The notes below the pieces were generated by a model. The model was not told the DNA's origin and did not search any database. It saw only the letters and a list, made by a program, of their open reading frames with translations. The position numbers and the translations under genes were made by a program. DNA of 64,000 bases from Bacilli bacterium (lineage in GTDB: Bacteria; Bacillota_I; Bacilli_A; RF39; UBA660), in assembly GCA_016295795.1 (NCBI GenBank), contig JAEDKN010000001.1, positions 6,845 to 70,844 of the forward strand. Reading direction: 5' to 3'. Below, one piece after another: positions 1 through 64,000 of this stretch. Position 1 is the first letter of the stretch. Every line of letters begins with the position of its first letter.

Positions 1-661
1 ACATTGATCCACTATCACCAGCAAATATTTTAGCAGGATAAAAATTGTGAAGTAAGAATCCCAAAGTTGCTCCTAACATGATAAAAACAATAACAGCTAC
101 CAAACTATCAAGTTTTCCTTGGAAGAAACAAATCACACCAATGGTAATAAAGAAAATTGATGTTATTCCACCACTTAAGCCATCCATTCCATCTATTAAA
201 TTTATTATGTTTATGCAGCCAACTATAAATAGTAGTGTAATTGGATATTTTAATATTCCAAATTCCAAATTATATCCAAACAATGTTGCATTGCTTAATA
301 AAATTTTACCATAAAAAACTATAACACAAGCCGCGGCAATTTGACCTATAAGTTTCTGATAAGATTTTATAGGATTGATATCGTCAATTATACCTAACAT
401 CACTATTATAAAGCTTCCTATTAAAACAGAATTCATTTGAATGCTATTTATTCCAAATAACATATATCCAAATAAAAAGCCTAAAAATATTCCAAGCCCA
501 CCAAGTTTCGGCATAGGTTTTGTATGAATGTGTCTTGTCCTAGGAATATCTATAGCGCCTACATGTTTAGCTATCCTAACCATTAAGGGCATTATTAATG
601 CAGTGAAAACAAAGGTTACTGAAACAATTAACAATATGTAATCTATGTCCTTTCCAAACAT
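1..661 (-). CDS. UDP-GlcNAc:undecaprenyl-phosphate GlcNAc-1-phosphate transferase (TagO/WecA, glycosyltransferase family 4), partial; the C-terminus runs off the window start
   Basis: Minus-strand ATG at 661 with a GGAGTG RBS at 669-674. My hand translation (MFGKDIDYILLIVSV...IDIPRTRHIHTKPMPKLGGLGIF...NLIDGMDGLSGG...) has no stop before position 1. The P-x-R-x-H-x-x-P-x-P-x-LGG and NLIDGMDGL motifs are typical of the WecA/TagO polyprenyl-phosphate N-acetylhexosamine-1-P transferase family. It is absent from the ORF track because it is incomplete. Confidence 0.6.
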   Translation of the reverse strand, partial: MFGKDIDYILLIVSVTFVFTALIMPLMVRIAKHVGAIDIPRTRHIHTKPMPKLGGLGIFLGFLFGYMLFGINSIQMNSVLIGSFIIVMLGIIDDINPIKSYQKLIGQIAAACVIVFYGKILLSNATLFGYNLEFGILKYPITLLFIVGCINIINLIDGMDGLSGGITSIFFITIGVICFFQGKLDSLVAVIVFIMLGATLGFLLHNFYPAKIFAGDSGSM

Positions 662-735
662 TTTAATCACTCCAAATTAATTATAGCACAAATATTTTCC
701 ATGCAAAGAAAAAACTGTCAAAATATTCTAACAGT

Positions 736-1719
736 TTACTTATCTATCAAATCAATATTTGAAAGCAAAATTCCACAGCCTTCTGCTACGCATGTCAATG
801 GGCTTTCTGAAATAAATACTGGAACTTTTAATTCTTGTTCAAACAATTCAGGCATTCCCTTTATTAATGATCCCCCTCCAGTTAACACTATCCCTTTATC
901 CACAATATCTGCGGATAACTCTGGTGGTGTTTTTTCTAATACCTCTTTTGTTTTCTTTACAATCTCCATAGCTAGAGGATATAAGGCCTCCTCAATTTCC
1001 TTTTCACTTATTTCTATAGTATATGGAAGTCCTTTCGTTAAATTTCTTCCTTTTATTTCCATTTTATTATCTTTATCGCCATTAAAAACAGCCCCTAATT
1101 TAAATTTAATATCTTCTGCCGTTCTATCCCCAATTAATAATTTATGCTTGCTTTTTACATAATCAATGATGGCCTGATCAAATGAATTCCCTGCAACTTT
1201 TAATGATTGACTGGTCACAATTCCTCCAAGAGATAAAACTGCAATATCTGTAGTTCCTCCCCCGATATCTATTACCATATTTCCACTAGGTTTTGATATG
1301 TCCATTCCCGCACCAACCGCAGCAACTTTTGGTTCCTCTTCAACAAAAACTTTTTTTGCCCCTATTCTTTCAGCAGCTTCTTTTATAGCATTTTTTTCCA
1401 CAGCAGTTATATTAGACGGACAACAGATTAATATTCTCGGTTTGGCTAAAATCCCTCTTCCTTTAATTCTCTTAATAAAGTGATTTAACATAACCTCAGT
1501 ATATTCAAAATCTGCTATAACACCATCTTTTAATGGTTTTATAGCTTTAACTTTACCAGGAGTTCTACCTAACATTTCGTTTGCTTCACTTCCTATAGCA
1601 AGTACATTGTTTGTTTCTGTATCAATTGCTACAACGCTTGGTTCATTTAATACTATGCCTTCACCTTTTACATATATTAAAACATTTGCTGTTCCTAAAT
1701 CTATTCCTATATCTTTCAT
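736..1719 (-). CDS. mreB: Rod-shape determining actin homologue MreB/Mbl
   Basis: N-terminus IGIDLGTANVLIY and a DIGGGTTDIAV phosphate-2 motif. Its position right after spoIIID matches the B. subtilis spoIIID-mbl arrangement. Confidence 0.9.
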   Translation of the reverse strand: MKDIGIDLGTANVLIYVKGEGIVLNEPSVVAIDTETNNVLAIGSEANEMLGRTPGKVKAIKPLKDGVIADFEYTEVMLNHFIKRIKGRGILAKPRILICCPSNITAVEKNAIKEAAERIGAKKVFVEEEPKVAAVGAGMDISKPSGNMVIDIGGGTTDIAVLSLGGIVTSQSLKVAGNSFDQAIIDYVKSKHKLLIGDRTAEDIKFKLGAVFNGDKDNKMEIKGRNLTKGLPYTIEISEKEIEEALYPLAMEIVKKTKEVLEKTPPELSADIVDKGIVLTGGGSLIKGMPELFEQELKVPVFISESPLTCVAEGCGILLSNIDLIDK

Positions 1720-1733
1720 AGTTTCTCCCTTCT

Positions 1734-1982
1734 CTATAATTTTGCATATTTTTTTCTAGTAGCTTCTCCTCCATTTATATGTCTTAAATCTAGGTGATTA
1801 GCAAAAATATTTGCGATTTGTTTATATAATGCTGTATCTATTTCCAACAATCTTTCGTGAAGATCTTTATGCACGGTGCTTTTACTAACATTATATTTTT
1901 TCGCTGTATCTCTTATATTACAATTTGTATTTATTATATAGTTAGCTTCCTCTAATACTCTATCAATAATATATTTATTCAT
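1734..1982 (-). CDS. spoIIID: Stage III sporulation protein D (SpoIIID), a mother-cell HTH transcription factor
   Basis: An 82-aa protein with the motif KKYNVSKSTVHKDLHERL...HINGGEATRKKY, very close to the B. subtilis SpoIIID HTH and C-terminal basic region. It sits adjacent to mbl. Confidence 0.85.
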   Translation of the reverse strand: MNKYIIDRVLEEANYIINTNCNIRDTAKKYNVSKSTVHKDLHERLLEIDTALYKQIANIFANHLDLRHINGGEATRKKYAKL

Positions 1983-2049
1983 ATATACCCTACTTTCAGT
2001 AAAGTATATAGTCTTTTTTTAATATTATGAATAAAAAAAGGCAGTGCGC

Positions 2050-2691
2050 CTACTGTAGATCTGTTAATTTTTTATTGTAACAATCCTCGGGATTTACTAC
2101 TTGTCCATTAACGTAAATTTCGAAATGTAAGTGATTGCCTAAATCTTTATTTATTTTAGAGTTACCACTCTTACCTATTTTAGTCCCTAGAGTTATAGTA
2201 TCACCTTGTTTTACATTTACTTCACTTAGACTCTGATAAACACTAATTATATTGTTGTCATGTTTGATTTCAACAGTTTTGCCTACTATATCATTATCTT
2301 CGACTTTAATTACTGTCCCATCATATATACTAACGACATCAAAGCTATCCTCAAAAATATAATCAACTCCTGAATTTTGAATATAGCTATTTTCATAGAA
2401 AATAATTGCATTTTGTTGTTCATCACTGCCATCTTTATAATCATAGTAATATTTACCTATTGCAACATCCTTATTAGTAAATGGTTTTACTATAACTTTA
2501 TCTGTAGCTACAACCGGTGTATCGTTAGACCAAATTACACTCGATACATAAGTAATATCTTCTTCTACAGTTTCATCATTTGAATTAGAAAAAGTCATAA
2601 ATGTCGATATTACTAGCATAGCAACCAACATAACATATATTGTTGGCATTACAAATCCCTTTAACTTTCTTTTTTTGTTCATTATTTTCAC
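2050..2691 (-). CDS. Membrane-anchored M23 (LytM) family peptidase, a possible SpoIIQ analogue
   Basis: An N-terminal TM helix followed by a C-terminal M23 domain with an intact HLHFEI motif. The gene neighbours spoIIID, as spoIIQ does in clostridial genomes. Confidence 0.55.
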   Translation of the reverse strand: MKIMNKKRKLKGFVMPTIYVMLVAMLVISTFMTFSNSNDETVEEDITYVSSVIWSNDTPVVATDKVIVKPFTNKDVAIGKYYYDYKDGSDEQQNAIIFYENSYIQNSGVDYIFEDSFDVVSIYDGTVIKVEDNDIVGKTVEIKHDNNIISVYQSLSEVNVKQGDTITLGTKIGKSGNSKINKDLGNHLHFEIYVNGQVVNPEDCYNKKLTDLQ

Positions 2692-2736
2692 CTCATTATC
2701 ATTCTTAACAATAAGGTTTATTTTTATACAAAAAAA

Positions 2737-2958
2737 TTATATTATTTTCGATGAGATAAAAAAATCATATACAAAATTACTTACCAAATATATAAGCGCT
2801 AATCCTAATATAAGATAAAATATTCTAGCTTGAAAAACTCTTCCTTTTTTAAAAATCTGATTTATATTAACTGCTTCCATTGACCATACTACTAATATAG
2901 AAACAAAAATATAGATAAAAAATTTAACACTCATTATGCTTTCCTTCTTCATATTCAT
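2737..2958 (-). CDS. Small hypothetical membrane protein
   Basis: A 73-aa ORF with two hydrophobic segments. It overlaps the 3' end of rpiB and is otherwise unsupported. Confidence 0.25.
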   Translation of the reverse strand: MNMKKESIMSVKFFIYIFVSILVVWSMEAVNINQIFKKGRVFQARIFYLILGLALIYLVSNFVYDFFISSKII

Positions 2959-3379
2959 TTATTTGCTTAATTCTTCTTATATGCTTTTCAAGATTTGAAA
3001 AATCTGTGGATAAAAATTTATCAACAATATCTTTTGCTCTGAATTTTGGCATAGTCCCATTTAACGCTAAAATGTTAGCATCATTATCAAATCTAGTTAA
3101 ATAAGCCTCTTTTACATTATCTACTTTAGCACAACGAATACCCTTTACTTTGTTACATGCAATACTAATTCCTATACCACTACCACATATTGCAATACCA
3201 AAATCGACTTCTTTTGATACAACTGCATTTGATAATTCAAAAGCAAACTTAGGATAATCAACGGACTCAGTCGATTGAGTTCCATAATCTATAATTTCTA
3301 TCTTTTTATTTTTTAAATATTTTATAATCTCCTGTTTCAAATTATATCCTCTATGATCGCTAGCAATTCCTATTTTCAT
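2924..3379 (-). CDS. rpiB: Ribose-5-phosphate isomerase B (RpiB/LacAB family)
   Basis: MKIGIASDHRGYNLK...ICGSGIGISIACNKVKGIRCA. I trimmed the start to the internal ATG at 3379, which is preceded by an AGAGGTG RBS. Confidence 0.85.
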   Translation of the reverse strand: MKIGIASDHRGYNLKQEIIKYLKNKKIEIIDYGTQSTESVDYPKFAFELSNAVVSKEVDFGIAICGSGIGISIACNKVKGIRCAKVDNVKEAYLTRFDNDANILALNGTMPKFRAKDIVDKFLSTDFSNLEKHIRRIKQINEYEEGKHNEC

Positions 3380-3448
3380 AATTACACCTCTATTATTATT
3401 ATACATCTCTAAATTTTTTTTATCAAACAAAAAAATAAAGCCTACTCA

Positions 3449-3673
3449 TTATTCAGCTTTATTTTCTTCTTGATTAGAAAATCCATATTTTCTATTAAAC
3501 TTATCTACAGTTCCTGCATGTGAAGCTCTGCTTTGTTTTCCTGTATAGAATGGATGACATTTTGAACAAACTTCTACATGAAATTCATCTTTTGTAGATT
3601 TTGCAGTAAATTCTGCACCACAAGCGCAAATATATTTAGTATCTTTATATTCTGGATGAATACCTGCTTTCAT
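3449..3673 (-). CDS. rpmE: 50S ribosomal protein L31
   Basis: [22 protein letters not shown]...[13 protein letters not shown] set the start at the ATG at 3673, which follows a GGAGGAAGAG RBS; the longer ORF-track start is unlikely. Confidence 0.9.
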
Positions 3674-3772
3674 TCTATCTCTCCTTCCGCCATGACTAAA
3701 TTTAGTCATAGTAATAATTGCTAATATAGTATATCAGTAATTTTTCCTTTTTGCAAATATTTTTTTACTTTC

Positions 3773-4537
3773 TTATTTTACGATATTTTTATCTAATACT
3801 TCTTTTACCCGATTAAAAATTTCATTATAACCAAATACATTTGGATGTTTATCTAGTGGATTAGGTAAATAATCAGTTCTATTATCAAAATATTGGAACA
3901 CATCTACAAAATAGACATTATTTTTTTCACATATTTTACTACATTCATCATTCCAATATTTTACTAATTCATCTATATCATCTTTATAAATTTGTTCATA
4001 TGGAAATGGATTATAATAGCCAATTACTATAATACTTCCTTTTGCATATTTCTTTATTAATACTAACAAATCATCAAATTCCAAGCTTATTCTATCTATT
4101 TTATTTTTTAAATAAGATTTATCTTTTAGCTTAATCGATAGATTGTCTACTGTTACTCCGTCGAAAAAGTCATTTGTTCCTATAGATAGAGTAATTAAAT
4201 CGGACTCACGCAAAGTACTTTTAATATTGATATGGGAATCATTATGTATAATACTCTTATTATTATTTATATCATTTGCTAAATCGGAAATTTTATAATC
4301 GCTTGTTGCATATTCCTTTATGTAATTAGCCAGTAGATTATTTTTAGACAAATAATCAGCAATATAATCTGTGTATCCATATCCAATTTCACCATAGGGA
4401 TTCATTCCTTCTGCAGTGGAATCTCCTAAAGCCACATAATTTATCTTTGGATTAAAAGCAATCTTATAGATAACAAAAATTGCTAAAACAACACAAATAT
4501 AAAATAGTATTTTTTTTAACCTCATAGTCATCTCCAA
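3773..4537 (-). CDS. SGNH/GDSL family lipase or acylhydrolase, secreted or membrane-anchored
   Basis: An N-terminal hydrophobic signal or anchor, a GDS(T) block (VALGDSTAEG), and a distal DxxH-like region. Confidence 0.6.
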   Translation of the reverse strand: MEMTMRLKKILFYICVVLAIFVIYKIAFNPKINYVALGDSTAEGMNPYGEIGYGYTDYIADYLSKNNLLANYIKEYATSDYKISDLANDINNNKSIIHNDSHINIKSTLRESDLITLSIGTNDFFDGVTVDNLSIKLKDKSYLKNKIDRISLEFDDLLVLIKKYAKGSIIVIGYYNPFPYEQIYKDDIDELVKYWNDECSKICEKNNVYFVDVFQYFDNRTDYLPNPLDKHPNVFGYNEIFNRVKEVLDKNIVK

Positions 4538-4563
4538 AAAAAAAGAATAATAATACTATTAAA

Positions 4564-5823
4564 CTATATTTCTATTATTCTTATTTTAGCACCTATATCA
4601 CTAAGTTTTTCTACAATACTTTCATATCCTCTTAAAATATGTTCGGCATTAGTAATAATCGTCTCTTCCCCAGATTCAGCTATCAAAGCCGCACAGACCA
4701 TTGCTGCTCCTGCACGCAAATCTGTTGCGGTTACAGTGCTTCCACTAAGTTTCGTTGGACCATATACAGTTGCCTTTGTTCCGCTCACCTTTATATTTGC
4801 TCCCATTTTTTCCAACTCTGGAACATGCATAAATCTATTTTCATATATTGTCTCCTCAATCGTTGATTTTCCGTTGCATTGAGTGAGTAACACTGAAAAA
4901 GGTTGTTGCAAATCTGTAGGAAATCCTGGAAAAACCAATGTTTTAATATTTACTGGTTTATAACTTTGAGGTTTTTTTATAATCACATAATCCATTCCCA
5001 TTTCTATTGGAACCCCAATTTCAGCAAGTTTAGAAGTTAGTGCTTCTAAATGTTCTGGAATTATATTATCTATTTTCACATTATTTCCAGCTAAAGCTGC
5101 GATAATCATATAAGTTCCTGCTTCTATTCTATCTGGTATAACCTCATGAAAACATCCATTTAACTTGTCTACTCCCTTAATACGAATTTCACTAGTACCT
5201 GCTCCTGTTATTCTTGCGCCCATATTATTTAGAAAAGTTGCAACATTTACTATTTCAGGTTCTTTAGCAGCATTATCTATTATCGTAGTTCCTTTAGCTT
5301 TTACTGCAGCTAGCATAATATTAATAGTTGCTCCGACTGATGCTATATCCAAGTATATATTTGCACCTTTTAGCTCCTCAGCATCAACGATATAAACATT
5401 GTCATTTTGAGTTATTTTAGCACCTAACGCTTCGAATCCCTTTAAATGTAAATTTATAGGACGTGCCCCAATTGAACATCCACCTGGAAATGACATTTCT
5501 ACATGCTTATATTTTCCTAGCAACGCTCCCATAAAATAATAGGAAGCTCTTAATTTTTGTGCCATATTAGTTGGAATTGGACGATTGATTGATGTTTTTG
5601 GATCTATAACAATACTTTCACTGGCTCTTTTAACGTCGGCCTTTAAATACTCTAATATGTCACTTAAAGCATCAATATCTGTTATCTCTGGAACATTACA
5701 TATAGTTACAACATCATCTGATAAAATTGCAGCTGGAATTAATGCAACTGAACTGTTCTTTGCACCACTTATCCTAATTGTTCCTTTTAGCTCTTTTCCA
5801 CCTTGAATTTTTAATGCTTTCAT
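4564..5823 (-). CDS. murA: UDP-N-acetylglucosamine 1-carboxyvinyltransferase
   Basis: MKALKIQGGKELKGTIRISGAKNSSVALIPAAIL, full length at 419 aa. This is the canonical MurA N-terminus, with the catalytic Cys region PGGCSIGARP. Confidence 0.92.
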   Translation of the reverse strand: MKALKIQGGKELKGTIRISGAKNSSVALIPAAILSDDVVTICNVPEITDIDALSDILEYLKADVKRASESIVIDPKTSINRPIPTNMAQKLRASYYFMGALLGKYKHVEMSFPGGCSIGARPINLHLKGFEALGAKITQNDNVYIVDAEELKGANIYLDIASVGATINIMLAAVKAKGTTIIDNAAKEPEIVNVATFLNNMGARITGAGTSEIRIKGVDKLNGCFHEVIPDRIEAGTYMIIAALAGNNVKIDNIIPEHLEALTSKLAEIGVPIEMGMDYVIIKKPQSYKPVNIKTLVFPGFPTDLQQPFSVLLTQCNGKSTIEETIYENRFMHVPELEKMGANIKVSGTKATVYGPTKLSGSTVTATDLRAGAAMVCAALIAESGEETIITNAEHILRGYESIVEKLSDIGAKIRIIEI

Positions 5824-5868
5824 AATACCTCCACCACTATATTTTATTACAAATGCCCAAATGATTGC

Positions 5869-6720
5869 CTATTTATTTGACAATATTCTAATTTTTTCTC
5901 TAACTATTTGTTTAATGTTTTTTTCGCCACTGGAGATTATTTTCCTTGGATCATAGATATTTTCATTTGAATTCATAAAATCCTTAATCCCTTTAGTCCA
6001 TGCTATTTGAAGTTCTGTATTAAAATTTATTTTACAAATACCACAAGTTATTGCCTTTTTTAAGTCACTTTCGCAAATTCCAGTTCCACCATGTAAAACT
6101 AATGGTATATTTAATTTTTGATTTAATTGTTTCATAGTAGAAAAATCCAAATTTGGTTCTCCATTATATAATCCATGAACGCTTCCAAGTGCTGGAGCCA
6201 GAAAGTCAATCCCAGTTTTAGTTACCAAAAGAATACACTCCTCTAGACTTGCATTGTACTTTTCATCATATAAATTATCTTCTGTTCCACTTATTCTACC
6301 TATTTCTGCTTCGACTGTTACTCCTTTAGAATGTGCATAATCTACAACTTCTTTTGTAAGTTTTATATTATCCTCTATAGGATATTTTGAAGCGTCTATC
6401 ATTATAGATGTAAAACCTGCATCTACAGCCTTCTTACAACTTTCAAATGTAGAACCATGATCTAAATGAAGACAAACATTAATATTTATCCCCAAATCTT
6501 TTACCAAAGAATCAACTATAGAAAAAACAACATTATACCCTCCCATATATTTTATAGCGCCTTCACTTACGCCCAAAATTATATCAGTCTCCAATTCTTG
6601 TGCTTCCTCTAAAATATATTTGGTCCATTCTAGATTGTTTATATTAAATTGCGCTACTGCATATTTGCCTTTTTTAGCATCTTTCAACATTTTTTCTGCA
6701 TTAACTAACATATAATACAT
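5869..6720 (-). CDS. fba: Class II fructose-bisphosphate aldolase
   Basis: At 283 aa it fits class II FBA/tagatose-bisphosphate aldolase length. Motifs include KYAVAQFNINNLEW, HLDHGS and GGTG. Confidence 0.85.
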   Translation of the reverse strand: MYYMLVNAEKMLKDAKKGKYAVAQFNINNLEWTKYILEEAQELETDIILGVSEGAIKYMGGYNVVFSIVDSLVKDLGININVCLHLDHGSTFESCKKAVDAGFTSIMIDASKYPIEDNIKLTKEVVDYAHSKGVTVEAEIGRISGTEDNLYDEKYNASLEECILLVTKTGIDFLAPALGSVHGLYNGEPNLDFSTMKQLNQKLNIPLVLHGGTGICESDLKKAITCGICKINFNTELQIAWTKGIKDFMNSNENIYDPRKIISSGEKNIKQIVREKIRILSNK

Positions 6721-6782
6721 CTCCTATTTAATTCTAACAGTTAAAATCATGTTAGTCAACAAATTACTCCTTGCGTTTGAAA

Positions 6783-7316
6783 TCAAAAAATATACATAAA
6801 ACCTAGAACTCCTAAAATTACAGCTCCTAAGAATGTTGCTTTATTTCCAAATTTATTGTTTAAACCCTTTCCAAATTTAAGGCCTAAGAACGTAAATATA
6901 AAACTAGTTATGGAAAACATAAAATATGCTGAAAGCGGGTATTGTGTAATCATGGATATCCCTATACCAACAGAAAAACTATCCAAACTAACGGTAAATC
7001 CAAAAATAAAAAATGCAATTAATTTTGTTAAATCCATCACTTCTTCCTTTTGTAAAATCATCTGCATCGCAATTAAAATAAAGATAGAACCAACTACTAT
7101 ATCAGGATTGAATGGTAATTTGCTTAAAAGTTGGCTTCCTATCATATTCCCCAACAACGGCATAAAAAAATGGAACATTCCTACTATTATACTCAAAAGA
7201 TAAATCTTCTTTTTTTCTAAATTCAAAGTCCCATATATTATAGATAAGGAAAAAGTATCCATACTTAAACTAATTGCAATTAAAAATAAAGTCAAAAACT
7301 CCAACATATTTATCAC
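6783..7316 (-). CDS. mntP: Putative manganese efflux pump MntP (DUF204 duplicated)
   Basis: A 177-aa polytopic membrane protein carrying two LSxDxFS repeats, LSMDTFSLS and SLDSFSVGIG. Confidence 0.65.
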   Translation of the reverse strand: MINMLEFLTLFLIAISLSMDTFSLSIIYGTLNLEKKKIYLLSIIVGMFHFFMPLLGNMIGSQLLSKLPFNPDIVVGSIFILIAMQMILQKEEVMDLTKLIAFFIFGFTVSLDSFSVGIGISMITQYPLSAYFMFSITSFIFTFLGLKFGKGLNNKFGNKATFLGAVILGVLGFMYIF

Positions 7317-7351
7317 CTGATAAATAATACTATACCAAATGACAAATAATT

Positions 7352-7882
7352 CTAAAAATATTTATCTATTATTTCCTTGATAAAAGATTTATATTCAACT
7401 TCTTCTATTTTTTCTTCATCTTCCTCCATCAAACATAACGGTGGAAAAAGAACACACCACCAATTATCTCCCTCTGCTTCTCCTAGAGTAATTACTAAGG
7501 ACTCATAAAATCCCTCATTATAGGTAATACCTTTATATTTTTTTTCAGGAAAATAGTTATATCCATAATTAACCTGAAATTTATTACTTGTTTTATTTTT
7601 TTCCATAACTTTTTCAACTGTGTATTTGACATTCCCAAGATTTTGATTTAGTATTTCCCTTACTTCTTCAATGCTATTAGCTTCTTTTAACATTTCCGAC
7701 AATTGAAGTTGAATAGACTTTCTTACATTTTGTTTTAATTTTTGATCCTCTTTCGAATTGCTGGATGCAATTACTCTTATTCTGATAGAGTCATTTGGGA
7801 TAATAATTTCTTCTTTTGAATTGTTATTACTCAAAATTATGACAGTTATAATAGCCATTATTATCAATAAAACTTTTTTCAT
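7352..7882 (-). CDS. spoIIR: Stage II sporulation protein R (SpoIIR)
   Basis: A signal peptide, then IRIRVIASSNSKEDQKLKQNVRKSI, and a C-terminal GDNWWCVLFPPLC block. These are the SpoIIR hallmarks, and the gene sits next to prmC-prfA as in B. subtilis. Confidence 0.8.
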   Translation of the reverse strand: MKKVLLIIMAIITVIILSNNNSKEEIIIPNDSIRIRVIASSNSKEDQKLKQNVRKSIQLQLSEMLKEANSIEEVREILNQNLGNVKYTVEKVMEKNKTSNKFQVNYGYNYFPEKKYKGITYNEGFYESLVITLGEAEGDNWWCVLFPPLCLMEEDEEKIEEVEYKSFIKEIIDKYF

Positions 7883-7950
7883 TTATATCACCTATTAAAT
7901 AATGAGACTATTTATATTTTTTTATACAAAAAGAGCATACGCTCTTTAAA

Positions 7951-8772
7951 CTATTTATTTCTATAAACAAATATTATTCTATCTCTTGAAGACATATCCT
8001 TAAAAGTTTCTATTTTTACATTTTCCATTTTATCATTAATTAGTTTTATAATATCATTCTTTTGTCTGTGTCCTATTTCTAATGCGATTAGAAAATTCTC
8101 CTTTATAACTGAGTTAACTTTATCAAATATCTTTCTATAGCAATCCAGCCCATCATTACCTGCATATAAGGCCAAATGAGGTTCATTATTTTTTACAATA
8201 TCTTCTATTTCTTCATTTGTTGCAATATAAGGAGGATTACTAACGATAACATCAAATTTTTCATTTATATTATCAAGCATATCACCCTTTTGAACTCTAA
8301 TATTTGCTCCTAATTTTTTTGCATTTTTTTTTGTAATTTTTAATGCCTCTTCACTTATATCTAAACAAGTAACTTCAAGCCTAGGAACTTCTTTATATAA
8401 GGTGATTCCAATCACTCCACTACCACAACCTAGATCTATAACCTTAAGATCACCTTTTAAATTTTTTTTAATGAAGTTGATAACATTATATACAAGTTCT
8501 TCTGTTTCAAATCTTGGTATTAGAACTTCCTCATTTATATCAAATTCATACCCATAAAAATCAACGTTTCCTACTATGTATTGAAGTGGCTTATGATGTA
8601 GAAGTTTCTCTATATATTCTCTATATTTATTTTCTTTATCACTCGTTACCTCTTCGTCTAAATGATTTAATAATTCTAAGGTATTATATCCCAGAACGCT
8701 TGCTAAAAGTTGCTTTGTTTCATTCTGCTTGATATACTTGTTTCCCTCGATAAGCAATTGTTCAACCTTCAT
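7951..8772 (-). CDS. prmC: Release factor glutamine N5-methyltransferase PrmC (HemK)
   Basis: DLGCGSGVIG SAM-binding motif and an NPPY catalytic motif. The gene is immediately downstream of prfA with a 1-nt overlap. Confidence 0.9.
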   Translation of the reverse strand: MKVEQLLIEGNKYIKQNETKQLLASVLGYNTLELLNHLDEEVTSDKENKYREYIEKLLHHKPLQYIVGNVDFYGYEFDINEEVLIPRFETEELVYNVINFIKKNLKGDLKVIDLGCGSGVIGITLYKEVPRLEVTCLDISEEALKITKKNAKKLGANIRVQKGDMLDNINEKFDVIVSNPPYIATNEEIEDIVKNNEPHLALYAGNDGLDCYRKIFDKVNSVIKENFLIALEIGHRQKNDIIKLINDKMENVKIETFKDMSSRDRIIFVYRNK

Positions 8773-9827
8773 TAATTCTCCTCTAATTTTCGTTTTTGAT
8801 CCTCAGTTATTAGTGCTTCTATTATAGGCTCAAGATCTCCTTCCATAACTCTATCTAGTTGCATTATAGTAAATCCAATACGATGATCTGTAATTCTATT
8901 TTGTGGATAATTATAAGTTCGTATTTTTTCAGATCTATCTCCTGTTCCTATTTTATTTCTTCGTTCTGTTCCCAGCTCTTCCTCCTGAGCTCTTAAAGTT
9001 TCTTCATATATTCTAGCTTTTAAAACTTTTAATGCTTGTTCCCTATTTTGAATTTGACTTCTTTCGTTTTGACAAGTTACAACAATTCCTGTGGGTATGT
9101 GTGTCATTCTAACTGCTGAATCTGTCGTATTAACACCTTGTCCACCACATCCACTACTTCTATATATATCAACTCTAATATCGCTTTGTTTTATTTCAAT
9201 ATCTATATCCTCAACTTCTGGCATAACCAAAACAGTAGCAGTAGACGTATGAATTCTACCTTGGGTTTCAGTTACAGGAACTCTTTGAACGCGATGGGCT
9301 CCGCTTTCATATTTTAATTTAGAATAAACGTTCTTTCCTTTTACTAGAAAACTTATTAGAGAAAAGCCCCCTCCTTCTGAGTATTCCTCAGACATAACCT
9401 CTACTTTCCAATTTTGCTTTTCTGCATATTTGAGATACATTCTATATAAGTCTCCTGCAAAGATGTTGGCTTCGTCTCCTCCTGCAGCTCCCCTTATCTC
9501 AACAATAACATTTTTCCCATCATTAGGATCCTTTGGAATTAATAATAATTCTAATTTCTTTTCTATTTCTATTTTTTCATTTTCTAAGGTTTCTAATTCT
9601 TCTTTAGCTATCTCACCTAATTCTGGATCCTTAATCATTTCTCTTGATTCATCTATACCAGACAACACTTTTAAATATTGATTATAACATTGAACCGTCT
9701 CTTCTAAATCAGACATTTCTTTTGAAATTTCTGTAGTTAACTTTATATTAGACAAATTATTTGGATCTAAAAGTTGATTATTCAATTCTTCATATCTTTT
9801 CTTTATAATCTCTAATCTTTCAATCAT
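8772..9827 (-). CDS. prfA: Peptide chain release factor 1
   Basis: [19 protein letters not shown] motif and a PVT-type codon recognition region ([17 protein letters not shown]). Confidence 0.95.
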
Positions 9828-9899
9828 GAGTTATCCACCCTTTCACATAAATATTATATCATATTAAAAATATATTACCAAAAAATAGACTTAAAAAGT

Positions 9900-10346
9900 C
9901 TATTCTTCTATTTCAAGTTCGTCTTCATCAAGAATAACTAAATCTTTAAGATCATCATCTGAATCATCAAAATCATCTTCATCAGTATCCAAATCATAAT
10001 CATTTTCTTCTTCATAATCGTCCTTTGACTTAGCAACAGAATCTTCGTTGTCAATTTCATCATCATCATCAACAACAGTTACTACTTTATCAGAGGTATG
10101 CCTTGTTCTTAAATCCCAATTTCCATCCTCTAATAAAACAAATCTTTTATCTGTTGTTAACATTGTATAATAATCCCCTATTTTGTTATCAAACACATTA
10201 CTAGGTAATTCCAACATTTCAACTATCTTTCTAAATAAATTAGCAGTATTATCACTACCATATTCTTCCAATAATAAATTTGTAATGTCTTTATATGATA
10301 ATAATTCTAATTCGTCTTTTTTCATGTTTTTTATACTCATATACAT
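9900..10346 (-). CDS. rpoE: DNA-directed RNA polymerase delta subunit
   Basis: An N-terminal HARE-HTH-like domain (ELLSYKDITNLLLEE...) followed by a long poly-acidic D/E tail. This architecture is diagnostic of RpoE delta. Confidence 0.8.
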   Translation of the reverse strand: MYMSIKNMKKDELELLSYKDITNLLLEEYGSDNTANLFRKIVEMLELPSNVFDNKIGDYYTMLTTDKRFVLLEDGNWDLRTRHTSDKVVTVVDDDDEIDNEDSVAKSKDDYEEENDYDLDTDEDDFDDSDDDLKDLVILDEDELEIEE

Positions 10347-10449
10347 CCTCCTACGATTAACATTATATGCTTAATATTAAAATATTGACATGACTATCAA
10401 ATCATATACTTTTATATCATCATTTTAATACAAAAGCAATATTTTTTTA

Positions 10450-10800
10450 TTATTTTATTATTTCTACTTTATAATTTATTTTTTCTTCTTCTTTTAACAT
10501 ATATTTTACTTCATATGTTGTTTTATTATTTATAATTTCTAATATTTTAATCTTATCGCTTACTTCTCTATTTAGATCTTTTAAAAAAACATTTGTAGTT
10601 GCTTGTAGAAAATTTAATGTTATTAAATACTCTGGTGTTTCTCTTCTCAATACGTTCTCATCCATGTTAAGAATCACCTTTATATCGTTTGATTCATCGT
10701 AAATTAGTATATTTCTTTTTTCATCTAATATTCCATAAGTTTCAAAATTTAATATTTCTTCAGAATTTATCAATTCCACTCTAATTTTTACATTTATCAT
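10450..10800 (-). CDS. Hypothetical protein (possibly DUF1934/YwiB-like)
   Basis: A 116-aa ORF with a clean coding signal. I have no motif that I can name with confidence. Confidence 0.35.
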   Translation of the reverse strand: MINVKIRVELINSEEILNFETYGILDEKRNILIYDESNDIKVILNMDENVLRRETPEYLITLNFLQATTNVFLKDLNREVSDKIKILEIINNKTTYEVKYMLKEEEKINYKVEIIK

Positions 10801-10910
10801 AATTACCTCTCATTTAATATGTCTAATATAACATAATTTTTTTATTTAGCACATAATAAGTGTAATTTTCTTCATAATAAAAATAGTCACAATTGTAGGA
10901 GGAATTTTAC

Positions 10911-12854
10911 ATGTTTAAAAAAAGTTTTAAATATTTTCTGTTTGTGTTCTTAATAATTAGTGCACTATCTCTTTGTGGTTATGGATATGCAAAATTATCA
11001 ACCAATTTAGAAATAAAAAGTGCAAATAATATATCATTATATGATGGAAATAATGAACTCTTTTTTCAAGGAAATGGAACTAGCAAGTGGGTAAGTCTAA
11101 ATAATATATCTCAAAACGTTATAGATGCTACAATATCCACAGAAGATAAAAATTTTTATAAACATTTTGGATTTGACTTTTTAAGAATTATAAAAGCAGG
11201 ATATGTTAATATAACTAGTGGTGAAACAAAGCAAGGTGCTTCTACTATTTCACAACAATATGTAAAAAACTTGTTCCTAGACTTCGACAAAACTTGGGAA
11301 AGAAAATGGAATGAAATGTGGTTAACAATAAATGTTGAATTACATTATAGCAAAGATGAAATATTAGAGGGATATTTAAACACTATAAATTATGGCCACG
11401 GTATGTATGGAATTGAAAAAGCTGCTAACTATTATTTTAATAAAAGTGCAAAAGAATTATCTTTAGCGGAAGCTTCAATGCTTGTAGGGATTCCAAAATC
11501 GCCATCTAATTTTTCTCCCCTTGTAAATCCAACACTTGCTAAGTCAAGGCAGAAATTAATTTTGCAAGGAATGGTTAAAAATGGATATATTACAGAAGAA
11601 GAAATGAATAATGCTTTAAATGAGGAATTAACTTTTTATGGAAAAGAATCAACAAATAATTTAAATACACTGATGTATTATAAAGATGCTGTTTTAAAAG
11701 AACTAGAAGACATCAGTAGTATTCCAACTTCTTTTCTAGATACGGGAGGATTAAAAATTTATACAACGCTTGATATAGAAGCACAAACAGCACTTGAGGA
11801 AAGTATAAATAAAAATGTTACCACCGATGAAATTCAAGCCTCCGCAATTACAATGAATCCAAACAACGGAGAAATATTAGCCCTTGTTGGTGGTAGAGAT
11901 TATACTAAATCAGAGTTTAACAGAGCAACAAATTCAGTTAGGCAAGTGGGCTCTACCATGAAAAGTTTTTTATATTACGCTGCATTAGAAAATGGTTTTA
12001 CTTCTAGTACAGCTTTTACTAGCGAACAGACTACATTTACTTTTTCTAACAATTCAACATATTCTCCAAAAAACGCAAATGAAATATATGGCAATATTCC
12101 CATTTCTTTAGCAACGGCAATCTCATACTCAGATAATATATATGCAGTTAAAACCCACATGTTTCTGGGAGAAGAAACACTTGTTAATATGGCAAAAAGA
12201 TTAGGTATAACTGCAGCTATAAGCGCTAATCCATCTTTGCCACTTGGCACCAACGAAATAAATATAATAGAAATGACCGCTGCTTATGCAACGTTTGCAA
12301 ATGAGGGCTATAAAATCACTCCGCATTTGATAAAAAGAGTAGAAGATTTAAATGGAAATGTTTTATATGAATACAAAGAGGAAAAAGAATTAATATTAAA
12401 TAGTAGTTTAGTATATATATTAAATGAACTATTAACCACTACATATGATTCAGCATTTATAGACTATAATTATCCTACCATTTTGAGTATTGCGGCAAAA
12501 ATGAGTAGGAAATATGCTGTTAAATCCGGAACAACAGCAACTGATTTATGGACTATTGGTTATACTCCTCAAGTTATAACCTCTGTGTGGATTGGATATG
12601 ATAATAATAAAGAAATTCCTACAAAGGAATATATGAGTGCTAAAAATGTTTGGATAGACAGCATGGAATCATATTTAAAGGATAAAGAAAAGGTTTGGTA
12701 CACCAAACCTAGCAATGTTGTCGGATATTTAGTAGATCCAATAAGTGGTAAACCTGCAACCGAAGACTCAAAACATAAGAAAATATTATATTATATCAAG
12801 GGAACAGAACCTACTGGAAATGAATTAGTCTTCGATGAAATTACAGATAATTAA
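10911..12854 (+). CDS. Class A penicillin-binding protein (transglycosylase plus transpeptidase)
   Basis: An N-terminal TM helix, GT51 motifs (ISTEDKNFYKHFGFD, GASTISQQYVKN), and a transpeptidase region with STMK and KSGT motifs. Confidence 0.85.
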   Translation: MFKKSFKYFLFVFLIISALSLCGYGYAKLSTNLEIKSANNISLYDGNNELFFQGNGTSKWVSLNNISQNVIDATISTEDKNFYKHFGFDFLRIIKAGYVNITSGETKQGASTISQQYVKNLFLDFDKTWERKWNEMWLTINVELHYSKDEILEGYLNTINYGHGMYGIEKAANYYFNKSAKELSLAEASMLVGIPKSPSNFSPLVNPTLAKSRQKLILQGMVKNGYITEEEMNNALNEELTFYGKESTNNLNTLMYYKDAVLKELEDISSIPTSFLDTGGLKIYTTLDIEAQTALEESINKNVTTDEIQASAITMNPNNGEILALVGGRDYTKSEFNRATNSVRQVGSTMKSFLYYAALENGFTSSTAFTSEQTTFTFSNNSTYSPKNANEIYGNIPISLATAISYSDNIYAVKTHMFLGEETLVNMAKRLGITAAISANPSLPLGTNEINIIEMTAAYATFANEGYKITPHLIKRVEDLNGNVLYEYKEEKELILNSSLVYILNELLTTTYDSAFIDYNYPTILSIAAKMSRKYAVKSGTTATDLWTIGYTPQVITSVWIGYDNNKEIPTKEYMSAKNVWIDSMESYLKDKEKVWYTKPSNVVGYLVDPISGKPATEDSKHKKILYYIKGTEPTGNELVFDEITDN

Positions 12855-13411
12855 AAAAGGATTTCACCGACATCTCCAGTTTTAACAAAGTTTGCATTTG
12901 CATCATCTGTATCAATATGCATTTCAAAAACTCCATTTGGAGTCTCTTTTATATAGACGTTTTCTAGAATTGCCTTTTTTTCGTTTCCTAATCTTACATT
13001 TACATATTTTTTATCCAAAAGTCCAAGTTTTTCCCTAGTTTCAGGATTTATATGAATATGACGAGTAGCAATAATACAGCATTTCTTTTGTAAGGTCCCG
13101 TTTGGTCCTATTATACAAATCTCAGCACTATCCTCTATATCTCCAGAATTTCTAATTGGCGGATTTATCCCTAATTGATAACTATCAGTTTTAGAAATTT
13201 CTACTTGTGTATAACTTCTAAAAGGTCCAAGTACTCTAACATTATTAATTGTAGATTTACTTGTTTTAATAGATACCTTTAATGATGTAGCGTATTCGCC
13301 TGTTTGTACTAATTTTTTTACTTTATCGAATTTTTCTTTACCAAATAAAGTCTTATAGTCATCATAAGTTAGATGAACATGCCTATTTGATACACCAATA
13401 TTCACTTTCAT
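12851..13411 (-). CDS. Phosphate propanoyltransferase PduL-like (phosphotransacylase)
   Basis: MKVNIGVSNRHVHLTYDDYKTLFG matches the PduL repeat consensus (V..S.RHvHL...a..LfG), and a second repeat follows at IIATRHIHINPETREKLGL. I trimmed the start to the ATG at 13411. Confidence 0.6.
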   Translation of the reverse strand: MKVNIGVSNRHVHLTYDDYKTLFGKEKFDKVKKLVQTGEYATSLKVSIKTSKSTINNVRVLGPFRSYTQVEISKTDSYQLGINPPIRNSGDIEDSAEICIIGPNGTLQKKCCIIATRHIHINPETREKLGLLDKKYVNVRLGNEKKAILENVYIKETPNGVFEMHIDTDDANANFVKTGDVGEILF

Positions 13412-13499
13412 ATTTTTCCTTCTTTCTTTAAAGATTATAACATAACAATATAATAATTTCATATAATATATTGGAACTTTTAAGAAAGGATTTGATATT

Positions 13500-13814
13500 A
13501 TGAATAATGGTTATTACAGACAGGATTCATACGAACCAGCATATATGCCTGTACAAAACAATATACCAAGCATGCCAATTGAACCAAGCAACAGCGAGAG
13601 TAAATATCAATATGCTGAAGCAGTTATAAATTCAAATATTGGAAGGAAAGCTTCAATACATATGTCGTTTCCAGATTCTATTGAATGGAGAGATAAGATA
13701 TTTAATGGAATAATTGAAGCCTCTGGTAAAGATTACATATTAATCAAAGACGAGCAAAACAAACAATTCCTATTATGGAATATATATATTAACTTTATTG
13801 AATTTAATGACTAA
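13500..13814 (+). CDS. GerQ-like spore coat protein (putative)
   Basis: An N/Q/P-rich N-terminus followed by a C-terminal block, MSFPDSIEWRDKIFNGIIEASGKDYILIKDEQNKQFLLWNIYINFIEF, that resembles the GerQ (YwdL) domain. Confidence 0.4.
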   Translation: MNNGYYRQDSYEPAYMPVQNNIPSMPIEPSNSESKYQYAEAVINSNIGRKASIHMSFPDSIEWRDKIFNGIIEASGKDYILIKDEQNKQFLLWNIYINFIEFND

Positions 13815-13854
13815 AACTTTTTACCTCTTTCACCTTCAGTAAGTTCGTGATATA

Positions 13855-14427
13855 ATGTTCATAATAAGAGGTGATTGGATGTTATATATTTATTTGACAA
13901 TAGGTTTTGTTTTCTTCATAATTATAATAGCAATTTGTATACACAATCAAATTATGAATATTGAAAAAATCCAGATTAAAATTAACGAAGCAGAAAATAA
14001 TATAAATATTTTGTTAGAAAAAAAATTAAACCTACTTAGTAACATATCAAAAACTATAAATGCTAAAAACAAAGAAAAAGTATTAGTAGAATTACCAAAA
14101 ATAAAAAACAAAAAACTGGAGATATTTGACCTTATAAATGAATCAAGCAAATTAAATAAAGAATTAAATAATTTTATTGAAGATAACAATTACATTTTAT
14201 CAGACGAAGAAGATAGTTTAATGAAAGATTTATATAACACAAATTTGGAAATAAACGCCATAATAGATTATTATAATTTAAATTCAGATTTATATAATAA
14301 AACAATTAAAAAGCCAACTTATCTTTTTACAAGAATAATAAAAAGATTTGTTAAAAAAGAAAAAATATTAGTAGAAAAAGAAGTTGAGTTTGAAATATTA
14401 AAACAAAATAATAATGATAATAGCTAG
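13855..14427 (+). CDS. LemA family membrane protein (putative)
   Basis: A single N-terminal TM helix, then a helical region (NQIMNIEKIQIKINEAENNINILLEKKLNLLSNISKTI) that matches the LemA pattern. Confidence 0.4.
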   Translation: MFIIRGDWMLYIYLTIGFVFFIIIIAICIHNQIMNIEKIQIKINEAENNINILLEKKLNLLSNISKTINAKNKEKVLVELPKIKNKKLEIFDLINESSKLNKELNNFIEDNNYILSDEEDSLMKDLYNTNLEINAIIDYYNLNSDLYNKTIKKPTYLFTRIIKRFVKKEKILVEKEVEFEILKQNNNDNS

Positions 14428-14433
14428 CTATTA

Positions 14434-15096
14434 TCATTTTATTTTCCAATCCACTGGATTTAGTCCACATTTTATTAAAAAGTTATTGGTTTTCGAAAAA
14501 GGCCTACTACCAAAAAAACCATTATATGCAGAAAAAGGGGATGGATGAGACGATTCTATTATAAAATGAATCGGATTCGTTATTAACCTTTTTTTGCTTT
14601 TAGCAAAATTTCCCCACAATATAAAAACCACTGGAGTGTTTTTTTTATTTATCTTTTCTATAACTTTATCTGTAAATGTTTCCCATCCTATATCCTTATG
14701 CGAAGCTGCTTTATTTGCCTCTACTGTTAAAACAGTATTTAACAATAACACTCCCTCTTCACTCCATTTTACCAAGCTACCATTATTGGGAATTTCATAC
14801 CCTAAGTCGTCCTTCAACTCTTTAAATATATTTTGTAAAGAAGGTGGCTTATTTATTCCTTCTTTTACCGAAAAGGATAATCCTTCAGCTTGATTATCTC
14901 CATGGTATGGATCTTGGCCTAATATAACTACTTTTGTATCTTTATATGAAGTGTTCCTAAAAGCTTTAAATATTTCGTTCTGTTTTGGATAGATTATTTT
15001 CCTCTTATATTCCTCTTCTATAAATTTCAATAGTTTTTGAAAATAATCTTTATTTATTTCATATTTTAAAATTTCATCCCAATCATTACCCAACAT
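14434..15096 (-). CDS. ung: Uracil-DNA glycosylase (family 1)
   Basis: VVILGQDPYHGDNQAEGLSFSV and HPSPFSAYNGFFG motifs. Confidence 0.92.
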   Translation of the reverse strand: MLGNDWDEILKYEINKDYFQKLLKFIEEEYKRKIIYPKQNEIFKAFRNTSYKDTKVVILGQDPYHGDNQAEGLSFSVKEGINKPPSLQNIFKELKDDLGYEIPNNGSLVKWSEEGVLLLNTVLTVEANKAASHKDIGWETFTDKVIEKINKKNTPVVFILWGNFAKSKKRLITNPIHFIIESSHPSPFSAYNGFFGSRPFSKTNNFLIKCGLNPVDWKIK

Positions 15097-15123
15097 AATA
15101 TCACCAAATACATTATACTACAT

Positions 15124-16419
15124 TTAATTGTGTTTTTTAAACTTTTCATAATCTGTTATTATTTCTCGTCTTAATTTTATTAGAGCATACATGTTTATAA
15201 TTGCTAGAACTGCGACCAATATATCAACTATATTCCAAATAATAGATGGACTCGCCAAACTACCAAAAAACAATAATATTACAGTTATTATTTTCAGAGC
15301 ATTTATATGAATTGGTTTAATATTTTTTATAAGATATTTTAGATTACTTTCACCATAATAATAACCTGCGACTATAGTTGAATAGGCTAATGCTATAACA
15401 GATATTATTAATACAAATATGCCAAATTTTCCTAAATGATAGTTTAATGCGTACTGTGTCAATTCAATACCATTTATGTTGTTTAATGATAAGCTTGTAT
15501 AATCGGAAGTTAAAATTATTAGTGCTGTAGATGTGCAAATTACAAAAACAGTAAAATATATTCCCAAAATTTGAATTAGACCTATTCCTATCTTATTACT
15601 AGAATGACTACAAGAAGAAGCAATTGCTCCAGTTCCTAATCCTGCCTCGGTAGAAAAAGTTCCACGCTGTATTCCAATAATAAAAGTAGATAATACACCC
15701 ATTCCAAAGGCTTTGAAATCAAAAGCACTAAGTATTATATTAGATAAAACCTCCGGTATTTTATCTATATTTATAACTATTACTGTTATACTAAGTAAAA
15801 CATATCCTATCCCCATAAAGGGCACCAATTTACTAGTAATATTAACTATTCTGTCCAATCCTTTCATAATAGATATTCCAGAAACAAATGCTAAAACAAT
15901 TCCTATTATAAGTGGGCTTATTCCATAATATTGTTCTATAGAAACAGAAATGGTATTGGCTTGAATAGCCATAAATCCAAAAATATATGCTATTATTATT
16001 AATATTGCATAGAAAGAAGCTAATTTTTTATTATTTAATCCTTTTGAAATGTAAAAAGATGGTCCACCCTTATATTCACTTCCGTCTCTTTCTTGATATT
16101 TTGCACCAAGATAACTCTCGCAGAAGGCATTTATTGAAGTTATTATCCCAGCAATCCAAATCCAAAAAATTGAACCTGGTCCACCCAAATATATAGCTAA
16201 AGCAATACCAGCTAACGAACCAACCCCTACTCTTGCTGCTAAAGAAACTGTCAAACTCTTAAATGGAGAAATACTATTTTTATCATCTGTTTTAAACCCC
16301 TTGAATAAAGAGGTTATTTTAAATTGAGGAAATTTCAGTTTAAAACTAAAGTAAAAACCTCCTCCTACTAAAAATACAAGTGCTATACTCCATAATACGT
16401 CTGTTATAATCTTAATCAT
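15124..16419 (-). CDS. Alanine/glycine:cation symporter (AGCS family)
   Basis: A 431-aa polytopic membrane protein. The N-terminus MIKIITDVLWSIALVFLVGGGFYFSFKLKFPQF is typical of AgcS. Confidence 0.75.
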   Translation of the reverse strand: MIKIITDVLWSIALVFLVGGGFYFSFKLKFPQFKITSLFKGFKTDDKNSISPFKSLTVSLAARVGVGSLAGIALAIYLGGPGSIFWIWIAGIITSINAFCESYLGAKYQERDGSEYKGGPSFYISKGLNNKKLASFYAILIIIAYIFGFMAIQANTISVSIEQYYGISPLIIGIVLAFVSGISIMKGLDRIVNITSKLVPFMGIGYVLLSITVIVINIDKIPEVLSNIILSAFDFKAFGMGVLSTFIIGIQRGTFSTEAGLGTGAIASSCSHSSNKIGIGLIQILGIYFTVFVICTSTALIILTSDYTSLSLNNINGIELTQYALNYHLGKFGIFVLIISVIALAYSTIVAGYYYGESNLKYLIKNIKPIHINALKIITVILLFFGSLASPSIIWNIVDILVAVLAIINMYALIKLRREIITDYEKFKKHN

Positions 16420-16550
16420 ACACTCACCTATTTAAGTATAAATTAAGATAATGACGTTTTATGTCATATTAAAAAAGTCGATTAATTTTTCTAATCAACT
16501 TCTTTTTACCTATTAAAATTTAGGTTAACAACATAACTTTCTAGAGTGTA

Positions 16551-16901
16551 TTATTTTATAATTGATCTAATTTTATTTATTATTCTCTCGGGATTTTCTA
16601 GAAATTTTTCATATAAATCACTATCTTTTTTTAAAGCATTTATTATCTTTAAATCATCCTCGGATAAATTAACAATTTTATCATTTCCTTTGTTATAATC
16701 TAATTCCATACCAATAAGCCAAAGAAAATCAACTTCCAAAAAATTTGCTATTCTTATTAATACATCTAGCGGAGGAATTCTATTACCCTTTTCATATGCG
16801 CAAATTTCGCCTTTACTTAGATAAATATTCTTCCCTAACTCTTCTTGTGTTAAATTTAGTTCTTTTCGTTTTTCTCTTAATCTTTTTCTAAAAATAACCA
16901 T
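16551..16901 (-). CDS. XRE-family HTH transcriptional regulator
   Basis: LNLTQEELGKNIYLSKGEICAYEKGNRIPPLDVLIRIANFLEV is a Cro/C1-type HTH. Confidence 0.75.
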   Translation of the reverse strand: MVIFRKRLREKRKELNLTQEELGKNIYLSKGEICAYEKGNRIPPLDVLIRIANFLEVDFLWLIGMELDYNKGNDKIVNLSEDDLKIINALKKDSDLYEKFLENPERIINKIRSIIK

Positions 16902-16983
16902 ATGAATACCTCGTTTGAGTTAATTATATGTAAATTTATCAAATCATTGGTTAAAGTTTACAAAAAGTAGACTTTTAATAAAA

Positions 16984-17005
16984 ATATCCACAATTTTGTG
17001 GATAT
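16984..17005. terminator. Perfect 22-bp palindrome ATATCCACAATTTTGTGGATAT, the likely rlmH-operon terminator, built from two inverted DnaA-box-like 9-mers
   Basis: Direct reading. It lies just downstream of the rlmH stop (minus strand) and is followed by a T-run on the minus strand. Each arm, (T)ATATCCACA, is one mismatch from the TTATCCACA DnaA box. Confidence 0.45.
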
Positions 17006-17007
17006 TT

Positions 17008-17463
17008 TTATTTATGGTATTTTTCATTATTCATTATCTTATAACTTCTATATATTTGTTCCAAAAGCATAACTCTAAACAATTGATGTGGAAAGGTCAT
17101 TTTAGAAAATGAAAGTCTAAAATTAGAAATATTCTTTATATCAGAATGTATCCCATGCGAGCCTCCAATTATAAATGTAATGTTACTATTTATCATGAGT
17201 TTTTTATCTAACTCTTTAGAAAATTCTGTAGATGATATTTCTTTTCCTTCGATTTCTAACGTTATTATATACTCTTTTCCTGTTAAGTGCTTTTGAATAC
17301 CTATTTTTTCTTTCTCAAGCGCTATCTTCTTATCATCAATTGCAGAATCTAATATTTCTATTATTTCAATATTAGTATATTTAGAAATTCTTTTTATATA
17401 TTCTTTAGATGCAGCTTCTAAATATTTCTCTTTTAATTTTCCAACACATATAATTTTTATCAT
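17008..17463 (-). CDS. rlmH: 23S rRNA (pseudouridine1915-N3)-methyltransferase RlmH (SPOUT)
   Basis: MIKIICVGKLKEKYLEAASKEYIKRISKY, 151 aa, with the C-terminal PHQLFRVMLLEQIYR block. Confidence 0.88.
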   Translation of the reverse strand: MIKIICVGKLKEKYLEAASKEYIKRISKYTNIEIIEILDSAIDDKKIALEKEKIGIQKHLTGKEYIITLEIEGKEISSTEFSKELDKKLMINSNITFIIGGSHGIHSDIKNISNFRLSFSKMTFPHQLFRVMLLEQIYRSYKIMNNEKYHK

Positions 17464-17464
17464 A

Positions 17465-18229
17465 TTAAACTTCCACCATTTCCAAAGAAATATATTGATC
17501 TGTTAAAATTATCTTATCTAAATTAAAATTTATATTAGAAAGCTCTCTCGTTATTTCATCAAGCACTAACTGTTTTGTATTATTATGTTCACTTATATGA
17601 GCTAAAAAAATGTATTTTGTATTATCACCTATTAATTTAGTCAATATTCTAGCCGTTGCCTTATTAGATAGATGTCCCCTATCGCTTAATATTCTTTGCT
17701 TTAATATAAAAGGGTAAGGTCCATTCATAAGCATAGTTTCATCATGGTTGCTTTCTATTATATATACATCTTTATTTTTCAACTTATCAAAGTATCTTTT
17801 GTTCAAATATCCAGTATCTGTAACATAGACAAGATTTTTATTTTTATAATTTATTATAAAACTATAACAACTAACATCATGTGAAACTGGGAGTAGCTCT
17901 ACACTCAAATCATTATATTTAAATTTTTCTCCCTCTATTATATAATAGTTATCTATTGTCATGTTCTTTAATAAATCAGAATAAATATCTTCCGTAACAT
18001 ATAATATTGCGTTTGTTTTTTTTATTAAAGAACACAAGCCTTTAATATGATCACTATGCGTATGTGTTATCAGGATAATATTCAAATCGCAAACATTTAT
18101 ATTTATCTCTTCCAAGGATTTTTTTATTTGCATGTAACTTATTCCAGCATCAATCAATATTTTAGTATTTCCACACTCTATGTAAGTAGAATTCCCTTTC
18201 GAACCACTAGCTAAAACTTTTATTTTCAT
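17465..18229 (-). CDS. MBL-fold metallo-hydrolase, WalJ/YycJ-like
   Basis: HTHSDH zinc-binding motif. It is located immediately upstream of rlmH, as yycJ is in B. subtilis. Confidence 0.75.
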   Translation of the reverse strand: MKIKVLASGSKGNSTYIECGNTKILIDAGISYMQIKKSLEEININVCDLNIILITHTHSDHIKGLCSLIKKTNAILYVTEDIYSDLLKNMTIDNYYIIEGEKFKYNDLSVELLPVSHDVSCYSFIINYKNKNLVYVTDTGYLNKRYFDKLKNKDVYIIESNHDETMLMNGPYPFILKQRILSDRGHLSNKATARILTKLIGDNTKYIFLAHISEHNNTKQLVLDEITRELSNINFNLDKIILTDQYISLEMVEV

Positions 18230-19689
18230 CAGTACAACCTCATGGGATTAATGCTAGTTCCGCCCCTATATGGATAGCCTTTCCATACTCCAAAATGTAA
18301 ATGGGTTCCAGTAGCATATCCAGTTGCCCCCATTTTACCAATTTGTTGTCCTATTGTTACTATATCACCTTTTTTCACTAATAAAGCGGACATATGCCCA
18401 TATATAGTATAATATCCATTATTATGGTTAATAACAATATAATTTCCGTTAACTGAAGTATAGCCTGCCTCCACTACAACACCATCGTTTGCCGAATATA
18501 TTGGCGATCCATGACCTGTTCCACTTATGTCTATTCCTTCATGGAATTTTCCCCAGCGCCATCCAAATACACTTGTTATAACATATGGAATCTTAGTTGG
18601 CCAAGCCCATGAACCCAATGAACCCTTGCTTATAGTACCTTTACCACGAACTATTATTTTATTTATAGTAGGTTCGACCTCAGCAGAATTGACTACAACA
18701 GCACTAATTACTTCGCCATTTGATTTTTTTATTTTCTTGGTGACTTTGTTTTTTCCATTAACGCCTTCTTGTTTTACCCTCTCAACTCCTACCAACAGAC
18801 TATCATCATAAACAATTTCGGTTTTATATTTACTAATCTCTATTTCTACAACATGGTCTTCCTCTATTAACTTAAACGCTGGTCTAATAACTCCCAAAGT
18901 TACTGTTTGACCAGGATACAAAAGGTTATCACTGCTAGTGAATTCTGTATTTGCAATTAAAAATTCTTCAACAGATAATTTATTATCGTATGAAAGTTGC
19001 TCAATTGTATCACCCGATTTTACTGTATATGTTTTTTGTGCTTCTAGAGTTCCAAACAATAAATATTTGCTTAACTCCTCACTATCAGAAAAAATAACAT
19101 CATCTACCGATATTTTATTTTGCTTAATTGTCATTTCGTTTTCTATATATATATTTTCTATGATCTTACCTGTATCCTCAATCTCCTCTTGAGTTCCATT
19201 AACATAATCCTGATATTCCTCTTCTGGAACAAAAACTTTCAAAGTAGTCATTATAGCATCATTAAATATTTTTTTATCTAAAACATTTATAATTACATCA
19301 TCAGTTGTGTATTTCTGATCTTCTTCTATTTCTTCTACACCTTTTATTGTTATAGTATATCCATTGATGGTAAAAGGCGATATATCTTTAATTTTTTGAT
19401 AAATTTCTTCAACCGTTGATACCTTTTCGTTATATGTCACTTCTTTTACAACATCCAACTCTTTTGGTGCATAAACTTTGTCGACCCCATATTTATTTTT
19501 GATTTCTGATTCTTTTGTATTTATATATTCTTCAAGTTCTTGTTTTGAATTGATATATCCTATTGTTTTTCCAGATAGATAAACACGATATAACTCTTCA
19601 GGATCTTTATGCTTTGTATATCCTGTAAAAAACACTGTGCTACTAATAAACAAAGCTAATATTATAAATATTATTGATTTTTTATTCAC
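18229..19689 (-). CDS. Membrane-anchored LysM-domain M23 peptidase
   Basis: An N-terminal TM helix, a LysM-like segment (YTVKSGDTIEQLSYDNKLSVEEFLIAN), and a C-terminal M23 domain (HEGIDI...HLHFGVW). Confidence 0.7.
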   Translation of the reverse strand: MNKKSIIFIILALFISSTVFFTGYTKHKDPEELYRVYLSGKTIGYINSKQELEEYINTKESEIKNKYGVDKVYAPKELDVVKEVTYNEKVSTVEEIYQKIKDISPFTINGYTITIKGVEEIEEDQKYTTDDVIINVLDKKIFNDAIMTTLKVFVPEEEYQDYVNGTQEEIEDTGKIIENIYIENEMTIKQNKISVDDVIFSDSEELSKYLLFGTLEAQKTYTVKSGDTIEQLSYDNKLSVEEFLIANTEFTSSDNLLYPGQTVTLGVIRPAFKLIEEDHVVEIEISKYKTEIVYDDSLLVGVERVKQEGVNGKNKVTKKIKKSNGEVISAVVVNSAEVEPTINKIIVRGKGTISKGSLGSWAWPTKIPYVITSVFGWRWGKFHEGIDISGTGHGSPIYSANDGVVVEAGYTSVNGNYIVINHNNGYYTIYGHMSALLVKKGDIVTIGQQIGKMGATGYATGTHLHFGVWKGYPYRGGTSINPMRLY

Positions 19690-21037
19690 TTACAACACCT
19701 ACCGTATCTTTTTTATAACTTAGGAAAGTTGAAGTATCTCTTTTGAAAAGCAATTCTATGGTTGCAGTTGGTCCATTTCTATGCTTTGCAACTATAAATT
19801 CGCTTACACTAGTATTGTTTTCGGAAATCTTTTCTTTATTATAATAATCATCACGATATAAGAATGCTACAATGTCTGCATCTTGTTCGATAGAACCCGA
19901 TTCCCTTAGATCACTCATAATTGGACGCTTATTTTCTCGAGCTTCAACACTTCTGGAAAGTTGCGCTAATGCAACAACGGGAACTTTCAATTCCATTGCC
20001 ATCATTTTTAATGACCTTGAAATGTCTGAAACTTCTTGTTGACGATTTCCACCATAGTTTGTAGATGAAGAAATAAGTTGTAGATAATCAATTACAACCA
20101 TACTTAAACCTTCTTCGCTATTGGCTAAGCGTCTACACTTAGAACGAATTTCTCCAATCGTTATCCCCGGAGTATCGTCCATATATAACTTTGTTCCAGA
20201 TAATTGACTTATTGCCTCACTGACTCTTTTCCAATCATTGTTTTGCAAATTACCTGTTGCCATCTTTTTTCCCTCTATTTGGCCTAACGAGGATATCATC
20301 CTATTAACAAGTTGTTCTGCACCCATTTCCATATTAAATAACGCAACAGCTTTTGAACTGTTCATCGCAACATTTGTAGCTAAATTAAGGGCAAAAGCTG
20401 TTTTACCCATAGCTGGACGTGCAGCAATTATAATTAATTCGTTCTCATGAAGTCCAGAAGTCAAATGATCTATATCGTACCATCCTGTAGAAACTCCGGT
20501 TACTTCTCCTTTTGTTTCCGCTAACTTTTCTAAATTTGCTTCTGCTGTCTCCAACACCTCTCTTATTGACTTAAATTCTGTTGATCTCCTATTATTCACA
20601 ACACTCAATATTTTTCTTTCTGCATTATCTAATGTATCATTAACACTTACTTCGTTATTATATGCACTAGTCACAATATCAGTAGATACCTCTATTAATC
20701 TTCTAAGTAGTGCAGATTCTTCTACCAGCTTAATGTAGTGATCTACATTGGCAGCAGTTGGTACATAATCTATTATCTCTGTTAAATATTCAACTCCGCC
20801 AATTGCATCTAGTTTATTTTTATTCTTTAATTCTGTTGTTAACGTAGTAATATCAATAGGAATCTTTTTATCATACATATTTATTAAGCAAGTAAAAATT
20901 TCTGCATTGTTTGTAGAATAAAAAGATTCTTTTGTTAAAGCGTCTGCTGATTTCTGAAGTGCATATTTAGATAAAATCATGGATCCTAAAACTGATTGTT
21001 CTGCTTCTAAATTATGTGGAATATTCTTATTTTGCAT
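19682..21037 (-). CDS. dnaB: Replicative DNA helicase (DnaB family; DnaC in Bacillus nomenclature)
   Basis: LEAEQSVLGSMI N-terminus and a Walker A motif, ARPAMGKTAFALN. The gene follows rplI as in B. subtilis. Confidence 0.95.
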   Translation of the reverse strand: MQNKNIPHNLEAEQSVLGSMILSKYALQKSADALTKESFYSTNNAEIFTCLINMYDKKIPIDITTLTTELKNKNKLDAIGGVEYLTEIIDYVPTAANVDHYIKLVEESALLRRLIEVSTDIVTSAYNNEVSVNDTLDNAERKILSVVNNRRSTEFKSIREVLETAEANLEKLAETKGEVTGVSTGWYDIDHLTSGLHENELIIIAARPAMGKTAFALNLATNVAMNSSKAVALFNMEMGAEQLVNRMISSLGQIEGKKMATGNLQNNDWKRVSEAISQLSGTKLYMDDTPGITIGEIRSKCRRLANSEEGLSMVVIDYLQLISSSTNYGGNRQQEVSDISRSLKMMAMELKVPVVALAQLSRSVEARENKRPIMSDLRESGSIEQDADIVAFLYRDDYYNKEKISENNTSVSEFIVAKHRNGPTATIELLFKRDTSTFLSYKKDTVGVVSE

Positions 21038-21048
21038 GATATCACCCT

Positions 21049-21489
21049 CTATTTTTCTAATTTAATTCTAACTTTTGCAAAAATATCCTTATATAAATTG
21101 ATATCGACATAATGGTAACCAAGCGATGAGGCTCCATCTTTTATATTTATTTGTTTCTTATCTATGTTATATCCTAAAGAATCTAGTTTTTCTTTAATTT
21201 GCTTCGTACTAATTCTTCCAAATACTCGTTCATCTTTTCCGACTTGAACTTTAAAACTCAATTCTACTTTTTCTAGCAATTCCTTTTGACTTAATGCAAA
21301 TTTCCTGTTTTTCTCATCATTTCTTTTTACTTCCTGCTGCTCTTGATTATATTTTGATAAAGATTGTTCGTTTAATTGAACCGCATAACCATTTTTTATC
21401 AAAAAATTTTGTGCATATCCAGTTTTTACTTCTTTTTGTTCTCCTTTTTTTCCTTGCCCTTTTAGGTCTTTAATAAATAAAACTTTCAT
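21049..21489 (-). CDS. rplI: 50S ribosomal protein L9
   Basis: MKVLFIKDLKGQGKKGEQKEVKTGYAQNFLIKNGYA. Confidence 0.95.
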   Translation of the reverse strand: MKVLFIKDLKGQGKKGEQKEVKTGYAQNFLIKNGYAVQLNEQSLSKYNQEQQEVKRNDEKNRKFALSQKELLEKVELSFKVQVGKDERVFGRISTKQIKEKLDSLGYNIDKKQINIKDGASSLGYHYVDINLYKDIFAKVRIKLEK

Positions 21490-21501
21490 GGCCTACACCT
21501 C

Positions 21502-22470
21502 CTATAACTTTTTGGCTATTTTTGTTATTTCAGAAACCATTTCATTTAAACTCCTATCTGATATTCTAGCTGCAGCTTCATGATTATCTCCTCCACCACC
21601 AAATTCTTCCATTATTTTACCAACATTAATATTACCCATACTTCTAGCACTTATTCCTATTCCTTTATCTATCTTACCAACAACAAAGGAAGCCTCTATA
21701 TTGTTAAACAATAAAATAGTATCTGCTATCTTAGCTAAATCTTCTCTTCTATACTTTCTCGTTTGTAACCCCTTACTTATAGCTATTTTCTTTATTACTT
21801 TTACTTCAGTAATCACCTTTTGCATCTCAATATATTCTTTAATATCTTGCTTTAACAAATATTGAACTTTTCTTGAATCAGCACCGCATTTTCCTAAATA
21901 GTATGCTGCATAATAAGTATCTGCATCCGTCTTAATAACGAAATTATTAGTGTCAAGAACAATTCCTGCAAGAATTGTAGTCGCAATTTCACTGTTTATT
22001 AAATAATTATCGTTTTTTAGCATCTTTGTTATAATCTCGCAAGTGCTAGAGGATGAATTATCGATAAATAACAAAGCATTTTCATAATTTATTGAATCTT
22101 TTGCAGTATCATGATGATCAATCACAATAACATTATTAAATTTACTCAAACAGTTAGGATTTTGTAATAATTGTTCCTTATTGACATCCACTATAAATAA
22201 GAGGCTTCTGTTATCAATCAAATTATCTATTTCCTTACTCTTAATTATATTTATTTTTTCTTCATAAGCTTCTAGTGCTTTTTTTACTCCTGTTTCTACT
22301 TTTTTGTCGTCTAATATCACATACGCTTCTTTTTTGTGATAAGATGCATAGCAATACATGCCGATAGCGGCCCCAAAAGCATCTAAATCTATATCTTTGT
22401 GTCCCATAATAAATACATTAGAAGATTTCTTCAAATATTTTTTAATTAAAGCAAACTCTTTTTTTTGCAT
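21502..22470 (-). CDS. DHH/DHHA1 phosphoesterase (NrnA-like oligoribonuclease/pAp phosphatase). It sits at the GdpP position but lacks the TM, PAS and GGDEF regions.
   Basis: DHH motif (IDHHDT), a C-terminal GGGGDNHEAAA DHHA1 motif, and a length of 322 aa. Confidence 0.75.
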   Translation of the reverse strand: MQKKEFALIKKYLKKSSNVFIMGHKDIDLDAFGAAIGMYCYASYHKKEAYVILDDKKVETGVKKALEAYEEKINIIKSKEIDNLIDNRSLLFIVDVNKEQLLQNPNCLSKFNNVIVIDHHDTAKDSINYENALLFIDNSSSSTCEIITKMLKNDNYLINSEIATTILAGIVLDTNNFVIKTDADTYYAAYYLGKCGADSRKVQYLLKQDIKEYIEMQKVITEVKVIKKIAISKGLQTRKYRREDLAKIADTILLFNNIEASFVVGKIDKGIGISARSMGNINVGKIMEEFGGGGDNHEAAARISDRSLNEMVSEITKIAKKL

Positions 22471-22559
22471 TATGCCTCCTAAAAACCCACCTTAATTATA
22501 CTATACTTTTTGAATAAAGTCATTCAATAAGAAAAAAATTCTTATAGAAATATAAGAAT

Positions 22560-22838
22560 TTAAGATTTATATCGTAATTTTTTCGTTTTTCTATTTCCTA
22601 CCAGAAAACCTAATAAAATTGATATCAAAAAGTATACATGAACTACTCCATCATTTATCAACACCAATAACCAAAAATATAGCGTTGTATTTATTAAAAG
22701 AAACAAAATCGCAATTATTAATCTTAAATATTTTTTTATTTTAAAAATCACTTTATAAAAAACATTAAAGATCAAGGAAAAGAACATCCCAAAGAGGAAA
22801 GACATAACCAGAGATTGTAGCTGTATTTCTAATTTCAT
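22560..22838 (-). CDS. yabQ: Spore cortex biosynthesis protein YabQ (membrane)
   Basis: A 92-aa protein with three TM helices, immediately downstream of yabP with a 1-nt overlap. Confidence 0.6.
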   Translation of the reverse strand: MKLEIQLQSLVMSFLFGMFFSLIFNVFYKVIFKIKKYLRLIIAILFLLINTTLYFWLLVLINDGVVHVYFLISILLGFLVGNRKTKKLRYKS

Positions 22839-23131
22839 TATTTAAATAACCTATTGAAAATACTGTTTTCTTTATTTTTAGTTTTATGATCTTCAACATA
22901 TGTAAAAGAGATAATCAAACCCTTTATAGAGACATTTCCTTGCATGGTATCTAATTTTACTAATTCCAAATCAGTCCCTTTTATTACTAGGTATCCCATA
23001 GTTGTTTCTAGTAAAAATTCTTCACTGTCAAAATTTTCTATTTTTTTTACACCTGTTACTATTAAATTTTTTCTTTCAACCATATTAATACCATGATTAT
23101 AATTACCAACCAAGTTATCTACCTTGTCCAT
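22838..23131 (-). CDS. yabP: Sporulation protein YabP
   Basis: A 97-aa protein with LIVTGVKKIENFDSEEFLLETTMGYLVIKGTDLEL, the YabP family pattern. Confidence 0.7.
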   Translation of the reverse strand: MDKVDNLVGNYNHGINMVERKNLIVTGVKKIENFDSEEFLLETTMGYLVIKGTDLELVKLDTMQGNVSIKGLIISFTYVEDHKTKNKENSIFNRLFK

Positions 23132-23206
23132 ATTATTCCTCCTGTTTAATAATATGACGGATAAATTAAAATATGAAAAAAAGAGATATGAATCTCTTTT
23201 GTAATA

Positions 23207-23485
23207 CTACTCTTCTTCGCTTGAATCTTCTTCTGCTTTTTCATAAGCTTCAAAGATAGCTTTTTCAAACATTGTTCTAACTTCTGGATTAATAGGATGT
23301 GCTATATCACGATAACCTCCAACTGCAGTTTTTCTACTTGGCATTGCAATAAACAAACCATTATCTCCTTCAATTATTCTAATGTCGTGAACAGCAAAAC
23401 TGTCATCAATCAATACTGATGCGATTCCTTTCATACGTGATCCTTCTTTTTCGATCTTACGTACATTTACTGATGTAATCTTCAT
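23207..23485 (-). CDS. spoVG: Septation protein SpoVG
   Basis: [53 protein letters not shown] trimmed the start to MKIT, since the ORF-track start adds 9 unlikely residues. Confidence 0.9.
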
Positions 23486-23559
23486 TCGCATATCCTCCCT
23501 CTCACAAAGCATAACACTCTATAAATATATATTATAATAATTTATTTGAAAAATCAATA

Positions 23560-23781
23560 TTATTTTACAAAAATTTCCAGACTATCTGTTAATACATCAC
23601 TATAAGTAAAACTTTTCAATTGATTGTTTTTATCGTTTGTTCTTATTATAAAAATATAATTATATGTATTTTCTATAGTTCCAGAAAACTCTTCTATTTG
23701 ATTCCTACTACCATTAAATCTAAATTGAAGTTCTTTTCCTTTACTTTGTTCCAATTGCATTTTAATCTTTTTTATGTTCAT
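23560..23781 (-). CDS. veg: Veg protein (DUF1021), a biofilm and sporulation-associated small protein
   Basis: A 73-aa protein matching the Veg family pattern (LQFRFNGSRNQIEEFSGTIENTYNYIFIIR...FTYSDVLT). It sits between yabG and spoVG. Confidence 0.7.
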   Translation of the reverse strand: MNIKKIKMQLEQSKGKELQFRFNGSRNQIEEFSGTIENTYNYIFIIRTNDKNNQLKSFTYSDVLTDSLEIFVK

Positions 23782-24563
23782 CTAGGATACCCCGTATACA
23801 TCATTCCATTAGTAATAATACCACCCATACCTTCCTCTTTATATTTTGTTCTAGAAATAATTTTGATGATATCTATAGGCTTATCTCTTGTCGAAAGTGC
23901 AATTGAAGTTGCAATTATGGCAGGATCTAGAGCATGAATATTTACTCTTTTTGGACTACTAGCAAAATTAGCCCCTGCCTTAATTAAACTTTCATAATCA
24001 GATTGACATGCACCAGCTATTACAATTAGTTTGTCTTGGGATTTTTCATATTCTCTGGCTTTTTTTACTGCTTCAACAAAGAATTTACTATTTCTATAAT
24101 TATTTAAATTATTAAAGTCTTGCCTATTTTTATAAAAAAAATCATGTCCAGTAACAATTACAATATCTGGTTTTAATTCCTTTAAATATCGTTCTATTTC
24201 CATAGAAATGACCTCTTCCTTTAAAACGATACCATATGCTTGTACTTTCATTTTTTTATAAAATTTCATACATCTCTCAAGATATTCATCATCACCATCT
24301 ATATGCAAAACTTTTCCAGGTAAATAAAAAAACTCATTTCTATCTAAATCAAGTATTTCGTTCATTTTTTCTACAAAATCATCATCTTTGTCTGTATCGT
24401 TTTCCACCCTCGCTAGTTTTAAATCATCTATCGTACTGTCAGCATAAAGCCTAACATCCACGCCCTTCAGATAAACTAGCGAATCTTCAATTCCAATAAT
24501 CTTAAATAAAGTATCATTATTATAAGAATTTCTTGTAACTAGATCTCCAATTTTAAAAAGCAT
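23778..24563 (-). CDS. yabG: Sporulation-specific protease YabG (peptidase U57)
   Basis: MLFKIGDLVTRNSYNNDTLFKIIGIED N-terminus, and a position immediately downstream of rsmA (ksgA), as in B. subtilis ksgA-yabG-veg. Confidence 0.8.
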   Translation of the reverse strand: MLFKIGDLVTRNSYNNDTLFKIIGIEDSLVYLKGVDVRLYADSTIDDLKLARVENDTDKDDDFVEKMNEILDLDRNEFFYLPGKVLHIDGDDEYLERCMKFYKKMKVQAYGIVLKEEVISMEIERYLKELKPDIVIVTGHDFFYKNRQDFNNLNNYRNSKFFVEAVKKAREYEKSQDKLIVIAGACQSDYESLIKAGANFASSPKRVNIHALDPAIIATSIALSTRDKPIDIIKIISRTKYKEEGMGGIITNGMMYTGYPR

Positions 24564-24596
24564 AATATCTTCACCTAGAAAATAATATGCTTTTAA

Positions 24597-25382
24597 TCAC
24601 AAAATATTTGCAATTTTTATAAATATTTCTAAAGGGATTTGTTCTGCTCTTACAGACAAATCAAAATTATAATCTTTCAACAGTTTTTCTATTGCTTTTA
24701 AATCATATCCACTTAAGTTATTTTTCAATGTTTTTCGCTTAAATTTAAAACTGTCTTTTATCAAGCAAAACAATTTTTCTTCATTTACAGATTCTTTTTT
24801 CTTCTTTGCTTTCAATGAAATTATAACACTATCTACGTTTGGTTTGGGATAAAAACAACTTCGACTTACATCAAATAATTTTTTAATTTCAAAATAATAA
24901 TTTAGGAATACTGTAACAGAACCATAATTTTTATTCCCAGGCGAACTAGAAAATCTATCCCCCACTTCTTTTTGAACCATAACTATCATTTCTTCTATAT
25001 CAAGTTTTTCTTCTATTATTTTCATTATAATCGGAGTCGTAATATAGTATGGAAGATTTGCTACAATAAATAATTTATTATATGAAAATTTTTTAATATC
25101 TTCGGATATATTCCTATTTAGAAAATCATCCCATATAACGGTTAAATTATTACTATTTACGTTTTTCGATAAAACATTCTCTAAATCCTTATCTATCTCG
25201 TATGCCAATACTTTGCTTTTTTTCGTTAACTCTTTTGTGAGCACCCCAGAACCAGGTCCTATTTCTATAACTAAGTCCTCTTTTTCTAAAGAAACTGAGG
25301 AAATTATTTTTTTAATTATATTGTCATCAATCAAAAAATTTTGACCGTATTTTTTTTTAAAATTGTGATCCAAATTATTCAT
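24597..25382 (-). CDS. rsmA: 16S rRNA (adenine1518/1519-N6)-dimethyltransferase RsmA/KsgA
   Basis: KKKYGQNFLIDDNIIKKII...EIGPGSGVLT. Confidence 0.93.
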   Translation of the reverse strand: MNNLDHNFKKKYGQNFLIDDNIIKKIISSVSLEKEDLVIEIGPGSGVLTKELTKKSKVLAYEIDKDLENVLSKNVNSNNLTVIWDDFLNRNISEDIKKFSYNKLFIVANLPYYITTPIIMKIIEEKLDIEEMIVMVQKEVGDRFSSSPGNKNYGSVTVFLNYYFEIKKLFDVSRSCFYPKPNVDSVIISLKAKKKKESVNEEKLFCLIKDSFKFKRKTLKNNLSGYDLKAIEKLLKDYNFDLSVRAEQIPLEIFIKIANIL

Positions 25383-25426
25383 ATTATACTCCCTATATAA
25401 TTAAAAACACCTGTTTAACAGATGTA

Positions 25427-26014
25427 TTACCAACCCCATCTAACAAGTTCGTAAGTCACTTTTTGTTTTCCTACTTTTTTAGAGGCTTCTGATTCAGACT
25501 TAACTAAAAAATCAAATTTAGTTCCTTTTATAGCTCCACCTCTGTCCAAAACAATAGCAACAACTTCTTTCCCTAAGGTGGAATTTGTTATTTTTACAAT
25601 GCTTCCACAAGGTATAGATTTGTCTGCAGCAACTATATTAATTTTTCCGTATTCTTGATCATTAAAATAAATATTTCCGTTTTTTACATTTTGTGATGGC
25701 GGACATCCAACTCGGCCACCACAGCCCTCACAATCAGCTCCATATCCAGTCATTGTCCCTTCAAACTTAACTGGCATAGTTTTACCATATTTTACTATTT
25801 CACTAATTGTTTTAACATATTTTGTCTTTACTAAATCAGGTTTATATTTAGAAACTAAATGAACCGCTTGAATAGAGCGCGAATTTGAAATGTCCTCGGT
25901 AGTTATTGTTTCTATTTTGTTTCCAGAAGCAATAATTAAAAAAATAGCAACTAAAATAACTATAAAAATAGTTTGATTTCTTATCATGTAAAGTGCTCGC
26001 TTCAAACTAATCAC
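25427..26014 (-). CDS. 3D-domain (RlpA/MltA-like) cell-wall protein, YabE/YuiC-like
   Basis: An N-terminal TM helix and a C-terminal 3D domain (TMTGYGADCEGCGGRVGCPP...IPCGSIVKI). Its position between tatD and rsmA is the yabE slot. Confidence 0.6.
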   Translation of the reverse strand: MISLKRALYMIRNQTIFIVILVAIFLIIASGNKIETITTEDISNSRSIQAVHLVSKYKPDLVKTKYVKTISEIVKYGKTMPVKFEGTMTGYGADCEGCGGRVGCPPSQNVKNGNIYFNDQEYGKINIVAADKSIPCGSIVKITNSTLGKEVVAIVLDRGGAIKGTKFDFLVKSESEASKKVGKQKVTYELVRWGW

Positions 26015-26046
26015 CTCTTAGCATCTATAGGTAAAATATATCACAA

Positions 26047-26823
26047 TTATATATTTAAGTCAAATAAAGTAATAACATTTTGAGTTGTAGTATTAGCGAT
26101 ATTACTTATTGATTCTTCTTTTATTTTCGAAATTTTTTCCGCAATGATAGGAATATTTTTAGATTCATTTTTAGTTCCTCTAAATGGTTCTGGCGTTAAA
26201 TATGGACTGTCTGTTTCTAAAACTATTTTTTCCAACGGTATTTTTGAAACAACTGTTGGTAATTTAGAATTTTTAAAAGTTATAACTCCACCAACCCCAA
26301 GAAGATATCCTTGTTTTATATATTCTTTTGCAGTTTCTATACTTCCACTAAAACAATGTATTATTCCCTTTAAATTATATTTTTTTAGAATATCTAATGT
26401 ATCCTTAGTAGCATCTCTAGTATGAATAACCACTGGCTTATTTGTTCTTTTGGCTATATTTAATTGTTTTATAAAAAGTTCTTTTTGTTTTTCTATTACA
26501 TCTTTGTTGTCTGCATAATGATAATCCAAGCCAATTTCTCCTATTGCTACTATTCTTTTGTTATTTTTAATTAACGATTCAAGCCATTTTAAATCGTCCA
26601 ATGAATAATCAAATATCTCTGAAGGATGAAACCCTATTGAAAGAAAAATATTATTATATTTTTCTAATAAAGATAATCCTTCAATTATACTTTTCTTACT
26701 ACAACAACTAACTATCAAATAACAAACATCATTATTTATTGCATTATTAACAACAGAATCAATATCATCATAATCCTCACTACTTAAATGAGTATGCGTA
26801 TCTATATACATAATTTCCTCCAT
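26047..26823 (-). CDS. tatD: TatD family metal-dependent DNase/hydrolase (YabD)
   Basis: MYIDTHTHL start motif, with GEIGLDYH and VIHTRDA blocks. The true start is probably the internal ATG at 26811. Confidence 0.9.
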   Translation of the reverse strand: MEEIMYIDTHTHLSSEDYDDIDSVVNNAINNDVCYLIVSCCSKKSIIEGLSLLEKYNNIFLSIGFHPSEIFDYSLDDLKWLESLIKNNKRIVAIGEIGLDYHYADNKDVIEKQKELFIKQLNIAKRTNKPVVIHTRDATKDTLDILKKYNLKGIIHCFSGSIETAKEYIKQGYLLGVGGVITFKNSKLPTVVSKIPLEKIVLETDSPYLTPEPFRGTKNESKNIPIIAEKISKIKEESISNIANTTTQNVITLFDLNI

Positions 26824-26925
26824 TCTTTTATACTAATAGATTATCAAAATAGTTCAGTTTAAAACAATAGATATTATTAAATTTTTTAGAAATTCTTTTA
26901 CTATGAAAAAAAGAGCTTTTAAACT

Positions 26926-28893
26926 CTATTTTTTCAATTCATCAATTAATTGTTCTTTACTCATTTTTGAATAACCTTTTATACCTTTATCTTTAGCTTT
27001 TTCTTTTAATTCTGCTAAAGTAAGGCTCTTTAATAAATCATTATTTTCTTCTTCATCAGGCATTCTTCCATTTTTTACTAAATATTCTATTTGCTCTTTT
27101 GTCAAAGTCTCATACTTCAATAACGCATTTGCGATTAAATCTAACAAATCTTTATTATCGCTTATTATCTTTTCTGTTTTTTTATAGCATTCTCCTATTA
27201 TTTTTCGCATTTCTATATCAATTTCATGCGCAACTTCATTAGAGAAATTCCTGCTTTTATTATAGTCTCTACCTAAAAATACTCCACCTTCTTGCTGTTC
27301 CAATTGAACAGGACCTAAATCACTCATTCCGTATTCTGTTACCATTGCTCTTGCAATTTTAGTAGCCTTTTCAAAATCATTATGTGCCCCCGTTGTCATT
27401 TCTTTAAATACTATTTCTTCTGCTACACGGCCACCTAATAATCCACTAATCGTTTCAAGTAATTCCTTTTTAGTTGATAAGAAGGTTTCTTCTTTTGGAA
27501 GCATAAGATTATATCCCCCAGCTGCTCCTCTTGGAATTATTGTTATTTTTTGTACCTCGTTAGCACCATCTAATTTGATTCCTACAACTGCATGCCCAGC
27601 TTCATGATAAGCAACTACTCTCTTTTCGTGATCAGTATACTTTTTAGATTTTTTCGCTGGTCCCATTAAAACTCTATCATGTGCTTCGTCTATCTCAGTC
27701 ATTGTTATATATTCCTTGTTTCGTCTGACAGCTAATAATGCAGCTTCATTAAGTAAGTTTTCCAAATCAGCACCACTAAATCCAACAGTACGCTTTGCAA
27801 TATTGGCTAGATTAACACTTGGAGCAAACACTTTATTCTTTGCATGAACCTCAAGTATTTCTTCACGACCCTTTACATCTGGCAAATTAACAGTTACTTG
27901 TCTATCAAATCTTCCTGGTCTCAAAAGTGCTGGATCCAAAACATCTGCCCTATTTGTAGCGGCAATTATAATTATTCCTTCGTTAGCACCAAATCCGTCC
28001 ATTTCTGTTAATAATTGGTTAAGTGTTTGTTCTCGCTCATCATGTCCTCCACCCAAACCAGTACCACGTTGACGTCCTACAGCATCAATTTCATCAATGA
28101 ATATTAAACATGGTGCGTTATGTTTTGCCTGCTTAAACATATCACGTACACGGCTTGCTCCAACACCAACAAATAATTCTACGAAATCCGAACCACTTAT
28201 GTAGTAAAATGGAACATTTGCTTCTCCCGCAACCGCTTTTGCTAATAATGTTTTTCCTGTTCCTGGTGGACCAACTAGCAATACACCTTTAGGGATCCTT
28301 GCCCCTAATTTTTGAAATTTCTTTGGATTTTTTAAGAAATCAATTAACTCTTGAACTTCCTCTTTTTCCTCTTTTAATCCCGCAACATCTTTGAATGTTG
28401 TTTTGTTGTTTTCACTGCTTAATTTTGCTCTGCTTTTTCCAAAATCCATAGATTTTCCAGCACCATTCATCTGCTTAGAAAAAATAAAGAATAAACCACC
28501 TAATAGCAACACAAAAGGTAAAACATTTATTACAATAAGCAAAAATGAACTTGATTCCGGATCATTATTAGTAGTAAGCTCAAATCCCAATGTTGTTGAA
28601 TCTGTATTCAAAATTTGTTTAATAACACTATCTGTTAATGGTACTTTTAAATAAAAAGTTTCATTTTCATCGTATGTTGATAATTTTCCACTTATTTCAT
28701 ATACACTAGCCCTACTCTTTGGCGTTATATTTACTTCTGTTACAGTGTTTTTATTTAACTCCTCCAAAAATTGGTCATAAGTTATATTATTTATAGTTTT
28801 ATCAGAAATTATTACCATATAATATATTCCTATTAGCAATAATATTAAAAACAAATATGGTAATAACCCTCTTTTCACATTTTTTTTGTCCAT
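26926..28893 (-). CDS. ftsH: ATP-dependent zinc metalloprotease FtsH with an extra C-terminal HeH/Rho_N-like tail
   Basis: Two N-terminal TM helices, a Walker A motif GPPGTGKT, an SRH region, and an HEAGHA zinc site. The C-terminus ends [32 protein letters not shown]. Confidence 0.95.
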
Positions 28894-28907
28894 CTTTTTT
28901 CCTCCTT

Positions 28908-30233
28908 TTATTGATATTTTAATATTATATCATAGTTTTCGTTTTTTGATTTAGTAAATTTAGACTTTTTAATACCAGGAATCCAAATTATGTTATCTTT
29001 TGAGTCTACAACGATTGGCCATTTATCTCTTAACTCAATTGGCACTTTATTTTCTATGAAAATATCTTTAACTTTTTTTAGACCGTTAATTTTTTTTAAA
29101 CTCATTTTATCGCCAATTTTCCTTGTTCTTATATGCAAAGGAAAGTTTACTTCATCCATTTTTATTCTACATATATTGTTGTCATTGTTTTCCGATTCTG
29201 ATATCTTTTCTATGATATGACCATTTGGTAATTTTGCATATTCATCAAATTCAATTTCATATTCATAAATATCATCTGTTTTCTTTTTTATAGTCAATTC
29301 ATTGTATGTTTTTATAGCAATAATATCATTAGGTAAAGATACAAACGAATTTGCTTTTCTACAATTTATTAAAGAGTTAATTAATGAAACATGATTATCA
29401 TTAATGAGCATAAGATCATCTTGATAAAATTCTTCTAATATTTTACATATTATCTTGTTTTGTATTATCTTATCAGCTTCCTTGTACTTTCTTATGTCCA
29501 AGATAGAATTTTTATATATTTCATCCAAAACTTTTGAGGCTTCTTTATTAACAAATTCGTCATATTCAAAAATCATATTGCTGAATTTTATGAAATGTTC
29601 ATGAACATTTTTATCTTCTGACTTTAGAAATGGCAAAACAACTTTCCTATATCTATTTCTAGTATATTTTCCCTTGAAATTAGATTTATCTATAGCATAT
29701 TTAATACCATTTTTATCATCATATTCTTTCAATTGATCTTTTGTAACAAAAATAAGTGGTCTGACTAACTTATATCCCTCTTTTTGAATTAGTGCTTGAA
29801 ATCCTCCATATCCTTTTAGTGATGAGCCCCTGACTATTCTCATCAAAATTGTTTCCATCAAGTCGTCTGCATGATGTGCAGTCATAAGATAATTAGCATT
29901 ATATTTTTTAACAATCTTGTCAAAAAAATTATATCTTATGGTTCTTGCTTCATTATGGAAATTATCATCCCCATATTTTTCAATTAGCATTCGTTCAAAA
30001 ATTATATCATTTTTCTCACAATATTCCTTTAGAAAAACCTCTTCGTCTTTACTTTCCTCTCTCACATTATGATTTACATGTGCACATACTATTTTTATCG
30101 ATTTCTTTTTTCTTATTTTTAACAAAATATCTGTCAAAGCCATAGAGTCCGGTCCAGCAGAATTCCCAATTACAACAACATCATCATCTTTTAAATTTAT
30201 TTCTTTCATTAAATAATTTAAAACCTTATCCAT
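28908..30233 (-). CDS. tilS: tRNA(Ile)-lysidine synthetase
   Basis: A PP-loop variant (VVIGNSAGPDSMAL) and the TilS C-terminal domain. It is located next to ftsH, as yacA-ftsH is in B. subtilis. Confidence 0.88.
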   Translation of the reverse strand: MDKVLNYLMKEINLKDDDVVVIGNSAGPDSMALTDILLKIRKKKSIKIVCAHVNHNVREESKDEEVFLKEYCEKNDIIFERMLIEKYGDDNFHNEARTIRYNFFDKIVKKYNANYLMTAHHADDLMETILMRIVRGSSLKGYGGFQALIQKEGYKLVRPLIFVTKDQLKEYDDKNGIKYAIDKSNFKGKYTRNRYRKVVLPFLKSEDKNVHEHFIKFSNMIFEYDEFVNKEASKVLDEIYKNSILDIRKYKEADKIIQNKIICKILEEFYQDDLMLINDNHVSLINSLINCRKANSFVSLPNDIIAIKTYNELTIKKKTDDIYEYEIEFDEYAKLPNGHIIEKISESENNDNNICRIKMDEVNFPLHIRTRKIGDKMSLKKINGLKKVKDIFIENKVPIELRDKWPIVVDSKDNIIWIPGIKKSKFTKSKNENYDIILKYQ

Positions 30234-30296
30234 ATTACCACCACGTTTCTATATTCTATAGTAAATATTCATTTATATCAAGACATAATAAAAGAA

Positions 30297-30608
30297 TTAT
30301 TCATCAGGAATTCTAATAATATATTCTCCATCCTTTGAATAAAAATATTTTTCTCTCAAATATCTAGCAATATATTCGGGATCTTGCATTTTTTCAACAT
30401 TAACTGTCAAATCCTTTTCTTCGCTTTTTAATTCTACCAACTTTTCATCTAACTCTTTTTTTTCTTTATACTTAGAATAAATTTCTGTCCATAATTTTGA
30501 GATTGATAAGATAACAGTACAAGACAAAGATAGACATGCTATTCCAAATACCAAAAAGCGCAATGTGCTTTTTTTTGCTTTTTGTTTTTTTATTTTTTTC
30601 TTTGCCAT
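30297..30608 (-). CDS. divIC: Septum formation initiator (DivIC/FtsB family)
   Basis: A basic N-terminus, a single TM helix, and a coiled coil (KEKKELDEKLVELKSEEKDL). Confidence 0.65.
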   Translation of the reverse strand: MAKKKIKKQKAKKSTLRFLVFGIACLSLSCTVILSISKLWTEIYSKYKEKKELDEKLVELKSEEKDLTVNVEKMQDPEYIARYLREKYFYSKDGEYIIRIPDE

Positions 30609-30716
30609 AATGTCACCTACCTTACCAATTATATTATATCATTCTATTACTTTCTATAACAGTCTTTTGTCGATTATTTAACAAAAGTTTACATAAAAAA
30701 AGAACACATTTGTGTT

Positions 30717-30932
30717 CTAGTTAGTATATGGTAATAAAGCAATTGCTCTTGCTCTTTTAATTTGTTCAACAACTTGTCTTTGATGTTTTGAACAAGTTCC
30801 AGTTACACGTCTAGGTAAAATTTTACCTCTTTCATTTATGTATTTTCTTAATATATCAACATCTTTATAATCAACTGTTTTACCAGCACACATATAACAA
30901 ACTTTTTTCTTTTTTCTATAAAATTCTGCCAT
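30717..30932 (-). CDS. rpsR: 30S ribosomal protein S18
   Basis: [45 protein letters not shown]. Confidence 0.95.
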
Positions 30933-30946
30933 TTCAATCCTCCTTT

Positions 30947-31411
30947 TTAGAATGGTAATTCATCATCATTAATTTCAATGCTTGAACCAAAATCTGCGAA
31001 AGGATCATTTTTTATATCGGTTGTTTGAGTTGGTTGTTCTGAGAAGGAACTAGGTGTTATTTCATTTTCACTATTATTAAAAGTTTCACGACTTCCCTTG
31101 CTATCTAAGAATTGTACGTTGTCTGCGATAACTTCCGTAACATATCTCTTCTTTCCATCTTCGCCATCATATGATCTAGTTTGAATTCTTCCATCAATGG
31201 CAACCTGACTTCCTTGACTTAAATAATTTTTAACATTTTCTGCTTGTTTTCTCCAAACAACTATATTGATAAAATCTGCTTCTCTTTCACCAGCTTGGTT
31301 AGCAAATGTTCTGTTTACTGCAACAGTAAATGTTGCAACAGGCAAATTGCTACTAGTATATCTTAATTCAGGATCTCTTGTTAATCGTCCTATTAAAAAT
31401 ACTTTGTTCAT
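30947..31411 (-). CDS. ssb: Single-stranded DNA-binding protein
   Basis: [21 protein letters not shown]-fold N-terminus and an acidic DDELPF tail. Confidence 0.95.
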
Positions 31412-31422
31412 TAAAATACCTC

Positions 31423-31716
31423 TTATCTTTCTTCTACTTTAATAATTAAATGACGAAGAATATTTTCATTTATCAAAGCAACACGATCGAATTCTTTAGT
31501 TGCTTCATTATCTTTCGCCTCAATTACAAATAAAAAATAATAACCTGTCTTATATTTTTGAATTTCATAAGCTAGTTCCCTTTGCCCCATAGCCTTTTCT
31601 TCTATAATCTTTGCATCTTTTTCGTTTAAAAGGTCTTTCATAGAATTTGCTACTGCAGTAATATTAGCTTCCTCTAAATCAGGCTTAACAATGAACATAA
31701 TTTCATATTTTTTCAT
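31423..31716 (-). CDS. rpsF: 30S ribosomal protein S6
   Basis: [19 protein letters not shown]. Confidence 0.95.
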
Positions 31717-31800
31717 TTTTTACACCTCCTTTTGGACTAATCGGCTTCACCTTCTTCGTGAAGCAAGGAGTATCTAAATACTCGTTAGTACTATATCAAA
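31717..31800 (-). promoter_or_regulatory. rpsF 5' leader with a stable hairpin (GCUUCACGAAGAAGGUGAAGC), a candidate S6:S18 autoregulatory leader
   Basis: The inverted repeat GCTTCAC...GTGAAGC lies at about 31747-31768, directly upstream of the rpsF RBS. The rpsF-ssb-rpsR operon leader is known to bind the S6:S18 complex in Firmicutes. Confidence 0.3.
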
Positions 31801-31826
31801 AAAAAAATACTTTGTAAAGTAATTTT

Positions 31827-32924
31827 TTAAACATTAAATCTAAAATGGCAAATGTCACCATCTTGCATAATATAATCTTTTCCTTCTAGTCTTGCACGCC
31901 CATTTTCTCGAACTTTCAGTTCGCTGCCATATCTTATTAAGTCTTCATAAGAGATTACTTCTGCTTTGATAAAGCCTTTTTCAAAATCCGAATGAATAAT
32001 ACCTGCACATTCTTTTGCGTTCATTCCTTTTCTAAAAGTCCAAGCCCTTACTTCGTCACTACCCACTGTAAAATATGTTGCTAAACCTAAAATATCATAT
32101 GTTGTTTTAATAAGTTTATCTAGTCCGCTTTCTTCTATGCCAACTACTTTTAACATTTCTAATTTGTCAGCATCATTTAATTCACTTAACTCTGATTCAA
32201 GCTTTGCACAAACCTTTATTGTTATTGATCCCTCATTTTTTGCATACTCTTCAACAATATTCACATATTTATTATCATTTAATATTTCATTTTCAGATAC
32301 GTTTGCTAAATATATCATAGGCTTAATAGTTATAAGATTAAAATTTTTTAAGAGTAACAGTTCTTCATTTGTAAATTCAATAAGTCTCAATGGTATTCCT
32401 TTTTCTAAAGCATCTTTTGCCTTTTGTAAAGTTTCAAGCTCCGTTAGGGCATCTTTGTCTCTGTTAGTTTGTGCCTTTTTACTAATTCTCGCAATCCGTC
32501 CATTTACTATTTCTAAATCTGAAATTGCAAGCTCAACATTAATAATTTCTATATCTCTAATTGGATCAATTCCATTTTCTACATGAATTATATTATCGTC
32601 CTCAAAACATCTTACTACATGACATATTGCATCAACTTCTCTTATATGAGAAAGAAATTTATTTCCAAGACCTTCTCCTTGAGAAGCCCCTTTTACTAAG
32701 CCTGCTATATCAGTAAATTCAAAACTAGTTGCAATAGTTCTCTCTGGAATATACATGTCCTCTAGTTTTTGCAATCTAATATCAGGAACTGTAACAGTCC
32801 CTACATTTGGATCGATTGTTGCAAACGGGTAATTAGCAGCCAAAATATTTTTCTTAGTTATCGCATTAAATAGTGTAGATTTACCAACGTTGGGCAAACC
32901 TACTATTCCAGCTTTTAATCCCAT
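31827..32924 (-). CDS. ychF: Ribosome-binding ATPase YchF (Obg family)
   Basis: GIVGLPNVGKSTLFNAIT G1 motif and a TGS C-terminal domain. Confidence 0.95.
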   Translation of the reverse strand: MGLKAGIVGLPNVGKSTLFNAITKKNILAANYPFATIDPNVGTVTVPDIRLQKLEDMYIPERTIATSFEFTDIAGLVKGASQGEGLGNKFLSHIREVDAICHVVRCFEDDNIIHVENGIDPIRDIEIINVELAISDLEIVNGRIARISKKAQTNRDKDALTELETLQKAKDALEKGIPLRLIEFTNEELLLLKNFNLITIKPMIYLANVSENEILNDNKYVNIVEEYAKNEGSITIKVCAKLESELSELNDADKLEMLKVVGIEESGLDKLIKTTYDILGLATYFTVGSDEVRAWTFRKGMNAKECAGIIHSDFEKGFIKAEVISYEDLIRYGSELKVRENGRARLEGKDYIMQDGDICHFRFNV

Positions 32925-32935
32925 AATTACACCTC

Positions 32936-34525
32936 CTATAAAGTAGAATTAACACCGATTCCTATTGGAGCTCCCAATAGATACCATCCTATTATTATTA
33001 GCAGCCAACTTAACGCAATTATTAAACAATAAGGCATTATGTAATAAATGGCTTTTTTTATAGTAATGGTTTCCTTATCGCTATTGTATATATTTAAATA
33101 GCCAATGTAAATAACGAAATATGCAAGCAAAGGAGTAATTCCCTTAGTCATTGAATCGGCTGCTCTTAAAATAAATTGGGCAAATTGTGGACTTATATTT
33201 GATTGCATCATCATCGGAACGACAACCGGAGCCATTATTTCCCATTTTCCTATAGGCGTTGTTACAAATAAATTGCATATAGCAATTAATATAACAACAA
33301 TTAGTATAAGAGGAATACCCGAAAATGATAATTGTGATATAAGCTTAGTAGCTAGAGCTACTAATACAGGCCCAATATTTGTCTTTCTAAAAACCGCTAT
33401 AAATTGTGATGCAAAAAATATTAAAGCGATAAGAACTCCTAAGTTACTTAAATACTCCCCACATTTATTTATTAAATCTTTATCATTCTTAATAGATTTT
33501 GTACTTATTCCATACGTAATACCGGTTATTACAAAAAACAAAGATATCACATATGTAAATCCATCCTGAAAGTATGAATTTTCACCAAAAACCTGCTTTA
33601 AATATGTTGTTTCACTCATATCAAGCAATAAACCTGAAAAAGGAAGAGACGGTATAAGCATATAAATGAAACATATTGCAAATATAATTGCAACTATAAA
33701 AGCTCTTTTCAATCCTTTTTTTTCTCTTAATTCTATTTCTATTTTATTTTGTTCGCTTTCATTTATTGAATCTAAATTTATTTCTTTCGTAGAAAAATCT
33801 ACTTCAGCTTGTTTTGCTTTACCTATTTTAGGAGCAATAATTTTTTCAATAATAATTGTTCCTATTAAAGATAATATTATTGTTGTAACTATTATTATTA
33901 TCAAATTTGAAGTTAAACTAACATGAAAATTCGAATCTATTAATCTTGCTGCAGCGGTTGTTTCGGGAATCAAATTAACCTCCATAGAACCAACAAAAAT
34001 TGTTGCCCCATATCCAAATGCCACGCCGCAAAACGCAGTAATTATTCCCAATATTGGATTCCTTTTGTTAGCACTAAATATTAAAGCACTAAGAGGTATT
34101 AAAATTACATATCCCACATCATTTATTAAACTTGATATAGTAGCAATAAGTATTATTATGAATGTCAACTTTTTATTGTCAATATTAAGTGTTATCCTTT
34201 TTGTGAAAGCATCTATTAAGCCAGTAGCATATGCTACAGATAATCCGATTAAAGAGATTAATAAATTACTTAGTGGAGTAAATCCAGCAAAATTTTTCGC
34301 AGCATTGCTAATTATAAATTTAAGTCCATCATAATTTAATAAATTTTCTACTGTAAGTAATACCGTTTCCAATTCAAGTGTGTTTGCATTTATCTTATTA
34401 TAGGTTGCTTGAATTTGCAGTGCAGAAAAAATTCCACTTAATATTACTACTACAATTGTTAATATTATAAACATGAATATAGGATGGATATTAAATTTTT
34501 TAAGCTTTAATGTTTTCTTTTTCAT
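32936..34525 (-). CDS. AbgT family transporter (putative)
   Basis: A 529-aa polytopic membrane protein. The N-terminal ...NIHPIFMFIIL matches the AbgT l-P-H-P signature region. Confidence 0.5.
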   Translation of the reverse strand: MKKKTLKLKKFNIHPIFMFIILTIVVVILSGIFSALQIQATYNKINANTLELETVLLTVENLLNYDGLKFIISNAAKNFAGFTPLSNLLISLIGLSVAYATGLIDAFTKRITLNIDNKKLTFIIILIATISSLINDVGYVILIPLSALIFSANKRNPILGIITAFCGVAFGYGATIFVGSMEVNLIPETTAAARLIDSNFHVSLTSNLIIIIVTTIILSLIGTIIIEKIIAPKIGKAKQAEVDFSTKEINLDSINESEQNKIEIELREKKGLKRAFIVAIIFAICFIYMLIPSLPFSGLLLDMSETTYLKQVFGENSYFQDGFTYVISLFFVITGITYGISTKSIKNDKDLINKCGEYLSNLGVLIALIFFASQFIAVFRKTNIGPVLVALATKLISQLSFSGIPLILIVVILIAICNLFVTTPIGKWEIMAPVVVPMMMQSNISPQFAQFILRAADSMTKGITPLLAYFVIYIGYLNIYNSDKETITIKKAIYYIMPYCLIIALSWLLIIIGWYLLGAPIGIGVNSTL

Positions 34526-34527
34526 AG

Positions 34528-34731
34528 CTATTCTCCATTAATTATTTTTTTGACTTTCTTGTTAAATTCTATTCTAGGAATCATAATAGTTCTTTTACAA
34601 TTATTACATTGTATTTTGATATCTGCACCTACTCTAACAACTTTCCATTCATTTTCTCCACATGGATGTGATTTTTTCATTATTACAATAGTCCCAACAT
34701 CATATTTTTTATCGTTCATATCATACCTCAA
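34528..34731 (-). CDS. DUF951 family protein (YyzM-like)
   Basis: A 67-aa protein, DVGTIVIMKKSHPCGENEWKVVRVGADIKIQCNNCKRTIMIPR, located between ychF and spo0J as in B. subtilis. Confidence 0.75.
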   Translation of the reverse strand: MRYDMNDKKYDVGTIVIMKKSHPCGENEWKVVRVGADIKIQCNNCKRTIMIPRIEFNKKVKKIINGE

Positions 34732-34735
34732 TTTT

Positions 34736-35623
34736 TTAATATTTTATTTGTAGTATTTCTAATATTCTATTCAAATCTCTATCATTAGTAAAAGATATTT
34801 CTATTTTTTTGCTGCTTATTCTCACTTTTGTTCCTAATTTTTCAGAAATATTTTCTTCCAAATATTTATATTGAGGATCCTTTTTATTAATTTTTATTTT
34901 ATGATTCTTTTCAACACCGTTTTTTTGTGATATTGCTTCTATATCTCTAACATTTAATTTTTCATCAACAATCTTATTAGCTAGGTTAATTATTTCTTCC
35001 TTATCTCTAATTTTGCTTAATACCCTCGCATGACTCATTGATATTTTCTCAGAAGCAATCATTTCCTTTACTTCATCCGGCAAATTTAAAAGGCCTAACA
35101 TATTTGTTATATGACTACGACTTTTGCCAAGTTTCAACGCTAATTCTTCTTGGGTTATTTTTAATGTATCTATAAGTTTTTGATAAGCACCGGCTTCTTC
35201 TATAGAATTTAAATTTTCTCTTTGTAAATTTTCTAGAAGAGCTATTTCCATCATATCTTCATCTGAAAAATCTCTAATTATAGCAGGAATTGTTTCCCTG
35301 CCTGCCAAAAGAGAAGCTCTATACCTTCTTTCACCAGCGATTATTTCATAACCCTTAATACTCCTTTTTACAATTATTGGTTGGAATACTCCATGTTCTT
35401 TTATTGAATTAGATAATTCTTCTAACTTTGATTCATCAAAAACCTTTCTTGGTTGATATGGGTTTGGTCTAAGTTCCGACAACTTAATTTCTGTAATTTC
35501 TTCTTTTGGAGTAGTACTTACTATTTTTTCCTCAAATTTATTTAGATCTAGTTGTTCATTATTAAAAAGTTCTTCTAATCCCATTCCAAGGGCTCTTCTT
35601 TTAATTTGTTCCATTTCTTTCAA
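34736..35623 (-). CDS. spo0J: Chromosome partitioning protein ParB/Spo0J
   Basis: ELRPNPYQPRK ParB box I, GERRYRAS box II, and an HTH. Confidence 0.92.
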   Translation of the reverse strand: MKEMEQIKRRALGMGLEELFNNEQLDLNKFEEKIVSTTPKEEITEIKLSELRPNPYQPRKVFDESKLEELSNSIKEHGVFQPIIVKRSIKGYEIIAGERRYRASLLAGRETIPAIIRDFSDEDMMEIALLENLQRENLNSIEEAGAYQKLIDTLKITQEELALKLGKSRSHITNMLGLLNLPDEVKEMIASEKISMSHARVLSKIRDKEEIINLANKIVDEKLNVRDIEAISQKNGVEKNHKIKINKKDPQYKYLEENISEKLGTKVRISSKKIEISFTNDRDLNRILEILQIKY

Positions 35624-36392
35624 TCACTTCCTTTGCTAAATTTAAGTAAGCTTCTGTACCTTTACTCTTTGGATCATAAACAACAATTGGTTTTCCATGA
35701 GAAGGAGCTTCCGTTAACCTTATTAATCTTGGAATAATTGTATTATATACTCTCTCTTTAAAATACTTCCTTATATCTTCTACAACTTCAAATCCCAAAT
35801 TAGTTCTAGAATCAAGCATTGTTAATAACACTCCCTCTATATCTAAATTAGGATTTAAACTTTTTTGTGCCATCATTATTGTATTTAACAATTGCATTAT
35901 TCCTTCTAGTGCAAAAAATTCACATTGTACAGGAATAATAACTGAGTTTGATGCGGTAAGCGCATTTGTAGTAATAAGACCTAATGATGGTGGACAATCC
36001 ATTATTATGTAATCATAGTTGTCCTTTACTGTTTCTATTTTATTCTTCAACTGACCGCCTTTACTAAAAGCTGGTTCTTCTCTACTTTTTTCAATTAATT
36101 CAATATCTATACCTGCCAAATTTATGGTTGCTGGTAAAACATCTAATCTTTTATATTTGGTCCTGATAATAGCTTCATCGATTGAACATTTATCAGTTAA
36201 CACATCATAAACACTTTTGTCTATATCTCCTTTGCTTACACCAATTCCAGTCGTCGCGTTTCCTTGAGGATCTAAATCTACTAAAAGAACTTTTTTACCC
36301 AAAACTGCTAAAGATGCAGAAAGATTTATACTTGTTGTTGTTTTTCCAACGCCGCCTTTTTGATTAACTAATGAAATTATCTTTCCCATCAT
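35601..36392 (-). CDS. soj: Chromosome partitioning ATPase ParA/Soj
   Basis: A deviant Walker A motif, NQKGGVGKTTT. Confidence 0.95.
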   Translation of the reverse strand: MMGKIISLVNQKGGVGKTTTSINLSASLAVLGKKVLLVDLDPQGNATTGIGVSKGDIDKSVYDVLTDKCSIDEAIIRTKYKRLDVLPATINLAGIDIELIEKSREEPAFSKGGQLKNKIETVKDNYDYIIMDCPPSLGLITTNALTASNSVIIPVQCEFFALEGIMQLLNTIMMAQKSLNPNLDIEGVLLTMLDSRTNLGFEVVEDIRKYFKERVYNTIIPRLIRLTEAPSHGKPIVVYDPKSKGTEAYLNLAKEVIERNGTN

Positions 36393-36504
36393 ATCACCTT
36401 TTCCTTAAACTTCTATTTCTATTCTATCAAAAAAAAGATTTTTTTTAAACGTTTTTTGATAAAAAAAGATAGTTAAGAACTATCCAATTTTTAACTTGAA
36501 TTTA

Positions 36505-37707
36505 TTAATCTTTATCTACTCTAATTACTATTTGGTAAAAATCCTCAAAATCAAATTCTTCTACTTCTATCTTACTTCCAGATTTTTTAATATTTTCTAT
36601 TGTATCTTTTATCTTATTAACCGTCAAACTTACATCTTTTTTCTCCTTTGATGGTTGTGAAGACACTATATCATTAATATTAGGGAAGAATTGATTATTA
36701 TTCACATCATCACTATTCTTTTTAGTCTCAACTGGCATAGCAGAAAAATTCTTATATAAATTATTTTCAAAACCAATATTATTTGATTGCTGAGTCTCTT
36801 GTGTAGGTTGTTTTACTGTCTCCTCAAGACTCATTCCAGCCAAAAGACCACTTCCACCAATAATTTCTTCTTTTGGCATATTTGAATTAGAATTCATTGC
36901 GTTATCCAAACTTTGTCCATAGCCATTATCAATTGGCCTTAAAATTTGAGACATATCTGTAATTTGCGAATCATTATTGTTTGATATATTTTCAGGATTG
37001 CTATGAATTTTATCAACTTCTACTTCTAGAGGTTCTATATTGCTAAATGATTGAGGGTTAAAAATAGACTGATTATCATTTTTTATATTATTATCTTCTT
37101 TTCCGTTTTCTACGGTTTCTCTTTTTATTTCTTCATCCAATTCGCGAACAGTCATTCGGCTAGATATTACTTTTCTTAAAAGTTCAACTTGTTTTTGTGG
37201 ATCCTCAACGTTTAAAAGACTTCTTGCGTGGCGCTCAGATATTTGCTCATGCAAAAGGGCATCTTGTACCTCATCTGTCAATGACAGCAATCTTAATTTG
37301 TTTGAAACTGCTGATTGAGACTTTCCCATAGTTTTAGCTAATTCTTCTTGAGTAAGAGCATCTAATTCTAAGATTTTCTGATATGTCCTTGCTTCCTCTA
37401 TTGGTGTTAAATCTTTTCTTTGCAAATTTTCAATTAATGCAACTTTTGAACTTTCTTTATCATCTAAATTTTTAATTATAGCCGGAATCTTTGTTAACCC
37501 TGCCATAGTTGATGCTTTATATCTTCTTTCTCCAGCAATTATTTCATATTTTTCACCAATTTGCCTTACAACAATAGGTTGAATAACTCCATGTTCTTTT
37601 ATTGAAACAGCAAGTTCCTTTAATGCCTGTTCATCAAAATTTTCTCTTGGTTGAAATCTATTCGGTATAATATCATCTAGATATAAATATCTTACCTCAT
37701 TTTCCAT
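36505..37707 (-). CDS. noc: Nucleoid occlusion protein Noc (ParB paralogue) with an unusually long low-complexity C-terminal extension
   Basis: It sits between soj and rsmG, the noc position. The ParB N-domain carries IIPNRFQPRE and GERRYKAS motifs, with an HTH. Residues from about 200 to 400 are N/S/Q-rich and low-complexity. Confidence 0.75.
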   Translation of the reverse strand: MENEVRYLYLDDIIPNRFQPRENFDEQALKELAVSIKEHGVIQPIVVRQIGEKYEIIAGERRYKASTMAGLTKIPAIIKNLDDKESSKVALIENLQRKDLTPIEEARTYQKILELDALTQEELAKTMGKSQSAVSNKLRLLSLTDEVQDALLHEQISERHARSLLNVEDPQKQVELLRKVISSRMTVRELDEEIKRETVENGKEDNNIKNDNQSIFNPQSFSNIEPLEVEVDKIHSNPENISNNNDSQITDMSQILRPIDNGYGQSLDNAMNSNSNMPKEEIIGGSGLLAGMSLEETVKQPTQETQQSNNIGFENNLYKNFSAMPVETKKNSDDVNNNQFFPNINDIVSSQPSKEKKDVSLTVNKIKDTIENIKKSGSKIEVEEFDFEDFYQIVIRVDKD

Positions 37708-37765
37708 ATTACAACCTCCATTTTATTCTTTATTCTCAATTTATTATACATTATTCTTTTTTTTT

Positions 37766-38467
37766 TTACAATGATTTTTTTATTTTATCCATACTCCTTG
37801 GATACTTTTTTGGTGTTGAAGAAAACTTTTTAATGTCAATTAGTGTCCTTTCACTATTCTCAATTGGTAATTTGAAATTTTGGATATTATTTATTTTACC
37901 GTTTAATTTTGATATTATTTCCTTTGAACTTTCTAGTTCTTCAATATATGAGGCCTTCATCAATATTAAGTGCCCTCCTACTTTTAATGATTGAAAGGAA
38001 ATTTCTGATAATACTTGTATTTTAGCAACAGCCCTAGAGGTTATTATGTCAAACTTTTCAATATTATTTTTAGAATAATCTTCCATTCTAATATGTATTG
38101 CTTCTATTTCACTCATTTTTAATTCTTGAATTACATGATTTAAAAAAGTTATTCTCTTATTTAAAGAATCTATTAGTGTAACTTCTAAATGTGGGAAAAC
38201 TATTTTTAAAATTATCCCTGGAAAACCCGCACCTGTACCAACATCACACAAAGACATATTCTTATTAAAATCAATTATTTTGCAAAGCGTTAAACTATCA
38301 TAAAAATGTTTTAAATAAACGTCTTCTTTATTAGTTATAGATGTTAAATTAATTTTTTCATTCCAAGAAATTAATAGTTGATAAAATTTTTCTAATTGTT
38401 CTAATTGTTTTTCTGTTAAATTAAGTCCTATTTTTTTTGTTTCTTTTATAAATATATCTAAATTCAT
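37766..38467 (-). CDS. rsmG: 16S rRNA m7G527 methyltransferase RsmG (GidB)
   Basis: LCDVGTGAGFPGI SAM motif. It overlaps the mnmG stop by 4 nt. Confidence 0.93.
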   Translation of the reverse strand: MNLDIFIKETKKIGLNLTEKQLEQLEKFYQLLISWNEKINLTSITNKEDVYLKHFYDSLTLCKIIDFNKNMSLCDVGTGAGFPGIILKIVFPHLEVTLIDSLNKRITFLNHVIQELKMSEIEAIHIRMEDYSKNNIEKFDIITSRAVAKIQVLSEISFQSLKVGGHLILMKASYIEELESSKEIISKLNGKINNIQNFKLPIENSERTLIDIKKFSSTPKKYPRSMDKIKKSL

Positions 38468-40332
38468 ATTCGCTTTTCCTTTTTTAAATACACCATTAAA
38501 ATTGAAATATCTGACGGATTAACTCCACTAATACGAGAGGCTTGAGCAATAGTTGTTGGTTTTATACTGCATAGTTTTTGTCTGGCTTCGCTTGCTAAAT
38601 TCTGAATATTTTCATAATTAATATTTTCTGGTATTTTTAATTTTTCTAAATCTAACATTTTTTCAGCCTCGCGATTGGCTTTATTAATATATCCTTCATA
38701 TTTATCTTGAATTTCTACCTGCTCCATTACTTCTTTAGAAAAATCAATGTTTATCCAATGTTTTAAAATTTCGATTGTGATTTCTGGTCTTTTTAATAAT
38801 TCATATAAAGTAATACCATCTAATAACCTTGTTGAATTAATCCTTTCTAGATATTTATTATTTTCTTCAGTTGGATTTATTTTATTAGATTTTAGTAAAT
38901 CTGTTAATTTTTGAATTTCTCCTTTTTTCTTTAAAAATCTCTGATATTTTTCCTCAGAAATTAAACCAATATCATAGCCATATTCTCTTAATCTTAAATC
39001 GGCATTATCGTGTCGAAGAAGTAACCTGTACTCTGCGCGAGATGTTAACATTCGATATGGTTCCTTTGTCCCCTTAGTAACTAAATCATCAATCAAAACT
39101 CCAATATAAGCTTCATTTCTTTTCAACACGAAAGGTTCCTGTTTATGAATTTTTCGTGATGCATTAATACCTGCTATTAATCCCTGTCCTGCTGCTTCTT
39201 CGTAACCACTTGTTCCATTAATTTGACCTGCAGTAAATAGATTCTCTATTATCTTTGTTTCTAAGGATTGTTTTAATTGTAAAGGATCAAGCGCATCATA
39301 TTCTATTGCATAAGCATATTTTAGTATATTGGCATTTTCAAGCCCTGGAAGTGAATGCACCATCAAATCTTGAATTTTTTCTGGCATGCTAGTAGAAAAT
39401 CCTTGAATATAAATATCGTCATAATACAAACTTTCTGGTTCTAAGAACAGTTGATGCCTTTCTTTATCTTTAAATCGTACTACTTTATCTTCAATAGATG
39501 GACAGTATCTTGGGCCAATTCCTTCTACATAACCACCATACATACTAGATTTTTCTAAATTTTCCATAATTATTTTATGTGTCTCAGGTGTTGTATAAAT
39601 TAAATGACATGGTACTTGATCTTCAACCTTATATAGGGGAATATTAGTAAAAGAAAAAGTATGTGGCTCATTATCACCTGGTTCAATATTTGTTTTAGTA
39701 TAATCAATACTATTCTTAGCAATTCTTGGAGGAGTTCCGGTTTTTAATCTTTGAATATTAAAACCATATTCTTTTAATCTTTGGCTTAAAAATTTAGAGG
39801 TTTTTTCGCCATGTGGTCCACTTGTTGTTTTTTTATCTCCTCTTAAAATAACCGCTTTTAAATAAGTTCCTGTAGTTAGAATTACTGCCTGTGCTTCAAT
39901 TTTTTCACCATTTTCTAATACTACACCTTTTACTATACTATTTTCTATTATTAAATCTTCTACTAATGATTCTAAAACATTTAAGTTTTCTTGTTTTCTA
40001 ATAGTTTTCAACATAGCTTTTGGATAAGTAATCTTATCCCCTTGTGCACGTAAAGCTCTAACCGCTGGACCTTTTTTTGTATTTAACATTTTTACTTGAA
40101 TACAACTATGATCGATGTTATTAGCCATTTCGCCTCCTAAGGCATCAATTTCTCTAACTATAATTCCTTTTGCAGGACCCCCAATAGATGGGTTACAAGG
40201 CATGTCAGCTATATTATTTATATTACCTGTTACTAATAAAGTTTTATTTCCAAGGCGAGCAGATGCCAACGATGCTTCGCATCCAGCGTGTCCTCCACCT
40301 ACTACAATAATATCATATTGCATTTTTATCAC
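38464..40332 (-). CDS. mnmG: tRNA uridine-5-carboxymethylaminomethyl synthesis enzyme MnmG (GidA)
   Basis: YDIIVVGGGHAGCEA FAD-binding N-terminus, 622 aa. Confidence 0.96.
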   Translation of the reverse strand: MIKMQYDIIVVGGGHAGCEASLASARLGNKTLLVTGNINNIADMPCNPSIGGPAKGIIVREIDALGGEMANNIDHSCIQVKMLNTKKGPAVRALRAQGDKITYPKAMLKTIRKQENLNVLESLVEDLIIENSIVKGVVLENGEKIEAQAVILTTGTYLKAVILRGDKKTTSGPHGEKTSKFLSQRLKEYGFNIQRLKTGTPPRIAKNSIDYTKTNIEPGDNEPHTFSFTNIPLYKVEDQVPCHLIYTTPETHKIIMENLEKSSMYGGYVEGIGPRYCPSIEDKVVRFKDKERHQLFLEPESLYYDDIYIQGFSTSMPEKIQDLMVHSLPGLENANILKYAYAIEYDALDPLQLKQSLETKIIENLFTAGQINGTSGYEEAAGQGLIAGINASRKIHKQEPFVLKRNEAYIGVLIDDLVTKGTKEPYRMLTSRAEYRLLLRHDNADLRLREYGYDIGLISEEKYQRFLKKKGEIQKLTDLLKSNKINPTEENNKYLERINSTRLLDGITLYELLKRPEITIEILKHWINIDFSKEVMEQVEIQDKYEGYINKANREAEKMLDLEKLKIPENINYENIQNLASEARQKLCSIKPTTIAQASRISGVNPSDISILMVYLKKEKRI

Positions 40333-40405
40333 TTCCTCTTTTTTCTGGAATTATTATACAATAATTTTTATGTTTTACGAGTTTTTTTTTAATATATTAA
40401 AAAAT

Positions 40406-40423
40406 TATTTCCCGGGAAATAAT
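40406..40423. promoter_or_regulatory. Copy 1 of the perfect palindrome TTATTTCCCGGGAAATAA, in the mnmE-mnmG intergenic region
   Basis: Direct reading. It lies about 74 bp upstream of the mnmG start codon. Confidence 0.5.
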
Positions 40424-40481
40424 TTTTGAAATTAAATTATATTTTATGAAGCATAACTACACTTATCTGAATTAATTTTTT

Positions 40482-41837
40482 TTACTTTCCTAGGCAAAAC
40501 TGACTAAATAATTGATCTATTAATTCTTCGTCATATGTCTCTCCTATTATTTCTCCTAGTTTTTCCCAAGCACGTTTAATATCTATTTCTATCATATCTA
40601 CTGGCACTTGATTTTCTATTCCTATTTCTACCTCTTCTAAAATATAATTTGCCTCTTTTGCAAGCGAAATTTGTCTTACATTGCTGAGATACATATAATC
40701 TTCATGTTCTAATTCATTTAAATTGAACAATTCTGTTATTTTTTCTTTTAAGGAATCAATTCCTCCTAAATCTACTGTATTTGTATATATAATATTTTTA
40801 TATTGAATTTTTTCAATATTAATTTTTCTTTCTAAGTCATTTTTATTAATTACAACAATTGTCTTTTTCTCTTTACAAGCTTCTAATATTTTTTCGTCTT
40901 CTTCTGAAAGTTCTTCGTTATTATTTAATACTAAAATTACTAAATCAGCTTCTAATATCAATTTTAAACTTTTTTCTACTCCTAGTTTTTCAACAACATC
41001 TTCTGTTTCACGAATTCCCGCAGTGTCTATAATATTTAACGCTACGCCATTAATTGTAATACTTCCTTCTACAGTGTCTCTAGTCGTTCCCTCAATATCT
41101 GTAACTATAGCTTTCTCTTCATCTAATAATCTATTTAAAATACTGCTTTTTCCAACATTTGGTTTACCAATTATAATAGTCTTAATACCAGTAGTCAAAA
41201 TTTTTCCGTTTTCCGATTCATTAATAATTTTTGATAATTTTCTTTTAATTTCTATTATTTTAGGTTTAATTATATCATTCGTCATAACAATTGCATCATC
41301 ATATTCGGGATAGTCGATATTTACTTCAATCGACGCTAGAAGTTCTAATATTTCTTGTCGAAGGTCTCTAATAATATTACCAACATAACCATTTAATCCA
41401 TTGATAGCTACTTTTCTTTTAGATTCACTTTTTGAACTAATCAAATCCATTACTGATTCTGCTTGCGTTAAATCAATTCTACCATTCAAAAATGCACGCT
41501 TAGTAAATTCTCCGGGTTCTGCCAATCTTGCTCCATTATTTAGTACTATTTCTAATACTTTATTTGTAGTAGAAATGCCTCCATGACAATTTATCTCAAC
41601 AATATCTTCTGTTGTAAAAGTTTTTGGAGATTTCATAACTGTTACTAAAACTTCATCTATTATCTCATTTTTTTCTTTAATATTACCATAATGTATTGTA
41701 TGAGAATCTACTTTTTCCAAATCTTTTCCCTCAAAGATCTTATTTACAATCTTAATTGAGTCTTTTCCACTTACTCTAATAATAGAAATAGCACCTACAC
41801 CTATAGTAGTTGAAATTGCAGCAATTGTATCAGTCAT
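40482..41837 (-). CDS. mnmE: tRNA modification GTPase MnmE (TrmE)
   Basis: G-domain motifs GKPNVGKSS, DTAG and NKND, with the C-terminal CLGK motif. Confidence 0.96.
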   Translation of the reverse strand: MTDTIAAISTTIGVGAISIIRVSGKDSIKIVNKIFEGKDLEKVDSHTIHYGNIKEKNEIIDEVLVTVMKSPKTFTTEDIVEINCHGGISTTNKVLEIVLNNGARLAEPGEFTKRAFLNGRIDLTQAESVMDLISSKSESKRKVAINGLNGYVGNIIRDLRQEILELLASIEVNIDYPEYDDAIVMTNDIIKPKIIEIKRKLSKIINESENGKILTTGIKTIIIGKPNVGKSSILNRLLDEEKAIVTDIEGTTRDTVEGSITINGVALNIIDTAGIRETEDVVEKLGVEKSLKLILEADLVILVLNNNEELSEEDEKILEACKEKKTIVVINKNDLERKINIEKIQYKNIIYTNTVDLGGIDSLKEKITELFNLNELEHEDYMYLSNVRQISLAKEANYILEEVEIGIENQVPVDMIEIDIKRAWEKLGEIIGETYDEELIDQLFSQFCLGK

Positions 41838-41891
41838 AAAATAAACCTCCTTTTCATATTATATTAACATTTTTTTATATAAAAAGAAAGC

Positions 41892-42506
41892 TTATTTGCT
41901 TTCTATGTATTTTACTATCACCGCTCTGTTAGGTTCCTCGCCTACACTCTCAGTTTTTATGTTATTGTAATCAGATAAAATAGTATGTACTACTCTTCTT
42001 TCATAAGAATTCATTGAGTCCAATTTTACATCTGTTTTAGTTTTTACAACATCTTTTGCTATATTTTTAGCTAATCTTTCAATTTTATTTTTATGTTTTA
42101 ATTTATATTCACTTACATCTAGAACAAATGGAAAATAAAATCCTAATTCATTATATAAGTATTGTTTTAAAATATTATTTAAAGCTTCAATTGTTCGTCC
42201 TTGTTTACCAATTAAAATATTATTATTATCACTAAAAATAGTAACAGTTGTTATTCCTTCTCGTTCTTTAATTTCAAACTTTGTTTTTATTCCCATCAAA
42301 TTTATTATTTTTTCTAATTTGTTTTTTATTTCTGAAATAATTTCTTCTTTTGTTATAACCTCAATTTCAACTTTTTTAGATTTAAATATTCCACTTTTTA
42401 TTTCTATTTCGTTAAAGAAAAATTCACTTTCTTTACACTTTAAAGTCTCTGCTGCTAACATTTTTGCTTCTTCTAAATTTTTTCCTATAAAACTATTTTT
42501 TTTCAT
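41892..42506 (-). CDS. jag: RNA-binding protein KhpB/Jag (KH plus R3H)
   Basis: A C-terminal R3H motif (ERRVVHTIL...GEEPNRAVIV). It lies downstream of yidC. Confidence 0.88.
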   Translation of the reverse strand: MKKNSFIGKNLEEAKMLAAETLKCKESEFFFNEIEIKSGIFKSKKVEIEVITKEEIISEIKNKLEKIINLMGIKTKFEIKEREGITTVTIFSDNNNILIGKQGRTIEALNNILKQYLYNELGFYFPFVLDVSEYKLKHKNKIERLAKNIAKDVVKTKTDVKLDSMNSYERRVVHTILSDYNNIKTESVGEEPNRAVIVKYIESK

Positions 42507-43416
42507 TACTGTTTCCTCTTTTCACTAGTAAATTTTGGAATATTGTAAATAAATTTGTAGTTATCCAATATATATTTAACGCAGATGTCATGAACACTGA
42601 CATTATTATTATCATAATAACCATAACTCGGTTCATTGTCTTTGCTTGATTGTTATCACCCATTGCAGTAGCATTAAGTTTAAATGAAAAATATGTAGTA
42701 ATACCAACGACACCGATTAATAAAATATATAATAATTTCCCGCTTTGTATTGCAGTAAGAGGTGTCGTTCCTAATTGAAAAGTTAAGAATGTTTCTTCAA
42801 AAATTGCAGGTACCCTGTTTATTGCTTCTAAAAATCCAATAAATAGTGGCAATTGCAAAAATGAGAACAAACAACCTGATACAGGATTAATATTATATTT
42901 TTTATAAATTAACATCATTTCTTGATTTTTTTTCATAAGAGAATCTTGATCTGTTTTATCAAGATATTTTTTTTCAAGCTTATCTAAGTCTGGCTTAGCT
43001 TTTTTTAATAATTCAGATTGTAGTGCTGTTTTTCTTGTAATTGGAAATGCTACTAATCTTATTAACAAACTTACTATTATTAAACCTAATCCATAATTTT
43101 TTACTAAATCACCTATTGTCAAAATTAACCAAGCTAATGGTTTTACGAATATGGAGGTCCACAATCCTTCATAACCACCAGAGGCAATTTTAAACTCCTC
43201 ACATTCCGGCAACTTTTCTAAATCTATTTTATTTTCTTCATATATTTTTATTGTATCCTCATCTTTAGGTCGACATAAAATATTTTCAGTTAAACTCTGT
43301 CCTGTTGTAGGATTTTTAACTACCTTGTCATCTTTAGTTAATGATTTAGTGCAGCCCGTTAATAATATTAATATTAATAATACTATTGTTATCTTTCTCT
43401 TTAATGTGTTTTTCAT
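42493..43416 (-). CDS. yidC: Membrane protein insertase YidC/SpoIIIJ (lipoprotein)
   Basis: LLTGC lipobox and the YidC 60-kDa IMP domain. It lies downstream of rnpA. Confidence 0.93.
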   Translation of the reverse strand: MKNTLKRKITIVLLILILLTGCTKSLTKDDKVVKNPTTGQSLTENILCRPKDEDTIKIYEENKIDLEKLPECEEFKIASGGYEGLWTSIFVKPLAWLILTIGDLVKNYGLGLIIVSLLIRLVAFPITRKTALQSELLKKAKPDLDKLEKKYLDKTDQDSLMKKNQEMMLIYKKYNINPVSGCLFSFLQLPLFIGFLEAINRVPAIFEETFLTFQLGTTPLTAIQSGKLLYILLIGVVGITTYFSFKLNATAMGDNNQAKTMNRVMVIMIIIMSVFMTSALNIYWITTNLFTIFQNLLVKRGNSNEKK

Positions 43417-43755
43417 TTATTTCTCCTTTTGGTTTATTTTCTTTATTAGAAATATAAAATTTTGTTCTAAATTGCTAAAATCAATTTCTAAACAAGCTTT
43501 CCTTAATATTATAATATAATCTAAATTTTTTTTGTAGTATTTTTTATTGTTGTCAATAATATTTCTTATTCTTCTTTTATATTTATTTCGATAAACCGCA
43601 TTACCTATTTTTTTTCCAACAGATATTCCAAAACGATATTTATCAAGATTATTTTTTTTATAATATATAATAAAATATTTATTTTTAATTTTCTCTCCTG
43701 TATTCAATATACTATTAAATTCATAATTTTTTTTAACTATATTGTTTTTTTTCAT
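43417..43755 (-). CDS. rnpA: Ribonuclease P protein component
   Basis: A 112-aa basic protein. KKNYEFNSIL...RNKYKRRIRN matches the RnpA RNR-like motif region. Confidence 0.9.
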   Translation of the reverse strand: MKKNNIVKKNYEFNSILNTGEKIKNKYFIIYYKKNNLDKYRFGISVGKKIGNAVYRNKYKRRIRNIIDNNKKYYKKNLDYIIILRKACLEIDFSNLEQNFIFLIKKINQKEK

Positions 43756-43822
43756 AGGGTTACTCCTTTTTCAATATACAAATATATTATATCAAAAAAA
43801 AAGCCACATTTACAGTGGAATA

Positions 43823-43942
43823 TTAAACTAATTTTTTTCGTCCTTTTTTTCTACGATTATTAATTACTTTACCTTTTATTCTCGAAAAAAATCCATGTTT
43901 CTTTGCTTTTTTTCTATTATTTGGTTGATACGTTCTTTTCAT
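43823..43942 (-). CDS. rpmH: 50S ribosomal protein L34 (missed by the ORF track because it is under 60 aa)
   Basis: My hand translation of the minus strand gives [39 protein letters not shown] (39 aa). This is the canonical L34 sequence, positioned just upstream of rnpA. Confidence 0.93.
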
Positions 43943-43955
43943 TTCTACACCTCCA

Positions 43956-44246
43956 AACTAAAGTCTCTCCTATTATAATAGTCTTATATACTCTTTGTCA
44001 ATCAATTTTTTAATTTTATTTATTCCACAAAATTAACAACGCTGTTGAAATTTTTTTCAATAGTTGTTTATTTAAATTTGTGGAAAATGTGGAAAATTGA
44101 TTATTTTTCTTGTTAATTAGGGTTTTTATTGTGAATAATTCTGTGACTTTGTTGTTAATAAAATTTTATTTTACATTTATTCTTTATTTTTTCAACAACT
44201 TAAGTTACAATATCAATAGATTTACAATTCTTTTATCCAGGGGGCG
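43956..44246. promoter_or_regulatory. oriC upstream module: a DnaA-box cluster between rpmH and dnaA
   Basis: TGTGGAAAA (rc TTTTCCACA) occurs twice in tandem at 44068-44076 and 44077-44085. TGTGAATAA (rc TTATTCACA) is at 44131-44139. Weaker boxes are at about 44011 (TTATTCCACA) and 44232 (TTATCCAGG). The position relative to dnaA is conserved. Confidence 0.6.
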
Positions 44247-44255
44247 GTGATAAAA

Positions 44256-45626
44256 ATGGATGAGAAAAAAATTTGGAGTACTGTTCTTTCTAAAATCAAA
44301 GAAGAAATTAATTCTTTATCTTTTCAAACGTGGTTTGAGGAAACAGAATTATACAGATTAGATAAAAATGTAGCGAAAATTATTGTCCCTTATGCAATAC
44401 ATAAAAACCATATTATGAATAATTACCACGATATAATCGTAGAAAATCTATATGAGTTAACCAAAGTTACATATGAACTAGAATTATTATTAAAAGAAGA
44501 TATTAAAGAAGATAAAATTGAGAATATTAAAGAAATAAATAATTTTAATACCGAAACCGTCAGCATAGAAAATAATTTTATTGATTCAAATTTAAATTCA
44601 AAATATACATTTGAAAATTTTATAGTAGGGAATAGTAACAAATTTGCACATGCTGCTGCATTAGCTGTTGCTGAAAACCCTGGTAAGATGTATAATCCAC
44701 TATTTATTTATGGAAATAGCGGACTAGGTAAAACACATTTAATGCATGCTATTGGCAATTATATAGTAAAAAATAGTAACAAAAAAGTGTTATATGTTAC
44801 CAGCGAACAATTTGTTTCAGATTTTATAGGAATTAATAAAAAGGATGAAAGTGGAACAAATTTCAGCTATGTGGACTTTTTTAAACAGAAATACAGAAAT
44901 ATTGATGTTCTCATTATAGACGATATACAATATTTAGGTGGTGCAACCGAAACACAAAAGGAGTTTTTTCATACTTTTAATACTTTATATGGAGATAATA
45001 AGCAAATTATAATTTCTTCAGATAGATCTCCAGATGATTTAAAAATTTTAGAGGATCGTTTAAGAACTAGATTCTGTTGGGGATTACCCGTTGATATATA
45101 TCCTCCAGATTTTGAACTTAGAGTTGCAATATTAAAAAAACGCATTCTTGGTGAAGCCATAAACAAGGAAATACCAGAACAAGTAATAGAATATATGGCT
45201 TCAAATTTAGGTAGTGATATTAGACAACTCGAAGGTGCAGTTACTAGATTGGTAGCTTATTCAACAATTATGGGATCTGAAATTGATTTAAATCTTGCGA
45301 TGGAAGCATTAAAAGATTATATAAATAAAGGTATAAGTGAAAAAAATAACGTAAACAAAATTCAAAAAGTTGTGGCAGAATATTTTCAAATTTCTGTCGA
45401 AGATTTGAAATCAAAAAAAAGAAATTCTAATATTTCATTTCCACGACAAATTGCAATGTACCTGTGCAGAAAATTTACTGATGAATCTTTTCCTAAAATA
45501 GGTATAGAATTTGGAGGAAAAGATCATTCAACTGTTATGCATTCATGTGAAAAAATTGAAAAGGAAATTAGAATTAACAAAGATTTAGCAGATACAATAG
45601 ACAAATTACAAAAAGAAATTCACTAA
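44256..45626 (+). CDS. dnaA: Chromosomal replication initiator DnaA
   Basis: A Walker A motif GNSGLGKTHL, an AAA+ sensor region, and a C-terminal DNA-binding domain (ISFPRQIAMYLCRKFT). I favour the start MDEKKIWS at 44256 (the ORF track gives 44247). Confidence 0.96.
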   Translation: MDEKKIWSTVLSKIKEEINSLSFQTWFEETELYRLDKNVAKIIVPYAIHKNHIMNNYHDIIVENLYELTKVTYELELLLKEDIKEDKIENIKEINNFNTETVSIENNFIDSNLNSKYTFENFIVGNSNKFAHAAALAVAENPGKMYNPLFIYGNSGLGKTHLMHAIGNYIVKNSNKKVLYVTSEQFVSDFIGINKKDESGTNFSYVDFFKQKYRNIDVLIIDDIQYLGGATETQKEFFHTFNTLYGDNKQIIISSDRSPDDLKILEDRLRTRFCWGLPVDIYPPDFELRVAILKKRILGEAINKEIPEQVIEYMASNLGSDIRQLEGAVTRLVAYSTIMGSEIDLNLAMEALKDYINKGISEKNNVNKIQKVVAEYFQISVEDLKSKKRNSNISFPRQIAMYLCRKFTDESFPKIGIEFGGKDHSTVMHSCEKIEKEIRINKDLADTIDKLQKEIH

Positions 45627-45766
45627 ATTGTTGAAAAAAAATATATATTAACATTTTTTCCACAAATTAAAATTTTCTCAAAGACCTAAAATTAAAGAAA
45701 AATTATAGTTATTAACAGTTTCCACTGTAATAATATTAAAAATATATTAAGAAAGAAGGAATAATT
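45627..45766. promoter_or_regulatory. oriC downstream module: an AT-rich unwinding region plus a DnaA box between dnaA and dnaN
   Basis: A TTTTCCACA box at 45656-45664. A near-pure A/T tract (AAAAAAAATATATATTAACATTTTTT) lies at 45635-45660, and a weaker box, TTTCCACTG, is near 45718. Confidence 0.5.
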
Positions 45767-46891
45767 ATGAAAATTAAAATTAAAAAAGATTTATTATTAG
45801 AAGGGTTAAACAAAGTGTCAAGAGCAATTTCAACAAAAAATTTAATTCCAATATTATCTGGTATTAAATTTGATTTATCTTTAGAAGGATTAACATTAAC
45901 AGCTTCTGACAATGATATTACAATTCAGACTTTTATCCCCATAGAAAACGATAATATGTATATAGAAAAGGAAGGAAGCATAATAATACAAGGAAAATAT
46001 ATATTAGATATAGTACGAAAATTACCAGATGAATATATAAATATAGAAGTAATAGATGAATTAAAAATATTGATATATGCAGAAAATAGTGAATTTAATT
46101 TAAATGGCATAAATAAAAAAGAATATCCTAATATTTCTTTAGAAAATAGTAAGACTTTTGTAAAAATAAACAATAAAGTGTTCAAAACACTGATAAATCA
46201 AACAGCCTTTGCAACATCTAATGATGAATCTAGGCCAATTCTTACTGGTATAAATATAAAAATTACTGGAGATATTTTAGAATGTAGTGCTACAGATTCA
46301 TATAGACTATCAAAAAAACAAGTTAAAATAGATAATGTTACAAATGAAAATTATAACATTATAATACCAGGAAAGAATATAACTGAATTCATTAAAATAT
46401 TAAATGATAACAATAATGATCTTGAGATACATATATTTAATAATAAAGTTTTATTTAAACAAGAAAATCTATTATTTCAATCTAGGTTAGTTAGTGGAAA
46501 TTATCCTAATGTTAACAATTTAATTCCAAATGATTCATTTTTAAAAGTAACTGCTAATTTATCAGATTTATATGATGTCATAGATAGAGCTAGTATTCTA
46601 ACTTCTGATAAAGAAAAAAATATAGTAACATTAGAAACAAATAAAAATGTATTGATTGTAAAATCATCTTCAGCAGAGATTGGTAGAGTTGAGGAAAAAA
46701 TGATAATAAGTAAAGATAATGATGAAGAAATTAAAATTTCTTTTAGTGCAAAATATATGATGGATGCTTTAAAATCTTTTGAAGGTGATATGGTTGAAAT
46801 GTTATTCGTTGGAGAAGTGAAACCAATTATAGTAAAAGATGTTGAAGATCCTAATTTAATTCAATTAGTTTTGCCAATTAGAACTTATTAA
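45767..46891 (+). CDS. dnaN: DNA polymerase III beta sliding clamp
   Basis: At 374 aa with a three-domain clamp pattern, immediately downstream of dnaA. Confidence 0.95.
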   Translation: MKIKIKKDLLLEGLNKVSRAISTKNLIPILSGIKFDLSLEGLTLTASDNDITIQTFIPIENDNMYIEKEGSIIIQGKYILDIVRKLPDEYINIEVIDELKILIYAENSEFNLNGINKKEYPNISLENSKTFVKINNKVFKTLINQTAFATSNDESRPILTGINIKITGDILECSATDSYRLSKKQVKIDNVTNENYNIIIPGKNITEFIKILNDNNNDLEIHIFNNKVLFKQENLLFQSRLVSGNYPNVNNLIPNDSFLKVTANLSDLYDVIDRASILTSDKEKNIVTLETNKNVLIVKSSSAEIGRVEEKMIISKDNDEEIKISFSAKYMMDALKSFEGDMVEMLFVGEVKPIIVKDVEDPNLIQLVLPIRTY

Positions 46892-46918
46892 AAATAACAA
46901 TTTTGTTATTTTTTTTTA
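46892..46918 (+). terminator. Rho-independent terminator of dnaN
   Basis: A hairpin AAATAAC-aatttt-GTTATTT followed by a T9 run. Confidence 0.5.
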
Positions 46919-47035
46919 ATAAATATTACAAATTTCGTTCAAATTCGACAAAGATTTGTGTTATTCTCTTGACGTAATTTTTAAAAATTATAAATTTTAA
47001 ATTTCTAGAAATTTTATATGAAATAGGGGGATTTT

Positions 47036-47497
47036 ATGAATTTTTATGAAATTAATGAAGAAACATTAGCAATAATACCAATTGATTATGAAAAAACAAA
47101 AGTTATTGAATTAAATAACGAATACATTGTAGATAAAAAAGCTTATCAAGTTATGGATGAAAGTTGTCAATATTATGGAAGTACATATAAAGGAAGACTT
47201 ACTGCAGCAAAAAAAATACTAGAATGTGCATACAAAATACCAATATTAGTTGAAGAAACTCAAAGTATTATATTTTTTCCAACTAAATCATCTTTAGAAG
47301 AAGATTGTTGCTGGATTAATTTTAATCAAATAAAAAAAATAGAAAAAAGAAATAATGATACGTTAGTTACTTTTAATAATAATAAAGAAATATTATTTGA
47401 TATTTCTAAGTTATCTATTGAAAATCAAATATCAAGATCAACAAGATTAGGTTATCTAATTCAACAAAGATTAAAAAAACAACAAAATATAAATTAA
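47036..47497 (+). CDS. comK: ComK-family protein (competence transcription factor homologue)
   Basis: ETLAIIP...QVMDESCQYYGSTYKGR...KIPILVEETQSIIFFPTKSSLEEDCCWINFNQIK...NDTLVTFNNNKEILFDISKLSIENQISRSTRL. Each block aligns with a B. subtilis ComK block (ATIAVLP, QIVDRSCRFFGSSYAGR, KPPIMVDPSNQIFLFPTLSS...CGWISHVHVK, DDTEVTFSNGKTMELPISYNSFENQVYRTAWL). Confidence 0.75.
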   Translation: MNFYEINEETLAIIPIDYEKTKVIELNNEYIVDKKAYQVMDESCQYYGSTYKGRLTAAKKILECAYKIPILVEETQSIIFFPTKSSLEEDCCWINFNQIKKIEKRNNDTLVTFNNNKEILFDISKLSIENQISRSTRLGYLIQQRLKKQQNIN

Positions 47498-47607
47498 AAA
47501 GGCAAAAAGCCTTTTTTTAATGAAAAAATATGATATAATTAATATGTATGTATAGGACTACTAAAAGATAGATAAAGGTGAAATTATGGGGTTTTTGAGG
47601 ACTTAAA

Positions 47608-50647
<3,040 letters not shown>

Positions 50648-50659
50648 GAGGTTTTGATA

Positions 50660-53074
50660 ATGGATAAGTTAGAACAAAATAATATTGTTAAAGAGGTACA
50701 GGATTCGTTTTTAGATTATTCTATGAGTGTTATTACAGCTCGTGCAATACCTGATTTGAGAGACGGTTTAAAACCTGTTCATAGAAGAATTTTGTATTCT
50801 ATGTATGAGTCTGGATATACTCCTGATAAACCACATAAAAAAAGTGCAAGAATTGTCGGAGATGTAATGGGTAAATATCATCCACATGGGGATTCTTCAA
50901 TATATGAAGCAATGGTGCGTATGGCCCAAGATTTTTCATATCGATATATGTTGGTAGATGGGCATGGTAACTTTGGAAATATAGATGGATATGGAGCTGC
51001 AGCTATGCGTTATACTGAATCTAGGCTTTCTAAAATTTCATTAGAGTTACTTAGAAATATAAATAAAAATACAGTTGATTTTATACCAAATTTTGATGAA
51101 TCCGAAAAGGAACCAGTTGTTTTGCCTTCTAGGTTTCCTAATATTTTAGTTAATGGAACAACAGGTATAGCAGTTGGTATGGCTACAAATATTCCTCCAC
51201 ATAATTTAGGTGAAGTAATTGATGGATGTATAGCATATATTGATAACCCTGCAATAGATTTAAATGAATTGATGAATTATATTAAAGGTCCAGATTTTCC
51301 TACAGGAGCCATAATTTTAGGAAATAGCGGAATTAGAAAAGCATATGAAACAGGAAGAGGGACTATTACAATTCGTAGCAGAGCTAGAATTGAAGAAAAA
51401 AATGGAAAGCAATATATTATAATAGACGAAGTTCCTTATGGTGTTAATACTTTAGAACTAAAAAACAAAGTTGCAGAACTTGTTCATAATAAAGTTATTG
51501 AGGGAATAGCTGATTATCACTCAGATTTGAAAGATGGAATTAAAATTACTATAACACTAAAAAAAGATGCAAATGCTCAAGTTGTTTTGAATAAACTTTA
51601 TAAACATACAGCATTTCAGACAAGCTATGGTATAATTTTCTTAATGTTAGATCAAGGCGTACCTAAAACTCTGGGTCTTAAAGATATTATTTCTAAATAC
51701 ATTGATTTTCAGAGAGAAATTATTATTCGTAGAACTCAATTTGATTTAGAAGCGGCTGAAAAAAGAGTTCATATATTAGAAGGTTTGAAGATTGCTTTAG
51801 ATCATATAGATGCTATTATCAAGCTTATAAAAGCATCGAAAGGCGACGATGATGCTAGAAGTGGATTAATTGCTCAATTTGGCCTTAGTGAAGCGCAGGC
51901 TAATGCAATATTGGAAATGAAGCTAAGACGTTTGACCGGTTTAGAAAGAGAAAAGATTGAAAACGAATTAGCAGAATTATTAAAAATTATTGATGAATTA
52001 AGGTTAATTTTAAGTAGCGACGAAAAAATATTAGCAGTAATTAAGAAAGAATTATTGGAAATTAAAGAAAAATACGGAGATGAAAGAAGAACGAGTATAG
52101 ATATGACTGCCATTGAATACATAGAGGATGAATCATTAATTCCTGTTGAAAAGATACTTATAACACTTACTAACAAGGGATATATAAAGAGGATGTTAGT
52201 CGATTCATATCGTACTCAAAATCGTGGTGGTGTAGGAATTAAAGGAATGACTACTAATGAAGAAGATTTTGTTGAAAAAATGATTAATATGAAAACCCAT
52301 GATTATGTATTATTCTTTAGTAATAAAGGAAAAGTATATAGAATGAAAGGATACGAAATTCCGGAATTCAGCAGACAGTCTAAAGGATTGCCAATAATTA
52401 ATTTGTTACCTTTGGAAAAAGAAGAAAAAATAACTTCTATGGTAATGATCGAATCCGAGGAAAAAACGAACAAATATTTGATGTTTTTTACTAAATCTGG
52501 TCTAACAAAGCGTACTAAAATAGAAGAATTTGAAAATATTAGAAATAATGGAAAGAAAGCAATAGTATTAAAAGAAGACGACGAATTGATTGCTGTTAGA
52601 AAAACAAATGGTTCTAATGAAATTTTAATTGGAGCTAGTAATGGTAGAATGGCAAGATTTAACGAAACCGAAATTAGAATAATGGGAAGAAGCAGTAGTG
52701 GTGTTAGAGGTATTAGTTTTGTTGATGCTTATGTTGTTGGTGCGGAAGTAATTGATTCTGATAGTGATGTTCTTGTGGTTACTGAAAAAGGATATGGTAA
52801 AAAAACAAAAGCAGATCAATATAGATTAACACATAGAGGAAGTAAAGGAGTTAAAGCTTTAAATGTAACAGATAAAAATGGAATGTTAATTTCATTAAGG
52901 ACAGTTACAGAAAATGAAGATGTTTTGGTTATTACTAATAGTGGAATTATTATAAGAATAGATACAGAGCAAATTTCAACAATGAGTAGAAACACTCAAG
53001 GAGTGAAATTAATTAATTTAAAAGAAAATCAAAAAGTTTCAACAATTGCACTTGTAGAAAAAGAAGAAAAATAG
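50660..53074 (+). CDS. gyrA: DNA gyrase subunit A
   Basis: The active-site region AAMRYTE(S)R, a QRDR ([12 protein letters not shown]), and a C-terminal beta-pinwheel. I trimmed the start to MDKLEQ at 50660. Confidence 0.97.
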
Positions 53075-53102
53075 TAAAAAAATAATTTTATTAAATACAA
53101 AA

Positions 53103-53149
53103 TTATTTCCCGGGAAATAAATTATATAAAAATATTTCCCGGGAAATAT
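53103..53149. promoter_or_regulatory. Copies 2 and 3 of the ATTTCCCGGGAAAT palindrome, in tandem (TTATTTCCCGGGAAATAA at 53103-53120 and ATATTTCCCGGGAAATAT at 53132-53149)
   Basis: Direct reading. The centres are 29 bp apart, about 50-95 bp upstream of the ffs -35 element and just before the gyrA terminator. Confidence 0.5.
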
Positions 53150-53153
53150 TTTT

Positions 53154-53179
53154 ATGTTTCACGTGAAACATGTTTTTTT
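53154..53179 (+). terminator. gyrA terminator: the palindrome ATGTTTCACGTGAAACAT followed by a T7 run
   Basis: A perfect 18-bp palindrome followed by GTTTTTTT. Confidence 0.6.
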
Positions 53180-53197
53180 GAAATATAAAATAAAGTC

Positions 53198-53226
53198 TTG
53201 CAAAAATATAAAAAATAATATAATAT
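53198..53226 (+). promoter_or_regulatory. SigA-type promoter of the SRP RNA (TTGCAA-17-TAATAT)
   Basis: -35 TTGCAA at 53198-53203, a 17-nt spacer, and -10 TAATAT at 53221-53226. The predicted +1 lies about 7 nt downstream, where the SRP RNA helix begins. Confidence 0.5.
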
Positions 53227-53232
53227 AATTAT

Positions 53233-53310
53233 CGATGCAACAATCATGGTGGAACCAGGTCAGAATCGGAAGATAGCAGCCTTAACACTTAATGATTGTG
53301 TGCATCATTT
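53233..53310 (+). ncRNA. ffs: Small (4.5S-type) signal recognition particle RNA
   Basis: It contains ACCAGGUCAGAAUCGGAAGAUAGCAGCC, matching the universally conserved SRP domain IV (ACCAGGUCAGGUCCGGAAGGAAGCAGCC). The flanking arms GAUGCAACAAUCAU and AUGAUUGUGUGCAUC pair. Its position between gyrA and tadA is the B. subtilis scr locus. The ORF-track ORF 53292..53771 starts inside it. Confidence 0.7.
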
Positions 53311-53327
53311 ATTATGGAGTGATGAAT

Positions 53328-53771
53328 ATGGATGATCGCTTTATGAAAATAGCTTTATTAGAGGCCAATAAAGCGTATAACAACTCTGATGTACCAGTGG
53401 GAGCCATTATTGTATATAAAAATAAAATTATAGCAAAGGGATATAATAAAAAAGAAAAAAATCAAAATGTTTTGAAACATGCAGAATTGATAGCAATAGA
53501 TAAAGCTTGTAAAAAAATGAAAAGTTGGCGTTTGAACGAATGCGTTATTTATACCACATTATTTCCTTGTCCAATGTGTGCGGCAGCAATTCAACAAGCA
53601 AGAATATCAAAATTGGTTTATTTAGATAATTCTAATAATAAATTTATTACTCATATATCCAGTAATATATTACATAACAAAAAAAATAATCATCAAGTGA
53701 GAATAGAAAAAATTAATATACATTCTGATTTGATTAGGACTTTTTTTAACGAGCTAAGAGTTAATAAATAA
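53328..53771 (+). CDS. tadA: tRNA-specific adenosine deaminase TadA
   Basis: CDA zinc motifs HAELIAI and PCPMCAAAI. I trimmed the start to MDDRFMKIALLEA at 53328, which follows a GGAGTG RBS and clears the SRP RNA. Confidence 0.9.
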   Translation: MDDRFMKIALLEANKAYNNSDVPVGAIIVYKNKIIAKGYNKKEKNQNVLKHAELIAIDKACKKMKSWRLNECVIYTTLFPCPMCAAAIQQARISKLVYLDNSNNKFITHISSNILHNKKNNHQVRIEKINIHSDLIRTFFNELRVNK

Positions 53772-53801
53772 TGTTTCACGTGAAACATTATTTATTTTTT
53801 T
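53763..53801 (+). terminator. tadA terminator: the 34-bp perfect palindrome AATAAATAATGTTTCACGTGAAACATTATTTATT followed by a T-run
   Basis: Direct reading. It overlaps the tadA stop codon and shares the TGTTTCACGTGAAACA core with the gyrA terminator. Confidence 0.6.
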
Positions 53802-53880
53802 CTTAAAATTCAATTTCTTGATATGAAATGAAAATAAAAAGTGATATAATATATGTATCTTTGTTGAAAGGAGGAAAAAA

Positions 53881-55425
53881 ATGCTTTATCAGAGCTTATA
53901 TAGAAAATATAGACCTTCAAGATTCGATGAAGTGTATGGACAAAATGTTGCTAAAAAAATACTTGTTAATTCTATAATCAATAATCGAATTTCACATGCA
54001 TACTTATTTTTCGGACCTAGAGGAACGGGAAAAACATCAATAGCAAAAATGTTTTCTCGAATTATTAATTGTTTAGATATAAAAGATGGAGAATGCTGTG
54101 AAAAATGTGAAAATTGTATTAATAGCAAAGATAAAAATTGCATTGATATTATAGAAATTGATGCTGCTTCTAATAATGGTGTAGATGAAATAAGAGAACT
54201 AAAAAACAAAATAAACTTAGTTCCTAACAATTTAAAATATAAAGTTTACATTATAGATGAGGTACATATGCTTTCAACCGGAGCATTTAACGCTTTATTA
54301 AAAACGCTTGAAGAGCCACCAGAACATGTTGTTTTTATACTCGCAACAACTGAAATATATAAAGTTCCTTCTACAATAATTTCTAGATGTCAAACAATTG
54401 AATTTAAAAAAATAGACAATAATAGTATATTTGAAAGACTTAATGAAATTTCAAAAAAAGAAAATATTAACATATCCGAGGAAGCTATAAGAGAAATAGC
54501 TAGAAATTCAAATGGTGGAATGAGGGACGCTATAGGAATATTAGATAAGGTTTTTTCTTATGCTAATGATGATGTAAAAATAGATGATGTTAAATCTGTA
54601 TTAGGACTTATAACTGAAAATGAAATCAATCAATTTGTTTCGTCTTTACTAGAAGGAGATTTTACTTTTTTACTAAAAAAAATTGATGAATATTCTGATT
54701 CTGGAAAAGATCTTTTTAAGATACTTAATGATATTATTTTTAAAATAAAAAATATGATAGTTTTAGAAGAAAAGTACGAATTGATAGAAATTTTAAATAA
54801 AATTAATGAATATCATGTAAAAATGAAATTTTCTCATAATCCTGAAATTATATTTCAAATGTTGATATTAGATTTGACTGCAACAGGTTGTAAAACAAAT
54901 GTTCGAAAAAATATTTCCCGGGAAATATTTTCTGAAAATGAAAAGAATAAAACGGCAAATACTATATCTACTTATATTATATATGCGAGAAAAAATAATT
55001 CTTTTGCTAACGCTGATAAAAATCTTTTAAATGAGATAAAGCAAAAGTGGAAAAATTTAAATAAGTATATATTTGATAAAAATATTGGGGCATTTATATG
55101 TGATTTGGAGGATAGTGTACCTGTTGTTTGCAGTAAAAACAACTTGATGATTTGCACAGAATATTCCTCATCTTCGAACAAAATAAATGAAAGTCTTGAA
55201 ATTTATGAAGATATTCTTCTAACAAAATTTGAAATTGATCAAAAATTAATTGCTGTTGATAAGAAGGAATGGGGTGAGTTGAAGGCAGAATATTTAAGAA
55301 AACTGAAAAACAATGAAAAATACGAATATATTCTTGAAAATGATTCCCAAGCGGAAAAAAATACACAAGAAAATGATATAATAGATCGAGCCAAAGATTT
55401 GTTTGGCGAATTAATAATTAATTGA
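53881..55425 (+). CDS. dnaX: DNA polymerase III subunit tau/gamma
   Basis: YRPSRFDEVYGQ, a Walker A motif GPRGTGKTS, a Zn module (CEKCENC), and the SRC motif (IISRCQ). Confidence 0.95.
   Translation: MLYQSLYRKYRPSRFDEVYGQNVAKKILVNSIINNRISHAYLFFGPRGTGKTSIAKMFSRIINCLDIKDGECCEKCENCINSKDKNCIDIIEIDAASNNGVDEIRELKNKINLVPNNLKYKVYIIDEVHMLSTGAFNALLKTLEEPPEHVVFILATTEIYKVPSTIISRCQTIEFKKIDNNSIFERLNEISKKENINISEEAIREIARNSNGGMRDAIGILDKVFSYANDDVKIDDVKSVLGLITENEINQFVSSLLEGDFTFLLKKIDEYSDSGKDLFKILNDIIFKIKNMIVLEEKYELIEILNKINEYHVKMKFSHNPEIIFQMLILDLTATGCKTNVRKNISREIFSENEKNKTANTISTYIIYARKNNSFANADKNLLNEIKQKWKNLNKYIFDKNIGAFICDLEDSVPVVCSKNNLMICTEYSSSSNKINESLEIYEDILLTKFEIDQKLIAVDKKEWGELKAEYLRKLKNNEKYEYILENDSQAEKNTQENDIIDRAKDLFGELIIN
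54910..54929. promoter_or_regulatory. Copy 4 of the palindrome (AATATTTCCCGGGAAATATT), located inside the dnaX coding sequence
   Basis: Direct reading. It is in frame, encoding N-I-S-R-E-I-F at DnaX codons 344-350, and is immediately preceded by an A AAA AAT heptamer. Confidence 0.5.
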
Positions 55426-55438
55426 GGAGAGATAATAT

Positions 55439-55732
55439 ATGAATATGCAAGCTATAATGAAACAAGCACAAACTTTACAAAAGGAAATGATGAAAACCAA
55501 AGAAGAAATAGACAATACTGAATTTGTTGGAAATAATTCTTTTGTAACTGTTGTTACAAATGGGAAAAAGGAAATAAAGAAAATTAAAATTGAAACAGAA
55601 AAATTAGAAAAAGAAGATATAGAAATATTAGAAGATATGATTATGGTTGCTGTTAATAATGCATTTAAAAGTGTTGATAAACTTACTGAGGAAAAAATGG
55701 GAAAATATGCAAATATCCCTGGACTTTTTTAA
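55439..55732 (+). CDS. ybaB: Nucleoid-associated protein YbaB/EbfC
   Basis: A 97-aa protein (MQAIMKQAQTLQKEM...) between dnaX and recR. Confidence 0.9.
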   Translation: MNMQAIMKQAQTLQKEMMKTKEEIDNTEFVGNNSFVTVVTNGKKEIKKIKIETEKLEKEDIEILEDMIMVAVNNAFKSVDKLTEEKMGKYANIPGLF

Positions 55733-56328
55733 TGTATCCAAAAAGTATTAAAAATTTGATTGAAAGTTTTAAAATGCTTCCTGGAATAGGTGAAAAAACA
55801 GCTGAGAGGATGGCGTTTTTTATACTAGATTTTGATGAAGAAAATGTAGAATTCTTTTCAGAAAGTTTATTGAATGCAAAAAATAATATCCGTAAATGCA
55901 GTATTTGTAATAATTTTACTGATAATGATATATGTGATATTTGTGCTGATAAAACACGTAATAATGAAATTTTATGTATTGTAGAAGATCCTAAAAATAT
56001 ATATATGTTTGAAAAAAATGGTGTTTTTAATGGATATTATCATGTCATTGAAAATTTGATCTCGCCATTGGATGGTATAAATCCTGAGGATATTGGTTTA
56101 GAAAAATTATTAAAAAGGATTAAAGAAAACAACTTTAAAGAGATAATAATTGCTGTTAAGCCGAGCATTGAAGGGGAAACTACTAGTTTATATATAAAGC
56201 GAGTTTTGGAGGGGTTAAATATTAAAATTACTCGTATTGCTAGTGGAATACCAATTGGAGCAGATATGGAATATATTGATGCATTGACTTTAGAGAGGGC
56301 TATTCTAGATAGAAAAGAATTAGAATAG
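55732..56328 (+). CDS. recR: Recombination protein RecR
   Basis: HhH motif LPGIGEKTAERMAF, a C4 zinc finger (CSICNNFTDNDICDIC), and a Toprim domain. Confidence 0.95.
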   Translation: MYPKSIKNLIESFKMLPGIGEKTAERMAFFILDFDEENVEFFSESLLNAKNNIRKCSICNNFTDNDICDICADKTRNNEILCIVEDPKNIYMFEKNGVFNGYYHVIENLISPLDGINPEDIGLEKLLKRIKENNFKEIIIAVKPSIEGETTSLYIKRVLEGLNIKITRIASGIPIGADMEYIDALTLERAILDRKELE

Positions 56329-56365
56329 AATAGTTTTTTCTTCATAAAATTAAACAGGTGATTTT

Positions 56366-56545
56366 ATGTTAAAACTAATTAAAAAAATTTTATTTGCAGT
56401 GTTTTTATTATATAGTTTCAATTTGATATCAGTTAATTTTAATATAATAATTCCGATTAATTTTATAACTGTTTTATTAGTTGCTTTACTTGATTTGCCT
56501 GGAATGATAACATTATTAATATCTATGATAACTATATTTAGTTGA
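56366..56545 (+). CDS. bofA: Pro-sigma-K processing inhibitor BofA (59 aa, missed by the ORF track)
   Basis: My hand translation gives MLKLIKKILFAVFLLYSFNLISVNFNIIIPINFITVLLVALLDLPGMITLLISMITIFS*. It has two TM helices and the BofA-like IPIN...G.LG/PG core, with an AGGTG RBS 7 nt upstream. Its position after recR matches the B. subtilis recR-yaaL-bofA arrangement. Confidence 0.6.
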   Translation: MLKLIKKILFAVFLLYSFNLISVNFNIIIPINFITVLLVALLDLPGMITLLISMITIFS

Positions 56546-56559
56546 TAAGGGTGAAATTT

Positions 56560-57381
56560 ATGAATGATGAATTTAATAAATTATTAAATAGTATTTCTAA
56601 AACTAACAAGATTGGACATGCCTTCTTATTTGAGGTTGATGATGATTATTCGACAGATAAATCTATTTATTTTATAAAAAAAATATTAGAGAAAGATATT
56701 GATGACAGAAATAAATTAGAAGATATTTATAGAAGAATTGACAATAATATTTTTGAGGATTTAAAAATAATTAGATCGTTAGATAATACAATAAAGAAAG
56801 AACAGATAATTGAATTAAAATCAGAATTTAAAAATAAGTCTTTAAATTCTATAAAAAGATTTTACATAATAGAGTATGCAGAATATTTAAATCCTGCAGC
56901 TGCAAATTCTCTTCTAAAATTTTTGGAAGAACCTGATGATGAGATTATTGCTATATTGGTTACTAAAAACATATATAGTGTTTTAGAGACAATAATTTCT
57001 CGTTGCCAAACTGTTAATTTAAATAGATATGTAACTCGTGTGGATGATGATAGCTTTTCTGAAGCTTTAAAATATATAAAAATTTATGAAAATAATGGTA
57101 ATAGGGCCGTTGCTTATTTATCAGAATTATATAATTTAAAAATAGAAGATATAAAAAAATATATTGAAAGTTGGATGTTAATTTATAAAAATATTTTAGA
57201 TATTTTATTGAATAAAGAGTCATCGAATAGCTCTGATTTTATTGAAGAATATAGGGAAATATCTACCAAAAATAAAATTGAAAATATAATAAAAAAGATA
57301 AAAAAAGTTGAAAAAATGGAAAGACTTATTAATTCTAATGTTAATGTTAGGGTGATTTTGGATCAACTATTTATTGATTAG
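56560..57381 (+). CDS. holB: DNA polymerase III delta-prime subunit (HolB)
   Basis: GHAFLFE and ISRCQTV (SRC) motifs. I trimmed the start to MNDEF at 56560. The gene is followed by ricT, as holB-yaaT is in B. subtilis. Confidence 0.75.
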   Translation: MNDEFNKLLNSISKTNKIGHAFLFEVDDDYSTDKSIYFIKKILEKDIDDRNKLEDIYRRIDNNIFEDLKIIRSLDNTIKKEQIIELKSEFKNKSLNSIKRFYIIEYAEYLNPAAANSLLKFLEEPDDEIIAILVTKNIYSVLETIISRCQTVNLNRYVTRVDDDSFSEALKYIKIYENNGNRAVAYLSELYNLKIEDIKKYIESWMLIYKNILDILLNKESSNSSDFIEEYREISTKNKIENIIKKIKKVEKMERLINSNVNVRVILDQLFID

Positions 57382-57392
57382 GGAGGTAAAAC

Positions 57393-58196
57393 ATGAAACA
57401 AAAAGTGGTGAAAATATCTTTTTTAAATTCAAATAAAACATATTTCTTTTCTAACAATAATTTAGACCTAGAAGCAGGTGAGAGTGTAATTGTCGAATCA
57501 GACAGAGGAATTCAGTTTGGAACGGTTAATAGCAAAATTTTTGAATTAGATGAAAACAAGATAATGAAACCCTTGAAAAAAGTTATTAGAAAAGCTACAA
57601 AGGAAGATATCAAATTATACGAAAAAAATAAGAGTGACTCTAATGTCGCTTTAAACAAAGCTAAATCTTTGGCAAAATCATTGGATTTGAAGATGAATAT
57701 ATTAAATGCTAATTTTACTCTTGATAGAAATCAATTAATTTTTAATTTTATTGCAGATGACCGAGTTGATTTTAGAGAATTAGCAAAAAAATTAGCTTCA
57801 ATTTATAAAACTAGGATTGAATTGAGGCAAATAGGTGTTAGAGATAAGGCAAAAGAAATAGGAGGCCTTGGTCCTTGCGGAAGATTTTTATGTTGCAACT
57901 TATTTTTAAATGATTTTGAAACGGTTTCTATAAATATGGCAAAAAATCAATATATTTCATTAAAGCCAGACAAAATTAATGGTATTTGTGGTAGATTACT
58001 ATGTTGTCTGAATTATGAAGATGAGCAGTATACTGAATTAAAAAAAGATTTTCCAAATATAGGAAGTATAATTAAATATAAAAATATAACAGGGAAAGTT
58101 ATTAGTCACAATTTGTTTAAAAGAACATTTGATATAGAAACAGCTGATAAAACTATTATAAATTTGGAATTGAGTAATTATGAAAGTAATAAATGA
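57393..58196 (+). CDS. ricT: PSP1-domain protein RicT (YaaT), stage 0 sporulation/RNase Y regulator
   Basis: A PSP1 C-terminal domain with Cys clusters (GPCGRFLCCNLF and GICGRLLCC). Confidence 0.85.
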   Translation: MKQKVVKISFLNSNKTYFFSNNNLDLEAGESVIVESDRGIQFGTVNSKIFELDENKIMKPLKKVIRKATKEDIKLYEKNKSDSNVALNKAKSLAKSLDLKMNILNANFTLDRNQLIFNFIADDRVDFRELAKKLASIYKTRIELRQIGVRDKAKEIGGLGPCGRFLCCNLFLNDFETVSINMAKNQYISLKPDKINGICGRLLCCLNYEDEQYTELKKDFPNIGSIIKYKNITGKVISHNLFKRTFDIETADKTIINLELSNYESNK

Positions 58197-58899
58197 TTTG
58201 CTTGGATATAAAAATTTAAAAATAGTTCAAGATACTGATTGGTTTAGTTTCTCTTTGGATTCAGTATTACTTCCTAATTTTGTAACTTTAAATAAAAACG
58301 TTAAAAAAATTTTAGATATAGGAACTGGAAATGCACCGATTCCATTAATATTATCTACTAAAACTGATGCTGAAATATATGGAATAGAAATTCAGAAAGA
58401 AGTTTACGAAATGGCAAGGGAAACTATAGAATTGAATTCGTTGGAATCAAAAATAAAACTAATAAATGATGATGTAAATGAGATAGACAAGTATTTCAAA
58501 CCCGAAACATTTGATGTGATTCTTTCAAATCCTCCATATTTTAAACTAAATGGAAAATCAAAATTAAATGAGGTTAACACTAAGGCTATTGCAAGACACG
58601 AAATTTCGTTAACGCTCGATCAGTTATTGACTGTTTCGTCTAAACTTTTAAAAAATAAAGGAAAATTTGCTATGGTACATAGGGTTGATAGACTAACTGA
58701 AATATTAAGTTTAATGAAAGAAAGAAATATTGAACCAAAAAGAATCAAATTTATATTTCCAAAAGAAAACACTACTTCAAATCTTTTTTTGGTGGAGGGT
58801 GTTAAAAATGCAAATTCAGGAATTAAAACTATAAATTATATAATTGTACATACTGAGAACGGAAAATATACTGAAGAAGTAATGAAATGTTTCGAATAG
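58180..58899 (+). CDS. SAM-dependent methyltransferase, YabB/TrmN6-like tRNA (adenine-N6)-methyltransferase
   Basis: ILDIGTGNAPIPLIL and an NPPY motif. The gene follows ricT, as yabB does in B. subtilis. Confidence 0.7.
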   Translation: MKVINDLLGYKNLKIVQDTDWFSFSLDSVLLPNFVTLNKNVKKILDIGTGNAPIPLILSTKTDAEIYGIEIQKEVYEMARETIELNSLESKIKLINDDVNEIDKYFKPETFDVILSNPPYFKLNGKSKLNEVNTKAIARHEISLTLDQLLTVSSKLLKNKGKFAMVHRVDRLTEILSLMKERNIEPKRIKFIFPKENTTSNLFLVEGVKNANSGIKTINYIIVHTENGKYTEEVMKCFE

Positions 58900-58908
58900 G
58901 AGGATATT

Positions 58909-59748
58909 ATGAGACAAAAGAGTTATGATGGAACTAATTCACTTTACCTTATTCCTACTCCCGTCGGAAATATGGATGATATAACAAAAAGGGCGTTAGA
59001 TACATTAAAAATGGTTGATTTAATACTTTGCGAAGATACTAGAGTAACCTCAGAATTATTACGAAAATTTAATATTAAAAAGAAATTAATACATTGTGAT
59101 GATCATAATGAAAACGATTTAAAACAAAAGATTTTAGAAAAATTAAATGATGGGTTAAATATAGGACTTGTGACAGATAGAGGAACTCCTATAATAAGTG
59201 ACCCTGGATATAAAATTGTACAATTTATATCTAAGAATGGCTATAATGTTATTAGTTTGCCAGGACCTACTGCTTTTGTCCCTGCTTTGACAATGTCTGG
59301 AATTAACCCTGCCCCTTTCTTGTTTTATGGATTTTTAAATAGTAAAGAATCAAGAAGAGTAAAAGAACTTGAATCTTTGAAAAAATTACCTTATACTATC
59401 ATTCTATATGAAGCGCCTCATAGAATTTATGATATGTTAAAATCATTACTTGAAGTATTTGGTAATAGGAGGATTGCTTTATGTAGAGAAATTAGTAAAA
59501 AATATGAAGAAGTTATTCGTGGAACCCTTGAAGAAGTATTAGAAATAGCAGATACTTTGAAAGGAGAAATGGTTGTTGTTGTAGAAGGAAATTTACAACA
59601 AGAAGATTTTTCCACTATGACTGTTTTGGAACATATTAATCTTTATTTAGAAGATGGCATGACCGAAAAAGAAGCTATTAAGAAAGTAGCGATAGAAAGA
59701 GATGTACCTAAATCTGTTATATATAGAGAGTATCATATTAATAATTAA
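58909..59748 (+). CDS. rsmI: 16S rRNA (cytidine1402-2'-O)-methyltransferase RsmI
   Basis: LYLIPTPVGNMDDITKRALDTLKMVDLILCEDTRVT, the tetrapyrrole-methylase fold N-terminus of RsmI. Confidence 0.9.
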   Translation: MRQKSYDGTNSLYLIPTPVGNMDDITKRALDTLKMVDLILCEDTRVTSELLRKFNIKKKLIHCDDHNENDLKQKILEKLNDGLNIGLVTDRGTPIISDPGYKIVQFISKNGYNVISLPGPTAFVPALTMSGINPAPFLFYGFLNSKESRRVKELESLKKLPYTIILYEAPHRIYDMLKSLLEVFGNRRIALCREISKKYEEVIRGTLEEVLEIADTLKGEMVVVVEGNLQQEDFSTMTVLEHINLYLEDGMTEKEAIKKVAIERDVPKSVIYREYHINN

Positions 59749-60036
59749 TTTTTTAGGTAATATATATATTAAAAGATTAAATATTTATGTAATTGATTCA
59801 AATTCATATAGTCTTGTGAGATCGCTATTAATTGCTAAGGAATGTGATAATTGTAATAATGAAACTCTAGGTTTCAGAAAAGATTATGGTCCTTGAGATT
59901 TATAATATTCAAAAATTACAGAATATACTAAATTTAAATGAATAGGCAACAACAACAGATGAATTATAATACAGAAAATAAATTTATTGTAAGTTGGGTA
60001 GTAAGTAATAAGACTATTTAAACTAATTTAGATTAA

Positions 60037-60058
60037 AATTATTTCCCGGGAAATAATT
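60037..60058. promoter_or_regulatory. Copy 5 of the palindrome (AATTATTTCCCGGGAAATAATT), 20 bp upstream of the pth start codon
   Basis: Direct reading. It lies between the putative pth promoter region and the RBS (GAGGTG at 60067-60072). Confidence 0.5.
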
Positions 60059-60078
60059 TTGTGATTTGAGGTGATTTT

Positions 60079-60639
60079 ATGAAACTTATAGTTGGATTGG
60101 GAAATCCTGGTTCAGAATATGAAAATACTCGTCATAATATTGGTTTTATGGCTATAGATAATTATGCCAAGGCAAGGAATATATCAATATCAAAAGAAAA
60201 ATTTGGGGGCATGTATGCTATTGAAAACATAGGAAGAGAAACTGTTCTTTTGTTGAAGCCACAATTGTATATAAATCTTTCGGGCGAAGTTATAAAAAAA
60301 TTTGTAGATTATTATAAAATAGATATTAATAATATTTTGATAGTAAATGATGATTTAGATTTAGAAACAGGAAAATATAAATTGAAACCTGGTGGAAGTA
60401 GCGGGGGGCATAATGGTCTTAAGAATATTGAAAAATTATTAAAAACTTCTGATTATAAAAGATTAAAAATAGGAATTTCAAATAATAAGAATATAGACAC
60501 TAAAGATTATGTATTGGGAAAAATACAAAAATCAGATTTTGAAAAATATAATCAGATATTTGAGATCGTTAACAATATAATTGATGATTTCCTATTACTA
60601 GATTTTGATCAATTGATGTCAAAGTATAATCATAAATAG
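60079..60639 (+). CDS. pth: Peptidyl-tRNA hydrolase
   Basis: MKLIVGLGNPGSEYENTRHNIGFMAID, 186 aa. Confidence 0.96.
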   Translation: MKLIVGLGNPGSEYENTRHNIGFMAIDNYAKARNISISKEKFGGMYAIENIGRETVLLLKPQLYINLSGEVIKKFVDYYKIDINNILIVNDDLDLETGKYKLKPGGSSGGHNGLKNIEKLLKTSDYKRLKIGISNNKNIDTKDYVLGKIQKSDFEKYNQIFEIVNNIIDDFLLLDFDQLMSKYNHK

Positions 60640-60646
60640 AGGAATT

Positions 60647-63600
60647 ATGAACGATATATTAAATAAAATTATACCAATTGATAATACTAAGAACATTGGT
60701 CTGTGTGGGATGACTAATGAGTTTTTTTGTGCATATGTAAATAGATTGTTTTTAGAAAAATCACAGAATATATTGATTCTTACTTCGTCTTTGTATGAAG
60801 CAAATAAAATTTTTTCATCCTTAGAAAAATATAATAATAGTGTTCTTTTATTTCCTATGGATGATTTTCTTACAAGTGAATCTATAGCTATTAGTCCTGA
60901 GTTAAAAACGGTACGATTAGATACTCTGAATAAACTATCAAATGAAACTCCACACATTGTAGTTACGCATTTAAATGCTTATTTGAGATATTTGCCCAAT
61001 TCTAAAACCTATATAAAAAGTGAAATATCTCTGAAAACAGGTGATATTTATTGCAGAGATGATCTAATTGAAAAGTTATTAAATATTGGTTATAAAAAGG
61101 AAACTATAGTTACTAATACAGGCGAGGTGGGAATTAGGGGATTCCTGGTAGATGTTTATCCAATTAATTCAGAGAATCCGGTTAGAATTGAATATTTTGA
61201 TGATGAGATAGATTCAATACGTGAATTTGATAGTGAAACTCAAAAATCTTTACGTGAAATTAATAATGTCACAATAGCTCCCAATACTGAATTTTTGACA
61301 GATGAAAATATATATATAGATTATATAACTAAATCCCAGAAGTTTCTACCTGACTACAACAAAAATGTAGTTAATATAAATGATTATTTAAACAATCCAT
61401 TGGTAATAATGAAAGATTATTCTCAAATTAAGATTTCGTATCAAAAATTGATTGATGATATTTTCCAATACAAAAATTTAAAAGATGAAAAATATACTGG
61501 AGAATATATGTTTTCGCTTGATAAAGTTATGGTTGATGATTTTATATATTATAATACTATTGACAATTATTTTGAAAATTTGCCAAAAAATAATATTTAT
61601 AATTATAATGTTAAAACTGTACCAATGTTTTCAGAAAATATAGAACTTATAAATGATTATCTGAAAAAGCAGTTACTGGATAAGAAAACAATAATAATTT
61701 ATTTGAAAGGTTTTCAAATTAAATCCTTTGTTAAATACCTAAAACATAAATATGTTATAACTAACGATGAGGAAATATATGAACGACAAATAAATATAAT
61801 TGAAAAAGATTTAAATGAAGGATTTATATATGGAAATTATGTTTTTTTAACTCCTAAAGAACTTTTTGGACGAAAAACAGAAACAAAATATAAGAGTAGG
61901 TTTAAGTATACATCAAAGATAAAAAGCCTTTCAAATTTAGAAATTGGAGATTATGTGGTACATGCATCAAGTGGTATAGGAATTTATAATGGAATAAAAA
62001 CATTGACTCAAAGTGGATTAAAAAAAGATTATTTAGAAATTTTATATGCAGGAACTGATAAATTGTATATTCCAGTTGAAAAAATAGAACTAATTGGTAA
62101 ATATACGGGAAAAGAAGGAATTCGTGCTAAGATTAATAAACTCGGAAGTAGCGAATGGCAAAATACAAAATTAAGAGTTAGAAATAAAGTAAATGATATA
62201 GCAAAGAAATTATTAGAGCTCTATGCAAAAAGAAATATGCAGATGGGTTTTGCTTTTGAAAAAGATAACGAATTACAAACGATGTTTGAAAGTGAGTTTG
62301 AATTTGAAGAAACTCCAGATCAATTGAGGGCAATTGAGATAATAAAACAAGATATGGAGTCTAATAAGCCCATGGATCGTTTGTTATGCGGTGATGTTGG
62401 ATACGGAAAAACTGAGGTTGCATTTAGAGCTATTTTTAAAGCTGTCAATAATTCAAAACAAGTTTTATATCTCTGTCCTACAACGATTCTTTCAAATCAA
62501 CAATATGAGAAAGCAAAAATAAGATTTTCGAATTATCCAGTTAATTTAGCATTATTAAATAGATTCACTTCATCTAAAGAAACAAAAAGAATCATTAATG
62601 ATTTAGCTAGTGGGAAAATTGATGTTTTATTTGGTACTCATAGACTATTAAGTAAAGATATAAAACCGAAAGATTTAGGCTTTTTGGTGATTGATGAGGA
62701 GCAAAGATTTGGGGTTTCTCATAAAGAAATGATAAAAGAGTATAAGGAAAATATAGATGTATTAACCTTAACAGCAACACCAATTCCAAGAACTTTGCAA
62801 ATGTCATTAGCCGGTATAAGAAGTTTATCACTAATAGAGACACCTCCGGTTGATAGATATCCTATACAAACATATGTTATAGAAGAAAACAAAGCTTTAG
62901 TTAGGGATGCAATATATAAAGAGTTAGCTAGGGGAGGCCAAATTTTTGTCCTTTATAATAATGTTGCAAAAATAGAGAATAAAGTTAATGAAATTAAGCA
63001 ATTGGTTCCTGATTCTAAAGTAATATTTGCACATGGTCAATTGAACAAAGTAGAGCTAGAAGATAGAATGAATGCTTTTATCAATCGTGAATATGACATT
63101 ATGGTTTGTACTACTATTATAGAAACAGGTATAGATATTAATAATGTGAATACACTAATTATTTATAATGCAGATCATTTTGGATTAAGCCAATTGTATC
63201 AGATAAGAGGAAGAGTCGGTAGGAGTAATAAAATTGCATATGCATATTTAATGTATTCAAAAGATAAAATTCTTAATGAAACTGCAATTAAACGCTTAAA
63301 TGCAATAAAAGAATTTACTGAGTTGGGAAGTGGATTTTCAATAGCTTCTAGAGACTTATCTATAAGAGGCGCTGGTGATATTCTTGGAAGTGAACAAGCA
63401 GGATTTATTGATAGTATAGGAATAGATTTATATTTAAAAATACTTAATGAAGAGGTAAATAAACTAAAAGGGGTTAAAATTGATTCTGATAAAGATGAAA
63501 AAATTTCAAATAATTTATTGAATGTTTCAACTCATATATCCGATAATTATGTTGAAGAAGGAGAATTAAAAATAGAAATTCATAGACTAATAAATAAAGT

Positions 63601-63955
63601 TGATTCTTTTGATATGCTAAATGAAGTAAAAAATGAAATAGAGGATAGATTTGGCAAATTAAATGAAGATATAATAATATATATGTATGAAGAATGGTTT
63701 GAAGCCCTTGCAAAAAATCTAAATGTATCTAAGGTAAACCAAACATCTCGATTTATTGAAATATATTTTGATAAGGCAACATCAAATAGAATTGATGGTG
63801 AAGAATTATTTACTTCAGCCATTAAAATTTCAAATGAATTTAGATTTCAATATAAAAATGATGTATTAAAAATTATACTAAATATAACTAATTTAGAAAA
63901 ACATTATATATATTATTTAACTGAATTATTAAGTAATATAAAATTAAAAGATTAG
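60647..63955 (+). CDS. mfd: Transcription-repair coupling factor Mfd
   Basis: At 1102 aa with an SF2 helicase core (LLCGDVGYGKTEVA, DEEQRFG), a TRG motif, and a C-terminal D7 domain. It is immediately downstream of pth. Confidence 0.96.
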   Translation: MNDILNKIIPIDNTKNIGLCGMTNEFFCAYVNRLFLEKSQNILILTSSLYEANKIFSSLEKYNNSVLLFPMDDFLTSESIAISPELKTVRLDTLNKLSNETPHIVVTHLNAYLRYLPNSKTYIKSEISLKTGDIYCRDDLIEKLLNIGYKKETIVTNTGEVGIRGFLVDVYPINSENPVRIEYFDDEIDSIREFDSETQKSLREINNVTIAPNTEFLTDENIYIDYITKSQKFLPDYNKNVVNINDYLNNPLVIMKDYSQIKISYQKLIDDIFQYKNLKDEKYTGEYMFSLDKVMVDDFIYYNTIDNYFENLPKNNIYNYNVKTVPMFSENIELINDYLKKQLLDKKTIIIYLKGFQIKSFVKYLKHKYVITNDEEIYERQINIIEKDLNEGFIYGNYVFLTPKELFGRKTETKYKSRFKYTSKIKSLSNLEIGDYVVHASSGIGIYNGIKTLTQSGLKKDYLEILYAGTDKLYIPVEKIELIGKYTGKEGIRAKINKLGSSEWQNTKLRVRNKVNDIAKKLLELYAKRNMQMGFAFEKDNELQTMFESEFEFEETPDQLRAIEIIKQDMESNKPMDRLLCGDVGYGKTEVAFRAIFKAVNNSKQVLYLCPTTILSNQQYEKAKIRFSNYPVNLALLNRFTSSKETKRIINDLASGKIDVLFGTHRLLSKDIKPKDLGFLVIDEEQRFGVSHKEMIKEYKENIDVLTLTATPIPRTLQMSLAGIRSLSLIETPPVDRYPIQTYVIEENKALVRDAIYKELARGGQIFVLYNNVAKIENKVNEIKQLVPDSKVIFAHGQLNKVELEDRMNAFINREYDIMVCTTIIETGIDINNVNTLIIYNADHFGLSQLYQIRGRVGRSNKIAYAYLMYSKDKILNETAIKRLNAIKEFTELGSGFSIASRDLSIRGAGDILGSEQAGFIDSIGIDLYLKILNEEVNKLKGVKIDSDKDEKISNNLLNVSTHISDNYVEEGELKIEIHRLINKVDSFDMLNEVKNEIEDRFGKLNEDIIIYMYEEWFEALAKNLNVSKVNQTSRFIEIYFDKATSNRIDGEELFTSAIKISNEFRFQYKNDVLKIILNITNLEKHYIYYLTELLSNIKLKD

Positions 63956-64000
63956 GTACATTTCTTGACTGTTTTCGATATATTTGTTAATATTTATTTA

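Follow-up and report, generated by a model that had tools for sequence, protein, structure and literature searches.

Origin-clustered palindromes as probable Noc-binding sites of a helix-less Noc-family protein in uncultured gut Bacilli

Noc is the Firmicutes model of nucleoid occlusion, and the accepted mechanism rests on an N-terminal amphipathic helix of the protein and on Noc-binding sites (NBS) located over most of the chromosome. Noc is also, to our knowledge, the earliest demonstrated example of a CTP switch governing membrane binding. The window analysed here (the whole stretch of DNA, 64 kb in length) contains a repeated palindrome and a gene for a Noc-like protein, which raises two questions: whether the palindrome is the binding site of this protein, and whether the B. 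subtilis model of nucleoid occlusion may be transferred to this organism along with the site.

The window is an oriC region, in which GC skew switches sign at dnaA and the DnaA-box-like cluster. The gene order mnmE-mnmG-rsmG-noc-soj-parB is found in the window, and this ORI cluster is known to be ancestral in Firmicutes (PMC8136486). The features on which the analysis draws are as follows, the palindromes being numbered NBS-1 to NBS-5.

34736..35623, minus strand: parB/spo0J; its recognition residues, R-M-N-S, are of the parS type, and its N-terminus carries a motif resembling a ParA contact, RRALGMGLEELF
35601..36392, minus strand: soj/parA, a ParA-family ATPase
36505..37707, minus strand: noc-like gene, 400 aa
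40407..40420, no strand: NBS-1, intergenic between mnmG and mnmE; it lies 75 bp upstream of the mnmG start and 3.8 kb to the left of dnaA
44079..45626, plus strand: origin marker, a DnaA-box-like cluster (44079-44138) upstream of dnaA (44247-45626)
53105..53118, no strand: NBS-2, first of a tandem pair downstream of gyrA, also in the conspecific contigs L036 and L037
53134..53147, no strand: NBS-3, second of the tandem pair, 29 bp past NBS-2 start to start
53155..53170, no strand: parS-1, a perfect 16-bp TGTTTCACGTGAAACA that starts 8 bp past the end of NBS-3 and is followed by a T-run
53772..53787, no strand: parS-2, a perfect ParB site in the tadA/dnaX gap, conserved in L036-L041
53881..55425, plus strand: dnaX, host gene of NBS-4
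54913..54926, no strand: NBS-4, inside dnaX at codons 345-349, read I-S-R-E-I
60041..60054, no strand: NBS-5, intergenic, 25 bp upstream of the pth start codon

An exact search of the 64-kb window for ATTTCCCGGGAAAT gives exactly five copies (starts 40407, 53105, 53134, 54913 and 60041), four of them intergenic and one in dnaX, and the 29-bp spacing of the tandem copies was confirmed. No copy appeared in 100 dinucleotide-preserving shuffles (0 expected by chance). Tolerating one or two mismatches adds no further sites in the window, and at three mismatches nine are found against 3.8 expected, the four extra ones being at chance level. Each of the five copies is preceded by T and followed by A, giving the 16-bp TATTTCCCGGGAAATA, and AT-rich flanks lengthen the palindrome at all five. 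The window (27.8% GC) contains five CCCGGG hexamers, all inside the palindromes. A SmaI-type restriction target was rejected, because a 6-bp target cannot account for a conserved 16-bp NBS and each CCCGGG lies within the full 16-bp site with its conserved flanks.

The published NBS consensus, as quoted in PMC3020112 from Wu 2009, is 5'-ATTTCCCGGGAAAT-3', the crystallised NBS duplex is GGATATTTCCCGGGAAATATCC (PMC7383237), and the same core was obtained by ChIP-seq of S. aureus Noc (PMC5540599). The 16-bp palindromes of the window are identical to the NBS of B. subtilis and S. aureus, and the B. subtilis consensus, to which the original prediction had called the motif very close, turned out to be an exact match to it (PMC3020112, PMC7383237). 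The palindromes cannot be taken as parS, since TGTTTCACGTGAAACA differs at the specificity positions, the NBS half-site having A1/C6 and parS G1/A6, and the true parS sites are separate; two perfect copies of the latter, at 53155 and 53772, had escaped the original prediction.

The Noc-like protein is composed of a ParB/Srx CTP-binding N-domain, a helix-turn-helix (HTH), a disordered linker of ~150 aa (about 205-356) and a Noc-type C-terminal domain (357-400); P0001 is a cluster representative 100% identical to it. AlphaFold2 predicts the DNA-binding and C-terminal domains confidently, and the linker with pLDDT below 50. The CTP motifs GERRYK (59-64) and ENLQRK (93-98) are invariant over 42 clade homologues. 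The best solved-structure matches are Noc (7ng0/7nfu, 1.7e-64; B. subtilis 7ol9, 1.8e-53), with Spo0J/ParB ranking behind, and the alignment starts at residue 2 of 7ng0 and residue 26 of 7nfu (Geobacillus Noc). With the NCBIfam model TIGR04285 (nucleoid_noc) the protein scores 298.4 bits, under the cutoff of 315 bits and with its match in two stretches separated by the linker, and the ParB of the window scores 243. These comparisons identify the protein as a ParB paralogue of the Noc type, and its gene occupies the ancestral place in the order rsmG-noc-soj-parB.

In the HTH region the recognition residues are Q131, K137, S142 and R159 (Q-K-S-R) as against R-M-N-S in the ParB of the window, the key recognition position thus being occupied by Q and not by R. 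Three of the four NBS-specificity positions (Q173, K179, K184 and R201 in Caulobacter ParB numbering) are matched, and the 184-equivalent is S, T or A across the clade, which sets it apart from the Noc of B. subtilis and of S. aureus. It has been reported that Q173 reads A1 and R201 reads C6 given K at position 179 or 184, and that K at either position is sufficient, as demonstrated in another protein background (Jalal 2020). We therefore judge that the Q-K-x-R combination is probably competent for NBS recognition, by analogy with the Caulobacter ParB mutants only. K is near-invariant at the fourth specificity position elsewhere.

Compared to the Noc-NBS system of B. subtilis and S. aureus (Wu and Errington, 2004; Wu et al., 2009; Adams et al., 2015; Pang et al., 2017; Jalal et al., 2020, 2021), the identical 14/16-bp NBS, the rsmG-noc-soj-parB cluster, the GERR and ENLQR motifs, the Q/K/R residues, the Noc-type C-terminal dimerisation domain, the location of sites both within and between genes and, presumably, the CTP-gated clamp loading at NBS are all held in common. 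Across a clade of uncultured gut Bacilli of low GC content, NBS sites and the Noc-like protein are also found together. Because the sites match the published NBS and the window encodes a cognate Noc-type protein, the suggestion that the palindrome is the Noc-binding site of this organism, with the Noc paralogue encoded at 36505-37707 (minus strand) and carrying NBS-type recognition residues, is as well supported as sequence analysis allows.

In our view the five palindromes probably serve the Noc-family CTP-dependent clamp of the window as loading sites of the NBS type, in a derived variant of the system that forms an origin-confined complex with ParB/parS. Noc-like dimers would nucleate on each NBS via the HTH, with Q reading A1, R reading C6 and K being permissive, and upon CTP binding the clamp would close and slide to flanking DNA. 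The NBS being close to dnaA and intermingled with parS, clamps of the Noc-like protein and of ParB would load next to each other and coat one origin domain. The protein appears to have secondarily lost its N-terminal helix and gained a long disordered linker, which makes chromosome-wide membrane tethering of the B. subtilis Noc type unlikely; more probably, the complex marks or organises the origin region via partners recruited by the linker, and its output may be origin-specific division control, replication control or origin organisation. As a more tentative scenario, Noc, elsewhere a membrane tether acting chromosome-wide, could here have become a second clamp specific to the origin, with NBS/parS arrays co-loading ParB and the helix-less Noc into one composite origin complex whose output runs through the linker.

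The strongest competitor is canonical nucleoid occlusion of the B. subtilis type, in which the five sites are an origin-proximal sample of chromosome-wide NBS, a substitute membrane element stands in for the helix, and the Z-ring is blocked over unsegregated DNA. The NBS sequence, the gene position and the CTP motifs are all as in the canonical system, origin enrichment of NBS is also seen in B. subtilis and S. aureus (PMC4331003, PMC5540599), and the 64 kb in view are only part of the genome. However, the highly conserved N-terminal amphipathic membrane-targeting helix, aa 1-10/15, is absent from the Noc-like protein and from all clade homologues. This helix is needed for canonical nucleoid occlusion and is essential in B. 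subtilis Noc, where NocNdelta10 is non-functional (PMC4331003), and the start codon of the noc-like gene is secure, being preceded by GGAGG and, 6 codons upstream, by a stop in the same frame; the canonical membrane-tether model is not supported for this protein. The natural protein begins where the Ndelta26 construct (G. thermoleovorans NocNdelta26deltaCTD) does, and resembles such engineered Noc truncations, including NocNdelta10, which bind the nucleoid and show no membrane binding; unlike them, its truncation is natural, conserved in the clade, and accompanied by a long linker and relocated sites.

The linker, which the clade shares and which runs over ~150 aa or more between the HTH and the C-terminal domain, is a further difference from the Noc of B. 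subtilis and of S. aureus, and it contains two conserved islands, NNLYKNF (315-321) and IIGGSGLLAGM (282-292), the latter hydrophobic and glycine-rich and thus in favour of a substitute membrane element. On the contrary, the linker of the clade homologues showed no amphipathic segment that is conserved, and a hydrophobic-moment scan for a relocated amphipathic helix gave as its top match only a non-conserved, proline-containing segment, which speaks neither for nor against a membrane element. The linker could still conceal an element that binds the membrane or a partner.

The N-terminal helix is present in Noc of Sporolactobacillus and of the metagenome lineages L060 and L121. In a ParB-rooted tree the helix-less clade is sister to Bacillales Noc (187/200) and the helix-bearing L060/L121 are basal to it, which indicates that the helix was lost secondarily. 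An ancestral ParB-Noc intermediate without the helix is not preferred, given that helix-bearing Noc are found on both sides of the clade.

The distribution of the sites also departs from the canonical system. In the window the NBS span -3.8 to +15.8 kb from dnaA, and there are none in the other 44 kb and none, even at two mismatches, in the 40 kb left of 40407. A metagenome scan was made for NBS with AT-rich flanks, its counts referring to the matches listed: among these, origin-region genes were found at 102 of the 110 low-GC NBS loci and at 0 of the 10 loci with GC >= 0.40. On each of the 19 contigs of at least 100 kb among the matches listed (3.6 Mb in total, up to 581 kb), all NBS fall within <=21 kb, and the sites on these long contigs are origin-only. 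At least one exception exists, the low-GC locus L107 (pyr operon), where an NBS lies outside an origin context. The low-GC loci include the helix-keeping lineages L060 and L121, and origin confinement and helix loss are therefore not strictly linked. These data point to an NBS distribution in the lineage that is much narrower than the canonical one, with sites at conserved positions within about ±20 kb of oriC and in parS-alternating arrays, whereas B. subtilis has ~70 NBS over most of the chromosome and S. aureus 41 over ±700 kb. The idea of sites scattered round the chromosome at ordinary origin-proximal density is not supported, the sites of the lineage being concentrated, at conserved positions and among parS sites, within ~20 kb of dnaA. 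The original prediction hence stands as regards the identity of the NBS and finds no support as regards the imported B. subtilis model, since the sites appear origin-clustered and the protein has no N-terminal helix; canonical occlusion by this protein is unlikely.

The close association with parS became apparent in conspecific and related contigs, which were reached through DnaX homologues, an exact look-up of the Noc-like protein having matched no contig. NBS and parS are clustered in every dnaX neighbourhood sampled (DnaX identity 46-100%), up to 7 NBS copies occur in arrays alternating with parS, an alternating array also lies in L046 at 9191-9835, and the distance between NBS and parS centres has a minimum of 22 bp and clusters at 22-30 bp. 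L040, with a DnaX 83% identical, keeps the NBS-3/parS-1 pair at an unchanged start-to-start distance of 21 bp. The NBS distribution in the lineage resembles the typical parS distribution, with both site types physically interleaved, and the two systems share origin-proximal 16-bp palindromes that load a CTP-dependent clamp of ParB fold. In contrast to ParB, the Noc-like protein lacks the N-terminal ParA-interaction peptide, which the ParB of the window keeps.

Such abutting sites, and the fact that both Noc and ParB are CTP-dependent sliding clamps (PMC8429893), would also suit a Noc-like protein without a function of its own that chiefly modulates ParB, as a roadblock or boundary to sliding clamps or as a competitor at parS. 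We regard this as improbable: NBS-1, NBS-4 and NBS-5 have no nearby parS, a parS lies <=100 bp from the NBS in 63 of 191 cases and none within 100 bp in the other 128 (among the metagenome matches listed), and no experimental precedent was found in the literature. The co-localisation of NBS and parS might also come merely from a shared need for the few large non-coding gaps near oriC.

Several NBS positions are conserved in relatives, including the mnmG/mnmE gap, the gyrA-tadA-dnaX gaps, the inside of dnaX and the region upstream of pth. NBS-1 is found with identical flanks ~2.7 kb upstream of noc in the syntenic L001, L002 and L004, and mnmE/mnmG or jag/mnmE gaps hold an NBS in at least 16 metagenome cases. 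In the conspecific L038 NBS-5 carries a single mismatch, and L040 lacks it; NBS upstream of pth recur in metagenome loci. At the location of NBS-4, in the variable linker of DnaX, 20 loci have an NBS; 17 of these read it as ISRE and 3, in another frame, as YFPGN, and the surrounding segment is just 13-39% identical at the protein level. Orthologous NBS are either identical or lost, and no compensatory pair-preserving substitutions were seen among them.

The intergenic position of four of the five sites, 25-110 bp upstream of genes or an RNA gene, would suit an unrelated transcription factor with the palindromes as its operators at pth, the mnmG operon and the SRP RNA/tadA region. This is highly improbable, because the dnaX-internal site is conserved in two reading frames, the arrays of relatives reach 7 copies alternating with parS, the sequence is the NBS of a protein encoded 2.7 kb away, and the sites show no consistent placement relative to promoter-like hexamers, whose matches are at or near background. 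Least plausible of all is a structural role in RNA or DNA, as an intrinsic terminator or a REP-like hairpin that binds no protein, for although the fold of the tandem pair together with the parS hairpin reaches -29.9 kcal/mol (z = -5.65) and a T-run follows the parS hairpin downstream of gyrA, single sites fold weakly (-7.1 to -9.3 kcal/mol, z -0.65 to -2.0), a terminator scan around the sites flags none of the five NBS, terminators do not require an invariant 14-mer, the dnaX site is intragenic, and sequence identity, beyond pairing potential, is conserved among genomes with DnaX 37-60% identical.

As loading sites of a derived Noc, the palindromes come from a lineage, natural and conserved, where the part of the system that recognises DNA (NBS, Q/K/R residues and CTP motifs) appears unchanged, while the helix is gone, the linker is new, and the sites appear to have collapsed onto the origin. 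If this is true, the Noc loading module could be re-used to serve another cellular output, the arrays would give a natural example of one DNA on which two paralogous CTP clamps are loaded next to each other, and clamp cross-talk and the still-elusive Noc partner would be open to direct test. Human and animal gut metagenomes contain the lineage in abundance, no cultured model of it exists, and sequence-based leads on its cell cycle are scarce. The nearest named record to the clade is Clostridium sp. CAG:710.

The palindrome ATTTCCCGGGAAAT is present in five exact copies in the window, at 40407, 53105, 53134, 54913 and 60041 (NBS-1 to NBS-5), while none arose in 100 dinucleotide-preserving shuffles of it. 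Allowing one or two mismatches revealed no further sites in the window, and the four extra matches obtained with three mismatches are at chance level (9 found vs. 3.8 expected). All five sites are preceded by T and followed by A, giving TATTTCCCGGGAAATA, and in each of them AT-rich flanks lengthen the palindrome still further; every CCCGGG of the window (27.8% GC) lies inside one of them. By sequence, this motif is the published Noc-binding site (NBS), matching the B. subtilis consensus (Wu et al., 2009) as quoted in PMC3020112 and the duplex GGATATTTCCCGGGAAATATCC of the Noc co-crystal (PMC7383237), and the S. aureus Noc ChIP-seq consensus has the same core (PMC5540599). The original prediction was therefore right in its core idea, but the identity is ordinary taken alone, and the surprising part is the lineage-specific architecture in which the sites are embedded.

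The gene order of the window is that of the classical Firmicutes origin cluster, with a sign switch of GC skew at about 44 kb and a cluster of DnaA-box-like sites at 44079-44138.

Left arm, minus strand: parB (34736-35623), soj, 400-aa ParB paralogue (36505-37707), rsmG, mnmG, mnmE, jag, yidC, rnpA
Right arm, plus strand: dnaA (44247), dnaN, recF, gyrB, gyrA, SRP RNA (53224-53319), tadA, dnaX, ybaB, recR ... pth, mfd

Measured from the dnaA start, the NBS sites span -3.8 to +15.8 kb, with none in the 44 kb of the window outside this range. As had been noticed from the sequence alone, the copies include a tandem pair 29 bp apart (53105 and 53134) and lie both between and inside genes, four being intergenic and NBS-4 falling within dnaX. 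Two perfect copies of parS, TGTTTCACGTGAAACA, which the original prediction does not mention, are found at 53155 and 53772, the first starting 8 bp past the second NBS of the pair and completing a module at 53105-53170 that consists of NBS, 15 bp, NBS, 7 bp, and parS.

The presence of a Noc paralogue was likewise borne out, in that the best solved-structure matches of the 400-aa ORF are Noc proteins (Geobacillus 7ng0/7nfu, 1.7e-64; B. subtilis 7ol9, 1.8e-53), outranking Spo0J/ParB, though it scores under the NCBIfam Noc cutoff (298 vs. 315 bits; window ParB, 243 bits). The switch of ParB from parS to NBS specificity involves four positions, which in Noc are Q173, K179, K184, and R201; in ParB the first is R and the last G (PMC7383237). 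The Noc-like protein has Q-K-S-R and the window ParB R-M-N-S. According to Jalal et al., Q recognises adenine 1 and R cytosine 6, given lysine at 179 or 184, and since one such lysine suffices, Q-K-S-R should be competent for NBS. Across 42 homologues of the clade, the CTP-binding boxes GERRYK and ENLQRK do not vary. A more distant helix-less group (L012 and L013) carries Q-T-S-R, with lysine at neither permissive position, a combination that is non-functional in the Caulobacter ParB background; no NBS is present in these two loci, and the target of their Noc-like proteins may differ from NBS.

Canonical NBS sites are broadly distributed, with about 70 over most of the chromosome in B. subtilis and 41 over ±700 kb in S. 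aureus (PMC5540599), whereas the relatives of the window organism point the opposite way. A metagenome scan with WWWTATTTCCCGGGAAATAWWW, requiring AT-rich flanks, returned at least 120 stretches from mixed lineages, some with helix-bearing Noc, and the pattern recovers 30 of the 31 NBS sites known from clade loci that were fetched independently. Among the matches listed, at least one homologue of the origin-region genes of the window occurred in 102 of the 110 loci below 0.40 GC and in none of the 10 at or above it, so the scan is able to detect non-origin sites in other lineages. The 191 low-GC sites listed lie mainly in gyrA/tadA gaps (42), at locus ends beside gyrA or tadA (48), inside dnaX (22), and in jag/mnmE (11), recF/gyrB (7), mnmE/mnmG (5), and tadA/dnaX (5) gaps, as well as upstream of pth. 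The eight low-GC loci lacking an origin-gene match mostly represent other origin-proximal places (polA-fpg, metG-tatD, rpsF-ssb-rplI), and among the matches listed only L107, a pyr operon, looks truly non-origin. The 19 listed contigs that reach 100 kb or more add up to 3.6 Mb, the largest being 581 kb, and in none of them do the NBS sites span more than 21 kb. The original prediction held for sites in and between genes, and its scattering over the chromosome is not supported by these relatives; the case for origin confinement is strong, though short of conclusive. Another position at which sites recur among relatives flanks polA and fpg (mutM), 6-9 kb left of dnaA (e.g., in L080 and L091), with examples in L053 (7783), L080 (888), L091 (1929), L109 (1990), and L140 (1947 and 4886); the window has no NBS at such a position.

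A second departure from canonical Noc concerns the membrane helix. Alignment of the Noc-like protein starts at residue 26 of Geobacillus Noc and at residue 2 of the NocNΔ26 construct, and its ATG has GGAGG upstream and an in-frame stop six codons upstream; it therefore has no N-terminal amphipathic membrane-targeting helix. This helix was extremely conserved in all Noc homologues examined by Adams et al., and NocNΔ10 lost both membrane association and function (PMC4331003). The same helix-less start is shared by all clade homologues (L001-L014, L027, L123, L127), and the helix is kept in Noc of Sporolactobacillus (MKHPFSKIF...), L060 (MKFPFL...), and L121 (MKIPFF...). In a rough neighbour-joining tree rooted on ParB, where Noc monophyly has a support of just 104/200, helix-bearing L060 and L121 are basal and Bacillales Noc is sister to the helix-less clade (187/200 bootstraps), so the helix was most likely lost secondarily. 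The HTH is separated from a recognisable Noc C-terminal domain by a variable N/S/Q-rich linker, about 150 aa in the window protein, and clade proteins range overall from about 340 to 600 aa. AlphaFold2 pLDDT is 85-95 for residues ~80-200, below 50 for 205-356, and 82-87 for 357-400. The linker, otherwise hypervariable and disordered, keeps a few short conserved islands, IIGGSGLLAGM (282-292) and NNLYKNF (315-321), which are candidate partner-binding motifs; the former loosely resembles the GxGLxAL ParA-contact peptide of the ParB N-terminus. That this is nonetheless a canonical Noc, with scattered sites and membrane tethering, is in our judgment improbable, and it retains some weight because our view is of a 64-kb window and an element for membrane or partner binding could lie concealed in the linker.

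Among named records, Clostridium sp. CAG:710 comes closest (67% identity); the further relatives are uncultured "Bacilli" MAGs from the guts of human, rabbit, sheep, and chicken. In L001, L002, and L004, NBS-1 recurs with identical flanks at the corresponding position, some 2.7 kb upstream of noc. Single sites turn over while the cluster is retained, as NBS-5 has one mismatch in conspecific L038 and is absent from L040. In dnaX neighbourhoods reached through DnaX homologues, NBS and parS occur together in the gyrA-tadA-dnaX gaps of every genome sampled, even where DnaX identity falls to 46%. The gyrA-tadA interval of L041 contains six NBS and five parS, mostly in adjacent pairs, and L042 has three of each. 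In L046 (9191-9835), units of about 115 bp each carry one NBS and one parS, all six parS copies being the variant TGTTACACGTGAAACA. Regular tandem arrays of such units were also observed in L089 (2469-3010), L041 (7925-9271), L056, L067, and L129, with periods of about 105-115 bp (L046, L089) or 200-270 bp (the remainder). Among the matches listed, parS with at most one mismatch lies within 100 bp of 63 of the 191 low-GC NBS sites, and in low-GC loci the centre-to-centre distances cluster at 22-30 bp and are never below 22 bp, so the two abut without overlap. The DnaX segment around NBS-4 is only 13-39% identical between the genomes compared. Even so, 20 loci have an NBS at this one position (residues ~340-386), where the reading is ISRE in 17 and, in another frame, YFPGN in three. 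Since the 14-mer is kept across reading frames, selection on the protein is no explanation, and the dnaX site is conserved at the DNA level. The arrays, this intragenic site, and the identity with NBS argue against an operator of an unrelated transcription factor. Terminators or hairpins do not explain the sites, as hairpins formed by single sites have little stability (-7.1 to -9.3 kcal/mol; z -0.65 to -2.0), a terminator scan called none of them, and neither the invariant 14-mer nor the intragenic copy is accounted for, although the parS hairpin and T-run after gyrA could add to termination. A 6-bp restriction target leaves the conserved context of 16 bp and more unexplained.

B. subtilis Noc nucleates at NBS, binds CTP, closes as a clamp, and slides (PMC8429893), and by analogy DNA recognition and loading would be alike in the Noc-like protein, whose dimers would nucleate there and, with CTP bound, close and slide. 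If spreading resembled that of S. aureus Noc, 8-10 kb per site (PMC5540599), the five sites together would cover roughly the stretch from oriC to mfd, a coat that ParB from the interleaved parS may share. Direct membrane tethering is unlikely because the helix is absent, and the linker probably recruits a partner. Candidate downstream roles are origin-specific division control, control of replication initiation as in S. aureus Noc, and origin organisation. In the literature searched, whose coverage is incomplete, we found no description of helix-less Noc or of composite NBS/parS arrays.

Further features were noted in the window and in other loci. A 153-aa ORF between dnaN and recF (47036-47497, plus strand) has no NCBIfam match, its orthologues match Pfam PF06338 (ComK) in all relatives, and it is unusual to find a ComK-like gene fixed within the dnaA-dnaN-recF-gyrB string. 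The longest tadA ORF (53292-53771) shares its 5′ end with part of the small SRP RNA (Rfam RF00169, 57.5 bits); the true start of tadA is probably a downstream ATG (MNMDDRF...), because gene calls on conspecific contigs give 147 aa. Genes of sporulation-associated families, BofA-like (59 aa; window 56366-56545, plus strand) and SpoVT-like (L036, 20864-21370), are situated downstream of recR and mfd in this genome, which is small and low in GC, and in its relatives. At about 10000-16000 of the window GC skew climbs to about -0.05 and AT skew becomes positive, the rest of the left arm being uniformly negative, which suggests a gene block of opposite orientation or an insertion. In marine alphaproteobacterial loci from the ParB search (L028-L032, about 6533-6594), parS variants TGTTTCACATGAAACA stand in tandem at a distance of 28 bp; this doublet is conserved and has no relation to the NBS finding. 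Finally, an L31-Firmicutes ribosomal-protein leader (RF03156, 36.8 bits) lies at 3681-3711 on the minus strand of the window.

Follow-up and report, generated by a model that had tools for sequence, protein, structure and literature searches.

Five identical palindromes around the replication origin of a Bacilli bacterium are very probably binding sites of a variant Noc system

The Noc protein of Bacillus subtilis recognises a palindromic Noc-binding site (NBS), TATTTCCCGGGAAATA (Wu and Errington; PMC4331003; PMC7383237; PMC8429893), and was crystallised with the duplex 5'-GGATATTTCCCGGGAAATATCC-3' containing this sequence (Jalal 2020, PMC7383237). According to the latter work Q173 reads A1 and R201 reads C6, a single K at 179 or 184 is enough, and K184 is almost invariant among Noc proteins. 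In B. subtilis the protein forms a clamp that exposes an N-terminal amphipathic helix, so that DNA is tethered to the membrane and Z-ring assembly is blocked (Adams 2015, PMC4331003; Jalal 2021, PMC8429893). Conservation of the helix was reported for every Noc homologue examined, and the NocNdelta10 variant lost nucleoid occlusion function in B. subtilis (Adams 2015, PMC4331003). In Staphylococcus aureus the Noc ChIP-seq core is the same as the B. subtilis NBS core, and the membrane-associated protein has 41 sites over ~1.4 Mb, only in the origin-proximal half, with spreading of 8–10 kb and no arraying with parS (Pang 2017, PMC5540599). The ParB–parS (Spo0J/ParB) system is similar in that it has a paralogous CTP-dependent clamp and a 16-bp palindrome near the origin, parS differing from NBS at two positions per half-site. 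A functional analogue is SlmA–SBS of Escherichia coli, in which palindromic sites lying away from the terminus label the nucleoid for the control of division (cited in PMC4331003), but SlmA belongs to the TetR family and the SBS sequence is unrelated.

The window, a stretch of 64,000 nt that was analysed at its full length, was found to carry five exact copies of the palindrome ATTTCCCGGGAAAT (Table 1), and 5/5 copies match the 16-mer TATTTCCCGGGAAATA. The window palindrome is letter-for-letter identical with the published NBS of B. subtilis and S. aureus. The five palindromes are thus very probably NBS, acting as specific nucleation sites for Noc, an orthologue of which is encoded in the window. 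The motif is already known, and the system is a variant of the Noc system. The initial annotation had stated that no known Firmicute site matches, which was wrong, the motif being exactly the NBS; its proposal of a dimeric helix-turn-helix protein as binder was correct, with Noc the partner predicted from sequence.

Table 1 Features of the window. Positions are those of the whole stretch.
Feature	Coordinates	Strand	Context or basis
NBS copy 1	40407..40420 (16-mer 40406-40421)		mnmE-mnmG spacer, 74 bp upstream of mnmG; exact match
NBS copy 2	53105..53118		31 bp past gyrA stop (53074), first of tandem pair 29 bp apart; exact match
NBS copy 3	53134..53147		centre 22 bp from centre of parS 53155-53170; exact match
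NBS copy 4	54913..54926		within dnaX codons 345-349 ATT TCC CGG GAA ATA (I-S-R-E-I); exact match
NBS copy 5	60041..60054		rsmI-pth spacer, end 24 nt before pth ATG; exact match
noc orthologue, 400 aa	36505..37707	-	NCBIfam TIGR04285, structure matches, specificity residues
parA (soj-type ATPase)	35601..36392	-	
canonical parB	34736..35623	-	N-terminal ParA-interaction peptide RRALGMGLEELF, parS-type R173
dnaA	44247..45626	+	TIGR00362, 523 bits; marks origin region
Perfect parS TGTTTCACGTGAAACA	53155..53170		between NBS copy 3 and ffs promoter region
Perfect parS TGTTTCACGTGAAACA	53772..53787		directly past tadA stop codon

The count of five perfect palindromes made from the letters alone was right, and their non-chance nature was borne out by 100 dinucleotide-preserving shuffles, none of which contained ATTTCCCGGGAAAT (chance expectation none). 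The extended A/T palindromic flanks and the gene context (mnmG, gyrA–ffs, dnaX, pth) were also described correctly, and the coordinates agreed within 1–4 nt, the offset arising because the spans first given were those of the extended palindromes. In the window, whose GC content is 0.24–0.31, the hexamer CCCGGG occurs only at the five copies, against a mean of 0.64 and a maximum of 3 in the shuffles. Near-copies with one or two mismatches were not found in the window, and matches with three mismatches numbered four, versus 3.8 by chance.

The replication origin (oriC) lies inside the window, as indicated by a change in the sign of the GC skew near 44 kb (40–44 versus 44–48 kb bins) and by dnaA, with one-mismatch DnaA boxes at 44079, 44088 and 44130. 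All five NBS are located between -4 and +16 kb of dnaA, at -3.8 kb (copy 1, left of the dnaA start and 2.7 kb from noc), +8.9 (two copies), +10.7 and +15.8 kb, and the 40 kb further left contain none. Inside the window alone this clustering is of modest significance (P about 0.03–0.09). Perfect parS sites number two (+8.9 and +9.5 kb), where chance would give 0.09; like the origin, both had been overlooked in the initial annotation. Copies 2 and 3 occupy the space between the gyrA stop and ffs (53224-53319, Rfam RF00169).

The noc gene lies in the synteny mnmE-mnmG-rsmG-noc-parA-parB, of which rsmG-noc-parA-parB is the canonical order, as in B. subtilis, and its start is preceded by GGAGG 7 nt upstream of the ATG and by an in-frame stop 6 codons upstream. 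The protein comprises a ParB N-domain, an HTH DNA-binding domain, an insert of ~160 aa that is disordered, plus a domain at the C-terminus (CTD). It scored 298.4 bits against TIGR04285 ('nucleoid occlusion protein'), just below the curated cut-off of 315, and its closest solved structures are those of Noc (7ng0, 7nfu, 7ol9; E 1e-64 to 1e-53), with Spo0J behind. By itself the CTD matches positions 212-255 of TIGR04285 and, by this match and the AF2 model, is predicted to be Noc-type, as in B. subtilis. Residues Q131, K137, S142 and R159 are the equivalents of Q173, K179, K184 and R201; the Q and R readers, the permissive K and the CTP-binding motifs GERR and ENLQR are shared with B. subtilis Noc, from which the window's Noc type differs in having S/A/T at the K184 equivalent. 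Q-K-(S/A/T)-R was present at the four specificity positions in 106 of the 120 nearest Noc homologues, the four positions not being all readable by pattern search in the remaining 14, and GERR and ENLQR were present in 120/120. Unlike ParB, the protein has Q for R173 and R for G201, and it is without the N-terminal ParA-stimulating peptide.

Further differences from B. subtilis Noc concern the insert, which lies between the DNA-binding domain and the CTD and contains conserved short motifs, e.g. IIGGSGLLAGM, and the N-terminus, since the window protein starts ~25 residues later and has no amphipathic helix. An N-terminal membrane-targeting helix was absent from the orthologue and from 120/120 of its nearest homologues and, as NocNdelta10 is non-functional, classical nucleoid occlusion by membrane tethering is doubtful here. 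The distribution of sites differs as well, ~70 NBS being scattered over most of the B. subtilis chromosome and those of the window falling within ~20 kb of oriC, interleaved with parS. Two features of this system are atypical, namely a Noc without membrane anchor and NBS that are clustered with parS and not scattered.

Conservation was analysed in related loci of uncultured gut Bacilli, labelled L001, L002, L004, L036, L038, L039, L042-L045 and L048. Across 584 kb of related loci with low GC, 33/33 copies matched the 16-mer, and 33 of the 35 CCCGGG hexamers there are NBS. Comparison of orthologous regions, suggested by the initial annotation, disclosed that the site is kept in the mnmE-mnmG spacer of L001, L002 and L004, as a perfect NBS at the same offset, ~2.7 kb upstream of noc, always intergenic and the sole CCCGGG of each locus. 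Relatives that share this Noc type but are more remote had no NBS within 10 kb of noc. The tandem NBS after gyrA recur in L036 (two copies 26 bp apart), and NBS arrays hold the post-gyrA position in L038, L044 and L048. Arrays of NBS and parS upstream of ffs-tadA-dnaX were present in L036, L038, L042, L043, L044 and L048, and arrays in relatives reach six NBS in 1.3 kb. In the gyrA-ffs-tadA-dnaX region of relatives the two site types are interleaved, with recurring NBS–parS centre-to-centre spacings of 22, 29–31 and 58 bp, and 41% of NBS are at most 60 bp from parS versus 2.8% under random placement. L044 also shares the parS directly past the tadA stop. DnaA-box-like motifs adjoin parS in the arrays of L042, L044 and L048, and in L048 NBS continue for at least 10 kb past dnaX. 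The bias to intergenic DNA claimed at the outset is strong, with 26 of 33 copies (window plus relatives) intergenic against a background of ~10% intergenic DNA.

The copy within dnaX falls in the poorly conserved DnaX linker and contains codons that are rare in the window's genes (CGG, 2/353 Arg; TCC, 18/549 Ser). DnaX identity among the species compared is only 38–59%, and an NBS was found in the linker at +1032 to +1134 nt in L036 and L042 (frame 0) and in L044 and L045 (frame 1), with one mismatch in L042 and L044, while L039 has a parS instead of the NBS at this spot, in frame 2. The NBS are under selection as DNA, given their orthologous places, the occurrence of the dnaX-internal site in three reading frames and its very rare codons.

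By analogy with the work on B. subtilis and S. aureus, a Noc dimer would dock on the 16-bp palindrome, and this would trigger CTP binding and the closing of the N-domains into a clamp, which would then slide to flanking DNA and produce kilobase-scale Noc domains. The origin-proximal region would be covered by both Noc and ParB clamps. As to the output, the best guess is that Noc would mark origin-proximal DNA and coordinate division or replication with segregation, acting via the short motifs of the insert and not an N-terminal anchor. The link of S. aureus Noc to replication initiation would suit sites adjoining oriC.

A tentative but serious possibility is that NBS are bound by Noc, yet the system is a second origin-proximal centromere-like module beside ParB–parS and not one of chromosome-wide nucleoid occlusion; DnaA boxes would join it in some species, and its role would be origin organisation, recruitment of partners by the linker motifs or control of initiation. 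The membrane-targeting helix missing in all 120 homologues, the location of the five NBS and their absence from the 40 kb further left, the NBS/parS arrays of relatives, the DnaA-box-like motifs that abut parS in three of them and the restraint of initiation by S. aureus Noc (PMC5540599) argue for it. On the other side, the run of NBS beyond dnaX in L048 is compatible with a broad distribution along the arm, a hydrophobic linker motif could stand in for the membrane anchor and restore classical function, and DnaA boxes were not found at the window's own NBS/parS array. It seems unlikely that the canonical ParB of the clade has NBS as a second target beside parS, NBS then being partly or wholly alternative ParB loading sites. 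The window ParB has S at the G201-equivalent position, in a sequence (ISMSHAR) found in every clade ParB, versus G in all outgroup ParBs, and T or S occupies 201 in most dual-specificity variants (Jalal 2020, PMC7383237), so ParB might touch NBS too; the fixed close spacing of NBS and parS and the parS inside dnaX of L039 are consistent with this. However, parS-specific variants tolerate S201 too, binding to NBS as a rule requires K/R at 179 or 184, where the window ParB has M and N, R173 favours parS, and the same genomes maintain a dedicated Q...R paralogue.

The initial annotation had favoured an operator for an uncharacterised dimeric HTH repressor of growth genes (mnmG, ffs/tadA, dnaX, pth-mfd), growth-phase or sporulation-linked, a reading that found no support and is highly improbable, so that of the earlier interpretation the non-chance origin, the dimeric HTH target and the intergenic bias stand, and the unknown motif and the repressor do not. 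Dyad symmetry, intergenic bias, the copy near the pth start and the presence of KorB, a ParB-family transcriptional repressor, among the distant structural matches of the Noc orthologue would agree with a repressor, and the CodY box and similar Firmicute operators are likewise AT-rich dyad sites of 14–16 bp with a dimeric HTH binder. The CodY box, however, differs in sequence and sits at defined promoter positions, whereas the motif here is exactly the NBS and has a dedicated ParB-family partner, the cognate Noc, encoded nearby. Its geometry to promoter-like elements is inconsistent: at ffs NBS are upstream of the -35, at pth copy 5 follows the best promoter-like match (59943-59970) by ~65 nt and would thus fall in the pth 5' UTR, no promoter-like element was found in the mnmE-mnmG spacer, and one copy lies inside an ORF. 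No NBS at the pth offset was found in the relatives sampled, and their multi-copy arrays, interleaved with parS in one spacer, point to chromosome-organising loading sites and not operators. A selfish or structural repeat, be it REP/MITE-like, the hairpin of an intrinsic terminator or a restriction-modification target of SmaI/XmaI type preserved by chance, is scarcely conceivable. The copies are perfect palindromes, mostly intergenic, and as RNA the two tandem copies past gyrA, taken with the parS, form a strong fold (-29.9 kcal/mol, z = -5.6), but a copy on its own has a weak fold (-8 to -10 kcal/mol, z about -1.3), and none gave a terminator-like call. Moreover, the 16-mer is invariant across species, whereas drift or covariation is typical of hairpins and mobile repeats, degenerate copies are lacking, and the conserved ATTT/AAAT arms would be needless for a restriction-modification target. 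The alternative of a drifting selfish repeat, raised in the initial annotation, was rejected because NBS are conserved at orthologous positions. Last, parS 53155-53170 forms as RNA a hairpin followed by a U-run, and may for this reason double as the gyrA terminator.

A pattern search of the window returned five exact copies of ATTTCCCGGGAAAT, each of which matches the 16-mer TATTTCCCGGGAAATA and is bordered by palindromic A/T flanks. The initial annotation had considered five such copies to be beyond chance and the hexamer CCCGGG to be rare in DNA of this composition, and both statements hold: ATTTCCCGGGAAAT did not occur in 100 dinucleotide-preserving shuffles, the shuffle mean for CCCGGG was 0.64, and the window has no CCCGGG hexamer outside the five palindromes. 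Degenerate copies were not detected in the window at 1–2 mismatches, while the four matches with 3 mismatches compare with 3.8 expected by chance. The further statement that the palindrome matches no known Firmicute site was incorrect, as the sequence is that of the published Noc-binding site (NBS). The duplex co-crystallized with the DNA-binding domain of B. subtilis Noc was 5'-GGATATTTCCCGGGAAATATCC-3' (PMC7383237), Noc 'nucleates on 16 bp NBS sites' (PMC8429893), and ChIP-seq of S. aureus Noc gave the same core consensus (PMC5540599). On the basis of their sequence and of the predicted cognate protein, the five palindromes are assigned to the known NBS family. The motif itself is a textbook NBS, and what had been flagged as an unknown operator is explained and already known in kind.

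The genomic contexts originally described for the palindromes were confirmed. One NBS lies in the mnmE-mnmG spacer, 74 bp upstream of mnmG, a pair 29 bp apart lies after the gyrA stop codon and before the SRP RNA gene, one is within dnaX, and one precedes pth, with its end 24 nt before the start codon. Overlooked in the initial annotation was the replication origin, which is inside the window, as seen from the sign change of the GC skew near 44 kb and the position of dnaA, so that the view extends from -44 to +20 kb around oriC. All five NBS are located between -3.8 and +15.8 kb of oriC, a span of 19.6 kb, and none was found in the 40 kb of the window further left. This clustering is only modestly significant in the window alone (P = 0.03–0.09 for the span); given the arrays present in relatives, an origin-proximal concentration of NBS is plausible.

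Two perfect copies of the ParB centromere site parS (TGTTTCACGTGAAACA), also overlooked previously, bracket ffs-tadA. The centre of the first is 22 bp from an NBS centre, and the second comes directly after the stop codon of tadA, an arrangement identical to that in L044, a locus from a related uncultured gut member of the Bacilli. A T-run (catgttttttt) comes after the hairpin formed by the parS behind gyrA, and no other terminator-like site was found after gyrA on the + strand; this parS may therefore double as the gyrA terminator.

Table. Features of the window and of related loci (L-numbers, from uncultured gut Bacilli). For NBS of the window and for single hexamers, one position is given.
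Locus	Feature	Position	Strand	Remarks
Window	L31-Firmicutes ribosomal protein leader	3681-3711	-	Rfam 36.8 bits, gathering score 33.3
Window	parB	34736-35623	-	
Window	parA	35601-36392	-	
Window	noc	36505-37707	-	400 aa
Window	NBS	40407		upstream of mnmG
Window	dnaA	44247-45626	+	
Window	ComK-family protein gene	47036-47497	+	Pfam PF06338, E = 7e-42
Window	NBS	53105		tandem pair
Window	NBS	53134		tandem pair
Window	Hairpin of parS behind gyrA	53154-53182		
Window	parS	53155-53170		
Window	SRP RNA gene (ffs)	53224-53319		Rfam RF00169
Window	parS	53772-53787		
Window	NBS	54913		within dnaX
Window	NBS	60041		upstream of pth
L036	NBS			tandem pair like that of the window
L038	Array	8831-9322		119-bp tandem repeat, ~4.5 units, one parS-like site and one NBS each, alternating
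L038	CCCGGG, not NBS	11992		
L039	parS-only arrays	9216-11194		variant TGTTCCACGTGAAACA, including 45-bp tandem units
L042	NBS/parS region	8470-9430		
L044	Array	350-1490		~1.5 kb with six NBS and four composite NBS-parS units
L044	Composite unit			NBS-aatTTATCCACAa-parS, four repeats
L048	Array	8284-9400		seven NBS and seven parS
L053	CCCGGG, not NBS	11971		

The nearest relatives in the genome collections are Clostridium sp. CAG:710 and gut 'uncultured Bacilli' MAGs, the Noc proteins of which are 60–67% identical to that of the window. Clostridium sp. CAG:710 may be a member of the GTDB order RF39, but a literature search found no paper linking the two and this placement is given no weight here. 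In these relatives a perfect NBS, the sole CCCGGG in each 21-kb locus, occupies the same spacer ~2.7 kb upstream of noc, and the comparison of orthologous positions proposed in the initial annotation found the positions kept. The dnaX-internal NBS uses the codons TCC-CGG, of which CGG accounts for only 2 of the 353 arginine codons in genes of the window. The poorly conserved DnaX linker also carries an NBS, at a comparable offset, in L036, L042, L044 and L045 (with 1 mismatch in L042 and L044), these copies being read in two reading frames, and a parS occupies the same place in L039 in the third frame. Low-GC related loci totalling 584 kb contain 35 CCCGGG hexamers, 33 of which are NBS, and the 16-mer is identical in 33/33, such that for annotation purposes CCCGGG in very low-GC Bacilli is essentially always an NBS. 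The DNA of the NBS itself is under selection. The two remaining hexamers, in L038 and L053, have CCCGGGTTATTTTA as their common context and lie about equally far from dnaX, probably in a conserved coding segment.

Intergenic DNA, about 10% of the total, holds 26 of the 33 NBS, though many of these are in the same arrays and therefore the counts are not independent; 41% of NBS are within 60 bp of a parS, versus 2.8% under random placement. The arrays in relatives occupy the spacer upstream of ffs-tadA-dnaX, and the 119-bp tandem repeat of L038, with a parS-like site and an NBS in each unit, suggests that they grow by segmental duplication. DnaA-box-like motifs (TTATCCACA, TTATTCACA) abut parS in L042, L044 and L048; unlike in these relatives, no DnaA boxes were found at the NBS/parS cluster of the window. 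The arrays of L039 contain only parS, and its DnaX linker has parS rather than NBS; L039 may have exchanged NBS for parS or may represent a lineage lacking Noc. Among the dnaX-centred metagenome loci, retrieved with a 10-kb flank, a ParB-family gene was seen in L090 only, because noc is ~16 kb from dnaX and hence beyond the flank. Co-occurrence of NBS and noc could be assessed in the window and in L001, L002, L004, L014 and L034.

The initial annotation had favoured an operator for a growth-phase regulator. In consensus scans, to which these placements are limited, the ffs sites are upstream of -35. For pth, the best promoter-like match lies ~65 nt upstream of the NBS, no promoter-like element was detected at mnmG, and a further NBS is intragenic, in dnaX. 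The sites have no fixed geometry relative to -35/-10 elements, and the relatives carry multi-copy NBS/parS arrays; the identity of the motif with the NBS also speaks against a transcription-factor operator, and this reading was abandoned. Arrays together with the 41% versus 2.8% proximity to parS bear the hallmark of loading sites for clamps that organise the chromosome, rather than of a regulon.

Palindromes could also form hairpins or terminators, be targets of a restriction enzyme, or represent a selfish repeat of the REP/MITE type, the alternative that the initial annotation had entertained. Folding of single NBS is weak (-8 to -10 kcal/mol, z about -1.3) and yielded no terminator-like calls, the only T-run being that after the parS hairpin behind gyrA. 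On the evidence of the conserved orthologous positions, the rare codons and the invariant 16-mer, a simple hairpin, a bare restriction target and a drift-prone selfish repeat are rejected, the last also in view of the lack of degenerate copies.

A candidate for the cognate protein is encoded close to the origin, where the minus-strand gene order is mnmE, mnmG, rsmG, a gene for a ParB paralogue, parA and parB. This corresponds to the gidA-gidB-noc-soj-spo0J arrangement of B. subtilis, and the order rsmG-noc-parA-parB is also found in L001-L010. The best NCBIfam match of the paralogue was TIGR04285 ('nucleoid occlusion protein') with 298.4 bits, which is below the curated cut-off of 315, and ParB of the window scored 243 bits on the same model. 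Among solved structures, Noc of Geobacillus and of B. subtilis ranks closest (E 1e-64 to 1e-53), with Spo0J behind.

The choice between NBS and parS, which differ at two bases per half-site, is set by four positions, 173, 179, 184 and 201 in B. subtilis Noc numbering (Jalal 2020, PMC7383237). In that work Q173 reads A1 and R201 reads C6, either contact needing at least one lysine at 179 or 184, and K184 was described as 'almost invariable' in Noc. The window protein reads GKSQSAVSNKLRLLSL...ISERHAR, giving Q, K, S and R at the four positions; three of the four are therefore kept, with Q131, K137 and R159 equivalent to Q173, K179 and R201. The deviation is at the K184 position, which is S/A/T throughout the subfamily (readable in 106 of the 120 nearest homologues). 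As one lysine at 179 or 184 suffices (PMC7383237), the residue set is regarded from the sequence as functionally adequate for NBS despite this deviation.

The CTP-binding motifs (GERRxRA box and ENLQR) are intact in the ParB-type N-domain. Residues G59-E60-R61-R62 and N94, the positions of B. subtilis G86, R89 and N121, do not vary in alignments A1 and A2 and occur in 120/120 nearest homologues. On their own, the C-terminal 47 aa match TIGR04285 positions 212-255 (E = 7e-7), that is, the Noc-type C-terminal dimerisation domain, modelled by AF2 as a confident small domain of a helix and two strands (pLDDT 81-87). By synteny, specificity residues, CTP motifs and C-terminal domain, the paralogue is assigned as the Noc orthologue, and it is very probably the protein predicted to load at the NBS.

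This protein has atypical features. It begins with MENEVRYLYLDDIIPNRFQPR, and its residue 3 is the first to align, pairing with residue 26 or 29 in Noc proteins of solved structure; the start is supported by GGAGG 7 nt before the ATG and by an in-frame stop six codons upstream. The N-terminal amphipathic membrane-targeting helix (about 10-15 aa) and the spacer of classical Noc are missing. The short N-terminus is common to 120/120 nearest homologues, in which the PNRFQPR motif starts at offset 14-19, compared with 39 in B. subtilis from the structure alignment. A ~160-residue insert with AF2 pLDDT below 50 separates the DNA-binding domain from the C-terminal domain and gave no NCBIfam match when scanned alone. 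It contains the conserved short motifs IIGGSGLLAGM and NNLYKNF, with a VDINKIR-like motif in relatives. Relocation of the amphipathic anchor to IIGGSGLLAGM, the sole hydrophobic patch of the insert, was considered and rejected, since this segment is hydrophobic and not amphipathic, with a low hydrophobic moment and low AF2 confidence. Lacking the N-terminal helix, the protein is doubtful as a classical membrane tether; contact with a membrane or a partner would most obviously be made by the conserved linker motifs. Owing to the missing helix and the score just under the TIGR04285 cut-off, the system is classified as a variant of Noc-NBS and not as a standard member. Literature searches returned no helix-less Noc, no NBS-parS arrays and no Noc in Mollicutes-like lineages, which does not amount to proof of novelty.

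The ParB of the window reads GKSRSHITNMLGLLNL...ISMSHAR, with the parS-type R173. ISMSHAR and NMLGLL are also read in the canonical ParB of L001-L010 and L027, so that ParB of this clade has S at the equivalent of G201, and G replaces the usual R of 'LRLL'. Among orthologues of ParB, G201 was reported to be 'absolutely conserved', whereas the dual-specificity variants of the published mutational scan often had S/T at 201 (Jalal 2020, PMC7383237). All outgroup ParBs among the retrieved loci have G at 201.

By analogy with model organisms, a Noc dimer would dock on an NBS, close into a clamp in a CTP-dependent manner, and slide away to cover kilobases of DNA on either side. Noc and ParB clamps would then both be present around dnaA, over about -4 to +16 kb or more. 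B. subtilis has about 70 NBS scattered over most of the chromosome (PMC4331003) and S. aureus has 41 Noc loci across the origin-proximal half (PMC5540599), whereas the five NBS of the window are close around oriC; models of Noc are built on these two species, in which the N-terminal amphipathic helix is essential and the sites are scattered, while the large natural subfamily described here is helix-less with a long disordered insert. A narrower role as an origin module, in place of chromosome-wide nucleoid occlusion, is put forward tentatively. Somewhat less likely still is a distinct mode in which Noc would act as a second origin-bound CTP clamp cooperating with ParB, and not as a chromosome-wide membrane tether, an idea drawn from the anchor-less, one-lysine Noc, the NBS/parS arrays (some with DnaA boxes) and the G201S change of ParB. 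Its outputs might be origin organisation, partner recruitment via the linker motifs, or initiation control, and such a mode could be a secondary specialisation or a state near a ParB-to-Noc evolutionary intermediate.

The remaining interest, which is moderate, lies in an uncultured gut lineage having a variant Noc and an architecture in which NBS and parS are interleaved. If confirmed, N-terminal membrane tethering would not be universal to Noc, and the lineage would offer a natural system in which two paralogous CTP clamps share one DNA stretch. It would also bear on the evolution of Noc from ParB, because of the small difference between the half-sites of NBS and parS and the swap at the dnaX-internal spot of L039.

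Last, the window contains a ribosomal protein leader of the L31-Firmicutes type and, between dnaN and recF, a gene for a ComK-family protein, where a competence regulator would not be expected in a genome that is small and low in GC.

Follow-up and report, generated by a model that had tools for sequence, protein, structure and literature searches.

Canonical ComK is needed for transformation and is controlled by MecA/ClpCP and ComS. To our knowledge, nearly all work on this protein has been done in Bacillus, Staphylococcus, and Listeria. In B. subtilis, the comK promoter is a direct binding target of phosphorylated Spo0A (Spo0A~P), which at first raises its activity and later represses it (PMC3297582). 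The sites for Spo0A, or 0A boxes, have the core TGTCGAA with A/T flanks, a specificity common to Bacillus and Clostridioides Spo0A (PMC3485338); boxes 3 bp apart have been footprinted, and boxes overlapping the core promoter repress in phages phi29 and Nf (PMC2731898). As for the protein itself, deletion of 25 C-terminal residues from B. subtilis ComK (ComKBsu) abolishes activation of PcomG with DNA binding kept, and comG expression is reduced by B. cereus ComK2, in which 22 residues are naturally missing (PMC3128618). S. aureus ComK2 is likewise described as a repressor of competence (PMC12491500). A link between competence and chromosomal position is known from the pneumococcal comCDE locus, where antibiotic-induced replication stress raises gene dosage and triggers competence (Slager 2014, as related in PMC4488948). 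Beside the replication origin of B. subtilis, the gene grouped with dnaA, dnaN, and recF is yaaA (BSU00030; PMC3814617). Here, we describe a ComK-family gene that occupies the slot between dnaN and recF throughout a lineage of uncultured Bacilli. The protein family is known, and so is the kind of system; what is new is the setting.

The gene was found in a stretch of 64 kb, hereafter the window, and its surroundings are listed in Table 1. Its neighbors are DnaN and RecF, followed by GyrB and GyrA, with DnaA upstream, and rpmH-rnpA-yidC-jag lie upstream of dnaA on the opposite strand; the position assigned in the preliminary description, including an upstream intergenic region of 144 bp (46892-47035), is therefore correct. 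GC skew passes from -0.285 in the 40-44 kb bin to +0.168 in the 44-48 kb bin. Because the sign switches at ~44 kb and the ComK gene begins at 47.0 kb, the gene lies ~3 kb from the replication origin. DnaA-box-like TTTTCCACA sites are present at 44023, 44079, 44088, and 45658. That yaaA normally holds this slot, as the preliminary description had stated, agrees with the grouping of BSU00030 in B. subtilis, and its caveat that the open reading frame (ORF) could be a YaaA-family protein after all is answered by Pfam, which gives ComK alone. A phmmer search with a B. subtilis YaaA query covered all ORFs of at least 40 aa in the 64-kb window and, for 80 related genomes, the loci extending ~6 kb around the slot; it returned no S4/YaaA-like ORF and nothing credible as a YaaA remnant or a displaced yaaA.

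Table 1. Features of the dnaA-gyrA region in the window, with strand and the basis of each assignment.
Feature	Coordinates	Strand	Basis
dnaA	44247..45626	+	Pfam domains of the identical gene on locus L001
dnaN (sliding clamp), upstream neighbor	45767..46891	+	
Probable dnaN terminator: all-A/T hairpin (AAAAATAACAA / TTGTTATTTTT) and T-run	46890..46917	+	Inverted repeat I3
Degenerate distal 0A-type box TTCGTTC (2 mismatches)	46934..46940	+	10 bp upstream of the consensus box, phasing as in relatives
Consensus 0A-type box TTCGACA (reverse complement of TGTCGAA), A-rich flanks	46944..46950	+	Weight matrix, motif statistics
Inferred promoter, extended -10 TGtTATTCT, without canonical -35	46959..46967	+	Spacing conserved in relatives
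Palindrome TAATTTTTAAAAATTA at leader start (hairpin or operator)	46975..46990	+	Inverted repeat I8, 100% complementary
Perfect 16-bp palindrome AAATTTCTAGAAATTT in leader	46999..47014	+	Sequence of the window and of L007, L008, L010
Ribosome-binding site (RBS) AGGGGGA, four bases before ATG	47025..47031	+	GGGGG-type RBS conserved in relatives
ComK-family gene, short class	47036..47497	+	Pfam match, BLASTP, homologues, AlphaFold2 model
Intrinsic terminator AAAAAGGC-AAAAA-GCCTTTTT and T's, after the ComK gene	47496..47518	.	Terminator scan
recF extended -10 promoter TGATATAAT	47531..47539	+	Conserved across species
recF leader element GTATGTATAGGACTA	47546..47560	+	Conserved; no Rfam match
Mini-ORF MGFLRT*, strong RBS, ending 1 nt before the recF ATG	47586..47606	+	Conserved in relatives
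recF, downstream neighbor, overlapping gyrB	47608..48741	+	
gyrB (gyrA after gyrB)	48731-50647		

The ORF starts with ATG and encodes 153 aa. Its product matches the Pfam profile PF06338 (ComK) with E = 6.7e-42 and 143.3 bits against a cut-off of 22.3, residues 3-147 aligning with positions 3-152 of the 152-position profile, and no Pfam domain other than ComK is present. BLASTP aligns it over 147 aa with B. subtilis ComK at 35% identity and 59% positives (E = 2e-31; reference COMK_BACSU, its sequence confirmed by exact look-up). The membership in the ComK family proposed in the preliminary description is thus borne out by a match to the whole profile, and the BLASTP alignment reproduces every block that had been listed there as shared with B. 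subtilis ComK. Furthermore, PF06338 is present in 120 of 120 homologues among the matches listed. Judged from profile and alignment, the product is a genuine ComK-family transcription factor, with DNA binding predicted from the family. We found no solved ComK structure. An AlphaFold2 model of the 153-aa protein is confident (pLDDT 85.8, pTM 0.79) and exhibits a beta-rich core, two helices, and a long C-terminal helix (residues 125-152). The best matches of this model in a structure search are LytTR DNA-binding domains (AgrA and pneumococcal ComE), all of them weak despite probabilities of 0.96-0.99 (E = 0.02-0.3, TM 0.36-0.59), with the ComE DNA-binding domain as the weak top match. This resemblance of the predicted fold fits a DNA-binding role but is not conclusive.

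Compared with B. subtilis ComK, the protein is shorter by ~27 C-terminal and 8 N-terminal residues; the alignment ends with B. subtilis residue 158 opposite residue 146 of 153. The C-terminal ~25-aa activation region of B. subtilis ComK is absent, and the whole clade is ~150 aa long. In this respect the preliminary description, which spoke of a truncated paralogue lacking the last ~40 residues of ComK, needs revision: the alignment puts the C-terminal loss at ~27 residues, the Pfam profile is covered throughout, proteins of ~145-157 aa form a large natural class to which this one belongs, and no second ComK-like sequence occurs within the 64-kb window to which it could be a paralogue. A search of 1.84 billion cluster representatives gave 1,276 ComK-family clusters; among the best 150 of these 1,276, the majority encode proteins of ~145-157 aa and a minority proteins of ~185-216 aa (Bacillus type). 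Since there are two length classes and the short one is in the majority, the ~150-aa form is a normal class of the family. B. subtilis ComK shares 41.6% identity with the nearest protein from a dnaN-recF slot and is thus no further removed than many short ComKs.

The arrangement is not a peculiarity of one genome but lineage-wide. A scan of one genome per species revealed 212 genomes that encode a relative, of which the best 80 were retrieved (75% down to 44% identity); these comprise uncultured 'Bacilli', 'Clostridium sp. CAG:710', Candidatus Faecenecus (Bacillota incertae sedis), and a closed 1.31-Mb MAG (OZ006981.1). At least 23 metagenome contigs encode the identical protein and share the gene order, and six of these contigs together with the 80 species representatives make up a set of 86 loci. 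The order jag-yidC-rnpA, then dnaA-dnaN-ComK-recF-gyrB-gyrA, is found in 86 of 86 loci. Extra DNA, including a TnpB-like ORF, lies between the ComK gene and recF in a few species.

Across the retrieved genomes, median identity to the window proteins is 53% for ComK, 51% for RecF, 52% for RnpA, and 50% for Jag; the divergence of ComK tracks that of RecF (r = 0.83), and 45 positions are invariant in 19 diverse ComK homologues. Diverging at the RecF rate, the gene is thus a vertically inherited core gene under purifying selection, and neither newly inserted nor in decay. In Exiguobacterium, taken as an outgroup, the short ComK is encoded beside a two-component system near addB, away from the origin and without a box array of the type described below, which indicates, by comparison of gene orders, that the dnaN-recF placement is specific to the present lineage. 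The Exiguobacterium gene refutes short length as the cause of the slot placement, being short but located outside the slot. For the present lineage, the most plausible reading of the origin-side position is an ancestral insertion that has been kept in a neighborhood where rearrangements are rare. No paper linking comK with dnaN or recF synteny was found in the literature; what is new is that ComK takes the dnaN-recF slot next to oriC throughout a lineage, no yaaA having been found in the vicinity.

The spacer between dnaN and the ComK gene carries an equally regular control region. When the spacers of the 80 species were aligned on the start codon, a common pattern emerged, consisting of two or three head-to-tail (A/T)TTCGACA(A/T) boxes, then TGnTAnnnT, an inverted repeat, and a GGGGG-type RBS. 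At least one 0A-type box occurs in 73 of the 80 species, at least two in 60, and three in 27. Successive boxes are spaced by 10 bp in 52 of 87 cases and by 20 bp in 29, and 136 boxes lie on the coding strand vs. 14 on the other. Between A/T flanks, the sequence is exactly TTCGACA in 79 of the 137 boxes upstream of the ComK gene. The density of tandem pairs is 2.2/kb in the dnaN-ComK spacers, compared with 0.018/kb over the rest of the loci (870 kb). In 52 of 62 scorable species, the distance from the end of the proximal box to the TAnnnT hexamer is exactly 11 bp, and 33 of these species have the TGn extension; a correctly spaced -35 is absent, and the second box places TCGACA 21 bp from the -10. 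The promoter in the window has a single consensus box, the other having 2 mismatches, and the box at 46944 is the best weight-matrix match in the 64-kb window on both strands (score 14.9). A different promoter candidate, TTGACG-16-TAAATT (46969-46996), scores 9/12 and is not conserved in relatives, so the extended -10 was preferred; a promoter scan of the window was itself not above chance (7 found vs. 8.0 expected). A minimal and rigid promoter of this kind, with predicted consensus 0A boxes before a ComK gene, is also new.

TTCGACA is the exact reverse complement of the 0A-box core TGTCGAA (7/7), and the ComK gene is probably under Spo0A control. We infer Spo0A as the binder from this match, and the sign of regulation and the regulon are likewise inferred here. 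The promoters of spoIIE and spoIIG have 21-22 bp spacers. With no -35 and with TCGACA at a 21-bp offset, the ComK promoter is reminiscent of sigma-A promoters that Spo0A activates, and we therefore favor activation over repression as the effect of Spo0A on this gene. The phased boxes, predicted to be of the Spo0A type and present in the promoter of nearly all relatives, would also supply the link to a developmental state that the preliminary description had anticipated. Tandem boxes in the oriC spacers were dropped as a cross-validation of Spo0A binding, since most of these matches, in a search allowing 1 mismatch, are DnaA boxes (TTTTCCACA), some of them beside TTCGACA.

The window encodes SpoIIR, YabG, YabP, YabQ, SpoVG, GerQ, BofA, and SpoVT, and because these are sporulation-specific, the organism belongs to an endospore-forming lineage. 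Endospore-forming lineages encode Spo0A. Neither spo0A nor late competence genes were found within the 64-kb window, and type-I K-boxes with at most 1 mismatch numbered 0 in the window vs. 0.43 expected in this genome of 28% GC. An excess of AT-boxes in two flanking intergenic regions was rejected as evidence of K-boxes, the matches being pairs of terminator A-tracts and T-tracts; at such a base composition, K-box searches carry little information either way.

The elements on either side of the ORF delimit a stand-alone transcription unit composed of the dnaN terminator, promoter, leader hairpin, RBS, ORF, and terminator. The dnaN hairpin at 46890-46913 has 11-nt arms that are 100% complementary and was left unflagged by a terminator scan that needs G-C pairs; the proposal that the ComK gene follows a dnaN terminator is nevertheless plausible, with an all-A/T hairpin and T-run at the start of the spacer. 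A leader hairpin between the -10 and the RBS is found in most species (median folding z-score -3.0 in 60 species, 63% below -2). Its stem sequences vary among subclades, which points to a structural element, e.g., a 5' stabilizer, attenuator, or operator. The 16-bp palindrome that follows in the leader is conserved in the window and its three closest species. After the ComK gene, the terminator scan found 1 terminator (47496-47516) vs. 0.0 expected. The recF gene has its own conserved extended -10 promoter and leader, and a conserved mini-ORF coupled to recF fills the last 20-35 nt before it; mini-ORFs of 5-11 codons abut or overlap the recF start in at least 35 species. No Rfam family matched within 43700-47700 at E up to 1. 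Since the ComK gene ends in its own terminator and recF has its own promoter, the suggested coupling of ComK to recF is not supported.

Several other readings have to be weighed against activation of a regulon by a Spo0A-timed ComK. The most substantial is that the main role of the short protein is repression or antagonism, as with B. cereus or S. aureus ComK2, and that it silences a gene set once Spo0A is active. The region aligning to the last ~27 residues of B. subtilis ComK is absent, ComKBsu without its 25 C-terminal residues binds DNA but fails to activate, and B. cereus ComK2, without 22 residues, reduces comG expression (PMC3128618), and S. aureus ComK2 represses competence (PMC12491500). 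However, most of the closest 150 family representatives are of the short class, which also includes the annotated ComK of Exiguobacterium, a member of the Bacillales; therefore, shortness alone is no proof of repression, and the C-terminal helix of the model (residues 125-152) could serve oligomerization or activation. We regard a mainly repressive role as a minority possibility, albeit one to be taken seriously. It is also conceivable, though rather doubtful, that the origin-side position is functional, such that copy number and expression of the ComK gene rise when initiation outpaces elongation (in fast growth or replication stress), as for comCDE, adding a second input to Spo0A. The ~3-kb distance from the GC-skew switch, a position invariant in 80 of 80 species, and the precedent of comCDE, which lies at -1.6 degrees from oriC and whose dosage rises under antibiotic replication stress to trigger competence (PMC4488948), speak for such an effect. 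On the other hand, the dnaA-gyrA cluster is among the most stable bacterial neighborhoods, so any gene fixed there would persist whether or not its position matters, and in slow gut anaerobes with 1.3-Mb genomes the ori:ter ratios may stay low. Simple inheritance in a frozen neighborhood explains the origin position equally well.

The identity of the binder might also be questioned, in that the TTCGACA boxes could be bound by DnaA, as low-affinity, off-consensus sites, or by another response regulator that recognizes direct repeats, and the gene would then report replication initiation or some other signal. TCGACA is one base from the DnaA-box core TCCACA, the ComK gene is next to oriC, a true DnaA box and a TTCGACA of like orientation are 10-11 bp apart in the oriC spacers of four loci (L011, L031, L074, and L075), and one subclade has inverted DnaA-box-like sequences in the leader, a pair that is embedded in a longer hairpin. 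Against this, the DnaA-type TTCCACA accounts for 0 of the 137 boxes upstream of the ComK gene, compared with the 79 exact TTCGACA; consensus DnaA boxes occur in the dnaN-ComK spacer of 13 of 80 loci, near the background of 0.55/kb, on which ground control by DnaA boxes was rejected; and three hallmarks of Spo0A are seen, namely agreement with the published 0A core at 7/7 positions, A/T flanks, and spacers of 3 bp. A binder other than Spo0A is therefore unlikely. Even less probable, in our view, is a scheme in which a ComK-fold protein replaced YaaA and became a Spo0A-triggered, origin-tethered switch that couples replication or repair status to the sporulation decision and does not serve mainly DNA uptake. 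Such a protein would bind A/T-rich DNA at or near oriC or the dnaA-dnaN-recF genes, and would be a functional analogue of the Spo0A-induced SirA of B. subtilis, built on the ComK fold. Finally, the view of the ORF as a degenerating remnant, or as an artefact of annotating AT-rich spacer DNA, draws on the AT-richness of the region and nothing else, and it is ruled out for practical purposes by the full-profile PF06338 match (E = 6.7e-42), the length of ~150 aa kept with 45 invariant residues over 19 species, the RecF-like rate of evolution, and the strong RBS, promoter, and terminator around the ORF.

We therefore return to a Spo0A-timed ComK. The family, position, conservation, transcription-unit anatomy, and motif architecture are established here, and the mechanism proposed from them runs as follows. 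In a single lineage of gut Bacilli, which are uncultured, form endospores, and have small genomes of low GC content, a ComK gene became fixed in the dnaN-recF slot. Phosphorylated Spo0A would bind the 0A boxes and so time expression of the ComK gene to entry into stationary phase or sporulation. The ComK-family protein would then bind A/T-rich sites and switch a competence or K-state-type regulon on, or, given the missing activation tail, off. We assign this explanation as a whole (a short-class ComK, fixed at dnaN-recF, timed by Spo0A~P, and driving or silencing a competence or K-state-type regulon) a probability of roughly 0.6.

Our understanding of what ComK is remains unchanged by these findings. 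What they add is a ComK-family regulator that belongs to the core genes of a large, uncultured group of gut spore-formers with reduced genomes; its control region is unusually simple and readable, being made up of phased consensus 0A-type boxes, an extended -10, and a leader hairpin. If the link to Spo0A is true, this promoter would represent a minimal version of the connection from Spo0A to ComK, which in B. subtilis is buried under many regulators, and, on nearing sporulation, these abundant gut bacteria may turn competent or go into a K-state-like arrest. Competence at that stage, if true, would bear on horizontal gene transfer in the gut. In addition, the origin-side location parallels that of pneumococcal comCDE and yields a testable gene-dosage hypothesis.

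The described systems share different aspects with the present locus. YaaA/RlbA, an S4-like RNA-binding protein of ~70 aa, has only the chromosomal position in common with the slot ComK, and there is no sequence or domain relationship between them. The comCDE locus of S. pneumoniae is likewise a competence master-regulator locus within a few kb (~1.6 degrees) of oriC; it consists of a two-component system and a peptide, without sequence relationship to the slot ComK, and its position acts via dosage (PMC4488948), an effect that is hypothetical for the slot ComK. In form, the 153-aa protein is, by sequence comparison, closest to the short ComK2-type proteins. B. cereus and S. aureus ComK2 are likewise natural ComK-family proteins that lack, or are divergent in, the C-terminal activation region, but they are second copies beside a canonical ComK1, unlike the single ComK gene of the 64-kb window, and they are neither origin-proximal nor associated with a known 0A-box array. 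The Spo0A-dependent sigma-A promoters of the spoIIG and spoIIE type similarly have 0A boxes over the -35 region and no correctly spaced -35; in the slot ComK promoter, the proximal box lies inside the spacer (at about -30 to -24). In logic, the slot ComK is closest to the link from Spo0A to comK in B. subtilis. The two proteins belong to the same Pfam family, with 35% identity across the domain and all conserved blocks in common, and Spo0A-type boxes are found at both promoters, bound experimentally in B. subtilis (PMC3297582) and predicted for the slot ComK. They differ in that the slot ComK is without the ~27 C-terminal residues (the activation part) and 8 N-terminal residues, and in that it is encoded beside oriC, whereas Bacillales comK genes lie elsewhere, that of Exiguobacterium near addB. 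B. subtilis PcomK, furthermore, integrates multiple inputs from degenerate 0A sites, K-boxes, Rok, CodY, AbrB, and DegU, whereas the slot ComK promoter, with no detectable K-box autoregulation, is simple and rigid and combines phased consensus 0A-type boxes with an extended -10.

The spacer between the ComK-family gene and recF ends in a strongly conserved recF leader, which is found in the window and in the corresponding spacers of the 80 related species (L007–L086). In this leader, an extended -10 (TGnTATAAT) is followed by a GTATAGGAnTA sequence close to the start site, then by a strong RBS and finally by a mini-ORF of 5–11 codons. The mini-ORF peptide in the window is MGFLRT*, and in the other loci it follows the pattern M-[GS]-[IVF]-[FYL]... 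Because its stop codon touches or overlaps the recF start (ATGA, GTGA or TTGA), translational coupling of the mini-ORF to recF is suggested. The mini-ORF could be a vestige of yaaA, the S4-like gene usual in this slot in Firmicutes, or a regulatory leader peptide. A search of the window's recF leader against Rfam gave no match. A few species accommodate insertions between the ComK gene and recF, and one inserted 152-aa ORF of unknown function is conserved between two of these species.

Upstream, the ComK leader, between the inferred promoter and the ComK ORF, contains a perfect 16-bp palindrome, AAATTTCTAGAAATTT, which is kept in the four closest species (that of the window, L007, L008, and L010) despite divergence of the spacer around it, and which may act as the operator site of an unknown dimeric regulator. 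In one subclade (L064, L068, L071–L073, L076, and L080), DnaA-box-like sequences form an inverted pair, TTTTCCAC-N6-TGTGGATAA, in a ComK leader hairpin, within a longer stem of ~17 bp; this pair may be a DnaA operator or just part of an RNA or DNA hairpin.

Coordinates of features in the window and in related loci
Feature	Locus	Position
First ParB-family gene	Window	34736-35623
ParA/Soj gene	Window	35601-36392
Second ParB-family gene	Window	36505-37707
ORFs without Pfam match	Window	9900-10346, 10450-10800, 13855-14427
Sporulation gene set	Window	7352-7882, 13500-13814, 22560-23131, 23207-24563, 56330-56510 (approximate)
SpoVT	L089 (overlapping contig)	10936-11442
ComK leader palindrome	Window	46999-47014
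recF leader	Window	47531-47607
TnpB/OrfB-like ORF, ComK-recF junction	L080	6634-7791
Conserved 152-aa ORF, ComK-recF junction	L033	6542-7000
Conserved 152-aa ORF, ComK-recF junction	L056	6579-7034
Two unknown ORFs, ComK-recF junction	L063	6533-8343

Elsewhere in the window, a ParA/Soj gene lies between two ParB-family genes, the second of which is unusually long (400 aa), with its ParB_N and HTH_ParB domains confined to the first 200 residues. For three ORFs of 116–190 aa, Pfam gave no hit at an E cut-off of 0.001. Sporulation genes are densely clustered around the origin, with SpoIIR, GerQ, YabP/YabQ/DivIC, SpoVG, YabG, and BofA in the window and SpoVT ~4 kb beyond its end. Genome GC is ~28%, and the closed genome of a relative is 1.31 Mb, a size that would be unusually small for an endospore former.

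Finally, in the oriC regions of four relatives (L011, L031, L074, and L075), namely in the rnpA-dnaA and dnaA-dnaN spacers, a TTCGACA (0A-type) box and a consensus DnaA box point the same way and are 10–11 bp apart, an arrangement that resembles the interleaving of Spo0A and DnaA sites reported for oriC of B. subtilis.
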